64,000 nt of DNA from the human T2T-CHM13v2.0 reference genome, Homo sapiens. Made by a program: the position numbers and the translations under genes. The stretch lies in NCBI RefSeq assembly GCF_009914755.1, contig NC_060944.1. The stretch is one strand, 5' to 3'. Each line of letters starts with the position of its first letter. The stretch's first letter is position 1. Under the pieces are notes generated by a model, which ran no database searches, was not told the origin of the DNA, and saw only the letters and a program-made list of their open reading frames with translations. Shown here one piece after another: positions 1 through 64,000 of this stretch.

Positions 1-749
1 GACATGGAGGCAAACAGGAAAAGTCAAGTAACTTGCCCATAGCTGCTGAGGCAGTCAGGATTTGAACCCAGGTGGTCTGACCAGAGTTTTCTCTTTATCA
101 CTATGTATTTCTGCACAATCCGTGGGTGTTCTTGTCAAATGCCTACATCCTCTCTATTCTCTAGCATGCCTGAAAATCTCTCTCGTTCCTAGGCCAAGAG
201 AACCTCTCTCAAGCTTCCTGGCTCCTTGCCATCTCTGCCCCTCCATGACTCCCCATCTCTGCCTCACTGTCTCCCACAAGGCATGCTAATAATAACCATC
301 CTGTTCCTTGCCAATTCCTCATTCACAGGAACCCCATCCTTCTAGTTCTGGCTCCTTTCTCCAGAAAATAACCTATCTGGAGGCTCTAGTTCTTCCTCTC
401 TTCATGCAATAGCAACAACAATCACTATCACCATAATAATACTAATAACAGTCAATACCTATTGAGAATTTGCTATGTGGCAGACACTGCCCAAACAACT
501 GTACCTGTGTATTATCTCAGTTTAATTGTGATTGTCACAACAGCCCTATGCAGGAGGTTCCATGATTATCTCCATTTAGCAGATAATGCAACTGAAGCAC
601 AGAGTGAATAAGTAGCCTGACCAGGGTCACAGAGATGAAAGTAGTGGACAGCCTGCTGGGTAGACACAAGGCAAGCTGCTCATAGCATTATGCTATTACA
701 CAAGGGGGAGATGGAGAGAGCTAGACAAGCTATTCCCAAATATCCAATC

Positions 750-895
750 AGTGTTAGGATGGATAGCAGCAAAATTGTTTAGCATAAGTATATCCCATGC
801 ACTATTTGGGATATACTTATAGTTTAAAAATGACTCCTTGTTCATCTGAAATTCAAAGTGAACTTAGCACCCTGTGTTTTATCCCTCAACCCTAG
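750..895. mobile_element. MER53 hAT MITE with central palindrome
   Basis: ATAAGTATATCCCA(784-797)-9 nt-TGGGATATACTTAT(807-820), ATCTGAAATTCAAA, CAACCCTA terminus. Confidence 0.75.
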
Positions 896-1639
896 CTGGA
901 CCAACATTCCAAAGATGTGAGGAGGGAAAGCCCAAGTATTTCTAAAGACCAGATGTGGTTCTGAAGTGAGAATTTCAGCCCAGGTCCTCTTTAAAATCCT
1001 GCCTAAGAGGTCTGCTTCTAAGTGATATAGGACCCCTAAGGGAGTTCCCATATATAGGAAACCAGGAACTAGAGGGGGAGCAGCCAGGGGAAAAAAAACC
1101 CAAGGGAAGGGCTGTGAAGTGTTCTGAGAAGGGGGAGATCCTCTAGTCTCCCGACTCTGTAATGCTCACAAGAGAAGGGTCTGCTGTAAAGGGAAGCTGA
1201 GGGGCAGGAGTCATGCACCTGCTAGGCTCCTTGTCTTTTCCTGCCCCCTGGCTTCTTTCACTGTGGCTGTCACAAACCTTGCTTAAGAAAATAAGGAAGA
1301 AGAGATGAAACCGTAAAGGGGAACTCAGGAGACAATAATCTCTCTTTCCTCTTTCTCTCCCAGCTTCCAGCCTGTAGAGCCCTCAGGAAGGGGAGGGGAA
1401 AGGATTTCACTTCAAATCAAGTTCCACATTCTGATGATCACCTGGAACTGACCATTCTAATTTCTGAATTGAGACCATGTTTGTGTATTAAAGTAATTGG
1501 AGGATTTTAATTACATCTCAAGAGTGATAGGAAAAGGCATGTGTCTGCAGGGGTTTTTGTCCAAGTAATAGGAAAAGAACTTCCCCACTGAAAATATTTT
1601 AGAGCACTAGCTGGAGAGAAAAATAAACATGACTTTTAA

Positions 1640-2135
1640 AAAATAGCTCATTGAGCTATAATTTACATAAAATAAAAGTTCTGACAAATGGTCATATTCA
1701 TATAGCCACCATCCCAACCAAGATATAGGACATTTACATCTCCCCAGAAAGTTCCTACATGCCCCTTTCAGGTCAATTCCCACATCCTCTCCAAAACAGT
1801 GCTGCAATTTCTATCACTATAGATTGGTTTTTGCCTGTTCTGGGATATAATGGAATCATACAGGATGTACTTCTGTCTCTGGCTGTCTTTTAATTTTAAT
1901 TTTACCAACAAGAATGAGCTTGAAGTGTGTCTGGCTGTTTTGCTCAGCGTGATGTCTGTGAGATTCCTCCACGCAGTTGTGTGTACCAGTAGCCTATTCT
2001 TTTTTGCTGCTGAGTAGTATTCCATTCTGTGAATAGATGAGAATTTATTTGTACATTTTCCTGCTGGTGGACATTTGTATTATTTCCAGTTTGGGGCTAC
2101 TATGGAAAAAGTTGTTGTGAACACTAGAATACATC
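1640..2135 (-). mobile_element. L1M 3' fragment
   Basis: Antisense ORF MEYYSAAKKN..TAWRNLTDITLSK is typical L1 3' sequence. Confidence 0.8.
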
Positions 2136-2251
2136 TGCTTTGGAGGTGACATCCTGTGAGTCCTTTTGTGCGATGTATTCATTCTGTACATGATATAAAT
2201 GGGAGGAAAGTTGTTTAAATTCTGGCTGCAAAGGTTGCTGTCAAAGCTGTA

Positions 2252-2252
2252 T

Positions 2253-2290
<38 letters not shown>

Positions 2291-2525
2291 TCTGTCTCTC
2301 TGTCTCTCTCTCCCCCCTTCTTTTTCTCTCCTCTCCCTCCCTCCTTCTTCCCACTCCCTCTGTCTGTCCTCTCTCTCCCTCCCCCTCCTTTTCTCTTTCC
2401 TTCCTCTCTCTCCTCCCTTTCTCTCTCTCCCTCCTCCTCCCTTTCTCTCTCTCCTCCTCCCTCTCTCTTCTTCCTCTCTCACTCCCCCTCCCTTTCTCTC
2501 CCTCCCTCTTTCTCCTGTCTCTCTG
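2252..2525. repeat. CT-rich polypyrimidine tract
   Basis: ~270 bp almost purely C/T. Confidence 0.95.
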
Positions 2526-3361
2526 GATGCTCCTGTCAGGATGTCAACTCAGCTTTCTGTGAAGGAATGACTCCAGATACAGCACATGTCAGCTGGAGAG
2601 GTGACCCAAGGGAAATGGCAGGAGTTGGGAAGTCAATCCTTGGCCCACTTGGGGTTTTGGCAGCAAGTAGGTCAAGAGTGTGTTTTATTACCTTGCTGGA
2701 GAGGGACTGGAGCAGAGCCAGAGTGACCCCCAAATGCCTGCCCTGCCTCAGCTGAGCTTCCTGTGGGCAAATGGATTCAGATTTGCCAGCTGTATGCCAG
2801 ACATCTGGTGGAGAATTAGTAAGAAGTGCTGCTGCCCCTCATCCCCTGACTTTCCCACTCTGCCAGGACTTAAGAACAAAACTAACTTCCAGAGAGCAAA
2901 AATCTCCCAGGGGACTTGGAGGCAGGGACTAGAGCACTGAGGCCTGTAAAATGCTAAGTGGTGGGCTCTCAGAACAAGCAGGCCAGGCCTTTCCCCCCGT
3001 CCAGGTCTTTGCACCTGCTGTTCCCTCTGCCTGGCCCTCTTGACCCCACGCACCCCCTTCTATCTCTGGCTGGCTGGCTCCTTGCTGTTCAGCCCTCACT
3101 TCAAAGGTCTCCCCTCCAGGGAGTCCATCTCTGATCACACTGTTCATTGTGGTCTGCTGCACATTATCTGGCTTCATTCTTGTGGAGCCACTTATCACTA
3201 GCTGAAGTTTATTTTTTGTTCATTCACTTATTATCTCTCTCTCGCCTCCCTGCAGACCATGAGCACCATGCAAACAGGGCCTTTTCTGTCTTTGTTCGCC
3301 TCTATTCTCAGTGCCTCAACAGGTATTTGTTAAAAGAATGAATAAATGATATAAAGTCATT

Positions 3362-3838
3362 TCAGGCATTTCAAACTCATATGCAGGGGACAATTTAATG
3401 AGTAATATGGGCTGGTGTAAGAAAAGTCACGTTTTCTCAGGTCTGATTTGCACTTCCAATAGTGCTGTGGATATAGAAAACTATTATTTTAGCAGGGGAT
3501 AAAAGTTCCCAAGCTTAACAGTAACTTACAGCTGGCACTGGACTTCAGTGTCATGAGTGCAATAGGGAGGGGCGGGGACTGTGGTGAAGTGGGGAACACA
3601 GGGGCCTCCCCTACCACGAGGACAACCACTGCTGCTCAGCTCCTCTGATTGTTGTGATGCAGGAATGTGGGTCCCGTGATGCCAGCTCTCCTGATTTCAA
3701 GAGAAGCTTGAAATTTTGCTTCTATGTGAAATCTCAGTTTTAAAAGATTTGCTCATTAAAAGGAAACTGTGGGCCAATCAAAAAAAAAACTACATCTGCA
3801 GGTGGTATTCAACCTATAGTCACCAATTTATGACCTCT
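3362..3838. mobile_element. Old hAT-Charlie element (MER102-like); related copy at ~53955-54350
   Basis: Shared GGGACTG.GG.AA.TGG and AGAGAAGC..GA..T..A.TTTT.A.TGAAA motifs. Confidence 0.45.
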
Positions 3839-4804
3839 CATCTAAGTGATTTGAATTGGTAGAAGGATGGACCCCTGCGGTAATTAATGAAAAACCGACA
3901 TATTGTATATGTGCCCACACATACGCAATACTGAATGTAATGTCAAGATGTTGACAGATTAGTAGGGATCACCGGACTCTGTACTGAAAACCCCTGCTCC
4001 ATTTTAAAATCCCCATTTTACAGATATAAACTGAGGTCTGGAGAGGAGGTGTAGTGTCTTCAGGACCATGCAGAGCCTAAGAGTAGATCTCATCACTCCC
4101 AGCCCTGGTCCGTTTGAAATAGTGGAATCATAGAGGGGAGTCCAGGTGGATCCATGATTTTACTCCACCCAACAGCAGCTCTGGTCAACCTCTGCCTCTG
4201 GGCCTCCTGTTTCATGAACTCACACCAGCCACGTGGCCACACTGAGGTTCATTCTGTGTGTTTGCAAAATAGAGGCTTCCCTCGGGTCTTCAAGGGCAGA
4301 TTCAGGTAGGAAGGAGTGTGGGGCCACATGATCCCGAGGCACTGCTCCTTTCAATTTTAACTTCTGGAGTTCAGAGGTTGGGAGAGGTGTCTGATTTTGC
4401 AGACTTATTTTCTGGGTCAAGCCAGGGTGAGCAGTTTGCTTTCTTGCCACTTGTTTCTGTCCAGAGGCTCCATTTTGGGAGGGAGAATCTTGCTGAGCGG
4501 GCCCAGGGAAGAAGGAGTAGCAGCTTCGGGTAAAACATTGCTTAGCTCCCAGCCTACTCCCTCTGCCGTCAGAAGCCAGTGGGACTCAGCTAAAATCTCT
4601 AGGGTTGAAGGAACTGACGGCAAGGCCTAACGGAGTCTGCATCTGGAGAAGACAGGTGCCACAGGGAAGGAGGCTAGTCCTAATGATCAAGGCTGACCCC
4701 AGAGGCCAGATTCTGGGTGAACTTGATATGGATGAGGTTGGGAGGATGGCTGAAATGGAAAGTGGTCAGCTGCCTTTGAAGGGGAAAGAATACCAAGCAA
4801 CTCT

Positions 4805-5020
4805 CTAGTGCTGGCCTGTCTAAACAGTGGAGCCCTGGGTCACATGTGGAATTTAAGTTCAAGTTCATTAACATCAAACAAAATTTAAAATTCCAGTTTC
4901 TTAGTAACACTAGCCACATTTCAGGTGCTCAACAGCCACATGGGACTAGGGTCCACCATTCTGAACAGAGCAGATATGGAACATCTTCATCATCACAGAA
5001 AGTTTTATAGGACAGACTGT
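4805..5020. mobile_element. MER3/MER33-type hAT element
   Basis: CACTAGCCACATTTCAGGTGCTCAACAGCCACATG..CATCATCACAGAAAGTT. Confidence 0.75.
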
Positions 5021-5369
5021 TCTAGAGAACTCAGGCCCAAGGGCCAGGAAGCCTGGGGATAGGTGGTTTTGCTGCTGAATTTTTGCAGGAAATCACTGAA
5101 CACACTGAGCCTAAATTAGTTCATCTTCTAATTGGGAATAATAATATTGGGATGTCTACATCACAGAGGATTCCATTAGGACAAATGTCTGTGAAAGCAT
5201 TTTGAAGTGTGTGATTGACATTTCTATCTTAGGGATGATATTATGAATAAATTTGGATTTCTTTCTTATATGCTCTATTTTCCAAACTTCAACAACAAAT
5301 ATGCACATATTTTAAAAAAGAAGGCATCCTCTGAATACACAAGTGATATATCTGTAAAATTATTGGGTT

Positions 5370-6810
5370 ACATGTTCTTTCTCTGAGAATTAGCAGATAT
5401 TTAATTATTGCAGAAATTTGAGTCCAGCCTGATTTCTCCCACCCCTTATAGCTCACTTGAATTTTTTGCCTGTATATCCATAAGGTTTTTTAATTAAGCT
5501 TCAAGTCCATTAATGTTACCACAATTTGTCTTGGTGTTGATGAGTGTCCATAAGCTGTTTCTGGAAGACAGTAAGCTCTTTCAACCTGCATATGTTTTAG
5601 TTTTGGAGAAATGTTCTTCTATTAAAGATTCCAATATTGTTTTCCATTTTATTTTTTTCTTCAGGAACACCAATTATGCTGATGTTGGATTTCCTTTGTC
5701 TTCCATACTAATTGTTTTTCATCCATCCTTTCTTACTTTTCCACTTCATTTTGTTCAATCTTTTTTAGCCTGTATATCATGTCTCTGATTATGTTTTTAA
5801 TATTTCCTCATTTTGCTCTGTCTGATACAGCCTTTATAACAGAATAGCTTTATTTTTCTCTTCCACTTACTTCCTGAGTGCTGTTTTTTCACCCCCTTCT
5901 GCTTCTTAATCTCTCTTCTTTGCCCTTTTTGTTTCTTATTTTGAGATTTGTTGTAGGCAGGCAATTTTTAAAATACATTTCACCGAAAAATATCTGTCCG
6001 ATAGTTTCTCCCACTTCATAACACAAATCTTCTAGTATTTATTCTGTTTTTCTCCTTTCTATTTTATGTTTCTTCCCTTTTTATTTCTCATGCTCTCTTT
6101 TTGGCAGATCTCATGTTGGCTACTTATTACAGAATTGCGGTCATTCTTTTAAGACCGGTTCTTTGTTGGAGGAAAGTGTGGGGAAAGGGGCTGGCCCACA
6201 GGTATCTAAGCATTGGCTCTGTTGACTATCTCAGAATGCTTTCTCATCAACATGGACCCAGAACATGCCTCTCCTCTAAGCAAGGGGGAGCCCCTTACTC
6301 AATGCGAAGACCCAAGACGGTCACAGTTCTTTGGTGTCTCTTTAGCATTTATGTTTGTTTGACTGACAGAGAGAGAAAACTAGAACCTTTACAGCCATAC
6401 AGGTGATCACTATCCACAATCTCTCTCCCATGTGCCATTCCAACATCCCGCTTCATGACAAGCGTCTTGGAGCCTCCTCAATCAGTTCATCTGAATGCTG
6501 TACTGTCACATACATCTCAGGAACTCTCCCTTCTCTGACATGCATGCTCCAGGCTTTGCCAGTATTAGGAAGTGTCAGAGTTCAAAAACACTTCAGAACT
6601 CCTCGTCCTGCCCACGATGTGCAGAAGCATGCGCCACTCTTGATTTCCTTCTGCAGTTTGGTCAAAGTTTCCTGCCATTGTCAGCTCTTCTTCATATGCT
6701 GGCGAGGTGGGATTGTGGTCTTTCCTTCTTTCATCAAAGATGGCATATTCTTCTCCTTTTGTTGCTTTTGTGGTTGTTTTCAGAGTGCTTCAGAAAGGTG
6801 AATGGAATAA
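5370..6810 (-). mobile_element. Ancient L1/HAL1-like fragment
   Basis: T-rich antisense L1-type sequence with TGAGTCCAGCCTGATTT motif. Boundaries approximate. Confidence 0.5.
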
Positions 6811-7276
6811 AAGTCTTTGTTCTACTAACTTAAACCATAAGTGCCTCCCACCTAGTAATTCTGTGATCAGAAAGTGCTGTTTTCTTTTGCATATCTGTAT
6901 TTTCTAATCTTTCTACAACAAATATGCACAGTTGAAACAATATGGGATTTGGAATTAAAGGAGCCTGAATTAAAGACCCGATTCTTCCACATTCTAGCTG
7001 TTGAACCTGGGCTTGTTAACTCTGTTTACCTTCAGTTTCCTTGTGTGCTGTAGACATATGATCATACCATCTCCCTTGGAGAGATGGTTATTAATATAAG
7101 GTAACCACTGACCCAGTGATTGATACATACAGTAGCTCAATACATATGATATATTGTTATGTTGTATTAAATAACATTGTTATTAATAGTACAATTAGAT
7201 CAATTTCATAAAGCTGGGCTTCAAAAATACTGTACTTAAAATATGAGAGTCAGAATGAAGCTGAGATCATTTAATC

Positions 7277-7483
7277 CAGTGGTTCTCGACAGGGGGTGAT
7301 TCTGTCCCCCAGGGGACACGTTTTAGTCTCACGACTGGTGGAGGGTGCTCCTGGCATCTAGTGAGTACAGGACAGAGATGCTGCTAAACATCCTGCAGTG
7401 TCCAGAACAGCCCCCTACAATAAAGAATTATTTGTTCCAATAGGGTCAATGTCCACAGTGCTGAACAAAGTGGAGAAACCCTG
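7277..7483 (+). mobile_element. MER20
   Basis: CAGTGGTTCTC..GGGGGTGATT..CTGGCATCTAGTG..GATGCTGCTAAACATCCT..GAGAAACCCTG. Confidence 0.88.
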
Positions 7484-8943
7484 GTCTAATCTAACTTTTA
7501 GTACATACAATGGAGGAAGTGGTTGTCCCAAGAAGGAAAGTGGCTTCCCTGAGGTCACACAGTGAGTCAGAGGTAGATTGTGCAAGTTAAGGCCATGCTT
7601 TCTCTTAGTTCATTGAAAGACCATTGTGCCCTGGGCTTTATCATGCAGCAGGAGTTGGGAGCAGGGCTGCCATGTGGGCGAGGCTCACGCGTGACCCTGA
7701 GTGAGCTCCTCCTTCAATCTTGCTCTCCAAATGCCTCATGTGGCCACCCTAGTCCTAGCCTTGGTCCCCAACTCAGCCCCGCTCACACCCACCCAACCCA
7801 TACATAATCTCCAAGGTCTGGCTTTCTTATAGGAAGCCTTATAATCCCCCCACCAAAGAAATCCCAGCTTCTCAGGCTTAGCCAATACACGACCACAGGG
7901 ATTAAAGCCTGCAAGCAAAACGCGCAGGGGTGAGAGACGGGTGGAGAGAGAGAGAAAAAAATGCCATGTCAGGTGGTTAATTTTTGAGCTGGGGAATGAT
8001 TTCCAGGCATACACAAGGCAACTTTTTTCCTACTGCCCCCCAACTTGCCCTCTTTGTGTAGGAAAGGAAAGAAAGAGAAGTGGTCTGTTCTCCAGGACCC
8101 TGGGGCAGGAATTTTCAGGACACTGCCTCCACCACCACGGTCCCCTTCCCCCTGCCCCAGCTCCCTGCTGGGCTGCAGCTGGCATTTTTGTCAGGGCACT
8201 GGGCAGTGACCAGGCTCTTGGCAGATACTGGTAGCTCTGTGCCAGGCAGAGAGCTGGCTGGCCCACACTTTGGGGACAGGACTGAGACCAGCTGCCCACA
8301 GCAGTGCCCTCCTGCTGCCTACGAGAGTCCCACTTCTCAGGAGTGTCCAGGGCTGGGGCTATGAAGTGCTGAACTTTGCACTCCAGCAAGGCAGAAGCAA
8401 GCCTTAAACCTCATGGTATCCCGTTGCCCAGGACTGAGCCTGCGAAGTGCCAGACCCTCTGGAGCTACATAGTGTTTGAAGCATCATGGCTCAGGCACTC
8501 AGGACTGGTGTCGCTTCCTCACTCCGAGCGTCAGTTCACTCATGGATAACATGGGAATGACGGCCTCACAGAATCACCATGGTGGGACATTGCCTGGAAG
8601 AAGGCCAGCCCCCAAGGGGAAAAAAAAAAAAAGCTGCCAGGATCAGGGGAAAGAGCCATGGACAGGGAGCTGGGACCTGGGGGTTGAAATCCGGACCTGA
8701 TGCCAAGAAGCAGAGAAGCCTATGGGTTATGAGCTTGGCATCCAGTGCCAGATTGTCTGGGTTCCAATCCTGGAAGTCTATAGCTTCCAGAGCAGATGAC
8801 TTAACTTTGTTCCTTGGTTTTCTGTAAAATGAGGGTGATGATAATAATGATGATAAGAATTTCAACCTCATAGAGTTATTGTTGGAAGGATTAAATAAGT
8901 TCACGTAGGTAAAAGGCTGGGTGCAACATATAGCCCAGAGTAA

Positions 8944-9018
8944 TCTCTATCTCTCTCTCTCTCTTTCTTCCTCTCACTCTCTCTCTCCCTTCCTTCCTCT
9001 CTCCTTTTCTCTCTTTCA

Positions 9019-9067
<49 letters not shown>

Positions 9068-9098
9068 CAGACAGATAGCTCTTTATCTACCCACCCAG

Positions 9099-9154
<56 letters not shown>

Positions 9155-9196
9155 GTTTATGTATCTATCATCTATCTATCTATCATCTATCTATCT
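8944..9196. repeat. Compound STR: CT-rich, (AGAT)11, (ATCT)14
   Basis: AGAT 9021-9064, ATCT 9099-9154. Confidence 0.95.
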
Positions 9197-11810
9197 GGAG
9201 ATTTACATATTTAATGTTACCTACTACTGGCAGCTGTTATTTTGTTACATTCCTTGCCCTCTTTATGTTAGAAGGTTCATCCCAATGATCCATAAGCTAC
9301 TTCACGTCCACCATTTGGGGATGAAGGTAACAATTCCAGTTCCCACATATATACGGACCCCAAAGGGAAAGAAATTTGGAGCACACAGAGCAGGCCCAGG
9401 GAAAGGACCCAACCTGGAAAGAAGAGACAGAACCCAAGAGAAACCCTTTCTGCCAAGGCCAAGAAGCACATTGGCATGAGACCTCCACTTGGAAAGAGGA
9501 GGTTAAATCAGGCAGGTGAAGGCTCAGGGGAACAAGGCCACTAGGAGTCACATAGCTTGGGTGCAAATCTCAGCTCCACCACTTATAAGCCACCAGCTTC
9601 AGGCTGACTCATTGGCTTTTTGGAGCCTCCCTGTCTCCATCCGTAATTTCGGATGCATATTAGGCCATCTTCAGAGAATGCCCAGGGGAGATCAAAAGGC
9701 AGGTGGACATGGCTATGCTTTGACAGTCCTGCAATATGGGCATTTCTCCCCCAGCCTCTGGGCAACTCTCCCTCATGGCCTCAGTGCCATACCACTGCTA
9801 TCTGAGATAGCTACACATGTTGAGCCCTTACTACACACCAGACACTGTTTGGCAATTCCCTTGTTAAACTCTACCCACTGCCCTGAGAGGCAGCAATAAC
9901 TACTGTTTATGGGTGGCTTGGTTTATTGTAGCTCAGAGAACTCAAGTGACTTGCTCAAGGCCCTCTGCCTCAATGCAAACCATAGACAAGAAGAACAAAG
10001 CAACTATCGATTGAGGGCTTACTATGCTTAGGCACCAAGCCATGCTTTTTGGGGTGCATTAGCTCGCCTGTGTGTCCCAGTGACCCTGTTTAGAAATGAT
10101 AAAGCACACAGAGGTTTGGCAACTTCTCTGCCCATGTGTGTACATCTAGCAAGGGATGGAGCCACGATCCTACCATGGTGGTCTAGCCCAGGGCCCTAGT
10201 CCTGATCTTATGGGCCCTATCCCCACGGCTCAGCGATGAAGATTATAGTGGAGGGAGCAGCCAGCATTTACTGAGCACTTACTATGTGTGAGTGCTGATT
10301 AAAGCCCTTTACAGTAATTGTGTCTTCGGCTCTTCCCAGGCTCTGGTAGGTTCTAGTAGAGGAAATGAAAGGACAGGCACTCAACAGAAGGTGCTTGATA
10401 GGCATTTTCATATCCTCTCTGGGGGGCTAATTCAGTCTTGAGGGTGAGCAGAACTGATTTTCGTGTGCCCACTTTCCAGAGGGAGAGACTGAGGCATGGA
10501 GGATTAATCCAGAGGTGATGCAGATGGAAGTAGTTGAGGCCACCGGGAAGTCTTGCTTCTGGTTGCCAACCGAGGCTCCCTCTTACCTTGTCCCATGCCC
10601 CAAAACACTCTGAGACAGCAGCTAGGGGCCATCTGTGTCCATCTGGGCACAAGACTCAATGGGGGAAACAGAAAGGGCAGCAAACCTGCCCCAGGAGATG
10701 CCTGAGCCCCGCCCCCAACCCCTCCCCTACAGTGGACTCTGTTAGACCCCTGGACTCATTAGTGGATGTTGTGACAAGTTCAAGTTCTTGGAGCCATTCA
10801 TTAAAAACGTTCCTGCGGTGGCTCACACCCTGTGGCTGCCCAGGCCTCACTAATCATTCACGAGCCAGACAGGAGGGTGGTTGTGGGGGTGTGCCCTGGA
10901 TGCAGGAGCTCCTGGTGGCCTCACTCAGCCTGAGGAGGGTAGAACACGTTGTTCTGAGAAAATAAGCTGATTCATGGTGTGACCTTGGGCAGCTCCGTCC
11001 TCTCTCTTTGCCTCAGTCTTCCCAACTGTCCAGCTGGTTCCTTCATCTCCCATCATGGAGCGGCATGGTGGGGTGCACCAAAAGCTCCCCTCAGGCCCCC
11101 TCTATGTCCCTTTTCCCCTGTCATCCTCTCCCGCACCTTTGCAGCTGGTGCTAATGGGAGGCCTTTCTCCAGGTGAAGTGAAACCCTGCCCGAAGGCACT
11201 GGGGTGGGACGAGCCTTTAAATCCCATCTGGGCTCTTCATTTTAGTTTTTCTGTGACCAGGGGACCAAGGATCAGTCTCCTGGAAAAGGCTGTTATGAGA
11301 ACCAAGGAAGACCACTTGCTGTTTCTTGGACACTTGCCATGCTCCCACCCTTCTTTATGTTAGAACGTTATTCCCAATGATCTGTAAACCACTTTGGGTC
11401 TATCATTTGGAGATAAAGGTAATGATTCCAGGTACCACATATATATGGGCCCCAAAGGGAAAGGAATTTGAAGCACACACGGCAGGCCCAGGGAAAGGAC
11501 CCAGCCTGGTTAGATGAGAGAGAACCCAAGAGAAACCCTCTACCGAGGCCAAGAAGCACAGCCGCGTCCATGCAAAGTGACTTTTGCACTTGCTGTTCCC
11601 TATGCCTGGAATGCTCTTCCTTTATAGATGCTCAGGGCTTGCTCCTTCACCTTCTTCAGGTCTTTGCTCAAATGTCACCTCCTTTTGGTATGTGTTCAAT
11701 GCTCCCTTTTCCAGGACACCTTCCGGACTCTACAATTGCACTACTCTCATCCCCAACTCCCTCCCTACCCTGCTTTTGTTCTCCATAGCAGTTATCATCA
11801 TGGGACCTAC

Positions 11811-12441
11811 TGTCAGAGGCGTTTGAACCAGAGCGACTCCATCTTGAACAGGAGCTGGGGAGAATGAGGCTGAGACCTGCTGGGCTGCATTCCCAGGAAG
11901 TTAGGCAGCCTAAGTCACAGAATGAGATAGGAGGTCAGCAGGACTGGTTTCACAAGATACAGGTCACAAAGATCCAATTCATGAAACAGGATGCAGCAAA
12001 GAAGCTGGCCAAAACCAAGATGGCAAGGAAAGCGACCTCTAGTTGTCCTCACTGCTCATTATATGCTAATTCTAATGCATTAGCATGCTAAAAGACACTC
12101 CCACCAGCACCATGACAGCTTATCAATGCCGTGGCAGCATCCAGAAGTTACCCTATATGGTCTAAAAAGGGGAGGAACCCTCAGTTTCAGGAACTTCCCA
12201 CCCATTTCCCAGAAAACTCATGAATAATCCACCCCTTGTTTAGCAGATGATCGAGAAATAACCACAAGTATGCTCAGTTGAGCAGCCTATGCCACTGCTC
12301 TGCCTGTGGAGTAGCCATTCTTTTGTTTTTTCACTTCTCTCATAAATTCACTTTACTCTGTGGACTCACCCCGAATCCTTACTTGCACAAGATCCAAGGA
12401 CCCTTTCTTGGGGTCTGCACTGGGACCCCTTTCTGCCAACA
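11811..12441 (+). mobile_element. MER41 (MER41B-like) ERV1 solo LTR
   Basis: TGTCAGAGGCGTTTGAACCAGAGCGACTCCATCTTGAA start, GGGACCCCTTTCTGCCAACA end, near-TSD CTAC/ATAC. Confidence 0.9.
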
Positions 12442-12980
12442 ATACTATAGATCTTGCTTATTTATCCCTCGCTAGAATGTCAGCTGCATAGCTGAAAGGA
12501 TTTGTGACTGTCCGGTTCACTGTGACTGTCTGCCATGTCCCCCTAGAATAGTAGCTGGTACCTAGCAGGTACTCAATTGAAATTTTTTGACTGATTGTAT
12601 TAGTCACTTGTGGGTAGCACCTGGCACACAGGGAACACTGAGGAAATATCCCTTTTGATTCCATAATCATTCAGGACACGTGGATTAAGCACCTGTTGTG
12701 CATTGGTGGACAAGATGGACAAGGTCCCTATTAACCTCTCACTATTTGGAGGGCACTTTTTTGTTTTACAAAGCACCTGGTTCCCCTGGCTCCTCATCAC
12801 AGCCCCATGAGGCTGGTGGGCCTGTAGGACAGATGAGAAAACCGAGGCTGGCAAGGGAAGTGCCTGGCTTTCACCTGCAGGGAAGTTCTTGGCCAATCTT
12901 GGCTCTGTCCTGGATCATCCGAGCCCACATTCTGTGCTCCCACTGCTTCTTGGGCCCTGGGCTCTGGCCCACCCTTGACA

Positions 12981-13282
12981 TTTTTTTTTTCTTTTTTTCT
13001 TTTTTTTTGAGACAGACTCTGTCACCCAGGCTGGAGTGCACTGGCGTGATCTCAGCTCACTGCAGCCTCCGCCTCCTGGGTTCCAGTGATTCTCCTGCCT
13101 TAGTCTCCTGAGTAGCTGGGATTATAGGCGCCCACCACCACGCCTGGCTAATTTTTGTATTTTTAGTAGAGATGGGATTTCACCATGTTGACCAGGTTGG
13201 TCTCGATCTCCTGACCTTGTGATCTGCCCACCTCAGCCTCCCAAAGTGCTAGGATTACAGGCGTGAGCCACCGCGCCCGGCC
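12981..13282 (-). mobile_element. AluS
   Basis: Full dimer, poly-T head, TSD TGACATTTT. Confidence 0.95.
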
Positions 13283-14947
13283 TGACATTTTCAATTCTCT
13301 TATGTTTACCATCATCCCAGCTCCACCTGGGTCCAGCTGGTCCTGCCCCAGGCATCCTGGGAGGGGGCGCAGTTGGGAAACCAGTGAGTGAAGGGGAAGC
13401 TGGTCCTGGGGGAAGCCGGCCCTGCTGGAAAGGCCCGGCCTGTTTCCAAGCCCCTTTTGACAATGCGCCTCCACTGCTCCAGTCCCTCGCTTCTCAGGCA
13501 TCTGGGACTTCGGGATTTTGGCCAAGAATAAGAATGACAAGGGAACTCTCACTGAGATTTTTCTCTGAATAAGCATCATCTCAGTTAATCTTCCCAGCAG
13601 CCCCTAGGAGATGAGCTTTATTCCATTTTATACAGGAGGAAATGGAGGCTCAGAGAACCCAAGAACCCACACAGTGAGTAAAGGGAGGAGGTCAAGAGGA
13701 TTCAAGAACAAACCTCATCCCCTATAATGCCCTTCCAGACCCCAGGGCCAAGAGGTCATTTGTAAGGCAAACAATACCACTACGACTACTACTGACAATA
13801 GCAAACATTGACCTAGCACCTGTTCTGGGCCAGATACACCCCTAAGTACTCTGGGCATGTGAACCCATCATCACAACATTCCTATGAGTTAGGCCCGATC
13901 AGTATTTTCATTTTACAGAGGAGGAGACTGAGGCACAGAGAGGCTAAGTAACTTGCCCAAGGTCACACAGCTAGGAAGTGGGAGAGCAAAGCTGGAGTCC
14001 AGGAAGGCTGGTGCTAGGGTTCATGCTCTCATGGTGCTGTCCCTCCTCCTCCATCCCCCAGGAGGTGATTCAGGGGGACATACCACCCCAGGTGAGGCAG
14101 GCTCCTTCTCTAGGAAGGGAAAGCCAGGGTCTGGAGAAGTACAGGTTCCATATCAAGAAAAAAGTCAGGAGCAGGAAGCGGTTGATGTCTGGTTTAGTGG
14201 GGGTGAGAATGTCCTCTCAGAACAGGCCTCAGTCTCCCCTATCAACCCCAAAGAAAGGTGAGAGCCAGGCCTTGGCAGGACTCCCCAGGCCTGGATGTCC
14301 CACGATTCTGGTCCCAGACACTGGCAGAGCAGGACTGGCTGCCCAGTGAGGAGCCCATACCTGCGGCTGGGCACTCTGTGGTGTAAAACGCCCAACTCAG
14401 GCACCATGAGAAGTTTTGCTGACTGGTTCCAGCCCTTTCCAGAGAATTCTGAGCGGGGCCACAGGCTGGGGCAGGGATTGGTTAATAAAAAGAGCTGGAA
14501 GAATGTTCCTTTGCTCTGCCCCTCACCCCTAGGCCCCCAGAGCCAGCACTTTCAGCTTGTCAAGAGAGAAAGGTGCAGGAGGCATGGTAAAACCCAGGAG
14601 AGAAGCGGGGCCGTGGGCGGCGGCGAACAAGGGCCTCTTTTGTTATTTCCCTAGCAAGGGAAAGGCGGCTGTCCTGACTGCTGCGGACAGAGGGGCCGTC
14701 AGCTCCGTCCAGTGAAGCCTGGAGCTGGCCTCTGAGAGGCCCTGAGGGCAGGAGTGCCTTTCTCGTGCCTGGAATGCCCTGCATTTCCAAATCCTCTCCT
14801 TCCTGCCAGGCCCTCTGCCTCCAGGCTGTGTGCTCACAGGCTAGCATGCCCCTCTTTAGGCCTCAGTTTCCTCATCAGCAAAATGGGACTCTGGACCATG
14901 CCTGCCTCCACGTGTCAGAGAGATCAAAGGAACTAATGCATTTGGGG

Positions 14948-15154
14948 CAGCGGTTCTCAGCCTTGGCACCGCGGACATTTGGGGCCTGAGGATTCTCTGT
15001 GGGGGGCTGTCCTGTGCATGGGAGGGTGTTTAGCAGCATCGCTGGCCTCTACCCATCAGATGCCAGTAGCACCCTACTCCCACTGTGAGAATCAAAATTG
15101 CCTCCAGACATTGCCACATGTCTCCTGGGAGCAAATTTGCTGGAAGACTCACTG
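14948..15154 (-). mobile_element. MER20
   Basis: GTTTAGCAGCATC.CTGGCCTCTACCCA..AGATGCCAGTAGCAC..CTCCAGACATTGCCA. Confidence 0.88.
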
Positions 15155-15298
15155 ATTTAAAGCATATCCTCTAAGGCCTGCGACACAGTAGGTGCTTTGT
15201 CCCTGAAGGTAGCCAATGTTTTTTTAGCTCTCTACAAACATCATCTATTATTATCATACCCATTTCACAGATGAAGAAACTGAAGCACGAAGAGGTTA

Positions 15299-15763
<465 letters not shown>

Positions 15764-17900
15764 TCAGAAAGCCCTCTGAGATTTCCAAACTCCCACTCCA
15801 GTGTCTGGATGACATCACTGTCCTCTGGGAAGCCTGTCTTGATGTCCCACCTTCCCCATCCAGCACAATCGCTCCCTTCCCTGATGGCCTCCACTGAACC
15901 ACAAAAGAGTTTGGGTTTCCAATGAGGCAGACCTAGGCTCAAGTGCCAACCCCACTATTTTGTCAATGGCTATGAGATGCTGGGCAAATGGCTTAATCTC
16001 TCTGAGCCTCAACTTCCTCATCTGTAAAATGGGTCCATCACCTCTGGGTCATACTGCATGGCTGAGAACACAGACCCTGGAGCCAGAATGGTGAGGTTTG
16101 AATCTTACCTCGGCCACTTCCCAGCTGTGGGAGCTTGGGCAAGTGAGGGAACCACTCGGTGCCTCAGTTTCTTCGTCTGCAAATGTCAGTAATAACACAC
16201 CAGCCCACAGAGCCACAGTGAACATAAAAAAGCTCACAAGCATATCATGAGTGCTTAGAACCATGCCTGGCACTTAGTAGATGCTAGAGGTGCTGGCTGT
16301 GGCTCTTTTGAAGTCTCCTCGGGGGACAGAGGAGAGTGCAAGAATAAGGCATGTGATGTGGCCCAGGACATCAACAAAGCTGAGGTCACTTCCTACAGCC
16401 TCCCAGGTGTCGGCACTTTCTTGTAGGGGAGCTGAGTACAGTGGAAATCGAAGTCCTCTCTCTGCGCAGAGGGCTGGTAAGGTCCTGCAGGAGAGTAGAG
16501 CTAAAAGGGTGGGGAAGGGACTTCACCAGGTTGACCGGCAGGGCAGGGGCTTGCTGGCCTCCCCGGCTCTGCTCCAATGTCTTTTTCTAGCTGGGGCTCA
16601 CTGTTGTGTTCTGCCTATGGGTGCTCCTACCAGCACCACAGGCACCTTCCCATGGCTGTCCCTCTTCGTGTGAATTTCAAGGACAAACAAAAAGAGCAGA
16701 GAGTCTGGACTCTCTGCAGATAATAGCAACAGCAGCAATCCTTTATTAAGCACCTACTGCGTGTCAGCACCTTTGAGCCTTCCCAGCAGGTATCATTATG
16801 CCCACTTTGCAGATGAATAAATTGAGGCTCAGGGGAGGGAAATCACTTGCCGGGAAGTGGTGTGACCTCATGTGGCTCTTCCCAAGTCCCCAGTGCATCT
16901 CAGCTGAAAAAAGCAGTTTGGACACACGTGTCTGACTTGTTCCAGGCCCGGGCCAGGTCTGCCCCTAGCTAGGGTGCTGACTTCGTGTCTTCAAGGTCTG
17001 GCGGTGTCAGAGAATTCTGCTCATCAGTCCAGAGAGCACTGTCCTGTTGAGTTGGGTCAGGAAACACGATCTTGCTCCCTGCTGCATCACTGGAAGTCAC
17101 GCCAGCCTGTTTACACACCTGGCAGGAGCTCCGGGAAAGTGGAAAGTTGGCTGGACCTCAGAGGAATTGTTCTGGGGTCAGCGGGTCTATGTGCCCACTT
17201 GAGGGATGGGGCAATGGGTCAAACCGGGTAGGGAGAGCATGGAGGGGCACAGATGAGGGATCTGGGTCCACTAGGCTGGGAGAGGTTAGCAAAGTCTCTC
17301 CAGTCCCCTTCTGGGCCTCAGTCTTCCCAGCTCAAAATAGAAAGGGCTGGAAACCCTGATTCCTGCTCAAACGTTACGCAAACCAGGAAGCAGTCTGGGG
17401 TTTTAGACCCCGTACAGGTTCTGAAATCAGAACTTGTGTTCAAATCCAAATTCATGGAATGAATACTTTTTCACTGAGCACCTACTATGTGTCAGGCACT
17501 ACTCTGGGTACAGGGCTGCCATAGAGCACACTATAAGCATAAACCTGCTCTTAGGTCACTCACAGCCAAGGGGGAGAGGCAGACACTAGACAAAGAAATG
17601 ATCATTTCAGATCAGGATGAATGCCATGAAGGAATAAAACAGAAGGCTGTTTTAGAGAGTGATTTGTGGGATGAAGAGGGCAGGTGTGCTTGAGAAGCAG
17701 GAGGACTTCTAGGAGGAGGTACCATTGGAGCCAAGGCCTAAATGACCAGAAGCACCCAGCTGTGGAAGATCTGGGGCAAGAATGGTCCAGGGAAGCAAGT
17801 GCAAAGGGCCTGAGGCAGGAGCAAGCTTGGCAGCTTTGAAGAACCAAAAGAAGGCACATGAGGCTGGGGCACAGTGAGAAAAGACAAGGGCAGGGGAAGT

Positions 17901-18432
17901 TGTAAAATCAGGTTTTCTAATTTCTGTATTTGAGGCTCTGAGACCCTGGAGGGACTGCCCCTTCCCAGGGCTAGCAAATTCCTAGAAAGAATAAACTACT
18001 AGCCTGCAAGCATTCCTTCATATGTGAAACAACCAATCGAGACCCCATACTCCCTACCACCTCTTTTTGAGGGATCTCACATGAATCCACCTGCCCTAAT
18101 CACCCCAGAGCCAGGTACAAGACAACTAGGGGAAGCCCCTATGCCCCCAGACCCACTGAAATGATTCAAACTAACTAGCCAGTCCTAAACCTGCACACCC
18201 TGCCTTGCCCGAACATATTGCCCACAGTAAAGGCTCATGCCCACGTTTCCTCTTATTCCCTCTGCCTCCCGACAGACCCTGCTGCTCCCCTGTGTGGCCC
18301 TGTGTGGCATGGTATGCCTCCTGCTTCTAGGGCCATCTGAGTATAAAAACTTCTTTGATAATGCTGATTTCTGTGTCTGTGTGTTTATCATACCCAAATA
18401 AAACAAATTCCATTACCATTAAAACAGACACA
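17901..18432 (+). mobile_element. MER74-like ERVL LTR
   Basis: GACCCTGGAGGGACTGCCCC..CCCAGGGCTAGCAAATTCCTAGA motif; TG...CA termini. Confidence 0.7.
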
Positions 18433-19944
18433 AGGGGACAGGTGGGCAGGAGCTGGATGACACAGGGCCCTGGGGCCACAGCTGTGAGCATGGGTGTCAT
18501 TTTAAATTCTACTCACCAGCTGGGGACCTTGGGCTACAACACTGCACTGTGCTGACCCTCGGTGCCTCCTCATAGGCCTCCCTTGTCTGGATGTTCTAAG
18601 CATTGGCTGCAATGCATGTGAAGTACCCAGCATAACACCTGGCGCTTAGTAGGTGCTCAGTCTATGGTTGCTTTTGCCAGTTTCTGCCCTCCTGGGTCGC
18701 TGTGCACTGGAAGTCTGCATCTAGAGTTGGGAAGATGACTCCTTGCCCTCTCCCCCTGCTCAGGACTCTTCCTGCTCCTGGCCTCTTGCGCTTCCCATTC
18801 CCCAGGAGCACCCTTCCTTCCTCTCTTCATCTTACCACATCCAGTCCAAGCGCAAAGCCAACCAGAGACAAGAAGCCTTCCCAGCTTGTCAGCCTGACCC
18901 CAGAGCTTTACGGTGAGTCACAGCCTGTCCCTGTCCCTGGATTGCCAACCTGGCTCTCGAATTAGCCTCTGATTATTCCCGGAGTGTCCAGGGTCAGCAA
19001 CTTTCTGCAGGAGGCAAAGGGCCAGGGGAGATAGGCGACAGCAGGAGTCTGGAAGTCAGCCTGAGAACCATCTGCCGCCATCTGCCGCCATCTGCCAGCC
19101 TAATGTGGGCAGGGGTCTCCTCCTGTCTGCACGTGGGCTCTTCATTGGGCAAATGGAGAGAATCGTAGTAGCTCCTTCTTGGGGTCATGGTGAGGATTAA
19201 TGAGAAAATGCATGCCAAGAACTTAGCACACAACTGGCATTCTTTCTTTCACTTATTCGAGACATACTTATGAGCACCTACTATGTGCCAGGCACGGGGC
19301 TGGCACCAAAGATACAATGGTAAGCAGGACAAAAAAAAAAATATCCCTGCCCTTGTGAGCTTATACCCCATGGGTGGGAAGGGGGGAAGGGGGTTAATAT
19401 AGATAATGCACCAGCAGATACATAATTAAAACATAATACGTTGCCAGGTAGTGATAAAGACCGTGAAGAAAAATAAGGCAGAATGGAGTGTAAAGGATTT
19501 TTCATTTTCTATTTTAGATAGGGTCTAAAGATAGGGGCAGGGACGGCCTTTTCGGAGGTAAGATCTGAACGGAGATCAATGAAGGGAAGGAGCAAGACTT
19601 GCGGACATCTGGGAGAACAGAGGTTCAGAACGAGGGGGCTGCAAGTGCAAAGGTCCTGGGATGAGAGCAAGCTTGGGATATTTAAGGAGCAGTAAGAAAG
19701 CCAGAGCGCTGGGAGCAGAGGGCATGAGAGGTGGAGTGGGGTTGGAAGATGGATCAGCAAGGAAACGGGGACCAGAACTCCTAATAAACATACAGTAAAC
19801 ATGAGCTGTCCTTAACCTTTGTTGAGAGCTAGCTACGATCTGAATAGAAATAAGTGAACTTGACCTCTGACCCCCCTCACCTGTCATCTAGAAGTTAGCT
19901 GTCAAGAGATTAAATGAAATGTCTTTAGCATAAAACATTGATGA

Positions 19945-20245
19945 GGCCAGATACAGTTGCTCGTGCCTGTAATCCCAGAATTTTAGGAGGCTGAGAGGGG
20001 CGGATAGCTTGAGCCCAGGAGTTTGAGACCAGTTGAGTGGCATGACTCCATCTCTACAAAAAATACAAAAATTAGCCAGGCGTGGTGACGTGTGCTTGTA
20101 GTCCCAGCCACTTGGGAGACTGATGTGAGAGGATCACTTGAGCCCAGGAGGCAGAAGTTGTAGTGAGCCGGGATCATGCCACTGCACACCAGCCTGGGCA
20201 ACAGAGGAAGACCCTGTCTCAAAAATAATTAATTAATTAAAATAA
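19945..20245 (+). mobile_element. AluJ
   Basis: CTTGAGCCCAGGAG and GACCCTGTCTC diagnostics; TSD AAAACATTGATGA. Confidence 0.93.
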
Positions 20246-21089
20246 AAACATTGATGACCAATGCCTAAGACAGGGTACTCCCTGGAGAGGGGGATGGAAG
20301 TGCTCATCTCCGCCCTGCCCCTCACTGAAGCCTTTGGAAAATTCACTTCCTTTTCTGGGCCTCAGTTTCCTTTTTGTGGGGGTTAAACTAGAATGAGCAC
20401 CAGTTTACGATGGCAACTGTAATATTAATAGCTGACAGTTACTAAGTGCTAACTATAAGCCAGCACTCCAGTAAGTGCCTCAAACATATGAACCCATTTC
20501 CTCCCCACAGCAGTATGAGGTTGAACGATGATTAGACCCAATCTCCAGATGAGAAAACTGAGGCACGGGACTGACCATTTCAACATAGTCCTTTGCACCA
20601 AATGCTACCAGCATCTCCCATTTTTTTTTCCAAATCAATTTCAAAGATCCCAACCAGAAAAGCATGTGTAAAGGTTAAATTGCCAAAAAAATAAAATAAA
20701 ATGTACATGTCCTCTGAGACACACATTTTGCATGTATGAACTTATTTATTCATTGTAAAATCCTGTGAAGAAAGGACTGTGGACATTTCCATTTTTCAGC
20801 TGGGGAACTGGGTTCAGAGAGGTGAAGACACTCTTCCTGCATCACACTGCTCATCAGGGCAGAGGCTAGAGATGAATTCATATCCAAATGAATCCAAAGC
20901 CTGGAACCTTTTTGACCAAGCCAGGCTCTCTCCTGAACACCAGGGTTTGCATCCCAGGAACATGGGGCCCACATGATGGGACCCATCTGGGAATTATGGA
21001 CAATTGATGCATCAAAATTCAGAGGGAGACATGGGGCTAAACTTCCCAGCCGCTCCTGGGAGAACCAGTCTGGTGGGGTGGTTTTGCCA

Positions 21090-21574
21090 TGTATTCATCT
21101 TTTCTTGCTGCTGTAACAAATGACCCCAAATGGAGTGGCTTAAGAAACACAAATGTATTCTTTTAGAGTTTTGGAGGCCAGAATTCTGAAATCATTTTCA
21201 CTAGGCTAAAGTCAAGGTGTTGGCCAGGCTGGTTCCTCCTGGAAGCTCCAGGAGAGAGAATCCATGCCTTGCCTGTTCCAGCTTCTGGAGGCCACCTGCA
21301 TTCCTCAGCTCACAGCCCCACATCACATTGCTTTTTCTCCCTCTGCTTCCATCATCCTATTACCTTCCGATTTCAACTTCTCCTGCCTGCCTCTCAGAAA
21401 GCCGCCTGTGGATTACATCAGGTCCACCTGGATACTGCACAATAATCTCCCTGTTTCAAGATCCTTTACCTAATCACACCTGGAAAGTCCCTTTTTTCCA
21501 TAGAAAGTAACATTCACTGGTTCAGGGGATTAGGACACCGACACCTTTGGTGGGTCACTATTCAGCCAGCCACA
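21090..21574 (-). mobile_element. MLT1 (MaLR) solo LTR
   Basis: Plus TGTATT..GCTGCTGTAACAAATGACCCCAAA..AGTGGCTTAA...ATTCAGCCAGCCACA; near-TSD TGCCA/TGCCC. Confidence 0.85.
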
Positions 21575-24367
21575 TGCCCGAGATTTCCTTTACTTAACAG
21601 CTCACCAAGCTTCATGGTGGCAAGAAGGCCATCCATGTACAGATGAGGAAATTGAGGAGCTGGGGCTATCAGTCAACCTCAGCATCCCCAGACAAGACAC
21701 GCTTCCAGGCTATGGGTCCAGTATTTCTTGAAGCATAAAAAGCCAACTCCAGAAGACTTTGGGTGGAACAATGAGGTTACCTCCCTTCTAATCCTTCTTT
21801 CCTTCTCATTATTTCCAAAACAAAGTCTCAGTTTGGTACTAGTTTGTCTTTAATGCCTCACTTGATGATATCCCTCCCCTTGCAACAAAGAGAGGGCAGA
21901 TCGCAGGCCCATAGCTTCAACCAGGCAGTATGTACCCAGTATTAATCAGCGTTAAATATTTACCTATCAATTGCTAGTTTTCTTCTCCTAATCATCAGTG
22001 ATGATCCTGGTTTTCCATACATGATACCCACAGAAAATCTCCTTTTAAAGTCATTGCATTTAAGTTTTTTTAAAAGGAGAGGGCAGTAAGACATTAATGT
22101 AAAAAGAATAACAGGAATGTAATTAAGTAAATAATATTGAGTGGTAAGGGACTCTGGCAAAAATGATGTGAGTGGTATTTGGATGATGGAAACCAAACCA
22201 GATTCACTCCATTCTGGGGTGCATGGGGGAAAACTCCCTGTCTGAGCTCCCTGAGGCTCAAATGAGATGATAGAAGGTAAAATCAGCAGGCAGTGTCTGG
22301 CCAGAGAAGGTGCTCAATCCGCAGAGCTGGACTTGCAGTTTTTTTCTGGAAAACCTCTGTTGGGGAAAACTCAAGGGCCTCTCTCACTTCCTGGCCGCTC
22401 TCACTTCCAAAATCCAGGACTAAGAGAGAAGGAGGAGGAGTGACCGAAGTAGTGTTTAGTAGCTGTGTGACCTTGGAATTTAACCTCTCTGTGCCTCACT
22501 TTCCTCATCTCTAAAAATGGGGATAATTTTTGTTTGAACTTCCTACATCTGATGTGAAGAGTAAATGAGCTGAAATTTGAGATGCATGTAAAACAGCATT
22601 TTGTAAATGTGAGAAAATCTGTGGCTATTGCTCTAATTATAAACTCCCACTATATGCTGAGCACCACTCTGGACACCTCCTGTATCTTCCCCTAATTCTC
22701 GTAACAGAATGAGAGGGTGTGAGTCCTCCTCACTTCACAAATGAGACTCAGCCTCAGAAATTCAAGGTCTCCAGCCCAGGCTCCCCTCTTCAGAGCCAGA
22801 CACAAATCCAGGTTTTCTCAACTCTAAAGCCCATGTTCTCTCCAACATTTAACTTCTCTGAGCCTCAGTTTCATCATCTGCAAAATAGGAGAACTAAAAC
22901 ATATTTTCAGCATTAAATAAAAAACTAAGAATTTATAGTACAGGCACAATGTATTAACTCACTGTGGCCAGAAAATAACTGGGAAAGAATATAATATTAT
23001 GGCTGTGTTATAAATGAAGAAACCAAGGCCAGAAATAGAAAATGACTTGCCCAGCAAGTATGTGGAATGCGAATGCAGTTCTGATTCCAAAGCCTCAAAA
23101 CTGGGAATGAAAGGACCATCTTCCTGGTCATCTACCTGCCCACAAATTAGGCAAATGCAAGAAAGGGGGCCTCTGACCTTACAGGTGTACTACCATCCCC
23201 CCCAAATATCTCTATCCCAGAGTAAGTCTGCTGTTGGCCACCGTGACACCTTTGTGCAAATTAGAATAAAAGGCCCTTCCTCAGGTGGATCCAGCTGTGC
23301 ACCAGGGTGCACAGCTTGGCATGTGGAATGCAGGCTGGTTCAGCCTTACTTGCCTCCTCAAGCACCTTGTGCAGTGCACAGCTTGCACAACACTCTGTAG
23401 CAGCCTTGCCGAGAGCATCCCCAAACTCTTCCTTCTCAGAGCATCTTTAGAGTCACCTGTGAGTCCCCAGTGTTAAGAACTCCTCTTGGACAGGTGGTCA
23501 GTATCATTTAATTTGCTCTCAGGGGGCATAAGGCAGGAAAGGGGGTAAGGCTTCTCTGCAAACAAGTGGGGCTGGAGCTTATTTGTAAGCCTGTTTTATT
23601 AATAAGAGTCCCATCTGTGCCCACTAGCTAAGATCACTCCCCAAACCTCTAACTCGCAGGATGGCCATTCTTGGAAAACGTTGATGTAGTCCCTGGGGTA
23701 GCATCCCAACTTCCTGAGCCCCCAGCACTCTTCATAGCAAGAGCTAGGATCCCCAGTGGTGCTGGAAGCGGCAGCCATGCATTCCAGAGCTCATCCCACT
23801 CCTTTTCATCCCTGCTGACAGCATTTCTGAGCCAGAGGACATAATGTAAGAATTGTTCCTTCCAGCTCTGCTCTGCAGATTGACTCCAGCCTCCCCGAAG
23901 ACAAGCTCACCAGTCACCAGGAACAGGTGCATGAAAACCAACCCTCTTAACACACAGACTCCTAGAACAGCAAAGCAGCAGTGGACAGATGTCATCAAGC
24001 TGGAAACCCAGGCCCCAAAGAGGGGTTGTCTCCTACTCCACACTGCCTGGTAAATGACAAATAACTGAACATCTCCAACTTCTTTCCTGATGTGATATCT
24101 GCAGTTTCGCAAGTTGTTAGTGATCCATGTATACAATACAACCTGCATTCATGGCGCCAGAATATCCATGTGGAAGAGGCTGAGAAGTGACAATCTGATG
24201 TTGGAGTGGACGCTGAGGACGCCTGTCTTGAATTGCCCAGCAAGCATGTTTTGAAGTTAGTCCACCAGCCTCTGTTTGGGGAGGCTCTCACAGGGAGTGA
24301 CTGGTGAAGATGACCAGAATTGTCTTGAAGCTCCATGTGCATAACAAACCTACTGTGCTTGCTTTAA

Positions 24368-24443
24368 CCCATGTCCCGTTTTGCACCGAGAATACTGCAC
24401 TGGCAGTGAGCTGCACTTTTTTTTTTTCTAAATGGGAAATGGA
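24368..24443 (+). mobile_element. MER75A-like piggyBac MITE (76 bp)
   Basis: TTAA|CCCATGTCCCGTTT...AAATGGGAAATGGA|TTAA: TTAA duplication plus imperfect TIRs. Confidence 0.85.
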
Positions 24444-24600
24444 TTAAATGTGTGTCCCAGATCAATAAAGATGATGATGTTTTCTAAGGATACTTCTTAT
24501 TCGCATTGTATATGAAATTGAGAAACACGTCTGTTCTTAATGTCAGAGAATCTAATAATGACAATCATATAAATATTGTTATATGGGAGAGGAGGCTTCA

Positions 24601-25198
<598 letters not shown>

Positions 25199-26966
25199 TT
25201 AGGCAAGTCACCTAACCCCGCTGAGTTTCCGTTTCTTCACCTGTCAAATAGGGATGCAAATAACAGCTGCCTCTCTGGTTGTTGTGGGCATTACATGGGA
25301 CAAGCCTGACAAGCTCCTAGCATGGCCCCTAGCACATGGTAAGAGCTAAGCACTCAATAAAACACCTTCTTCATCAGGCTTAGCACCATCATAAGGGATT
25401 AGTTACATCCCAGGGGCTCTCCCTGTTATCTCTCCCTGCTTTCCATTCAGTTGTGCATGTTGGAGTTCAGATAGGAAGAGGATCCTTTGTGAAGCTCAAG
25501 CTTCAGACCTCTCCCAAGCCTCGTACCGAATCCTGTATTTGTAAATCTGTATTCATTTTCTTCAAGAGTCCCCCTCAAGTAGTAAATGCTCCCCGCCCCT
25601 TAACCCTTGGATCTGCTCCTGGGTTCATGTTCTTGCTAGAGAACAGAGCAGAGAGAAGCTGTCGGGACCCCTACTGAGAGAATAGAGACCTTGTGTTTTA
25701 TCTCTTCTTGCCAGAGAGCTCTGCCTATGGCCTCGCAGACAGCAATCAGTCAAGGCTCAGCCACCCACACTTCCACCAAAGATGTTTCACAAAGCCTTAC
25801 TCAACCTCTCACATCAATCCCAGAAGCTAGCGGTGTAATCGCTCCACTTACAGGGAAGCAAAACCCAAAGAGGAAAGGAGATTGGTCCAAGATCTTAAGA
25901 TCCACAGGTCAGAAAGTGGCCTGGGGTGGGCTGAGTTTTGCAAAGGTGACCTCATCCTTCTTCCATCATTTATTGTGTTTTTCTCTTCCACGTCGAGAAA
26001 GTCTAATAGCTTAGATAATTCCACACTAATGAACTTGCTGTGTGTTAGCCCTGGGTCTCCTTGGAACCACTGGTGTCACCTTCTTACTCCATGTGCCCAA
26101 GGAGGGCTCCTTCTTCCAGGAGAAGCTCCCTGGTCTCAGCTGATCGGTGCTGGGTAATGCACCACTAAATTATACCTCCTCTTTACTTTTATTTTTGTGA
26201 ACATTTAATACCTCACTGAGAGATGGTGAAGCAACTTCCTGGAGGTAGAAGCCTTATCTTACAAGCCCAGTGCCCTCTCATGATGCCCTGGCTGGGCTGG
26301 GCAGGGCACAGGTGAAGAACCCAAAAGGGACCTGTGGTACCATCTCCTTCCAGCCCCCACTAGTGTTGATTTCAGTTATGACTCCTGAACTCCACCTGCG
26401 GCCTTTGATCTTACAGGGGTTACTTCCTTGGGGAGACTGAAAACAGCTAGGGTTCTGGATTCTGACAAGCCGGGGACTGAATACCGACATAGTCACTTGC
26501 TGTGTGACTCTGAGCAAGTCACTTTCTCTCCCCGAGCCTTGGTTTTCTCCTCTGGAAAATGGGTCAAATAATCTTTCCCCTCTGAGACGCGTTGAAATGA
26601 TTAAATAAAGTGATACACAAAAGGCAAATCCTCACCCGTAGTAAGCACTCATGAATCTTACCGTCCTCATCACGTAAGGACCTGGTGCAGAAAAAGACCA
26701 GTCACTGCTTATTGGGCATTTATTCTGTACAAGGTTTAGTTATAAGAGATTTACATATATTGCCTCATTGATATTCACCGCTGCCCTATGGGTGGGCACT
26801 ATCATTTCTCCCATTTTTACACATGAGTAAACTGAAGTTCAGAGAGGTTAAGTGACTTGCACCATGTCACACAGCTTGGCACCCAGTAAGTGTTCATTGT
26901 GACTGTCGCGTGAAATGTGCAATACAGCACCAAGCACAGAATTAGAGCTCAGGAAAGAAAGAATTC

Positions 26967-27250
26967 TGCTAGGCACAGTGGTTCACGTCTGTAATCCCAG
27001 TATATGGGAGACCAAGGTGGGAGAATTGCTTGAGTCCAGGAGTTCCAGACCAGCCTGGACAACATAGTGAGACCCTATCTCTATTAAAAAAAAATTAGCT
27101 GGGCATGCACCTGTAGTTCTAGCCACTAGGGAGGCTGCGGAAGGAGGATCGCTTAAGTCCAGGAGTTGGAGGCTGCAGTGAGCTATGATCACATCACTGC
27201 ACTCCAGCCTGGGTGACCGGCGAGAACCTGTCACTGAAACGAAACGAAAT
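26967..27250 (+). mobile_element. AluJ close to the SLC13A3 exon 1 donor
   Basis: Diverged Alu dimer. Confidence 0.92.
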
Positions 27251-27329
27251 TATTCCCATGGAAGTGAGATCCAGAAGGCAGGGTGGGACTCAAGCTCTAA
27301 GGAGCAGCTGGGAAGAGGGAAGAGGCGTT

Positions 27330-27800
27330 AGGAGCGTTCACAGCGGTCCGCGGCAGGTGCAAGGGAGGGAAGGCGAGGGGGTCTGGTGGAGCCTGTCTAC
27401 ACTGGGACCTCAGCGGTCTCCCAACTTGGAGGCTTGGGAGAAGAGGATCCCGCCTGTGGTTGACCGGGGGCGCACAGGCGGAGGAGGCGTTACCTTGGGC
27501 GGGAGGGCGAAGACCACCGGCAGCAGCGCGAGCGGCGTGAACAGCAGCACCAGCAGCCGCCGCGCGCTCCACACCTTCTTGGCCGCTGCTGCCAGCGCCG
27601 CCATCAGCGCGATCGCCTGGCGGTACGGGCCGGCCCGGGACTGCCCCGCCTGGCCCCGGCGCCGGCTTAAAGCCTGGGGGAGGGTCGGGGAGGGGACTGC
27701 GCTGGGGAACCCGCCCTCTCCCTGCTCCTCCTGGAGGAAAAGGGTGGTGCCTGCGCCCCTGGGACCGGGTGAAAGAGGCCCGGGAACGTTGGAGAAAGTT
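27330..27800 (-). promoter_or_regulatory. SLC13A3: CpG-island promoter of SLC13A3
   Basis: Dense CpG/GC around exon 1; GC boxes at 27643-27650 and 27711-27716; TATA-like TTTAAG (minus) at 27666-27671, ~65 bp upstream of the ATG. Boundaries approximate. Confidence 0.85.
27494..27604 (-). CDS. SLC13A3: Na+/dicarboxylate cotransporter NaDC3, coding exon 1 (37 aa, phase-0 donor)
   Basis: Translates MAALAAAAKKVWSARRLLVLLFTPLALLPVVFALPPK, the NaDC3 N-terminus. ATG at 27604-27602, 111 nt, then donor AAG|GTAACG at 27494/27493. Exon 2 lies outside the window, so 1-27493 is intron 1. Confidence 0.97.
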
Positions 27801-28072
27801 AGGCACTAGAATTAGCAAACGGGACCCCAGCCGCAGGGCAGTGTGGCCTTGCCTCTTGGCTTCCCAGCAATGTGGCCTGGGGCAGCTGGCTTATCCTCTC
27901 CTCGCCTCTGTTTACTCGCCTGTGAGATGGCTGAGGATGACAAGGCGAGGATTAAGGCGCGTACTCCTATTACCCGGGTTCAAATCCTGGCACGGCCACT
28001 TACTCACTGCGTGGCCTTCAACAACAGCCTCTGAGCCTGAAAGTGGAGTGGTGATAATAATAGTCTACACCA

Positions 28073-28436
28073 TGGAATACTATGCAGTCACAAAAAAGAA
28101 GGACATCATGTTTTTTGCGGGAACATGGATGGAGCTGGAGGCCATTATCCTTAGCAAACTAACACAGGAACAGAAAACCAAATGCCGCATGTTTTCACTT
28201 ATAAGCGGGAGCTAAATGATGAGAACACATGGACACATAGAGGGGAACAACTGACACTGAAGCCTATGGGAGGCTGGAGGGTGGGAGGAGACAGAGGATC
28301 AGGAAAAATAACTAATGGGCACTAGGCTTAATACCTGGATGACGAAATAATCTGTGCAACAAATCCCCATGACACAAGTTTACCTATACAACAAATCTGC
28401 ACATGTACCCCTGAACTTAAAAGTTAAATTTTTAAA
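28073..28436 (+). mobile_element. 5'-truncated L1PA15/16-like 3' end inserted into a MIR
   Basis: GGAATACTATGCAG..CATGGATGGAGCTGGAGGCCATTATCC..; 14-bp TSD AATAGTCTACACCA (28059-72 / 28437-50). Confidence 0.9.
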
Positions 28437-28568
28437 AATAGTCTACACCAGACAAGAAGGTTGTTAGGAAGTTTAAATGAGATAACACATGTAATGTGAT
28501 TAGCGCAGTGTCTGGCAGAGCAGGTGCTCAATGAGAGTTATTGCTGCTGATGAGTTATTCTTATTTTT

Positions 28569-28876
28569 GGGTTTTTTTTTCTTTTTTTTGAGATGTAGTC
28601 TCACTCTGTAACCCAGGCTGGGCTGGGGAGCAGTGGAGCGATCTCGGATCACTGCAACCTCTGCCTCCCGGGTTCAAGCAATTCTTCTGAGTAGCTGGGA
28701 TTACAGGCGTGTGCCACCATATCTGGCTAATTTTTTTTTTTTTTTTTTTGTATTTTTAGTAGAGATGGGGTTTCACCATTTTGGCCAGGCTGGTCTCGAA
28801 CTCCTGGCCTCATGATCCGCCCATCTCGGGCCTCCCAAAGTTCTGGGATTACAGGTGTGCGTCACCACGCCCGGCC
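28569..28876 (-). mobile_element. AluS
   Basis: Dimer with small internal deletion; TSD GTTATTCTTATTTTT. Confidence 0.93.
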
Positions 28877-29542
28877 GTTATTCTTATTTTTTTTTAAGGG
28901 GGGTGAGTCACTTCTATTCACTTCTGATTATTCTCAGGTAACCATACAGGAGTGCAACTGTTGGGTTGCCCAGTATTTGCAATGCTTAGCTTTTTAAGAC
29001 ACTGTCAACCTGTCTTCCAAAGTGATTGTACTATTTTGCACTTCCATCAACAATGTATGAATCATCCAGTTTCTCCACATCTTTGCCAACATTTGGTGTT
29101 GTCACTGTTTATTTTATTTTAACCATTCTGACAGGGACATAGTAATAGCTCATTGTGGTTTTAATTTCTATTTCCCTAATGGCTAGTGATGTTTAACATC
29201 TTTTCACATGCTAATTTGCCATCTCTATATCCTCTTTGGTGAACTATCTTTTCCTGTCATTTGCCTGTTTTCTACTTGTATTATTTGGTTTTTTACAGTT
29301 GAGTTTTGAAAGTTCTTTGCAAATTCTAGATGTCAGTTCTTTGCCAGTTACGCTGTTTGCAAATATTTCTCCCCGTCTGTAGCTTGTCTTTTCAGCCTCT
29401 TAACTATATATCACCAAGCAAACATTTCTAATTTTGATGTAGTTAAATTTATCAAATTTTTCCTTTGGATGATCGGGTTAAGCTCTCTGCATAGCCTTAG
29501 ACCCCAAAGAGTTTCTCGTATGTTTAGTTTGCTTTGTTCTCA

Positions 29543-29747
29543 CAGAAGTGTCCAAGGAAGAGAATACAGTCATGGGTTCTTAGTTTCTGTTTCTGGTTGG
29601 GCCAGTAAAGCCCCTTCCTCATCCCTCTTTTCCACTCATCACTAGAGACAGAAACTAAAAACCATGGCTTCAGGCTGCTAAAAGCTTAAAACAAACAAAC
29701 AAACAAAAAAAGAACAACAACAAAATAAGGCAGGTTGGACAAGCTTG
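29543..29747 (-). mobile_element. MER107-like hAT MITE inside L1
   Basis: GTGTCCAAGG...TTGGACAAGCTTG termini; AATACAGTCATGGGTTCTTAGTTTCTG core. Confidence 0.65.
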
Positions 29748-30714
29748 TCAGAAGTTTTACAGTTTTGAAACACTGTATTCATTACAAAATAACTTCATTC
29801 TCTCCTCCCACAGCCTCTGGAAACCATCATTCTGCTTTCTGTCTCTATAAATTTGATTAATCTGGATAGCTCATACAAGCGGTATCATGGAATATTTATC
29901 CTTTTGTGATTAGCTTTGTGTCCTTAAGGCTCACCCATGTTGTAGCATGTGTCATAATTCCTTTTTAAGGCTGAATAATATTCCATTGTATGGATATACT
30001 ATATCGTGTTTATCCATTCATTTGTTGATAGACATTGGGTTGTTTCTACCGTTTGGCTATTGTGAGTAATGCAGCTATAAACATAGGTGTACAAAGAGTA
30101 TCTGTCTGAGTCCCTGCTTTCAGTTCTGGGTATATACCCAGAAGTGGAACTGCTGGATCATAAGGTAATTCTGCGCTTTTTGAAAATTATTATTGAGAAA
30201 TGGCCATACTGTTTTTCACAGAGGCTGCACTATTTTACATTCCCACGATGTGCAAGGGTTCCAGTTTCACCACATCCTCACCAACACTTATTTTCTGTGA
30301 TTTTTTTAAATAATAGCCATCCTAATAGGTGTGAAGTGGTATCCCACTGTGATTCTGATGTGCGTTTCTCTAATGATTATTGATGTTGAACATCTTTCCA
30401 TGTGTTTATTGGCCATCTGCGTATCTTGTTTGGAGAAATGTCTATCCAGGGCCTTGGTCCATTTTTTTAGCATTTTGGTTTTTGTCACTTGCATGGCTTT
30501 TTTCAGTAATTGCTCTAGGTATTACATTGCATGTACATAACTTATAAGTTATAATCCACTGGTATTGCCATTTAACCAATTCCAGCAAAGCATAGAAACC
30601 TTACTTCATGCCCCTTTGCCTTACCCAGTTTAAAATACTTCTTTCAATATTTTCTCTACATACATTTAGAACCACATCAGTGTTTTAACTTTTCCTTCAG
30701 CTATCAGGTATAAT

Positions 30715-31012
<298 letters not shown>

Positions 31013-31400
31013 AAGAACTTCCTTTAATCATTCTTTGAGACCAGGTCTGCAGGCAACAAATTCTCTTAGTTTTCCAACATCTGAGAAGGTCTTGATTTCC
31101 CCTTGGTTCTTATTTTTGGTGGACATAGAATTCTGTTATTTTCTTTGAGCACTTGAGAAATGCTATGCACCTACTTTCTGGCCTCCATGGTCTCTGGTGA
31201 AAAATCTGATATCATTTGAGTTATTTCTTCTCCATAGGTAAGGTTCATTTCTCTTTCTCTTGAATAAATATTTTCCAAGATTTCTTTTTTTTGTCTTATG
31301 TTTTGAGAAGTTTGGCCATGATATGTCTTGGTGTGGATTTCCTTGGTTTACCCTAGCAATATTTGGAGTTCACTCAGCTTCTTGGGTCTGTAGATTTATA

Positions 31401-32940
31401 ATATACACATACATATATACACATATATATACACACGTATATACACATATGTATACACATATATACACATATATACACATATATACACACACATATATAC
31501 ACATAGATATGTTCATTCATATATATATATACCAAATATACATATATGTATATATAAGCCAAAAGAGGTTTAATTAGCTCATGGTTATGCAGGCTTTACA
31601 GGAAGCATGGTGCTGGCATCTGCTCGGCTTCTGGGGAGGCCTCAGAGAGCCAACATGTATATATATGTGTGTGTGTGTGGTATATATATAATATATATTT
31701 TTATATAGTATATATTATATATACTATACAAAAATACAGATATACTACACAATAATATTCCATTGTATGGATATACCATATCATGTTTATCCATTCATTT
31801 GTTGATAGACATTGGGTTGTTTCTACCTTTCGGCTATTGTGAGTAATGCAGCTATAAACATGGGTGTACAAAGAGTATCTGTCTGAGTCCCTGCTTTTAT
31901 ACAAAAGAAAATAATATATATATACTATATATATATTTTATACAAAAGAAAATAGTATATATATGCCTTCAGTATATATAATATATAATACTGTATATAC
32001 TATATATACTATACAGTATATATTATACTGTATATAATATATATACTGTACAGTATATATTATACTGTATATAATATATATACTGTACAGTATATTATAT
32101 ATACGTATATAATATACTACAGTATATATATACAGTATACATATATGTATATATGTATGTATATATGTATATATGTATACTACATATACTATATATACAG
32201 TATATATACATATACTACAGTATACTATATATACATATACTACAGTATACTATATATACATATATATTATATATACTGTACAGTCTATATTATACTGTAT
32301 ATAATATACCACACAGTCTATATTATACTGTATGTAATAGACTGTACAGTCTGTATTATATTGTATATAATATAGACTGCACAGTATATATAATACTGTA
32401 TGTGATGTAGACTGTACAGTATATATTATACTGTATACTTATATAGACTGTACAGTATATATTATACTGTATATAATATACTATACAGTATATATTATAC
32501 TGTATATGATATACTATACAGTATATATTATACTGTATATGATATACTATACAGTATATATTATACTGTATATGATATACTATACAGTATATATTATACT
32601 GTATATGATATACTATACAGTATATATTATACTGTATATGATATACTATACAGTATATATTATACTGTATATGATATACTATACAGTATATATTATACTG
32701 TATATGATATACTATACAGTATATATTATACTGTATATGATATACTATACAGTATATATTATACTGTATATGATATACTATACAGTATATATTATACTGT
32801 ATATGATATATACTATACAGTACATATATTATACTGTATATGATATATACTATACAGTACATATATTATACTGTATATGATATATACTATAGTGTATATA
32901 TTATACTGTATATGATATATACTACCTATTATTATATATA
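31401..32940. repeat. AT-rich microsatellite/minisatellite complex with 33-bp unit
   Basis: Unit TATACTATACAGTATATATTATACTGTATATGA, 9 perfect copies 32506-32802 (ORF repeat MIYYTVYIILY x9) plus degenerate flanks. Confidence 0.97.
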
Positions 32941-33351
32941 TAGCCAAATTTGGGAAGTTTTCAGCCATTATTTCTTTGAATAATTTTATGTCCCACTTTC
33001 TTTCTCCTCTCCTTGCATAATTTCAGTGATACAGATGTTAGCTCTTTTGCTGTAGTTCCCCCTGTCCCTGCAGCTCTATTTACCTTTTCAGTCTATTCTC
33101 TCTCTGTTGTTCACAGTGGGTAATTTCCATTGTTCCATGTCCCGGTTCACTGATCCTTCTGCCTTCTCCATTTGCTGTTGAACCCATCCGTTGTATAATA
33201 TTCTTCAGTTATACAATTTTCATTTGATTCTTCTTTGTACCTTCTATTACTTTGCTAAGTCTTCTGTTTCTTTGCTGAGGTTTTCTACTTTTTTCGTTTG
33301 TTTCCAGTGTGACACATCACTGTCATCTTAATATTAAGCATCAAAAGTCAG

Positions 33352-33667
<316 letters not shown>

Positions 33668-33896
33668 GTCAGTGTGAGACCTTCCACTTGTCTTATACAA
33701 CAAGTGACTTTCGTTTGGAACCTGGACATTTTGGGTACTGTATTACGAGATTTTGGCTCTTATTTAAAACTTGTTTTTGCTGACTTCTTTCAGTGCTCTT
33801 GCAAAGGAAATGGGGATGTCACCTCATTACTACAAGACGAAAGTAGAAGTCCAGTTCCCCACCTCATCCTCCATTAATATCTGAGGTGGGGGGAGT

Positions 33897-34283
33897 TGTT
33901 AGGCCGTTTCTGCATTGCTATAAAGAAATATGTGAGGCTGAGTAATTTATAAAGAAAAGAGGTTTAATGAGCTCATCGTTCTGCAAGGTTGTACATGAAA
34001 CATGGCGCTGTCATCTGCTCAGCTTCTGGGGAGGCCTTGGGGAGCTTTTACTCGTGGCAGAAGGCGAACCAGGAGCAGGCAGGTCACATGTCCAGAGCAG
34101 GAGCAAGGCGCTGGGGGGAGGTGCCACACACTTTTAAACAACCAGATTTCCTGAGAACTCATATCTCAAGGACAGCACGGATCCAACCCCATGACCCAAA
34201 CACTTCCCACCAGGCCCCACCTCCAACATTAGGGATTGTATTTCAATATGAGATTTGGACAGGACAAACATCAAAACCATCTC
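33897..34283 (-). mobile_element. MST (MaLR) solo LTR
   Basis: Plus GCATTGCTATAAAGAAATA..TAATTTATAAAGAAAAGAGGTTTAAT..GAGATTTGG..AAACCATCTCA. Confidence 0.85.
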
Positions 34284-34819
34284 AGGGGGGTTCATTACTG
34301 CTGGGGAGTGCTGGGAGTTCTAGCTCCCATCAGCCCTCTCCTGATACCTCCCTGGCTAGAGGAGTAGGAGTGCCTTGTCTTTGCTCCCCATGTGGCTTCC
34401 ATTGACACTGCGGGAGGGTGGTGTCCTTGTTGCTGCTGGGTGGTAGTTACTTTGGAATACTGATACATGCAACACTCTAAATAAATATCAAAAAAAAACC
34501 CATTATGCTATATGAAAGAAGCTGAACATAAAAAAAACTACATTCTGCATAATTATATCTATATGAAGAGTTAAAAGAGGCAAACTTCAATTATAGAAAC
34601 CATATAGTGATTGCCAAGCAATGGGGGTCAAAAGACAGGATCAACTGGAAACAGCATGAGGAAATGTATAGGGTGATAGATGTGTTCTGCTGACTGTGGT
34701 GGTGGTAATACAGTTGTATATAATTATTAAATTCCATCAAACTGATCATTTAAAATAGGTGAATTTTATTATATATAGTTATACCTCAATAAAGCCAGAA
34801 CAGAAGTGCATTGAGGTCA

Positions 34820-34990
<171 letters not shown>

Positions 34991-35715
34991 TCATTGGATC
35001 AAGTTGGCTGATCGTGTTCTTCAAATTTAGATTCTTAAAGTCTCCAATTCAATTATGGATTTGTCTATTTCTCACTTTAGTTCTGTCAATTTTCACTTCA
35101 TAGATTTTGAAGCTCTGTTATTAAATGTGAACACACTTAAGATTGTTATGTCTTTATTGGTGGATTCACCTTTCTATCATTCTAAAATCTCTCTCTTTAT
35201 CACCATAGATGCCCTTTGTGTTGAAGTCCACTTTATCTGATATTTAAATAGCCACAATAGTTTTCTTATGCTCAAAGTTTGTATTGTATATCTTTTCCAC
35301 TTTTTTTAAACTGTCAACCTGTTTCTATATGTACAATGTGTTTATTCTATACAGTGTATTGATGAACTCTGCTTTTTTATCTAGTCTAACATTCTCTGAT
35401 ATTTTAATTGGAATGTCTAATCAATTTACATCTAATATAATTATTTATCTGGTTGGATTTAAGTGTCTTATTTTGCTATTAGTTTTCTATTTATCTTATT
35501 TGTTCTTTGTTCCTCTCTTCCTCCTCTCTTGCTTTCTTTTGTATCAACTGATTATATTTTGGTGCATTTTATTTCCTCTATTAATTTTTTAGCTTTTTTC
35601 TGTTTTATTATTTTAGTGGTTTCTCTAGAGATTATGATATGCATCTTTATCACAGTCTACCTTTGCACAATGATATATTATTTTAGGAACAATATAAGAG
35701 CCTTACAATAATGGT

Positions 35716-36033
35716 GGCCAAGTATGGTTGCTCATGCTTGTAATCCCAGCAATCTGGGAGGCTGAGGAGGGTGTTGCTTGAGTTCAGGAGTTTGAGACCA
35801 GCCTGGCCAACATGGTGAAACCTCATCTCTACAAAAAATACAAAAATTAGCTGAGCGTAGTTGCAGGCATCTGTAGTCCCAGCTACCGGGGAGGCTGAGG
35901 TGGGAGGATAGCTCGAGCCCGGGGAGGTGGAGGTTGCAGTGAGCTGAGATCACAGTACTGCACTCCAGCCTGGGTGACAGAGTGAGACCCTATCCCCCCC
36001 CCCCAAAAAAAAAAAGAAAAAACAAAGAAAGAA
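35716..36033 (+). mobile_element. AluJ/Sx (a FLAM monomer lies nearby at 34815-34945)
   Basis: TSD AGCCTTACAATAATGG. Confidence 0.92.
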
Positions 36034-36136
36034 AGCCTTACAATAATGGAAATAATGTAAAAAAATTCCATTTACCACCCTCTTCTCTTCCTTTATACTT
36101 TTATTGTCTTTTTAAATTTGTGTATTCTATAAACCC

Positions 36137-36338
36137 AAGTATGTGCTGAAGATAACTCATGCTAGCTTATGAGAAATGACTGTTACTCTTTCAGAAAATT
36201 TGTGAGCCAGCTGTAGAACTGATGGTAGCATGAAATCACCCATAGCAAGAATATTTACACCATGAAATTAATAAAATTCTATAAATAAGGGCTTTTCTTC
36301 CAGCAGCCAATTGTTAAACATTTACCAGAACACCACTG
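36137..36338 (+). mobile_element. MER63A-like hAT element
   Basis: Ends GTTAAACATTTACCAGAACACCACTG; internal TATTTACACCATG. Confidence 0.7.
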
Positions 36339-36713
36339 TTTGAATTACACAACATATTGTTTTAATTTTATAAACAATCAATAGTCTTTAAAAGACATGT
36401 ATAAATTATATAAATAAAAGATAAATGTACTTTAAAAAGTATTTCATATTTTCCCAAATATTTACCCTATCTCTTCACTTCTTCCTGCAGATCCAGGATC
36501 ATTTCTCTTTCAGGTGCTAGCATTTCTTTTACCATTTCTTATAGTGCTGGCTTGTTGAAAGGAAATTCTCTCAGCTTCTGTTTATCTGAAAGTATCTTTA
36601 TTTTTGCTTTTGTTTTTGAAGTTACTTTCACCAGATATAGAAGTCTAGATTGACAATTTTTTTTCCTTTAGTACTTAAAGATCTCATTCCATTGTGTTCA
36701 AGTTTCTATTGTT

Positions 36714-36815
36714 TCTGGTAAGAGATTAGCCACCATTCATATCATTGATCCCCTGTAAGTAATGTCTGGTAAGAAATTAGCCACCATTCATATCATTGTT
36801 CCCCTGTAAGTAATG
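36714..36815. repeat. 51-bp tandem duplication
   Basis: TCTGGTAAGA(G/A)ATTAGCCACCATTCATATCATTG(A/T)TCCCCTGTAAGTAATG x2. Confidence 0.92.
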
Positions 36816-37563
36816 CCCCATTTTTATTCTGGCTACTTGTAAGATCTCTTTATCTTTCACTTTTCAGCAGTTTGACTGAAACGTTTAGGTGTAGTGTTTC
36901 CCTTATATTTATTTACTCGGAGTTTGCTGAGCTGCTTGGATCTGTGCATTGATGTCTTTCATCAATTTTGGTATATTTCCCGTCATTATCTCTTCAAATA
37001 CCTCTTTTGCCCCATTCTCTCTCTCCTTTCCTTCTAGAATTCCAGTAACATTTATGTTAGAGCATTTGGTATCATCTTACAAATTTCAGACTCTTTGTTC
37101 TTTATTTTTTTCACTTTTCCTTCTCTACGTGTTTCAAACAGGCATTTTCTATTACCTGTCTTTAGTGATTCCTGTCTTTGTTGTGCCCAGTCTCTTATAG
37201 ATCTAAGTCTTCATTTCTGATGTAGTATTTTTCATCTCTATAATTTTCACTAGTTCTTTTAATAGTTTCCAGGTCTCTGCTGAAGTTTTCCATTTGTTTA
37301 TGCATGTTGTTCTTTAGATTCTTTCATTTTTAGAATTTTGTTGTAGATTTTTTAAGTCTCTGGGAATTCCAGAATCTAGGCCAAATCTGAATCTGCTTCT
37401 ATTAATACTTTTCTTTAATGACTGTCACATTTTATTATTGTCTGTGTGGTTGCTAATCTTTGAACGCATTGTTGACATTTTTGTAAGAAAGAACAGTAGA
37501 GAATGAAGTAAATAATATTTACCTCCAGAAGGGGGTACTCCCCTTTTCCTGTAAAACCGATAG

Positions 37564-37644
37564 AGTATGGAATTAACCAGTCTTACCTGCAGTATGGAGT
37601 TAATCGGTTTTACCCGTAGTATGGAGTTAACCAGTCTTACCTGT
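37564..37644. repeat. 27-bp x3 minisatellite
   Basis: AGTATGGA(A/G)TTAACCAGTCTTACCTG-like units. Confidence 0.88.
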
Positions 37645-38803
37645 GGTTGAACTGGATTTCAGCTTTGGTGCAGTTTTAGATTGTTTCAGTTCATCACTGG
37701 CTCCAAATGTTTTGAGGGTAGATTTAGAACTTTTCCTTCAGCAGATCTGAGACCGGAGCACTGGTGAGATTTTAGGAATCTGCCTTTGCTTCCCAGAAGA
37801 GTTACCCAGTTTGGGAATGTTGGGAGTTCTCTCTCTTGTGTAGAGCCAAGTTGCCATGGGGCTTTTTGGTCATTGGTGAGTTCTCTTTGTTCTCAAATCC
37901 TGCCCCCCATTTCCTGCACCTGGGAGGATTTTTTCAGCCTAGTTGTTGTTCATCTGGCCTTTGGAGGGCTATGGTTCTACACATTTTGAAGGTCTGGAAT
38001 GACTGGTAGGGGTGTCTTTTCACTATAAGCTTCTGATAGTCAAAAGCCAGGCATGCCTGGGAGGGGAGGGAATCTCTCAATTCTTCTACCTCAGGTTTTC
38101 TGTCTGTTCTCCTGACCTGTTCCCCTGTGCCTACTTTTGAGAGTGTCTTATACTTAAGAGAGGCCCCTTGCTTTCAGGGGAATCCTTCTTATCCCTCCTT
38201 TTATCACCTGTTTTGGTGTAATATCCCGCACTTGATAAATCCCATGGTAAGACTTGGTGGGCAGATTCAGACCTATTCAGTGAGTAGAGTTTATCTCCAT
38301 TATAAGCTACACAGAAGCTCTCATGTTATTGAAAATTTAGCTGGTTTCTTCCTGCCCATCCATGGCAGTCTCCTCTTTCTCCAGCAGTTGTGTTAGGATT
38401 TGGAGCAGCTATGAGTCTCTTCTCCCCCATTATGATCTTGGCATTTCCTCCTGGAGGTTAGCTCCTTTAGGTTTCTTTGTGTCCTCAGCTTTCCATGAAG
38501 TTTTTAAAACTATGATTTTATAGCTAATAAAGCCTATTTTGATGGGGTGGTGTTAGAGTGGGAGCAACAGTCTCTTATCATTTCCTATACTAGAACCAGA
38601 AGTGGAACTCTTTCCAAAAAAATAATAACAAAAACATGTTTCTAATAATGCCATCAGACATTGTTGTAGTCTATCAAAATACCAGGACCATTGGGTCATT
38701 CCTGCCTACCATGTGAAAGTCAAAGAATATTTCATTTGGGGGAAAAACTCAAGTCTTTCAAGATTAAACTCCAAGTAGAATACAGAGACTTATGGGTACC
38801 CGA

Positions 38804-38895
38804 TATAGCAGACGAAAACGATATTACAAAAAGGAAGTAAGCACCTGCTATAGCAGGGAAAGGTTATATTACAAAAAGGAACTAAGCACACTGCT
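38804..38895. repeat. ~45-bp x2 degenerate tandem repeat
   Basis: TATAGCAG...ATATTACAAAAAGGAA.TAAGCAC twice. Confidence 0.8.
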
Positions 38896-39287
38896 CAAAC
38901 ACTCTGGATCATTCAAGATGAACCTGAATCATCTTGAAATATACAACAAGATCCAAAATGTTCTGATGAGAAGTCAGCCAGTTGGTAACTCAGCTCCTAT
39001 AGGCATGGCATGTTTGAGACAGCACTCTTTTGCTTTTGAATTGGGTGAGATTACCAAATGCTCATGAAGAATTTTTTCTTTGTTGTTGTATCTAGGAAGG
39101 GGTAAAAATTAGAACCTTGCAAAGTTCTGAAAATATAAATAAGAAACAAAGTAAATTATATGAGTTCAGCACTTTTGTAACTGACCTTGGTGTGAAGATA
39201 TGAATTTATAAGTCTTATCAGCAATGAATTTGTGTATATTTGGTCTGCTGTTTAATATGCTTGAACCATTTGAAATAATCTGCTTGG

Positions 39288-39740
39288 GGGCTGGGCATGG
39301 TGTGTCACACCTGTAATCCCAGCACTTTGGGAGGCCGAGGTAGGATTGCTTGAGACCAGAAGTTTGATATCAGCCTGGGCAACATAGTGAGATATCATCG
39401 CTGTTTTAAAATAAATAAAATAAAATAAAAAAGAATCACCCTAGCTGGGTGCAGTGGCTCACACCTGTAATTTCAGCACTCTGGGAGACTGAGGCAGGAG
39501 GACCGTTTGAGCTCAGGAGTTTGAGATCAGCCTGGGCAACATAGTGAGACCCTGTCTCTACAAAAAAATTACAAAATTAGCAGGCCATGGTGGTGCACGC
39601 CTGTAGTCTCAGCTACTCGAGAGGCTGAAGTGGGAGGATTGATTAAGCCCAGGAGGCGAAGGGTACAATGAGCTATAATTGTGCCACTACACTCCAGCCT
39701 GGGTGACAGATCGAGACCCTGTTTCAAAAAAAAAAAAAAA
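39288..39740 (+). mobile_element. FLAM (39288-39432) followed by AluJ (39443-39740)
   Basis: Monomer with (TAAAA)n tail, then full dimer. Confidence 0.9.
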
Positions 39741-40326
39741 GTTGGGGGGCTTTACCAAGATTTGTAATTGCAGTTTATATTGTTCAAGGGAATTTAATCA
39801 AGTTTGTGATCTATGTCAAATGCAAGGAATGTTGGCTTTCCAGCTTATTTATTCGTGAATAATAATGGCCACACTCACTACGTGTTTACTCCAGTTCAGG
39901 TCCTATTCTAAGAGCTTTACATGATTTAATTCATTGAACATTTAAATAACCCTATGAAATAGGTTCTATTATATTCCCATTTTGCAGAGGAGGAAACTGA
40001 GGTACAGGGAAATTGAGTAACTTATCCAAGGACACACAGCTACTGAGTGGGGATTCAAACCCAAGCAATTTCACTGCAGAGTCCACATGCGTAACCAACC
40101 ACTACACTGTAATAACTCTAGTATAGGTGTTTATTAGATCTGGGCAATATGACTTTAATACTGAGCATTGAACAAAGTAGCAGTGAGTATCCTTCATGCA
40201 CCAAATCCCTGAAAGTAGTAATATTAAAGGAGTTGTCGACAATGTGAGTGTATTCACTCAAGAGGCTGTTTCCCAACACTCATTCCCCTCAGATAACAAG
40301 GGTGCTACATGCACTTCTTTAAACTT

Positions 40327-40499
40327 CTAGCATGTGGTTCTCAACCCCGGCTGCACATTGGAATCACCTGAGGAGCATTAAAAGTGCTGATGCTCCATCC
40401 TCAGAGTCTGATTTCATTGTCTAGGGTGTGGCTTGGGCATCAGGATTTTTTTTAAGCTCCAAGCAGATTCTAAAGGGTAGCTTGGATTGAGAACCACTG
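40327..40499. mobile_element. MER5A
   Basis: GTGGTTCTCAA..TGGAATCACCTG..TTGAGAACCACTG. Confidence 0.8.
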
Positions 40500-41324
40500 T
40501 CCCTAAAAATCTAATTCATCCTTTGCCAGATTCTGGTGAAACCTGGGAAATGTGAACTGGCTTTTTATCACATCACGTCTAAAGGCTGAAGCGACCCTCC
40601 TGAGTTAGTACAGAATCTTGACACCCAACAGCTTTGGGGCCTGGGCATTGGTCTATGTTAGATGCCTTGTCAATGTTTACTTAACTATTAATAATATTTG
40701 AATACCTACCAGACTTGGTTTTGCTCATTAGCAAACTTGGGATTAATCAGACATACCTTTCACCATGTGTTTTACTCAATATTTGCTATATGGCAACCAT
40801 ATACCAGGCTGTATATACACTAATGAATAAGACTAAAAAATTAAAATCCCTGACCTCATGGAACTTAAATGATGGCAGGTGCAAATAATAAATAAATGAG
40901 TAAAATGTATTATAATCAAAAGATGAAAATATGACAAATCTGGGAAGAAAACACAAGGAAGCAGCAAAGGGAAGTTGAGAGTGGTGCTTTGGAGGTGCTG
41001 TTGTAGATAAGGTGGTCAGGGAAGCTGTCCATGAAGAGGACCCTAAGTTAAACCAAGACCTAAAGAAAGTGAACACATGAACTTCTGGGTATACAAAGGA
41101 AGCATTCCAGGAAGAAAGAGAAGTCAAACGCAATGGCTTTGAGGCAGCAGGCAACATGACAGGTCTTAGCATCATCAAGGAACTGGAGTGCAGAGACAAG
41201 GTCACAGCCAGCCAGCAAGGACTCAAAGTAGGATCCTGAAAGCCCAAGTAGGGATTTTCACACTCAGTGACAAGGGCAGCCATTGTAGAGATTTAAGCAG
41301 AGTGGCATATTCTGCTTTCATTTT

Positions 41325-42220
41325 TTTTTTAAGTCAGTGTTACTGAGATATAGTTCATATAGCATATAATTCACCTGTTTAAAAGTGAATATGTCAATTA
41401 GCCAAGCATGGTGGTGTGTGCCTGTAGTCCCAGCTACTTGGTAGGCTAAGACAGGAGGATCACTTGAGCCCAGGATGTCAAGGCTTCAGAGAGTGGTGTT
41501 TGCATCACTGCACTCCAGCCTGGGCAATAGAATGAGACACTGTCTCAAAAAAAAAAAAAAGTATGTGTAATGTAATGATTTTTCAGGACACTCACAATGC
41601 AACCATCACTACAATCAATTTAACACATTTTCATCACCCCAAAGGGAAATCTCATGCCCACTAACAGTCACTCCCTATCTCCCCACAACCTCCCCAGTCC
41701 CAGGCAACTACTAAGATACTTTCTGTCTGTATAGATTTGCCTACTCTGGACATTTCATATAAATGGAATCATATAATATGTGGTCCTTTTGTGTCTGGCT
41801 TCTCTGACTTAACATAATGCTTTCAAGATTCATCTCTGTCACAGCACGCATTGGTACTACATTTCTTTTTATTGCTGAATAATATTTCATTGTATGGGTG
41901 TATCCTACTTTATTATTCAATCATCAGTTAATACACATTTGGACCGTTTGAACTTTCTGGCTATTATGAATAATGCTGCCTTGACCTTTAGTGTACAAGT
42001 TTTTGGACATGTTTATATTTCTCTTAGGTACATACCTAGGAGTGGAATTTCTGGGTCATATGGTAACTCTATGTCTAACCTTTTGAGGAACTGCCCAACT
42101 GTTTTCCAAGGTGTCTGCACTATTTCACAATCCCACCAGCAGTGTATGCGGGTTCCAGTTTCTCTACATCTTCCCAGCACTTGCTATTATTTACCTTTTT
42201 TATGATAGCCATCCTACTGC
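41325..42220 (-). mobile_element. L1MB 3' fragment with inserted Alu right monomer (~41395-41560)
   Basis: CTGGACATTTCATATAAATGGAATCATA, TACCTAGGAGTGGAATT motifs. Confidence 0.8.
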
Positions 42221-42724
42221 GTGTGCTTTTTATTTCAAAGATAACTCAGGCTAAGACAATGGTGGCTTGGACCAGAGTAGTAACAGCAGAGGTGGTAGGA
42301 AAGGATTCAATTCTGGATATACTTTGCCAGCAGAGCTGGTAGGTCTTGCTGAAACTCTGATGAGGCTATGAGAGAGAGGAACTGGTACTGGGATCAAATG
42401 TGAGATGGTGGAATATTTCTCAAAGTGTGAGAGGAATACTAGTGAGGAAACACAGATAATTTTATGTCAGGCATTTAAATAACATTGAGTCACAGAAAGT
42501 GAAAGTTATCCTGTGTCACTTTTCTTCAACTCCTCATTATACCGTGGAGAGAGTCTCAGTTGGGTGTCAGTATCCCTTTAAGACCTCATCACCTATAAAT
42601 CTTCCTTTGTAACAGACAGAAAAGGGTTTGGAGTCAGAAACATTGGGCTCTTGCTGAGCCAGGCAATATTGTTTTATTTTTATTTTATTTATTCTTATAA
42701 CTACTTTTGACTGAAAGAGAGTGA

Positions 42725-43085
<361 letters not shown>

Positions 43086-44018
43086 TGATTTTCATTTTTT
43101 TATTAAAGCCTATGACTTTTTTAGAAAGCTCTCTGTTTAACTTATATCTATTTAAGTTTACAATGTAAAGCAACTCAAAGAAAAATGCCAAGTAACTTGG
43201 AGTGCAGGGAGTACGTGACAATGGCAAAATTCCAAAAATTTGAGGCCAAAATCTGAAATTTGGGAGACTACGAGATAGCAAGAGAAAGACCCAGGAAGGG
43301 GTGTGGCACTCACTTCCTATCCAGATCATGCTGATGCTGTTCCTATAAACACCGAGGGCAAGTTATTTCCCAACGGACCCATTCCAAGCTATGATGAAAC
43401 TGTCTCCCATGACCTTTCAGGTTGGGACTTGATCCTGAGCCAGCCCAATAACCGGCTTCATCAAAGGCTCCAGACAACAGTGTATGGAGGGACAAAGGCC
43501 CTCCAGGGAGCACTTTGGACCTTCAAGGTCTGGGCATGGGAGGATGGGGTACTCCAAACTGGAAAAGGTATTTCTAGAGAATTGGATTCATTGACATCAA
43601 AGGAACTCTGGTCCATGCCCCAAAGTCTGAGTGGAGGCAGCTGGGACCAGGGCATATTTTACCGGTGGGCCTGGGTTGGATTCCCTGTTCCAGAACCAGC
43701 TAAGAGATTAAGAGTACAATATTTAGCATTAGAGCAGAGGTTTCAATCTGGTGGCCCAAATGTAGCCATCATCATAACAATATTAATATTAGCAAGCCCA
43801 TATACCACACCTTACTATTTGCCAGGCTCCGTTTTCAGTACTTTACCTGTCTTAACTCATTCCATCCTTATAAAATCCATGCATTACTTGTGTGAGTCTA
43901 TCACCCATGCATTAGACAAAGCTACATTCAAATTCTGGCTGGGCCACTTGCTCGTTGCTGGGCAGGAGGTTTCACTCAAACTGAGTTTCCTCATCTGAAA
44001 CGAGAACTATAATGTGTA

Positions 44019-45210
44019 CAGGCATATCTTGTCTCATTGTGTTTTACAGATATTGCATTTTTGTGACAACCCTACAGTGAGCAATTCTCTTGGCATCATT
44101 TTTCCAACAGCATGTGCTCACTTCATGTTTCTAGGTCACATTTTGGTAATCTTGCACAATTTCAAACTTTTTTTATGATTATATCTGTTATGCTGATCTG
44201 TGATCAGTGATCTTTGAAGTTACTATTGTAATTGTTTTGAGGTGCCATGAACTGTGCCCATATAAGACGGCAAATTTAGTGGATAAATATTGTGTGTATT
44301 CTGATTGCTCCACTGACTGGCTATTCCCCAATCTCTCTCCCTCTCCTCAGGCCTCCCTATTCCCTGAGATACAATACTATTGAAATTAGTCCAACTAATA
44401 ATCCTTCAATGGCCTCAAAGTATTCAAGTGAAAGAAAGAGTCATACATCTCTCACTTTAAAATCAAAAGCTAGAAATGGTTACACTTAGTGAGGAAGGCA
44501 CGTCGAAAGCCAACACAGGCCAAAAACTAGGCCTCTTGTGCCAAACAGTTAGCCAACTTGTGAGTGTAAAGGAAAAGTTCTGGAAGGAAATTAAAAGTGC
44601 TACTCCAATGAACACATGGATGATAAGAAAGCAAAACAGCCTTATTCCTGATAGGGAGAAAGTTTTAGTAGTCTAACATAGAAGATCAAACCAGCCACAA
44701 CATTCCCAAGCCAAAGCCTAATCCAGAGCAAGACCCTAACTCTCATTAATTCTGTGAAGACTGAGAGAGGTGAGGAAGCTGCAGAAGAAAAGTTTGAAGT
44801 TAGCTGAGTTCATGAGTTTAAGGAAAGAAGCCATCTGCATAACATAAAAGTGCAAGTGAAACAGCAAGTGATGATGTAGAAGCTACACCAAGTTAACCAG
44901 AAGATCAAGCTAAGGTCATTGATGAAGATGACTACACTGAACAACAGATTTTCAACATAGATGAAATACTCTTCTTTTGGAAGAAGATGCCATCAAGTTG
45001 ACCTCTGGTTAGGGCATAATGCAGCTGGTAACTCTAAGTTGAAGTTCTGCTCATTTGCCATTCTGAAAATCTGAAGGCCCACAAGAATTATGCTAAATCT
45101 AAGCTGCTTATGCGCTATAAATGGAGCAACAAAGTCTAGATGACAGTACATCTGTTTACAGCATGTTTTACTGAATATTTTAAGCCTATTGTTGAGATAT
45201 ACTGTTCAGT
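44019..45210 (+). mobile_element. Tigger1 DNA transposon, 5' part with decayed transposase
   Basis: TA|CAGGCATA terminus. ORF 44476-44676 ([49 protein letters not shown]) resembles the Tigger1 pogo/CENP-B HTH region; stops and frameshifts follow. Confidence 0.92.
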
Positions 45211-46069
45211 AGACTGTGGAAGGGAATTCTTAAAGAACTTCCACAGTCAATGGATGGCTTGACCAACATTAATTTTCATTCCTTACTAGGTATGTTCATT
45301 GGACAGATAAGGAAACTGAGACTCAGAGGGATTAAGACATTTGTCCCAGGTCACACAGCTGAAATAGAGCTGAAATCCCAATGATACACACTGCTACTCC
45401 CATATCCCCACACAAATACTGAACTCTTTTTCTTGTTGGAGTCATCAGAAGATCAAGAAGTTATTATATGTGTTGAGTGAAGGAATATAACACATGACCT
45501 GAAATCCAGAGACACACTTCAGCTAAAGGAGAAATCTTGTGTTCCACCCCCCTCGTGGACCCCCCGCCCTGCTTAACTTCTTTTAAAGACTGTCAGAGAG
45601 ACAGGTCGAGTCCTTTCATCAAGGCATCCCATACCATTGACTGAGCACTTACTATGCCCCACACACTATGCTAAGTGCTTCCTCAGCTTTTCTCATTTTA
45701 TTTTTACAACCACCCTTCCAGATGGGTGTGATTACCTTCATTACAGAGGAAGAGACTAAAACTCAGAGATGTGTCTTCTGACTCCAAAGTCTGTGTTGCT
45801 AACCCTCAACTAGACTGTTCCCAAGCCTGCCATCATGCTCACCTTAGGGCAAAGTTAGAAAAACCTCAGGTTGATGGGAGCTATTGGCAAGAGACCACAT
45901 GAGCTGGGTGGGTCTGACCACTGGCACCCAAGGCAAATTAGAGAATGTGACTCAAGGTACTCATAATTTTATTGTACTACTATTTGTATAAATAATAAAT
46001 ACCATTTTTGAGGGGCAATGCCTACAATTTATAAAATTGTTGTCCAAGCACTGTGCTAAGACCATTATA

Positions 46070-46221
46070 CAGACATTTCCTGATTTTTGATGGTTAGACT
46101 TAGAATTTTTCAACTTTACAATGGATTTATTGAGAGTATTAAGTGCCTTTTAACTTAGGATATTTTCAACTTACAATGGGTTTATTGAGGGGTAACATCA
46201 TCGTAAGTTAAGAAGTATCTG
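46070..46221 (-). mobile_element. Short Tigger4/MER46-type MITE
   Basis: TA-flanked CAGA...TCTG termini; ATTTTCAACTTACAATGGGTTTAT..CATCGTAAGT core. Confidence 0.65.
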
Positions 46222-46317
46222 TATAGAAATCCATATAAAACTTCATGCTGGCCAGTGTGTAAAGAAAGAAAAAAAATACATGCATACTTAACAATGCAGA
46301 AGGATAAATAAAAAATT

Positions 46318-46500
46318 GATTACCTTGCTTGTCTCCTAGAAGGTGCACTGGGAGGCTTGGGAGGCTGGTGTAGCAGGGACCACCCATATGTAGCTTCCTT
46401 TGGACCTTAGTGCCACTTCCCTGGAATACATGAGCAGCTTTAAAAACAATTCTCAGGCTTCCCTACAGTTGGTGTATCTATAGGATTAAGATCTGGCCAA
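46318..46500 (-). other. Candidate alternative upstream non-coding exon of SLC13A3 (3' end at 46324)
   Basis: Donor CAAG|GTAATC at 46324/46323 in unique sequence beside MLT1 LTR fragments. I recall SLC13A3 having upstream alternative 5' exons. The 5' boundary is a guess. Confidence 0.35.
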
Positions 46501-48220
46501 TGGGAAGTGAGTAGAAGTTGTTATGTGGGACATTTAGGACCGTGTCTTTAAAGGAGCATACCCTTTTTTCTTTCCTCTCCCTTTTTCCTTCCTGACTCAT
46601 GGCTTGAGCTCCAGCAGCCATCGTTGATCAGGAAGTGTAAGGGATGTATTGGTGGCCTCCACAGACCCATGCCTCCTGGTATTCACACCCTTGTGTAGTC
46701 CCCTCCCACACTGACTCTGGGCTTGGCCATGTAACTTGCTTTGGCCAATGGGACATCAGCAAATGTGATGCAAACAAAGACTTAATAACCACTTGCACAT
46801 TAGGGCTTGTCTTCTTTAAACACTCCCTCTTGGCAGCCAATGTCACACCATAAAGAAGCATGGACTAGACTACTAAATGATGAAAGACTCCATAGAGAGG
46901 GGCCCTGAAAGACAGGAAGCTATTTTGGATGTCTCAGCCCCAGCAGAGCTCCCACTAAATGCAGCCCCCTAAGTGATCTCAGCTGCACCATGTGGAGCAG
47001 AAGAACCACCCAACTGAGCCCAGTCAATCATGGAATTATGAGAAATAACAAAATAATGTTGTTGCAACTTGTGAGGTGATTTAATACAGAAACCAACATG
47101 AACCAACCTTGAAAATGAAAGGTACACACTAAGGATGGAAAAGCAGAAAGATGGGAGTTGGGATCCTTCATGAATTCATGGAACCACCTCTGTACTTTAT
47201 TTACAAGGCAGCAGAAAACCTAATATGTTGAGCCTTATGTGTCTATGTTTTCAGTTATGTGTGACTAAAGTTATGTTGGGGACATGAGCAAGCGGAAGAC
47301 TTATTTGCACATCATACTCTGCTATGAATGTTGGAATGCACTGCCCAGTGCCCCTTTAGGAACAAAAATCTTTATCTGCTTGGAATGCTTCCAGTAGTCA
47401 ATCCTTGGCTATGAGCCCATTTGATAATTGCCTCAGCAAACAGTGCCACTTTAGCCAAGGTCATGTTTCCTTCCCAGAGTGGCTGACATCCAGTTAGTGA
47501 CTGAAGCGGGAATACAAGTTCCCAGCCTCCTCACCCCAATTTGGGACAACTTTGAGGGGCCATCCCCCTTCAGAGCACTCATGCAATTGGTCAAGTCCTC
47601 TGTGAAGGTTGCATTTCTGCTCAACATCTCCCTTCACCCTATATTTGTTTCCTTCCCTTCCCTTCCATGGGGGTGGATCCCAAAGGCATGTCCTAATAAA
47701 TTTCCTGCACACTCGTCTCCAAGTCCTTGAAAACCCAGCCTACAACACAGTGTTTTTCAACCCTTTGAATGTTAGAGTATATGTCTGTAATCCTCATTAA
47801 AAAAAAAAGATAAATAAGACAGAGTTCATATGTAGAACCAAATCACAGTGTGGGTTCTCTAGGAAACAGGGGGTTAGGAATGCATAAGATTTATTGGGAA
47901 TAACACCTGTGAAAAGGAAAAGGAACAGGGAGAAGCAGGATTGGGCAGAGGGAGCCACCAGGCAGCATTCAGGCAAGACAAAGTCTCTGCCAGCACAATG
48001 GAGAGCCCAGAGCAAAGCTCACCCATTGGAGGAGTCTTGCACCAGGTGGGTAGATACTTGTACCGGCATCTGACTCAACCAGTCTCTGAGCTGAGGGCCT
48101 CCCTGAGAAGAGCATTACTTCTACTTGAAAACTGAGGCAGTCCCCAAAAGAGCTAATAATGGCTGGGCAGCAAGTCCCAGTTTGAAGGGGAATCTGAGCT
48201 GCACATGTCTATGACTCCCA
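46480..48220. mobile_element. Cluster of old MLT1 and LTR16-like LTR fragments
   Basis: MLT1-type GGGCTTGGCCATGTAACTTGCTTTGGCCAATGGGAC and GCAGAAGAACCACCCAACTGAGCCCAG; LTR16-type CCTAATAAA..CCTGCACAC. Boundaries approximate. Confidence 0.6.
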
Positions 48221-48821
48221 CTAGCTAGAGGGGCTTTTTCATAGTCATCCAATCTGATACACCTGTCCCACTAAACAGGTCAACAAACAGAGGGTCACAG
48301 TGTCTGTTCCAATACCATCCAGAGAGTCAGGGTCTGAATTATGGCCAGTTCCCAGTCCAGGGGTCCTTCCACCAGACTTCAAGCCAACTCATGTGAAGAG
48401 AAGGAAAGCGTGGCTTTGAGCTTCCCATAGGCAGAGGCCATGCCTGCTCAGACACAGCTGCCTCTCTACTGCCTGGCACATGAGTGGGAAATAAATATGA
48501 GATGGGTTGAATTGAATTGATGTGCAAATCCCAACATTTGGTAACCCTCACCAGAAGGCTGGGCTATCAGCATTCCTGGGGTTCCTGGTGCTGCACCGAG
48601 CAGTAGTCATTCATACCCAAGCTCTGCTGAGCCCATGGCAACAGGAGTATGGATTTTGGAATCATCTATTCATTTATTCATTCAGCAAACATTTACTGAA
48701 TTCAAACCTGTGCCAGGCACTGTGCTGAACACTGGGGATCTGACATGAAATGAGGCAGGCAGCATCCCTCCTTCATGCGGCTTCCCATCTAGTGGGGTAG
48801 GCAGTTCAAATGCCAGTCCAT

Positions 48822-49333
48822 ATGTGGTTATAAAACATAGCCACAAATCCTGTGACACCCTTTCCACTGGGAGGCAGGGCCTATTCCCCCTCCTGATGAA
48901 CCTAGGTGAGCTTCTGACTGCTTTGACCAACAGCTTACCGTGGAAGTGACCCGATACGGCTTCCAGGGCATGAATAAGGCCACACAGCTTCTGCCTGATT
49001 TCTAGAACACTTGTCCTTGGAGACCTGGACTACTGCCCTGAGGCTGTCATGCTGGAGAGGCCATGAGTATCTGCTCTGGTTGACAGCTGAGCCCAGACTT
49101 CCAGCCAGCCCTATCAAGGCACAAGACACATGAATGAAGCTGTCTTAGGCCCCCCAGATGAGTTCATCTGAATGGCTGAGTGACCCTGAGTGCATTCCTC
49201 GATGCCACGGAGAACAGAAGAATCACCCAGCTGAGCCCCACTCTAATTCTTGCCCCACAAAATCATGATGTATTATTGCATGATTATTGTTTAAGTTTGG
49301 GGGATAGTTTGTCAAGCAGCAGATGTTTAACAC
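48822..49333 (+). mobile_element. MLT1 LTR
   Basis: GACTGCTTTGACCAA, GAAGAATCACCCAGCTGAGCCC, TTTGGGGATAGTTTG motifs. Confidence 0.7.
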
Positions 49334-50867
49334 TGAAACTGTGCACCTGGTGGGCTCATATCACCCCTCTGAGCCTCCATGGCCTTGTGGAAAATGTAGA
49401 TAATAAAAACAACTACATCATAGGTTTATGATAAGTCTCAGAGAATGAAAAGCCAGGTGCTGTTCTAAGGGCTGTTCCCATTTATTCGTTTAGCACAGGA
49501 CCAGGTACCTATCAACCCCTAATTACAGGGAAGTATGATTTCTAATTGGGAAATAACACGCTATGTGAGGTATGAATAAATATATTAACTATGGTCATCA
49601 GCCCAGTTATGGAGGCTTGCTGTGTGCCAAGCACAGTGCTAGGCATTTACATGAACGATCAGGTCCTGCCTGGTCCTTCAACCCTTCCCCCATTCCCTTC
49701 CATTGCTGGGGGCTGTCCTCTTTGCAGCCTTCTTTCTGCTCCTTGAGCATAGCAAGTTCTCTGCTTTTACAAATGCTCAGTCTGCCTGGATCTCCCTGTG
49801 CACCCTCCCCAAGCTCCCGCCACCATCACCATGACTGGTTCCTTCTACTCACTCAGTCCTCAGCTCAAATGTCACCTCCTCAGAGGGTCCCCACCCCCGA
49901 CCTCCTGATCTAAGGAAACGCAGCCTTCCTCAAGTTCACGTCACTCACCCTGTACAAAATCCCCAAATAGCATGATTCGTCGTCTGAAAGTGTTTACCAC
50001 TAGGTTAAACTCCAGGGGAACAAGGGAGTCCCAATTGCCCCCTGCCACACTCCCAGTGCCTGGAACATGGAGAGGAGCAATAAATATTGAAGGATGAAAC
50101 ACGCTCTACATCATTGGGTCTTACTGTTAGGAATATCAGTCAAAATCATGACTATTGTTCATTCAGCAAGGATTAATTGAGCACCTATTGTATACCAGGC
50201 ATCATTCTGGGTGCTGGGGATACAACAGTGATCAAATCAGACACCAGTTTTGCTCTCACAGAGTTTTCATTTTAGTAGCTCTGTGATAAGATACATGTGT
50301 GAAATACACAGCATGTCACGTGGAACTTAGTGCTATGAAGAAAAATAAGGTAGGCAGTGGGAGAGAGTATGAGGGGAATCTTGGCACCAAATTCCATTCT
50401 TCCCTCCACAGAAGGGACTTTCGGTTCCCCTCCCCTCCACCTCCGCACCCTGACCCCCATACCCCGTCAACATCTCTCAGTGTGACATTTTGTTTGAGGT
50501 CTCTGCAGCTCCAAGAACAATATTGGCTTTGATGCAGGTCCCAGCAGAGAGCCCTCAGACTGGAGGGGGGATTAGTTCCCCCTTCTTTCCCCTGGAGGGG
50601 GAAGTCAAACAGTTTGGCCTTGTGGGGCCTTTCCTCACTATGGGGAAGGGGGCAGGCCTGGGCCTTCCTGGCCTGGATCGTTGACTAACCCTGGGTTCTG
50701 GGCCATCCCCTGGCCTCCTCCATCCCAGGCAGAGAGTCAAGGTTTACAAACACGGAGAGGCCTTTGATCGGCAGCAGACCCCCAGTGTTCTGTTTTTTGT
50801 TCCAAACCTCAGGCCAGGACTATACTCTGTTTTGCCTCCAGCAGGGGAGACAGTGGGTAGGTGGGGA

Positions 50868-50871
50868 GTGC

Positions 50872-50915
<44 letters not shown>
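50868..50915. repeat. (CG)8(TG)14 alternating purine-pyrimidine tract
   Basis: Read directly from the sequence. Confidence 0.95.
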
Positions 50916-50918
<3 letters not shown>

Positions 50919-51422
50919 TTTGGAGGAGTGGAAGGAATCAGAGGAAGGCTCACATGGATCCTTGATTTTCTTTCCAACAGGCAGGCTAGGTTTGGAAGAG
51001 AGAATTCAATTCAATTCAAAATACCTAAGGAGCACCTACTAAATCCCAGGCACCATGGTAGAAATTAGGGCTAGAGCAGTGAACCAAACAGAGCTCCCTG
51101 CCCAGAGCCCCAATTCTAGAGGGGGCCACAGACAGCAAACAAATGAGCAAGTGAATACAGAGGCTGTGGGGGGCCATGATGCGCTTGACAGGAATGAAGC
51201 TGGGCAGTCGATGGGGCTGGGATGAGGGTGCTGTGGGGGCTTCCCAGACAAAGTGGCATTTGGTAGAGACCTGAAGGAAATGAGGGAGGCAGCCATGTGG
51301 CGATCAGTGGGAAAAGTGTTTCAGGGAAAGGGAACAGCTGCTATGAAGGCCCTGAGATGTGCGCAAGGCTGGCATGTTGGAAGAACAGCAAGGAGCCCAG
51401 TGTGGCTGACCCAGGGGAATAG

Positions 51423-53694
<2,272 letters not shown>

Positions 53695-55024
53695 TTTTAA
53701 TTATATTTTGAAAGTAAAGCTGGCAGGATCTTTTGCTGGATCGAATGGGGGCGAGGGGAGCTGGTGAAAGACAGGAGTCAAAGAGAGCCCCCAGGTTTGG
53801 GGTGAAGTTCTGGATTCCTGGGGCTGCCATTTACTAAGATGGGAAACTTGTGATGGGGGCAGAGACTATGGGTGAAACCAGGGGTTTGTTTTGGGACCTG
53901 TTGAGTTTTGGGATGCCCGTGAGGCCCTGGGGAAGATACATGCCATCTTATCTAAAGGTTGCAAATTCAATGCTCTCAGGGACAAGTAACAAGAGGAGTA
54001 AGACATATCTCACTCTCCTCTTACCTCTGTAAGAAGAACAACGGGACCAGCGTGATGACAAACAGTGACTCAGAGCCAAAGAGCAATAGGGAGCAGTGGA
54101 GACTGGGGCAAATTGGAAAGCACAGGCCCCTCTAAAAGAAGAGGTGTTAGAACAGGGTCCCGTGTGGCAAGATCTCCTGACGATGTTTCCAGAGAAGCCA
54201 GATGTCTAGATTTTTACATATGAAACAATCCATATGTATGTTTGAAATTGTTTAACATTGGCATATGAAATTGTTTAACATTGGCAACTAAAAAGCAAAC
54301 ATTATGTGAACCCAAGAAAACTGCCTACAGTTACAGCCACCCACTGGACCTAGATCAAATCTTCCACTTTACAGGTGGAGAAACTGAGGCCCAGGGAAGT
54401 CTAGAATTTTCCCCAAACTCACAGAAGGAGTTGGTGGCAGACTTTGGCCAGGCCTTGAATAGGCTGGGTCTCAGTGCCGGGTTCTCACCTCCCAGGCCTT
54501 GGTAAGAAGGGGCTGGAGTTAGTCTGTCTCCTTCACTTTGATCTAAATAGAGAGGCTCTAACCTGACAGTAAAAGGCAGCAAGATGCTATGAACAAGTAT
54601 GGCTTTGGCGGCCTGGGGTCTCTATCTGTGTTGGTTAGGAATGCTTTTGGCTTCAAGTGATGGAAAATCTGATTTATGGTAGCTTCAGCTTTGGAGACGT
54701 TTACCTGTGCATATAATAAGTCCAGAAAGTGAGGTCTGAGGTCACTAAGAACAGACTCACACTCTGCCCATCCCTCTACCTCAACATCTTCCTCTCATTG
54801 ACTCTTTACCATCAGGGGTGGCCTCATGGCCTCCAGATTGCTGCTGAACCTCCGGTTATTGCCATTGCATTGAAAAGCAGACATTGTTGATGGGGATGTG
54901 CTGGTGTCAGAGCAGGGAGAGAATTCTTACATCTTCTCACCTTCTAGGAGAAGCAAAATCTTCCACAGAAGCAATCTTCCCAGATTTGCTCTTGTATCTT
55001 ATTGGCCAGAAAAGGGTCACATGC

Positions 55025-55443
55025 TGACACGGTTTGGAGGTTTGTCCCCTCCAAATCTCAGGTTGAAATGTGACCTCCAGTGTAGGAGGTGGGGCTGGTG
55101 GGAGGTACTGGATCATGGCGGCAGATCCCTCGTGAATGGCTTGGTGCCCTCTCTGTGGTAATCTCTGAGTGAGCCCTGGCTCTGTTAGTTCACAAGACAG
55201 CCAGTTGTTTAAAGGAGCCCGGCTCCTCCCCTTCTCTCTCTTGTTCCTGCTTTCACCATGGGACACTGCCTGCTCCCCCTTTGCCTTCCACCATGATCGG
55301 AAGCTTCCTGAGGCCCTCACCAGAAGCAGATGCTGGAGCCATGCTTGTACAGCCTGCAGAACTGTAAGCCAATTAAGCCTCTTTTCCCTATAAATTACCC
55401 AGCCTCAGGTGTTTCTTTACAGCAATGCAAAAGGCCTAATACA
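55025..55443 (+). mobile_element. MSTB-like solo LTR
   Basis: TGACACGGTTTGGA..TTTGTCCCCTCCAAATCTCA...CTAATACA with perfect TSD CATGC. Confidence 0.9.
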
Positions 55444-55553
55444 CATGCCCATTCCTAATCAGGAACCGATCTGACCTTTCCTGAGATGAAGCTATCTTCG
55501 CCTAAAAATATCTAGACTAATTGGGATTCTGTCCAAAAGGAATAAGAAGGGTA

Positions 55554-56248
<695 letters not shown>

Positions 56249-57804
56249 TTACAGGCTGATGACTCTGGGAAAGTTGCTTAGCACCTCTGAGCCTCTACTC
56301 CCCCATCTGTAAAATGGGTATGGCAGATGGTATTTTGTTTCTTGCCCTCTCAGCATCCATTTCCTATTTTTCTGATGACATACTTTGATTTTCCTTCAGG
56401 TAGGAGTTTTCAGAACAGCAGCCTCAGCATCACCTGGGAAGTTGTTAGCAATGCAGATTCTCAGGCCAGTCTCAGACCTTTGATTCAGAAGCTTTGGAAT
56501 GGCAGCCTGGCAAGGTGGGAAAGTGCGTCTTGTCTACCCTTAGCTTATAAGGGGAACAAATGGAGCTGTATTATAATCACCTGTTTGCTGTTCTCTAAAA
56601 ATAGTAGCCACTTAAATGACATCACGATAATGATATTGCTCATTGTCACCATGTGCCATGCACTGTGGTAGTGCTCCAACTGCTCCACGTACCTCCTTAT
56701 ATGGATGCTTGTGGTGGACATGGATGTGCGACCCAGATCCCTTAAGGAAGCACCTATTGCCCCAGAGGCAGGGAGAGTGGTCAGCAGTCAGCTCCTGTGG
56801 TCAGCTCCTCCAGGGATCAACTCACAGTAGGCAGAGAGTGGCCTTGCCAGAGCTCGTGTCCCTTCCAGGCGTGACACCCCCAACGACTGCATAATGTGAG
56901 ACTGCAAAGTCCTGGCCATCTCAGGCCATCTTGTGACATCTCTGAAGAGCCATTTCAACTGCAGAGCTCCCGCAGAATTGACTGAAGCTGCTGCTGGGTC
57001 TCAGCTCCAGTTCTCCCTCTGCCCGCTCCTGTGTACTCTGCCCTCTCCTGTGTCCTCTGCCATCTCCTGTGTCCTCCATGCTGTGGATGTTGATCCCAAG
57101 GGCAGCTCAACTGTATCTGAGTCTGCTTCCTGGGGATCCTGACCAGTGACAATACTCACAGCAACTCCACCATGCAGCACCACTGTGAGTCCATTTTACA
57201 GATGAGGACACTGAGGCTCAGAGAGGTACAAGGAGGGGATCCTAGGCCATGCACCTGGTAAACAAGGAGACATGGGCTGGGAAGCCAGCACATTTGTGAA
57301 TAGAGAAGTGGCATGTTCTGGCTTTAAAAGGGTCCCCTGGGCTGCTGAGTAAGGAAGAACGGAAGGGGCCAGGACAAGGGCCTCCCAGGCCGCGGCTGGA
57401 CCTTGTCATCCCTGCAGCTTCTTCAGAAGAGCCAGACGCAGCCCATGTGCTCACTAAGTACCCAGTGAAGGAGTGAGTGAAGAGAGAATGGATGAAAACA
57501 TTAAGACTGGAAGGAACTAGACATCCTCACGTCCGTCTCCCTCATTACATGGTGCATAATTAGCACAGTGCCTGCTACACTTAGGTGCTCAGCTAAGGTG
57601 GCGTTGAGTGAATAAATGAACACGTTCAAGGAAAGGAGGGAGGGAGAGAGGGGCATGGACTTGGGAAGAAAAGATGGAAGTAGAGGAAGGAGAAGGGGAG
57701 AAAAGAAAGGGAGGAAGAAAGAGGGGAAGGAGGGAGGAGGGAGGAGGAAGAGAAGAGAGAAAGTGAAGGGAGGTTTACCTGTTCGCACCAAGAATGACAG
57801 TAAC

Positions 57805-57834
57805 TTACGACCCCTGGTGGCAGAAAAGTGCACA
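57805..57834 (-). promoter_or_regulatory. Candidate CTCF site
   Basis: Minus TGCACTTTTCTGCCACCAGGGGTCGT: close to core CCACCAGGGGGCGC plus an upstream TGCA module. Confidence 0.55.
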
Positions 57835-57906
57835 GTCCATTGAAATTGCGGTGCCTAGAATTAAAGGACGCAAGGGAAGACTCCTAGTTCCCCAAGAGGT
57901 TCAGGC

Positions 57907-58318
57907 TGCATTCATTTGTTTTCTATTGCTTTTAACAGAATACTTAAAACTGGGTAATTTATAAAGAAAAGGAGTTTATTTCTTACTGTTATGGAGGAAT
58001 ACAAGGTCGAGGGGGCACATCTGGTGGGGGCACAGCCTTCTTGAAGGTGGGGACTCTACAGAGACCTGAGGCGGCACATGGCATCATGTGACAAGGGGGC
58101 TGGGTGTGCTAGCTCAGGTCTCTCTTCCTCTTATAAAGCCACCAGTCCTGCTCTCATAATAACCCATTAATCTATTAGTCCACACGTGGATTAATCAATT
58201 CATGAGGGCAGAGGCCTTAGGATCCAATCACCTCTTAAAGGCCCCATCTTTCAATACTGCTAAGTTGGGCATTCAGTTTCCAACACATGAAATACGGGGA
58301 ACACATTCAAACCACAGC
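57907..58318 (-). mobile_element. MST/MLT1A-like solo LTR
   Basis: CTGGGTAATTTATAAAGAAAAG..TTTATTTC...CATTCAAACCACAGCA. Confidence 0.8.
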
Positions 58319-59425
58319 AGGTGCAGACCCTTGTAAGAACATGGGCTCCTCCATCAGGGCTCTGGCAGTCAGTGACAGCTGGGTTAGGACTAGGGTGAAG
58401 CAAGTGAGGCACAAATTTAAGGAGGCATCCAAAAACTCAATAATCCAAAAAATATCTTAATGGGATGGTTTTAAAAATCAAATTGGCAAACTATCGCCCA
58501 CGGGCCGACTGTCTGATTTGTAAATAAAGTTTTATTGGAACCAGGGTCAGGAATATGGTGGATTCTTGCAGTTAAATCAGAGATTATGCCCTGCATGCCT
58601 TCGCTAATGTAGATGTTCCCAACCCCTAAGGTAGCACGTGGTGTGGGCGTGGTCAGCTCAGCTCATCCAACAATAAGAACACAGCTTGTTTGGAGCACTC
58701 ACTATGCCAGCTTTAAAGCAACTCTACTCTGGAACTACCTCTCTTGGCCCCATGGACTGGCCACAAAAGCACTTTTAAATGTTCCAGGAATGTGGGCCTG
58801 TGTCAAGTGTTGGTCGCATCTCGGTGTCATATCACATTTCCCTGGTTCTGCCATTTACTAACTGAGTGGCCTGGGGCAGGACTTAATTTCTCTGTGTCTC
58901 ATTTGCTTCTTCTGTAAAATGGGTTAATGCATGGAAAGAACGTAACTCTATAAAGTCAGCTGCTGTTGTTAAAAGCATGGGTCTGAATCCCAGCTCTGTC
59001 ACTTATTGTGACCCTAGGACATATTTCCTATTGCCCAGTGTTTCCTCCACCATAAAATGGAGATTATAATCCTCATCTGGTTGGGTTTAGCTGGGGATTC
59101 ACACAAAACTGCTAGTGCTGTTGGCTCAGCACTGCAAAGCACCTGCAGCTCCCCGGTGGACGTCAAGGGATCTGAAAGTGCAGAGGGTTCCTTAGCCCTT
59201 TGTGAGAGGAACTAGGAAAGGAATCCACTGTTCACCTAGGAACATTTGTTAACCCTTTATTTCCCACTGTGGGCCAAGGGCTAAGTGTGCAGATGGACGA
59301 TTCTCCTCCTGGGGGCATTTGTGACGTTTCTCCAGTCTCCAATATCTGCCACTCTCCCTCTTGATACTTGCAAAGATCATTACTGCTTCCTGACAGCTGC
59401 GGCTACCCCCACTGCTACTGGCCAC

Positions 59426-60056
59426 TGATACCGGAGATAGAAATTATTTAGGCAGATATTCAGGGCAAAAGAGTCCTCGGCGGAATTTCCCTTCTAACAA
59501 AAAAGCAGCCCCAGAAATCATTTCTTTTCTAACAAAGAGCAGCCTGAAAAATCCAGCTGCAAACATAGATAAGGAAGCTGGAAGCTTGCACGGGGGAATG
59601 CTGGTAGCTGTGCCAATAGAGAAGGGCTAACTGGGGGCCAGGCATGTCTAACACGAGGCTCCATCTTCCCTTTTCTTTTACCACGTGTACAGTAATAAAG
59701 AAATGGGCAACATGGCACAGCTCAGGCAGAGAACTCGCCTGCATAATAAAAGACTGGGGTGGGGGTGCCGAGATTCATACCCTGTGCCAATGGCACACCT
59801 GGGTCCAACCAGTTTTTCACACCCTATGTAGATCAGACAGCACCTCCTCACCAGCTCATCTATAAAACTCCCTTGCATTTCACTGCAGATCCAGCAACCC
59901 ATTTTTCCAGGACCCCTCTTGTAGCAGAGCGCTATTCTCTTTCTTTCAACTATTAAATTTCTGCTCTTCACCTCACTCTTTGTGGGTCCCTGTCCTTGAT
60001 CTCCGTGACCATGAGACAACGAGCCTCGGGTGTTACCCCCAGACAAGCCTGCTTCT
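59426..60056 (+). mobile_element. ERV1 solo LTR, MER61-like
   Basis: TGATAC..AGAAATTATTTAGGCAGATA..GAGTCCTCGG start, CCCCAGACAA end, 4-bp TSD CCAC (59422-25 / 60057-60), ATTAAA near 3' end. Confidence 0.8.
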
Positions 60057-60661
60057 CCACCGCGTTCCCTGCCTCAGTGGCTGCCAGGTCCTGTGCCAAG
60101 CAGTTGGAGCATGCTCGCCACAGCTTCCACCCTGGCTACTGTTTTTACTGGACCAGCTGGTTTCGGTCGCCTTTTCACTTCCAGGTTTCTTGCTTCCACT
60201 CTTGCCCTCTATGGTTTTCTGCCAGCAACCAATGCAACCCTTTCAAAACAATCAGGTATCACCCTGTTAAAAACCCTGAGTCCCATTAAGAACAAAACCC
60301 AACCTTGTAACAGGGCCCTGCAGGATCCGGCCCCGCCTCTCCCATCTCATGTTCTGCTCCTCCCCCTTGCTCACTAATGCCGGCCACACCAGCCTTGCTG
60401 TCGGGGATGTTTCTTCTTCGCCAACTTCGCACGCCACAGCCTGCCTGGGATATACTCTCTTCATCTCCTGTGTTTCTGGTTTTCCTTCACATCTTCACTC
60501 ATCACTGTCTGAAACTGTCTTATGTTCCCCAGGAAAGTAAGCTTCATGTTCCCCTCTATTAGATCTCCAGTGCCCGGCGCATAGTGAGTACTAGTGTATT
60601 AGTCCGTTCTCACACTGCTGATAAAGACATACCCGAGACCGGGTAATTTATAAAGGAAAAG

Positions 60662-60667
60662 TTTAAT
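60662..60667 (-). terminator. ATTAAA poly(A) signal inside the THE1 LTR, candidate distal PAS of TP53RK
   Basis: Plus TTTAAT at the position of the native MaLR LTR PAS, followed by U/GU-rich sequence on minus. Confidence 0.65.
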
Positions 60668-60674
60668 AACTCAC

Positions 60675-60795
60675 AGTTCAGCATGGCTGGGGATGCCTCA
60701 GAAAACTTATAATCATGGCAGATGGGGAAACAAACACACCCTTCTCCACGTGGCAGCAGGAAGTGCCGAACAAGAGGGAAAAGCCCCTTATAAAA
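60675..60795 (-). promoter_or_regulatory. Candidate LTR promoter and non-coding first exon for a long SLC13A3 transcript
   Basis: TTTTATAAG TATA box 60795-60787, predicted TSS ~60762, donor ACT|GTGAGT at 60675/60674, second donor CGG|GTATGT at 60633/60632. Confidence 0.55.
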
Positions 60796-61547
60796 CCATC
60801 AGATCTCGTGAGAACTCACTCGCTATCACGAGAACAGCACGGAGGTAGCCGCCCCGAGGATTAAATTACCTCCCACTGGGTCCCTCCCATGTCACGTGGG
60901 GATTACGGGAACAATTCAAGATGAGATTTGGATGGGGACACAGCCAAACCCTATCAACTAGGGATTTGTTGACTTAATGCACACGAGCCAACCATACCCC
61001 AACAAAGCAGGTACTAGCCTTATAGTACACGTGAGGAAACTGAGGAATGAGGCATCTCATTCATGTTGGGAATATTAATTGAAAAACCTGTCAGCTCCTG
61101 TGGCCCTTGGAGTTCCTTGAAAATAATGTTATACGCCAATACTTATTATAGTACTGTAAAGATGCACCATATCCCATATCTCATTTGTCAGTGGAAAGAA
61201 CACAGATTTGGAGCCAGGTAAAAGTACCTCTTGCTACCTGTGACGTCTTGGACAAGTTCCCACCTTTTGGGGCCAGTTTCTCCATCTATAAAATGGGGAT
61301 AATGCCTAACTTAAGAGTTATTTTAGATCCAATATAAAAATTCCCAGCCCAATGCCTGGCATGCAGTAAGCAGGCAATTATATTATTTTTCCTCTCTACT
61401 AGTCACAACTACCCAGGAAGGGAAGTTTTCACTCATTCCTGGCCATCCGCCCCATGCTGGGCACTTGGGGCATGCTGACTGTGGTGAATGAAACAGACAG
61501 GGTACTGGTCCTACTATTATAGAATGTTTGCTTCATAAGAACAGGCA

Positions 61548-61910
61548 CTGACTGTATCATCTCTGAACACAATGGAATGAAGCTGGCAATAACAAAAGAA
61601 AAATTGGAACATTTACAAATGTGTGGAAATTAACAGATTTCTAAACAATCAAGGGGTCAAAGAAGAAATCACAAGGGAAATTAGAAAATACTTTGAGATG
61701 AATGAAAACAAAAACACAAAATACCAAAACTGAGAGTGTGTGATGACAACAGTGTGCAGAGGGAAATTCATAGCTGCAAATGTCCATATTAAGAAACAAG
61801 ACAGTAACTATGTGAGGTGATGGGTGTTAATTAGCTCAGCTGTAGCAATCATTTCATAATGTATATCAAAACATCCCACTGTATACTTTATACTTTTTTA
61901 TAAAAATAAA
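61548..61910 (+). mobile_element. L1 fragments inside the TP53RK 3' UTR
   Basis: GTCAAAGAAGAAATCACAAGGGAAATTAGAAAATACTTTGAGATGAATGAAAA (ORF2) followed by an L1M 3' end. Confidence 0.8.
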
Positions 61911-61955
61911 TATTCTTACAAAAGGACAGGCGCTGTGTCTGTCTGGCTCACCATT

Positions 61956-62007
61956 GTACCCAATACCCAACAGGGTGCCAAGTACCCAATACCCAACAGG
62001 GTGCCAA
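61956..62007. repeat. Perfect 26-bp tandem duplication in the TP53RK 3' UTR
   Basis: GTACCCAATACCCAACAGGGTGCCAA x2. Confidence 0.93.
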
Positions 62008-63031
62008 GGAACACAAAAGGCACTCAAAATATGTTTGTTGATTGGAGTTTACAAGGAAGAAAGGTATTTTCTTATCCCTCTCTTCCCTTCCCACCCAAAC
62101 ATAGCTTCTTCTAAGAAAAGAAACTGAGGCTGGGCAAGGTTAAAAGCTAGCTCCTGGTACTTTTGCATCCACACTCAGTTTACCTGTGCCTTAAACCAGA
62201 CTTCATCAAACTTCAGTCTTCACAAGTCACTTCACCATTTTTGCTCTACCTACTTACTGCCTGTGATAGAAATCAACTCAGTTTGTTTAGCGGTATAAAC
62301 TTAAAAGGAACTTTAGATCAATCACTTGTCTTAGAAGGTAACCACAAAAATACAAAGCAATAAAAATAAAAACATGTTAACATGAATTTCAGTTGCCTGA
62401 AAGCTGTAAGTCTGCTTTTTTAAAAGAGAAATTGGAGTTAAGCAGACTTTTCATTTTTTGATCATGACCCTGAAAGAGAAATATATTTGACATCAAAACT
62501 CAGCACATATCCTTGGTCTATATATACACGTGAAAGTTTCATAAAACAATACACTGATATTTTCCATGCTGTATTCTATTTCATTTTTTAAAATGCTGGT
62601 TGTATCCCATTAAACTGGTTTCAAAATAAATATAACATGTACACAACAACAACAAAAAAAAACACTGGGTTAGAGGGCCAGTAAGCTCAGCGAGTATCAG
62701 CAACTGAGACTTCATCCTTGTCTCACAAGGACTAAAAAGAGAATAATGTTCTCATTATGTGGTTCAATGCCACACCCATGTATCTGAGATATACATGTCA
62801 CAATCTGGGAGAAGCCTGTCCTCAATTTACTTTAAATACCCAATTCTGCCTAGAACATGACTTAGACACATAGTAAGCTCTTGAGTGAAGTGCAGATGAT
62901 AATGACACGATCACATACCACTTAAAAATATCTTAACACCTTTACTTAGATCTCATCTCATACTTGTAGCATTTCTTCAAATTTACTTTGAAAAAAGAGC
63001 TTCACTGTGTGTGGTTGTCATACACATTCTT

Positions 63032-63550
<519 letters not shown>

Positions 63551-63789
63551 TTAACGGGTAAACTTAATTTTCAAAGATTAAGCCAGTTTTTCCATCTATA
63601 TCTACTTATTTCAGGACTATTGAGGAATGCTACAGGAAATGGTACAACTGAACTCATCTGGAATATTCCCCTGCTCATGCCCACTGCAGGACTATGCCTG
63701 GGAACACCCCACAGCTAAACTGAGGAGGCCATAGCTTCCTCCTCCCTTCCAAACCACCCTTTCTCACTGGACTTCATTTGTCACACTCA

Positions 63790-64000
<211 letters not shown>

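What the first reader, a model, noticed from the sequence alone, without database searches (positions are those of the whole stretch)
27557..60795. Promoter choice could switch NaDC3 membrane polarity by removing the exon-1 sorting signal
Seen: AKKVWSARR (27583-27557) and the first hydrophobic segment are encoded wholly in exon 1, which upstream-initiated transcripts (60675 or 46324 donors) would probably skip. Known, from recollection: this peptide was reported as the NaDC3 basolateral targeting signal; NaDC3 is basolateral in kidney but reported in placental brush border; THE1 LTRs are placenta-active. Inference: the LTR-driven N-truncated isoform may be an apical, mislocalised or dominant-negative transporter.
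Basis: inference. Interest (0 to 1): 0.72.

Follow-up and report, generated by a model that had tools for sequence, protein, structure and literature searches.

The report
LTR-started SLC13A3 transcripts skipping exon 1
An old retroviral LTR upstream of the human SLC13A3 gene can start transcripts that skip the exon encoding the transporter's membrane-sorting signal, but they also lose the first membrane helix and are poorly set up for translation, so a switch of membrane side is unlikely.

Summary
Exon 1 (27494-27642, minus strand) encodes NaDC3 residues 1-37, with AKKVWSARR at 27583-27557 and the first hydrophobic segment.

The upstream exon 60675-60764 lies in a 362-bp solo THE1-type LTR (60595-60956) with 5-bp target-site duplications. 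This LTR sits at the end of the TP53RK 3'UTR. Its TATAA is 28 nt before the annotated start, its GTGAGT donor ends the exon, and its ATTAAA ends TP53RK mRNA.

Exon 46324-46420 is single-copy and preceded by a CAG acceptor, so it is probably a cassette exon rather than a first exon.

I located exon 2 outside the window. Without exon 1, the first NaDC3-frame AUG is Met48, inside TM2, in a weak context and behind 2-3 upstream AUGs. With the cassette exon, an 87-codon out-of-frame ORF overlaps it.

The loss therefore covers the cytosolic tail, TM1 and part of TM2, not just the sorting signal.

Most likely these are low-output or non-productive LTR or read-through transcripts (TP53RK-SLC13A3 is a listed conjoined gene). 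An apical functional isoform is not excluded but is improbable. No expression data could be examined here.

The parts
27494..27642 (-). SLC13A3 canonical exon 1 (5'UTR plus codons 1-37 of NaDC3), donor AAG|GTAACG
   Evidence: hub RefSeq table
27557..27583 (-). codons 8-16, AKKVWSARR. This is the peptide I recall as the published basolateral signal; only the title of Bai et al. 2006 was seen.
   Evidence: reference lists
27503..27556 (-). codons 17-34, first hydrophobic segment (TM1)
   Evidence: hydropathy peak at residues 16-33; paralogue NaDC1 has preTM1 = residues 1-12
27250..27999 (.). CpG-island promoter around exon 1 (GC 0.67-0.68, CpG o/e 0.70-0.73)
46324..46420 (-). 97-nt single-copy alternative exon, acceptor TTCCAG|G and donor AAG|GTAATC. 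Its AUG opens an 87-codon out-of-frame ORF when joined to exon 2.
   Evidence: hub table
60595..60956 (-). 362-bp solo THE1-type (MaLR) LTR with TG...CA ends, in the sense orientation of both TP53RK and SLC13A3
60957..60961 (-). target-site duplication CTAGT (5' side)
60590..60594 (-). target-site duplication CTAGT (3' side)
60788..60792 (-). LTR TATAA box, 28 nt upstream of the annotated transcript start at 60764
60675..60764 (-). LTR-derived alternative first exon of SLC13A3. It contains two upstream AUGs (60716-60714 and 60684-60682).
   Evidence: hub table
60669..60674 (-). LTR splice donor GTGAGT
60662..60667 (-). LTR poly(A) signal ATTAAA, 18 nt before the annotated TP53RK 3' end (60644)
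   Evidence: hub table
60644..63031 (-). TP53RK 3'UTR, which ends inside the LTR and overlaps the SLC13A3 alternative first exon on the same strand
   Evidence: hub table

Best explanation
The window holds the 5' end of human SLC13A3.

Canonical start. The CpG-island promoter drives exon 1, which encodes the cytosolic tail with AKKVWSARR plus TM1 of NaDC3.

The LTR. A solo THE1-type LTR lies 33 kb upstream, in sense orientation at the very end of the TP53RK 3'UTR. It plays both retroviral LTR roles for two host genes:
- Its ATTAAA terminates TP53RK mRNA.
- Its own TATA box, start site and GTGAGT donor launch a minor class of SLC13A3 transcripts. These splice past exon 1 to exon 2, directly or through a 97-nt cassette exon.

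Consequence for coding. These transcripts cannot encode residues 1-37. The first NaDC3-frame AUG is Met48, a conserved TM2 residue. It has C at -3 and follows two short uORFs. With the cassette exon, an 87-codon out-of-frame ORF also covers Met48, Met73 and Met99.

Conclusion. I conclude these are mostly low-output or non-productive by-products of an LTR promoter, or of TP53RK read-through. Any 555-residue product would lack two scaffold helices and would probably be unstable or retained. It would not be a correctly folded transporter redirected to the apical membrane.

Shown: the anatomy, frames, uORFs and inherited LTR signals. Inferred: low translation, misfolding and low abundance.
For: Exon 1 and exon 2:
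- The exon 1 product is identical to NaDC3 residues 1-37.
- Exon 2 was found through PF00939 in the own genome at C20:48349623-48349888 (window -10377..-10112). It starts EGRCLFVILLM, so Met48 is the first in-frame Met.
- The PDB numbering (LSVTALL... at residues 59-77) agrees.

In-silico joins:
- 1a+exon 2: uORFs of 12 and 3 codons, then ctgctcATGg.
- 1a+1b+exon 2: a third uAUG opens an 87-codon frame-shifted ORF.

Position of Met48:
- It lies in the second hydropathy peak.
- It is conserved in the NaDC1 paralogue, LMALFWCTEALP.
- In NaDC1, Leu47 is named as a TM2 pocket residue.
- In the SLC13 fold the scaffold is TM1-4 plus TM7-9, and the inverted repeat starts at TM2.

LTR:
- TG..CA ends and a CTAGT duplication on both sides.
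- At least 7902 first-look candidates genome-wide.
- Among 27 other copies: TATAA in 23, the start-site pentamer in 23, the exact donor nonamer in 20, ATTAAA in 24.
- Full-length match (1-362, 74.7%, E=5.6e-63) to the only such element in the 9.9 kb fetched upstream of the CRH coding exon (3.7 kb from the mature-peptide match), which I take to be the published THE1B.

Read-through: TP53RK-SLC13A3 is listed as conjoined gene CGHSA0579, with RNA 'YES' and known hybrid protein 'NO'.
Against: - No expression, CAGE, Ribo-seq or protein data could be examined, so low abundance and poor translation are inferences.
- Short uORFs allow leaky scanning or reinitiation, so some Met48 initiation is plausible.
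- By my reasoning (no call shows it), removing TM1 and TM2 together as a pair would keep the N-in topology of the rest.
- The profile of the related family CitMHS (PF03600) starts at residue 50, so most of the conserved core is retained.
- RefSeq curators accepted these models as coding NM_ transcripts, according to the hub table.
- A review states that SLC13A3 is apical in placenta and synaptosomes but basolateral in hepatocytes and kidney. That difference still needs an explanation.
- A rhesus placenta cDNA of unknown identity maps to 'SLC13A3 (Intron)'.
Confidence: 0.6

Rival explanations
1. LTR-initiated transcripts are translated from Met48 into a 555-residue NaDC3 that lacks the basolateral signal. 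This protein reaches the apical (microvillous) membrane or acts as a dominant-negative partner, which would explain apical NaDC3 in primate placenta.
For: - The signal-bearing exon is skipped (hub table).
- The LTR has an intact TATA box, start site and donor.
- A review reports apical placental versus basolateral renal location.
- THE1B elements are statistically associated with placenta-enriched genes.
- Alternative N-termini switch polarity in chicken kidney AE1-3/AE1-4 (abstract start in the listing, PMC2168086).
- The CitMHS profile begins at residue 50.
Against: - The truncation removes TM1 and part of TM2, not only the tail.
- Met48 follows 2-3 uAUGs in a weak context.
- In the THE1B case I read, the element acts as an enhancer, LTR-gene fusion transcripts were of low abundance (detected by PCR only), and other THE1 subfamilies showed no placental coexpression signal. 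The subfamily here is unresolved (74.7% to that THE1B copy).
- From recollection, not checked: the full-length 602-residue cDNA was itself cloned from placenta.
- Cell-type differences in how sorting signals are read, for example in retinal pigment epithelium (abstract start in the listing, PMC2148181), offer a simpler route to reversed polarity.
Confidence: 0.06
2. The 60675 donor is used mainly by TP53RK transcripts that fail to polyadenylate 31 nt downstream and instead splice into SLC13A3 exon 2 (a conjoined or cis-spliced read-through). On this view the annotated start at 60764 is an incomplete cDNA end, and the LTR promoter is silent.
For: - The exon lies inside the TP53RK terminal exon on the same strand, and the donor is 8 nt upstream of ATTAAA (hub table).
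- TP53RK-SLC13A3 is in the ConjoinG list with RNA support.
- It was also called from prostate RNA-seq.
Against: - The annotated start is 28 nt downstream of a TATAA at a CA dinucleotide, the geometry expected of a real LTR start.
- The prostate candidate failed Sanger validation ('N' in Table 1).
- The ConjoinG entry could itself rest on the same LTR-started cDNAs, because they overlap a TP53RK exon. The ConjoinG supplements could not be read.
Confidence: 0.22
3. Upstream-initiated transcripts use an unannotated acceptor just upstream of the exon 1 AUG. They would then still encode full-length NaDC3, and the LTR would be a tissue-specific alternative promoter for the normal protein.
For: - Pyrimidine-rich CAG|G sites lie 69, 126 and 154 nt upstream of the AUG (27674, 27731, 27759).
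- There is no upstream AUG in the 400 nt before it.
Against: - No such exon appears in the hub's RefSeq table.
- The sites were scored only by pyrimidine content, not by a splice-site model.
- They lie inside an active CpG-island promoter.
Confidence: 0.05

Closest known systems
LTR-derived alternative promoters of host genes. The example recalled, not checked here, is THE1B-driven CSF1R transcripts in Hodgkin lymphoma.
   Same: A solo MaLR/THE1-type LTR in sense orientation tens of kb upstream. Its own TATA box, start site and donor splice to exon 2 of the host gene and bypass the normal first exon.
   Different: Here, bypassing exon 1 removes coding sequence (residues 1-47 in effect). The same LTR also serves as the poly(A) site of the upstream gene. 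Activity in any tissue is unverified.
THE1B upstream of CRH, which controls placental CRH expression (PMC6166974; abstract and passages read)
   Same: The two elements are homologous end to end (1-362, 74.7% identity). They belong to an anthropoid-specific LTR family with a reported placental link.
   Different: At CRH the element acts as an enhancer through a DLX3 site created at the insertion junction, and fusion transcripts were of low abundance (PCR only). Here the annotated role is promoter, first exon and poly(A) site. The lower identity suggests another subfamily.
Chicken kidney AE1-3/AE1-4 anion exchanger variants (PMC2168086; only the abstract start was seen, in the listing)
   Same: Alternative N-termini decide apical versus basolateral accumulation in MDCK cells.
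   Different: The AE1 variants differ only in the cytoplasmic N-terminal domain, and the membrane domain is intact. The SLC13A3 truncation cuts into the membrane domain (TM1 and part of TM2).
Conjoined genes or cis-spliced read-through transcripts (ConjoinG CGHSA0579 TP53RK-SLC13A3)
   Same: Adjacent same-strand genes, with an RNA that shares an exon with each.
   Different: The shared exon may be an LTR-started first exon that merely overlaps the TP53RK 3'UTR, rather than true read-through. The prostate candidate was not validated by Sanger sequencing.

Membership tests
SLC13/DASS transporter NaDC3 (SLC13A3), N-terminal exons | Sequence identity of the exon 1 product with NaDC3, and a family profile match for the next exon | tested here: met
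   37 of 37 identical to 8uvc_A residues 1-37. Exon 2 peptide matches PF00939 positions 32-120 at E=5.3e-16. The exon 1 peptide alone gives no Pfam match above cut-off.
Solo LTR of an LTR retrotransposon | TG...CA termini, short target-site duplication, many dispersed full-length copies | tested here: met
   TGATAGGG...AATACA with CTAGT on both flanks. At least 7902 first-look candidates; 40 scored, of which 39 are other copies at 83-86%, mostly full length.
THE1 (MaLR) LTR family | Homology to a copy named THE1 in print, or classification against a repeat library | tested here: inconclusive
   Full-length 74.7% match (E=5.6e-63) to the only LTR-like element in the 9.9 kb fetched upstream of the CRH coding exon (3.7 kb from the mature-peptide match), taken to be the published THE1B. 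No Dfam or RepeatMasker tool was available, so the subfamily (A/B/C/D, or MST) is unresolved. My recognition of the sequence as THE1 is otherwise recollection.
LTR-derived alternative promoter | Transcript start inside the LTR downstream of its TATA box, and an LTR donor spliced to a host exon | tested here: met
   TATAA at 60792-60788 and the annotated start at 60764 (28 nt apart); donor ACT|GTGAGT at the annotated exon end 60675 (hub table). This is met at the level of sequence plus annotation only.
LTR-derived alternative promoter | Capped transcripts and tissue-specific (placental) activity | not testable with these tools
   No CAGE or RNA-seq access. SLC13A3 and TP53RK are absent from the 3 readable supplements of PMC6166974.
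Polarity switch by alternative N-terminus (AE1-3/AE1-4 type) | Isoforms differ only in a cytosolic N-terminal segment, with the membrane domain intact | tested here: not met
   The first available in-frame AUG is Met48, within the second hydrophobic segment. TM1 and part of TM2 are lost.
Polarity switch by alternative N-terminus (AE1-3/AE1-4 type) | Both isoforms are made and localise to opposite membranes | not testable with these tools
   Needs protein and cell-biology data.
Conjoined gene / read-through TP53RK-SLC13A3 | RNA that joins exons of both same-strand neighbours | tested here: inconclusive
   The same strand and exon overlap are confirmed (hub table). The pair is listed in ConjoinG but scored 'N' for Sanger validation in prostate. 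The supplements were unreadable.

The most novel reading that the evidence does not exclude
In anthropoid primates, a THE1-type LTR insertion at the TP53RK 3' end created a second SLC13A3 promoter. Its transcripts are translated from Met48 into a tail-less, TM1-less NaDC3. This protein escapes basolateral sorting (or heterodimerises with full-length protein) and places dicarboxylate/N-acetylaspartate uptake on the apical face of syncytiotrophoblast, and perhaps of choroid plexus or astrocyte membranes. It would be a primate-specific polarity switch driven by a transposable element.
Probability: 0.04. Interest if true: 0.75.

Novelty: new member of a known kind. Interest (0 to 1): 0.3.

Why it matters
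- NaDC3 is reported on opposite membrane faces in placenta and kidney, and the reason is not settled.
- SLC13A3 loss causes a leukoencephalopathy, and the gene's 5' region carries the strongest common-variant signals for white-matter perivascular space burden. How this region chooses promoters and first exons therefore has medical interest.
- If the LTR-started isoform were made and mis-sorted, it would be a clean example of a transposable element rewiring transporter polarity.
- On the present evidence the locus is instead a tidy but ordinary case. One solo LTR donates a poly(A) site to the upstream gene and a weak, coding-disruptive alternative first exon to the downstream gene.

Tried and rejected
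Literature:
- 'AKKVWSARR' is in 0 papers.
- Bai et al. 2006 is not held. I saw only its title in two reference lists, so the identity of the motif with the published signal is recollection.
- The NaDC3 structure paper and Wang et al. 2000 are not held.
- 'SLC13A3'+'THE1' gave 2 irrelevant papers (judged from titles and abstract starts only).
- 'SLC13A3'+'LTR' gave 3 papers. I read passages of two (PMC2996955; PMC6862657 for other terms) and saw only the listing of the third; none links an LTR to the gene.
- Two broad searches returned mostly unrelated sorting papers.
- The ConjoinG supplements are unreadable.
- The THE1B paper's 3 readable supplements do not mention SLC13A3 or TP53RK.

Sequence work:
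- My translation of the TP53RK exon from 63510 was out of frame and uninformative. The TP53RK CDS end is taken from the hub table.
- I considered that exon 46324-46420 was also LTR- or repeat-derived. I rejected this because it matches only itself in the genome.
- I did not fold the truncated protein, because a spliced sequence is not the letter-for-letter product of one locus.
- I built no LTR consensus. Copies were compared pairwise only. Those 27 copies are the ones most similar to the window copy, so the feature frequencies may be biased upward.


Full report
**Observation**

The minus strand of 27494-27642 is SLC13A3 exon 1. Its coding part (27604-27494) translates to MAALAAAAKKVWSARRLLVLLFTPLALLPVVFALPPK. 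This is identical at 37 of 37 positions to residues 1-37 of the solved human NaDC3 chain 8uvc_A (E=8.8e-15).

AKKVWSARR is residues 8-16, which is exactly 27583-27557. The first hydropathy peak (residues 16-33) ends before the exon does.

The exon sits in a CpG island: 27250-27999 has GC 0.67-0.68 and CpG o/e 0.70-0.73.

**The upstream exons**

Exon 60675-60764 lies inside a 362-bp element at 60956-60595 on the minus strand. The element begins TG, ends CA, and is flanked on both sides by CTAGT.

The own-genome search found at least 7902 first-look candidates. It scored 40, of which 39 are other copies at 83-86% identity, most of them full length. The element also aligns end to end (1-362, 74.7%, E=5.6e-63) with the only similar element in the 9.9 kb that I fetched upstream of the CRH coding exon, 3.7 kb from the CRH mature-peptide match. 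[quoted passage not shown] I therefore call it a THE1-type solo LTR. The subfamily is unresolved, and no repeat library was available.

The LTR carries these signals:
- TATAA at 60792-60788, 28 nt before the annotated start at 60764.
- The donor ACT|GTGAGT at the exon end.
- ATTAAA at 60667-60662, 8 nt beyond the donor and 18 nt before the annotated TP53RK 3' end (60644).

In pairwise comparison with 27 other copies, these signals are family features rather than local gains:

| Signal | Copies that keep it (of 27) |
|---|---|
| TATAA | 23 |
| Start-site pentamer | 23 |
| Exact donor nonamer | 20 |
| ATTAAA | 24 |

Those 27 are the copies most similar to this one, so the frequencies may be biased upward.

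One solo LTR thus supplies the poly(A) site of TP53RK and an alternative first exon of SLC13A3.

The second exon, 46324-46420, matches only itself in the genome. It is preceded by TTCCAG|G. It looks like a cassette exon, not an LTR promoter.

**What skipping exon 1 does**

Exon 2 is outside the window. I found it with PF00939 in the own genome and read it in L009. It spans C20:48349623-48349888 (window -10377..-10112) and is 266 nt long. Its acceptor is CCTGCAG|GAA and its donor CAG|GTAAGA. It begins EGRCLFVILLMAVYW.

Exon 1 ends in phase 0, so the first in-frame Met without it is Met48. The residue numbers in the PDB alignment agree.

In-silico joins give:
- Exon 1a + exon 2: uORFs of 12 and 3 codons, then Met48 in the context ctgctcATGg.
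- Exon 1a + 1b + exon 2: a further AUG opens an 87-codon ORF in another frame. It overlaps Met48, Met73 and Met99.

Met48 lies in the second hydrophobic peak. It is conserved in the NaDC1 paralogue, where the neighbouring Leu47 is a named TM2 residue.

In the SLC13 fold the scaffold is TM1-4 plus TM7-9, and the inverted repeat begins at TM2 (passages of PMC10980263). The loss is therefore the tail, TM1 and part of TM2, not a detachable sorting tag.

- A review states that SLC13A3 is apical in placenta and synaptosomes and basolateral in hepatocytes and renal proximal tubule.
- THE1B elements are associated with placenta-enriched genes.
- Alternative N-termini do switch polarity in chicken AE1 (abstract start in the listing).
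- The CitMHS profile begins at residue 50, so most of the conserved core remains.
- By my own reasoning, not shown by any search, removing TM1 and TM2 as a pair would preserve the topology of the rest.
- A rhesus placenta cDNA of unknown nature maps to 'SLC13A3 (Intron)'.

- The uORF-laden leaders and the weak Met48 context.
- The structural cost of the truncation.
- In the THE1B case I read, the element works as an enhancer through a junction-specific DLX3 site. Fusion transcripts were of low abundance (PCR only), and other THE1 subfamilies showed no placental signal.
- From recollection only: the 602-residue cDNA was cloned from placenta.
- That AKKVWSARR is the published signal is also recollection. 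I saw only the title of Bai et al. 2006, the paper is not held, and the peptide string occurs in 0 held papers.

**Rivals**

- TP53RK-SLC13A3 is a listed conjoined gene with RNA support. It was also a prostate RNA-seq candidate that failed Sanger validation. The LTR donor lies within the TP53RK terminal exon, so read-through splicing is a real alternative. However, the TATA-to-start geometry favours LTR initiation.
- Pyrimidine-rich CAG|G sites lie 69-154 nt upstream of the exon 1 AUG, with no upstream AUG. They leave open an unannotated route to full-length protein.

**Comparison and novelty**

The transcripts are in RefSeq (hub table), the gene pair is in ConjoinG, and the localisation difference is in print.

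Searches for SLC13A3 with THE1 or LTR found no paper linking them. I read passages of PMC2996955. PMC6862657 was read only for other terms. The rest I judged from listings alone. This is a new member of a known kind: an LTR-derived alternative promoter plus donated poly(A) site.

The polarity-switch reading fails the defining feature of the AE1-type precedent, because the membrane domain is not intact.

**Verdict**

| Item | Assessment |
|---|---|
| Observation | confirmed |
| Interest | 0.3 |
| Low-output or non-productive LTR-started transcripts | 0.6 |
| TP53RK read-through | 0.22 |
| Functional polarity-switched isoform | about 0.05 |

Noticed in passing
window about 1800-63000 (positions inferred, not mapped): A GWAS of white-matter perivascular space burden reports six independent signals at SLC13A3. 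One, rs72485816, is annotated in the TP53RK 3'UTR, which is 60644-63031 here. The other five lie 12.3, 38.1, 44.6, 56.1 and 58.8 kb below it in hg19, so if the assemblies are colinear all six fall inside this window. rs56104388 would fall near 48.3-50.7 kb, upstream of canonical exon 1 and close to the RefSeq silencer at 49742-49898.
   Followed up: partly
window 60644-60764: The TP53RK terminal exon and the SLC13A3 alternative first exon overlap on the same strand. A 5' splice site lies 8 nt upstream of the TP53RK poly(A) hexamer, so splicing and polyadenylation may compete here.
   Followed up: partly
window 27666-27931: Six pyrimidine-rich AG sites lie within 400 nt upstream of the exon 1 AUG (for example CAG|G at 27674, 27731 and 27759), with no upstream AUG. 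They are possible cryptic acceptors that would preserve full-length NaDC3.
   Followed up: no
window 32172-32876 and 31938-32942: A long tandem array with alternating 14- and 19-nt spacing (33-nt period); many of its copies are 98% alike. It lies between exon 1 and the cassette exon and looks like a minisatellite or VNTR (families D1 and D5).
   Followed up: no
window about 51500-53530: An Alu-containing block of about 1 kb appears twice in tandem. Spacing is about 1005 nt, with 90% identity for 51682-51862 against 52691-52871 and an identical 68-mer at 51987 and 52992. It lies next to the RefSeq enhancer at 50811-51323 (families D9 and D12).
   Followed up: no
L009 1504-1767 (exon 2, outside the window): The Pfam CitMHS profile (PF03600) starts at exon 2 residue 13, which is NaDC3 residue 50, two residues after Met48. 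The Met itself is conserved in the NaDC1 paralogue.
   Followed up: partly
not placed (rhesus chr20): A rhesus placenta full-length cDNA, FS723142 (4 exons), is listed as an unknown transcript in 'SLC13A3 (Intron)'. It could be a placental transcript from the region between the LTR and exon 2.
   Followed up: no

What the first reader, a model, noticed from the sequence alone, without database searches (positions are those of the whole stretch)
60595..60956. One THE1 LTR may be both the TP53RK terminator and an alternative SLC13A3 promoter
Seen: an intact solo LTR (TSD ACTAG) in the same orientation as both genes. It holds the first canonical PAS after the TP53RK stop (ATTAAA 60667-60662), a TATA box (60795-60787) and two GT donors (60674, 60632). 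Known: THE1/MaLR LTRs act as alternative promoters (placenta, DUX4-positive cells, CSF1R in Hodgkin lymphoma) and donate poly(A) sites. I recall long SLC13A3 variants reaching the TP53RK 3' end but cannot verify this. Inference: a single primate insertion ends one gene and starts the next, 33 kb upstream of the CpG promoter.
Basis: partly seen in the sequence, partly recalled or inferred. Interest (0 to 1): 0.8.

Follow-up and report, generated by a model that had tools for sequence, protein, structure and literature searches.

The report
One LTR ends TP53RK, starts SLC13A3
An old retroviral-type repeat sitting between two human genes supplies the end signal of the first gene (TP53RK) and an extra, far-upstream start exon for the second (SLC13A3); this is a tidy example of a well-known way in which such repeats get reused, not a new kind of element.

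Summary
60595-60956 (minus strand) is a 362-nt solo LTR with TG...CA ends and a perfect 5-bp duplication. It belongs to a family with thousands of genomic copies. Its ATTAAA is the first canonical poly(A) hexamer after the TP53RK stop, and the annotated TP53RK end lies 18 nt behind it. The annotated alternative SLC13A3 first exon (60764-60675) starts on one of only two initiator-like matches in the LTR, 28 nt after the TATA. It ends at a GTGAGT donor 7 nt before the poly(A) signal.

TATA, donor and poly(A) signal are inherited family features; 40 of 83 other copies keep all three. What is special is the position between two same-strand genes, plus a CpG footprint. This copy holds 13 CpGs (observed/expected 0.62), against a median of 3 and a maximum of 10 in 83 relatives, in CpG-poor flanks. 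That suggests long-term germline hypomethylation.

The LTR-first mRNA carries two short upstream ORFs and can only encode NaDC3 lacking its first 47 residues. A TP53RK-SLC13A3 read-through ('conjoined gene') is on record and uses the same kind of junction, so promoter autonomy remains inferred. I had no CAGE, 3'-end or long-read data. Verdict: a real, already annotated, new member of a known kind; moderate interest.

The parts
60957..60961 (-). Upstream copy of the 5-bp target-site duplication (CTAGT on minus)
60595..60956 (-). Solo LTR, 362 nt, TG...CA ends, THE1-type MaLR family (family name recalled, not tested against a repeat library)
60590..60594 (-). Downstream copy of the target-site duplication (CTAGT)
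60765..60956 (-). U3-equivalent part (192 nt), inferred promoter region; holds 9 of the 13 CpGs
   Evidence: boundaries inferred from the annotated exon start
60858..60868 (-). Homeobox-type site TAATTTAATCC; ends AATCA in 75 of 85 other copies, AATCC here
60787..60795 (-). TATA box TTTTATAAG; T of TATAA at 60792
   Evidence: exact 9-mer in 26 of 39 copies; TATAA in 63 of 83
60675..60764 (-). Annotated alternative first exon of SLC13A3 (90 nt). It starts at the A of an initiator-like match GGCACT and holds two upstream ATGs (60716-60714 and 60684-60682).
   Evidence: hub gene table
60669..60674 (-). Splice donor GTGAGT used by the alternative exon, 7 nt upstream of the poly(A) hexamer
   Evidence: ACTGTGAGT in 28 of 39; GTGAGT in 59 of 83
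60662..60667 (-). Poly(A) signal ATTAAA, first canonical hexamer after the TP53RK stop
   Evidence: 33 of 39; 74 of 83
60644..60644 (-). Annotated 3' end of TP53RK mRNA (R/U5 border of the LTR; R = 60764-60644, 121 nt)
   Evidence: hub gene table; spacing
60611..60634 (-). G/U-rich stretch behind the cleavage site (likely downstream element). It includes the second GT (60632-60631), where no exon in the hub's gene table ends.
   Evidence: sequence read directly
60644..63510 (-). TP53RK last exon; coding part 63032-63510, 3' UTR 63031-60644 (2,388 nt), of which the last 313 nt are LTR
   Evidence: hub gene table
46324..46420 (-). Second alternative SLC13A3 exon (97 nt), single copy in the genome, good acceptor (TTCCAG|) and donor (|GTAATC). 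Its ATG opens an 87-codon out-of-frame ORF.
   Evidence: hub gene table
27494..27642 (-). Canonical SLC13A3 exon 1 in the CpG island (start codon at 27604; ends in phase 0)
   Evidence: hub gene table

Best explanation
A solo THE1-type MaLR LTR inserted roughly 30-45 million years ago, in sense orientation, between TP53RK and SLC13A3. The two genes now use its native U3-R-U5 signals.

(1) Transcripts arriving from TP53RK are cleaved and polyadenylated at the LTR's own R/U5 border: ATTAAA at 60667-60662, cleavage at 60644. The LTR is thus the TP53RK terminator.

(2) Transcription can also begin in the same LTR at its own U3/R border (TATA at 60792, start at 60764). Such RNAs use the GTGAGT donor at 60674, which lies 7 nt before the poly(A) signal. 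The signal is therefore spliced out with the intron, and the 90-nt LTR exon is joined to SLC13A3 exons 14 kb and/or 71 kb downstream.

(3) The same donor also lets a minority of TP53RK transcripts that escape cleavage splice into SLC13A3. This is the recorded 'conjoined gene'.

The LTR-first mRNA skips the canonical start codon. After two short upstream ORFs it can only encode NaDC3 starting at Met48, without the first predicted membrane helix.

Shown here: the anatomy, the family origin of the signals, the annotation-to-signal spacing and the CpG footprint. Inferred: promoter autonomy, the tissue of use, and the choice between splicing and cleavage.
For: - Solo LTR with duplication and family.
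- A 2,320-bp two-LTR family member exists.
- The signals are inherited. TATAA is kept in 63, GTGAGT in 59 and ATTAAA in 74 of 83 other copies; 40 of 83 keep all three (9-mer counts).
- First canonical hexamer after the stop; the annotated TP53RK end lies 18 nt behind it; the next AATAAA is at 59261.
- The annotated exon start at 60764 is the A of one of only two initiator-like matches in 362 nt, 28 nt after the TATA.
- CpG counts: 13 here (o/e 0.62) against median 3, maximum 10 and o/e maximum 0.47 in 83 copies.
- Of 12 clearly ancestral CpG sites, 7 are kept here, against median 2 and maximum 6 in 39 copies. Flanks have o/e 0.12-0.35.
- TG+CA count is 49, against 51-66 in the others. The GC excess is explained by the retained CpGs.
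- Within the window, only the canonical CpG-island tiles reach o/e 0.6.
- Splicing in silico gives MLN-stop across the junction, then an in-frame Met48.
- A TP53RK-SLC13A3 entry, CGHSA0579, appears in a review table.
- THE1B and other MaLR LTR promoters are established: CSF1R, IL33, ERBB4 (passages seen).
Against: - I could reach no CAGE/RAMPAGE data, 3'-end data, long reads or methylation data. Promoter use rests on the RefSeq exon start, core-promoter geometry and a CpG footprint.
- A read-through RNA would give the same kind of exon junction, and its truncated cDNA could mimic a first exon.
- In Qin et al. 2015 Table 1, TP53RK-SLC13A3 has 'N' under Sanger sequencing, so even the read-through is weakly documented.
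- The LTR/flank CpG ratio (2.39) is reached by 2 of 55 other copies.
- The 83 copies are the best-scoring of thousands, not a random sample.
- This copy lacks 3-9 nt just after the start site compared with many relatives. It also has a changed homeobox-type site.
- Neither gene name occurs in the supplements of the DUX4/MaLR study.
- The product would be an N-terminally truncated transporter behind two upstream ORFs, so biological use is doubtful.
Confidence: 0.6

Rival explanations
1. Terminator only. The LTR gives TP53RK its poly(A) site, but it is not an autonomous promoter. The 'first exon' 60764-60675 is the 5'-incomplete trace of TP53RK transcripts that escaped cleavage and used the LTR donor to splice into SLC13A3 (a conjoined gene, or cis-splicing of adjacent genes).
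For: - ConjoinG entry CGHSA0579 TP53RK-SLC13A3 is listed with read-through RNA 'YES' in a review table.
- The fusion was a candidate in prostate RNA-seq.
- A consensus-like donor sits 7 nt before the poly(A) signal inside the TP53RK 3' UTR.
- No capped-end data were seen.
Against: - A random cDNA truncation would have to fall exactly on the A of one of two initiator-like matches, 28 nt after a TATA box. That is roughly 1 chance in 282 positions upstream of the donor within the LTR.
- The CpG retention concentrated in U3 is not expected in a transcribed, normally methylated 3' UTR.
- The fusion has 'N' under Sanger sequencing in Qin et al. Table 1.
- A fusion RNA would carry the TP53RK stop about 2.4 kb before an exon junction. 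By established knowledge of nonsense-mediated decay it should be unstable.
Confidence: 0.22
2. Real but idle promoter. The LTR does fire occasionally (testis, placenta, tumours, cell lines), giving the annotated variants. These are by-products with no role for SLC13A3. The CpG richness comes from the neighbourhood, such as the RefSeq enhancer at 59579-60090 or the transcription-termination zone, and not from promoter use.
For: - Two upstream ORFs precede the coding start, and with the 46-kb exon an 87-codon overlapping ORF is added.
- The only reachable in-frame start is Met48, which removes the first 47 residues.
- 40 of 83 sampled copies keep all three signals, so the potential is generic.
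- The flank next to the enhancer has a somewhat raised CpG o/e of 0.35.
- 2 of 55 other copies reach the same LTR/flank ratio.
- No paper ties the LTR to SLC13A3 biology.
Against: - The LTR's o/e (0.62) is well above both flanks (0.35 and 0.16).
- The CpGs cluster in U3.
- RefSeq curated the variants as NM records, according to the hub table.
Confidence: 0.4
3. Annotation coincidence. Neither end is truly set by the LTR. TP53RK mostly ends at weaker upstream hexamers, and the annotated ends reflect a few cDNAs.
For: Non-canonical hexamers lie in the 3' UTR: AGTAAA at 62987, 62946 and 62831; TATAAA at 61902 and 61892. I saw no 3'-end sequencing.
Against: - The hub table lists a single TP53RK transcript (1 of 1), and it ends 18 nt after the only canonical hexamer in 2.4 kb.
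- The hexamer is a family-conserved poly(A) signal, present in 74 of 83 copies.
- A G/U-rich stretch lies behind the cleavage site.
Confidence: 0.05

Closest known systems
THE1B LTR promoter of CSF1R in Hodgkin lymphoma, and MaLR LTR promoters of IL33 (MSTD) and ERBB4 (passages in reviews PMC13709765 and PMC13690279)
   Same: A sense-oriented MaLR LTR far upstream of a gene supplies a start site and an LTR-derived first exon that splices into the gene.
   Different: Those cases are disease-activated and experimentally mapped (5' RACE, methylation). Here there is only annotation plus sequence evidence. The protein would be N-terminally shortened, as in LTR-IL33 and unlike CSF1R. The same LTR also terminates the upstream gene.
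Transposable-element-derived poly(A) sites (Lee, Ji and Tian 2008, PMC2553571; Conley and Jordan 2012, PMC3517506). Only the search listing and the start of each abstract were seen.
   Same: A sense-oriented LTR's own poly(A) signal becomes the 3' end of a host gene.
   Different: Here it is the only TP53RK 3' end in the hub's gene table, TP53RK being (from recall) a broadly expressed gene. The same R region is also used as a first exon by the next gene.
Native retroviral LTR logic (U3-R-U5), with bypass of the promoter-proximal poly(A) site, as in the HIV-1 5' LTR through promoter proximity and U1 snRNP at the major splice donor (recalled, not from a call)
   Same: One repeat holds promoter, start site and poly(A) site. 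RNAs starting in it must ignore the poly(A) site 97 nt downstream, while RNAs arriving from upstream use it.
   Different: Here the donor lies inside R, 7 nt upstream of the hexamer. Splicing physically removes the signal. The 'provirus' is replaced by two host genes.
Conjoined genes / cis-splicing of adjacent genes: ConjoinG CGHSA0579 TP53RK-SLC13A3 (table in PMC6862657; candidate in PMC4450057)
   Same: The same two genes on the same strand, with a junction from the TP53RK 3' region into SLC13A3.
   Different: In the passages I saw, those sources treat it as read-through and do not mention the LTR. The fusion has 'N' under Sanger sequencing in PMC4450057 Table 1.
MaLR LTR promoters in mouse oocytes and zygotes (Franke et al. 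2017, PMC5538554, listing only), and MT2B2-Cdk2ap1 giving an N-terminally truncated isoform (review table)
   Same: The same superfamily of LTRs gives germline or early-embryo first exons and shortened proteins. This fits the germline-type CpG footprint found here.
   Different: Different species and subfamilies; stage of use here is unknown.

Membership tests
THE1-type MaLR solo LTR | TG...CA termini | tested here: met
   Starts TGATAG and ends AATACA.
THE1-type MaLR solo LTR | 5-bp target-site duplication directly flanking a single LTR (solo state) | tested here: met
   CTAGT at 60961-60957 and 60594-60590.
THE1-type MaLR solo LTR | Member of a dispersed high-copy family of LTRs about 350-380 nt long | tested here: met
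   7,946 first-look candidates; the 39 other scored copies are 83-86% identical. The 39 aligned copies measure 347-379 nt.
THE1-type MaLR solo LTR | Family also occurs as elements of about 2.3 kb bounded by two LTRs (this size is recalled for THE1) | tested here: met
   C23:77990299-77992618 is 2,320 bp, with LTRs 89.5% alike and flanks AACAG/AATAG.
THE1-type MaLR solo LTR | Match to the curated THE1 reference and subfamily assignment (A/B/C/D) | not testable with these tools
   No repeat library (Dfam/Repbase) is on hand. The name THE1 rests on my recall of the family's termini and size.
LTR-derived alternative promoter | Core promoter: TATA box and initiator at proper spacing in U3/R | tested here: met
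   TATAA at 60792-60788. An initiator-like match has its A at 60764, 28 nt downstream, and is one of two such matches in the LTR. The initiator pattern is recalled.
LTR-derived alternative promoter | Host transcript whose 5' end lies at the LTR start site and splices into host exons | tested here: met
   The hub gene table gives exon 60675-60764. The donor GTGAGT and the acceptor of exon 2 (CTGCAG|GAAGGC) were read.
LTR-derived alternative promoter | Capped 5' ends (CAGE/RAMPAGE/5' RACE) and independence from upstream transcription | not testable with these tools
   No expression data are available.
LTR-derived alternative promoter | Unmethylated state in some cell type | tested here: inconclusive
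   Indirect evidence only: CpG o/e 0.62 against a maximum of 0.47 in 83 copies, and flanks at 0.12-0.35.
TE-derived poly(A) site | Canonical hexamer 10-30 nt before the mRNA end, with a G/U-rich element behind it | tested here: met
   ATTAAA at 60667-60662, mRNA end at 60644, G/U-rich stretch at 60634-60611.
TE-derived poly(A) site | 3'-end reads at the site | not testable with these tools
   Only the RefSeq end from the hub table is available.
Conjoined gene (read-through) TP53RK-SLC13A3 | RNA molecules holding exons of both genes | tested here: inconclusive
   Listed in ConjoinG according to a review table. 'N' under Sanger sequencing in PMC4450057 Table 1. The ConjoinG source paper could not be opened.
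DUX4-activated MaLR promoter | Intact double-homeobox site, and presence among DUX4-induced MaLR transcripts | tested here: not met
   The site ends AATCC here but AATCA in 75 of 85 copies. There are 0 occurrences of either gene name in the 7 supplementary files of PMC3836709. The motif itself is recalled.

The most novel reading that the evidence does not exclude
The donor-next-to-poly(A)-signal arrangement (GTGAGT 7 nt before ATTAAA; the donor is kept in 59 and the signal in 74 of 83 copies) may be an ancestral THE1 device that senses where a transcript began. RNAs capped 90 nt upstream splice and so delete the signal. RNAs arriving from far upstream are cleaved.

At this locus the host may have kept it for 30-45 million years as a combined insulator and germline or early-embryo promoter. 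It would stop TP53RK transcription from running into SLC13A3, while giving SLC13A3 a second, hypomethylated start. That start would make a Met48 form of the NaDC3 transporter with its own role.
Probability: 0.15. Interest if true: 0.6.

Novelty: new member of a known kind. Interest (0 to 1): 0.35.

Why it matters
The hub table lists one TP53RK transcript, and its 3' end comes from this LTR. From recall, TP53RK is a broadly expressed KEOPS-complex kinase. The LTR's age estimated here (about 30-45 million years) suggests a primate-lineage insertion, but I could not test that against other species. So the 3' UTR length and the regulation of TP53RK probably differ between species with and without the LTR.

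For SLC13A3 (recalled as a dicarboxylate transporter of kidney and brain), the LTR adds a start 33 kb upstream that bypasses the canonical start codon. Expression, GWAS or tumour signals mapped to 'TP53RK 3' UTR' or 'SLC13A3 upstream' may really concern this one element.

The locus is also a natural test bed for how one R region is read as 'splice' or as 'cleave' depending on where the RNA began. None of this is a new principle.

Tried and rejected
1. Earlier scan notes: the search of earlier findings was not open.

2. Literature for this locus.
- SLC13A3+THE1: 2 papers, both irrelevant by title and abstract.
- TP53RK+THE1: 0 papers.
- SLC13A3+LTR: 3 papers. I read passages of the rhesus cDNA paper; the other two were judged from title and abstract, or from the passages. 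None links the LTR to either gene.
- SLC13A3+'transposable element': 12 papers. SLC13A3+'alternative promoter': 9 papers. Both sets were judged by title and abstract only, and none is relevant.
- Dual-use solo LTR wording: 29 papers held the terms and 12 were listed, with no mammalian precedent among those 12.

Their supplements may well list this LTR.

4. DUX4 activation is not favoured.

5. GC-biased conversion as the cause of the CpG excess is rejected. The GC excess (0.481 against a median of 0.449) is about what some 10 extra retained CpGs give, and TG+CA is correspondingly low.

6. Repeat origin of exon 46324-46420 is rejected; it is single copy.

7. The LTR's ATGs do not give a chimeric protein. 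Both ORFs stop (12 and 3 codons; 7 codons with the 46-kb exon).

8. Two wrong reading frames for the TP53RK exon were discarded.

Full report
**What is there.** On the minus strand, 60956-60595 is a 362-nt repeat that begins TGATAG and ends AATACA. It is bracketed by a perfect 5-bp duplication: CTAGT at 60961-60957 and at 60594-60590. Because the duplication touches both ends of a single LTR, it is a solo LTR.

A search of the window's own genome found 7,946 first-look candidates. Of the 40 scored, 39 are other copies at 83-86% identity, nearly all full length. Two further searches with other copies as queries gave 9,894 and 7,086 candidates.

The family also occurs as a 2,320-bp element with two LTRs that are 89.5% alike and have near-identical 5-bp flanks, at C23:77990299-77992618. 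Termini, size, duplication length and the 2.3-kb full-length form agree with what I recall of THE1 (MaLR). No repeat library was available, so the family name and the subfamily were not tested.

Mean pairwise K2P distance is 0.13, both for this copy against 39 others and for 150 random pairs among the 39. At assumed rates of 1.5-2.2e-9 per site per year this gives about 30-45 million years.

**The signals and the annotation.**
- The segment 63508-63032 (minus) translates to a C-terminal kinase half ending in a stop (Pfam Kdo 7.7e-10, Pkinase 1.3e-7).
- From there down to 60300 the only AATAAA or ATTAAA is the LTR's ATTAAA at 60667-60662.
- The hub's gene table ends TP53RK at 60644, 18 nt behind the hexamer. 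A G/U-rich stretch follows at 60634-60611.
- The next canonical hexamer is at 59261.
- The table also lists an SLC13A3 exon at 60764-60675. Its start is the A of GGCACT, one of only two initiator-like matches in the whole LTR, 28 nt after the T of TATAA at 60792.
- The exon's end abuts GTGAGT (60674-60669), 7 nt before the poly(A) hexamer.

Read as a retroviral LTR, this gives U3 = 60956-60765, R = 60764-60644 (121 nt) and U5 = 60643-60595. Both host genes use the LTR's own landmarks.

**Are the signals special to this copy? No.**
- Among 39 copies, the 9-mer TATA is exact in 26, ACTGTGAGT in 28 and ATTAAA in 33.
- Among 83 de-duplicated near-full-length copies, TATAA is kept in 63, GTGAGT in 59 and ATTAAA in 74. 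All three are kept in 40.

The potential is therefore generic to the family. What is particular here is the position, in sense orientation between two same-strand genes.

**A footprint that is special.**
- This copy has 13 CpGs (observed/expected 0.62).
- The 83 other copies have a median of 3 and a maximum of 10, with o/e median 0.15 and maximum 0.47. None reaches this copy. That includes the 46 copies chosen by likeness to two other family members rather than to this one.
- Twelve sites show the CG/TG/CA mixture expected of ancestral CpGs. This copy keeps 7 of them, against a median of 2 and a maximum of 6 in 39 copies. It also has CpGs where most relatives have CA, TG or GG.
- The flanks are CpG-poor (o/e 0.12-0.35).
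- In a tiling of the whole window, only the canonical SLC13A3 CpG island reaches 0.6.
- Nine of the 13 CpGs lie in U3.
- The GC excess (0.481 against a median of 0.449) is about what the retained CpGs give, and TG+CA is the lowest of all (49 against 51-66). Biased gene conversion is therefore not needed.

The simplest reading is long-term low methylation in the germline, as expected of an element that is active or bound there.

Limits of this evidence:
- The LTR/flank ratio (2.39) is reached by 2 of 55 copies.
- The sample is the best-scoring fraction of thousands of copies.
- A RefSeq enhancer lies 500 bp away (hub table).

**What the LTR-first RNA could encode.** SLC13A3 exon 2 lies outside the window, at chr20:48349888-48349623 (window -10112 to -10377), and starts in phase 0.

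Spliced to it, the LTR exon gives two short ORFs. The first is MIISFLRHPQPC-stop, from the ATG at 60716. The second is MLN-stop, from the ATG at 60684, with the stop formed across the junction. The next ATG is the in-frame Met that is residue 48 of the canonical reading frame.

With the single-copy exon 46324-46420 included, an 87-codon out-of-frame ORF overlaps that Met. The product would lack the first 47 residues, including the hydrophobic stretch encoded by exon 1. I recall a shorter RefSeq isoform of this kind but could not check it.

**Rival reading.** A review table lists ConjoinG entry CGHSA0579 TP53RK-SLC13A3 with read-through RNA 'YES' (PMC6862657, passage seen). Qin et al. 2015 list the pair as a candidate with 'N' under Sanger sequencing (PMC4450057, Table 1 seen).

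A TP53RK RNA that escapes cleavage could use the same donor. The 60675 junction therefore does not prove a promoter, and a 5'-incomplete cDNA could mimic a first exon.

Against this rival stand the exact coincidence of the annotated start with the TATA-initiator geometry and the U3 CpG footprint. I rate an autonomous promoter, with read-through as a by-product, at 0.6 and read-through only at about 0.2.

Whether the promoter matters biologically is a separate and open question.

DUX4-driven use is not favoured. The homeobox-type site ends AATCC here but AATCA in 75 of 85 relatives. Neither gene name occurs in the 7 supplementary files of the DUX4/MaLR study (PMC3836709).

**Known or new.** MaLR/THE1B LTR promoters are established: CSF1R, IL33, ERBB4 (review passages). 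TE-derived poly(A) sites are too (PMC2553571 and PMC3517506, listings only). Both transcript ends are already in RefSeq.

None of my ten literature searches found a paper that ties this LTR to either gene, or that describes one solo LTR serving two adjacent human genes in this way. Supplements of large TE-TSS atlases could not be opened (paper reading closed).

I file it as a new member of a known kind. It has one modestly original addition, the CpG footprint, and one mechanistic point worth testing: the donor 7 nt before the poly(A) signal as the switch between 'splice' and 'cleave'.

Noticed in passing
window 33899-34181 (-) and 55025-55443 (+): Two older, partial relatives of the LTR (73-79% identity over 46-99 nt pieces), presumably more ancient MaLR fragments in SLC13A3 intron 1.
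   Followed up: no
window 46324-46420 (-): The second alternative SLC13A3 exon is single copy in the genome, with good splice sites. Its ATG opens an 87-codon out-of-frame ORF that overlaps the Met48 start, so it should dampen translation of that form.
   Followed up: partly
L036/L061 (G000:C23:77990299-77992618): A full-length two-LTR member of the family: 2,320 bp, LTRs 89.5% alike, flanks AACAG/AATAG.
   Followed up: partly
window 60912, 60759, 60749 (-): This copy is about 11 nt shorter than most relatives. It lacks 3 nt near 60912 (seen against 32 of 39 copies) and 3-9 nt just downstream of the start site. The effect on start-site use is unknown.
   Followed up: no
literature: PMC6862657 table: In colorectal tumours against normal mucosa the table gives an RNA-seq fold change of 20.3 for SLC13A3 and 2.39 for TP53RK. 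Whether the LTR start drives this rise is untested.
   Followed up: no
literature: PMC2996955: A rhesus placenta full-length cDNA (FS723142, 4 exons) is listed as an unknown transcript inside an SLC13A3 intron. It could bear on placental use of upstream starts.
   Followed up: no
literature: PMC10115645 and PMC13228371 (listing only): Perivascular-space GWAS papers mention SLC13A3 many times and TP53RK as well. The associated variants might lie in the 33-kb stretch between the LTR and the CpG promoter.
   Followed up: no
window 27332-27874: Only the tiles over canonical SLC13A3 exon 1 reach CpG o/e 0.6 or more in a 362-nt tiling of the window (0.81 and 0.72). The window median is 0.18.
   Followed up: yes
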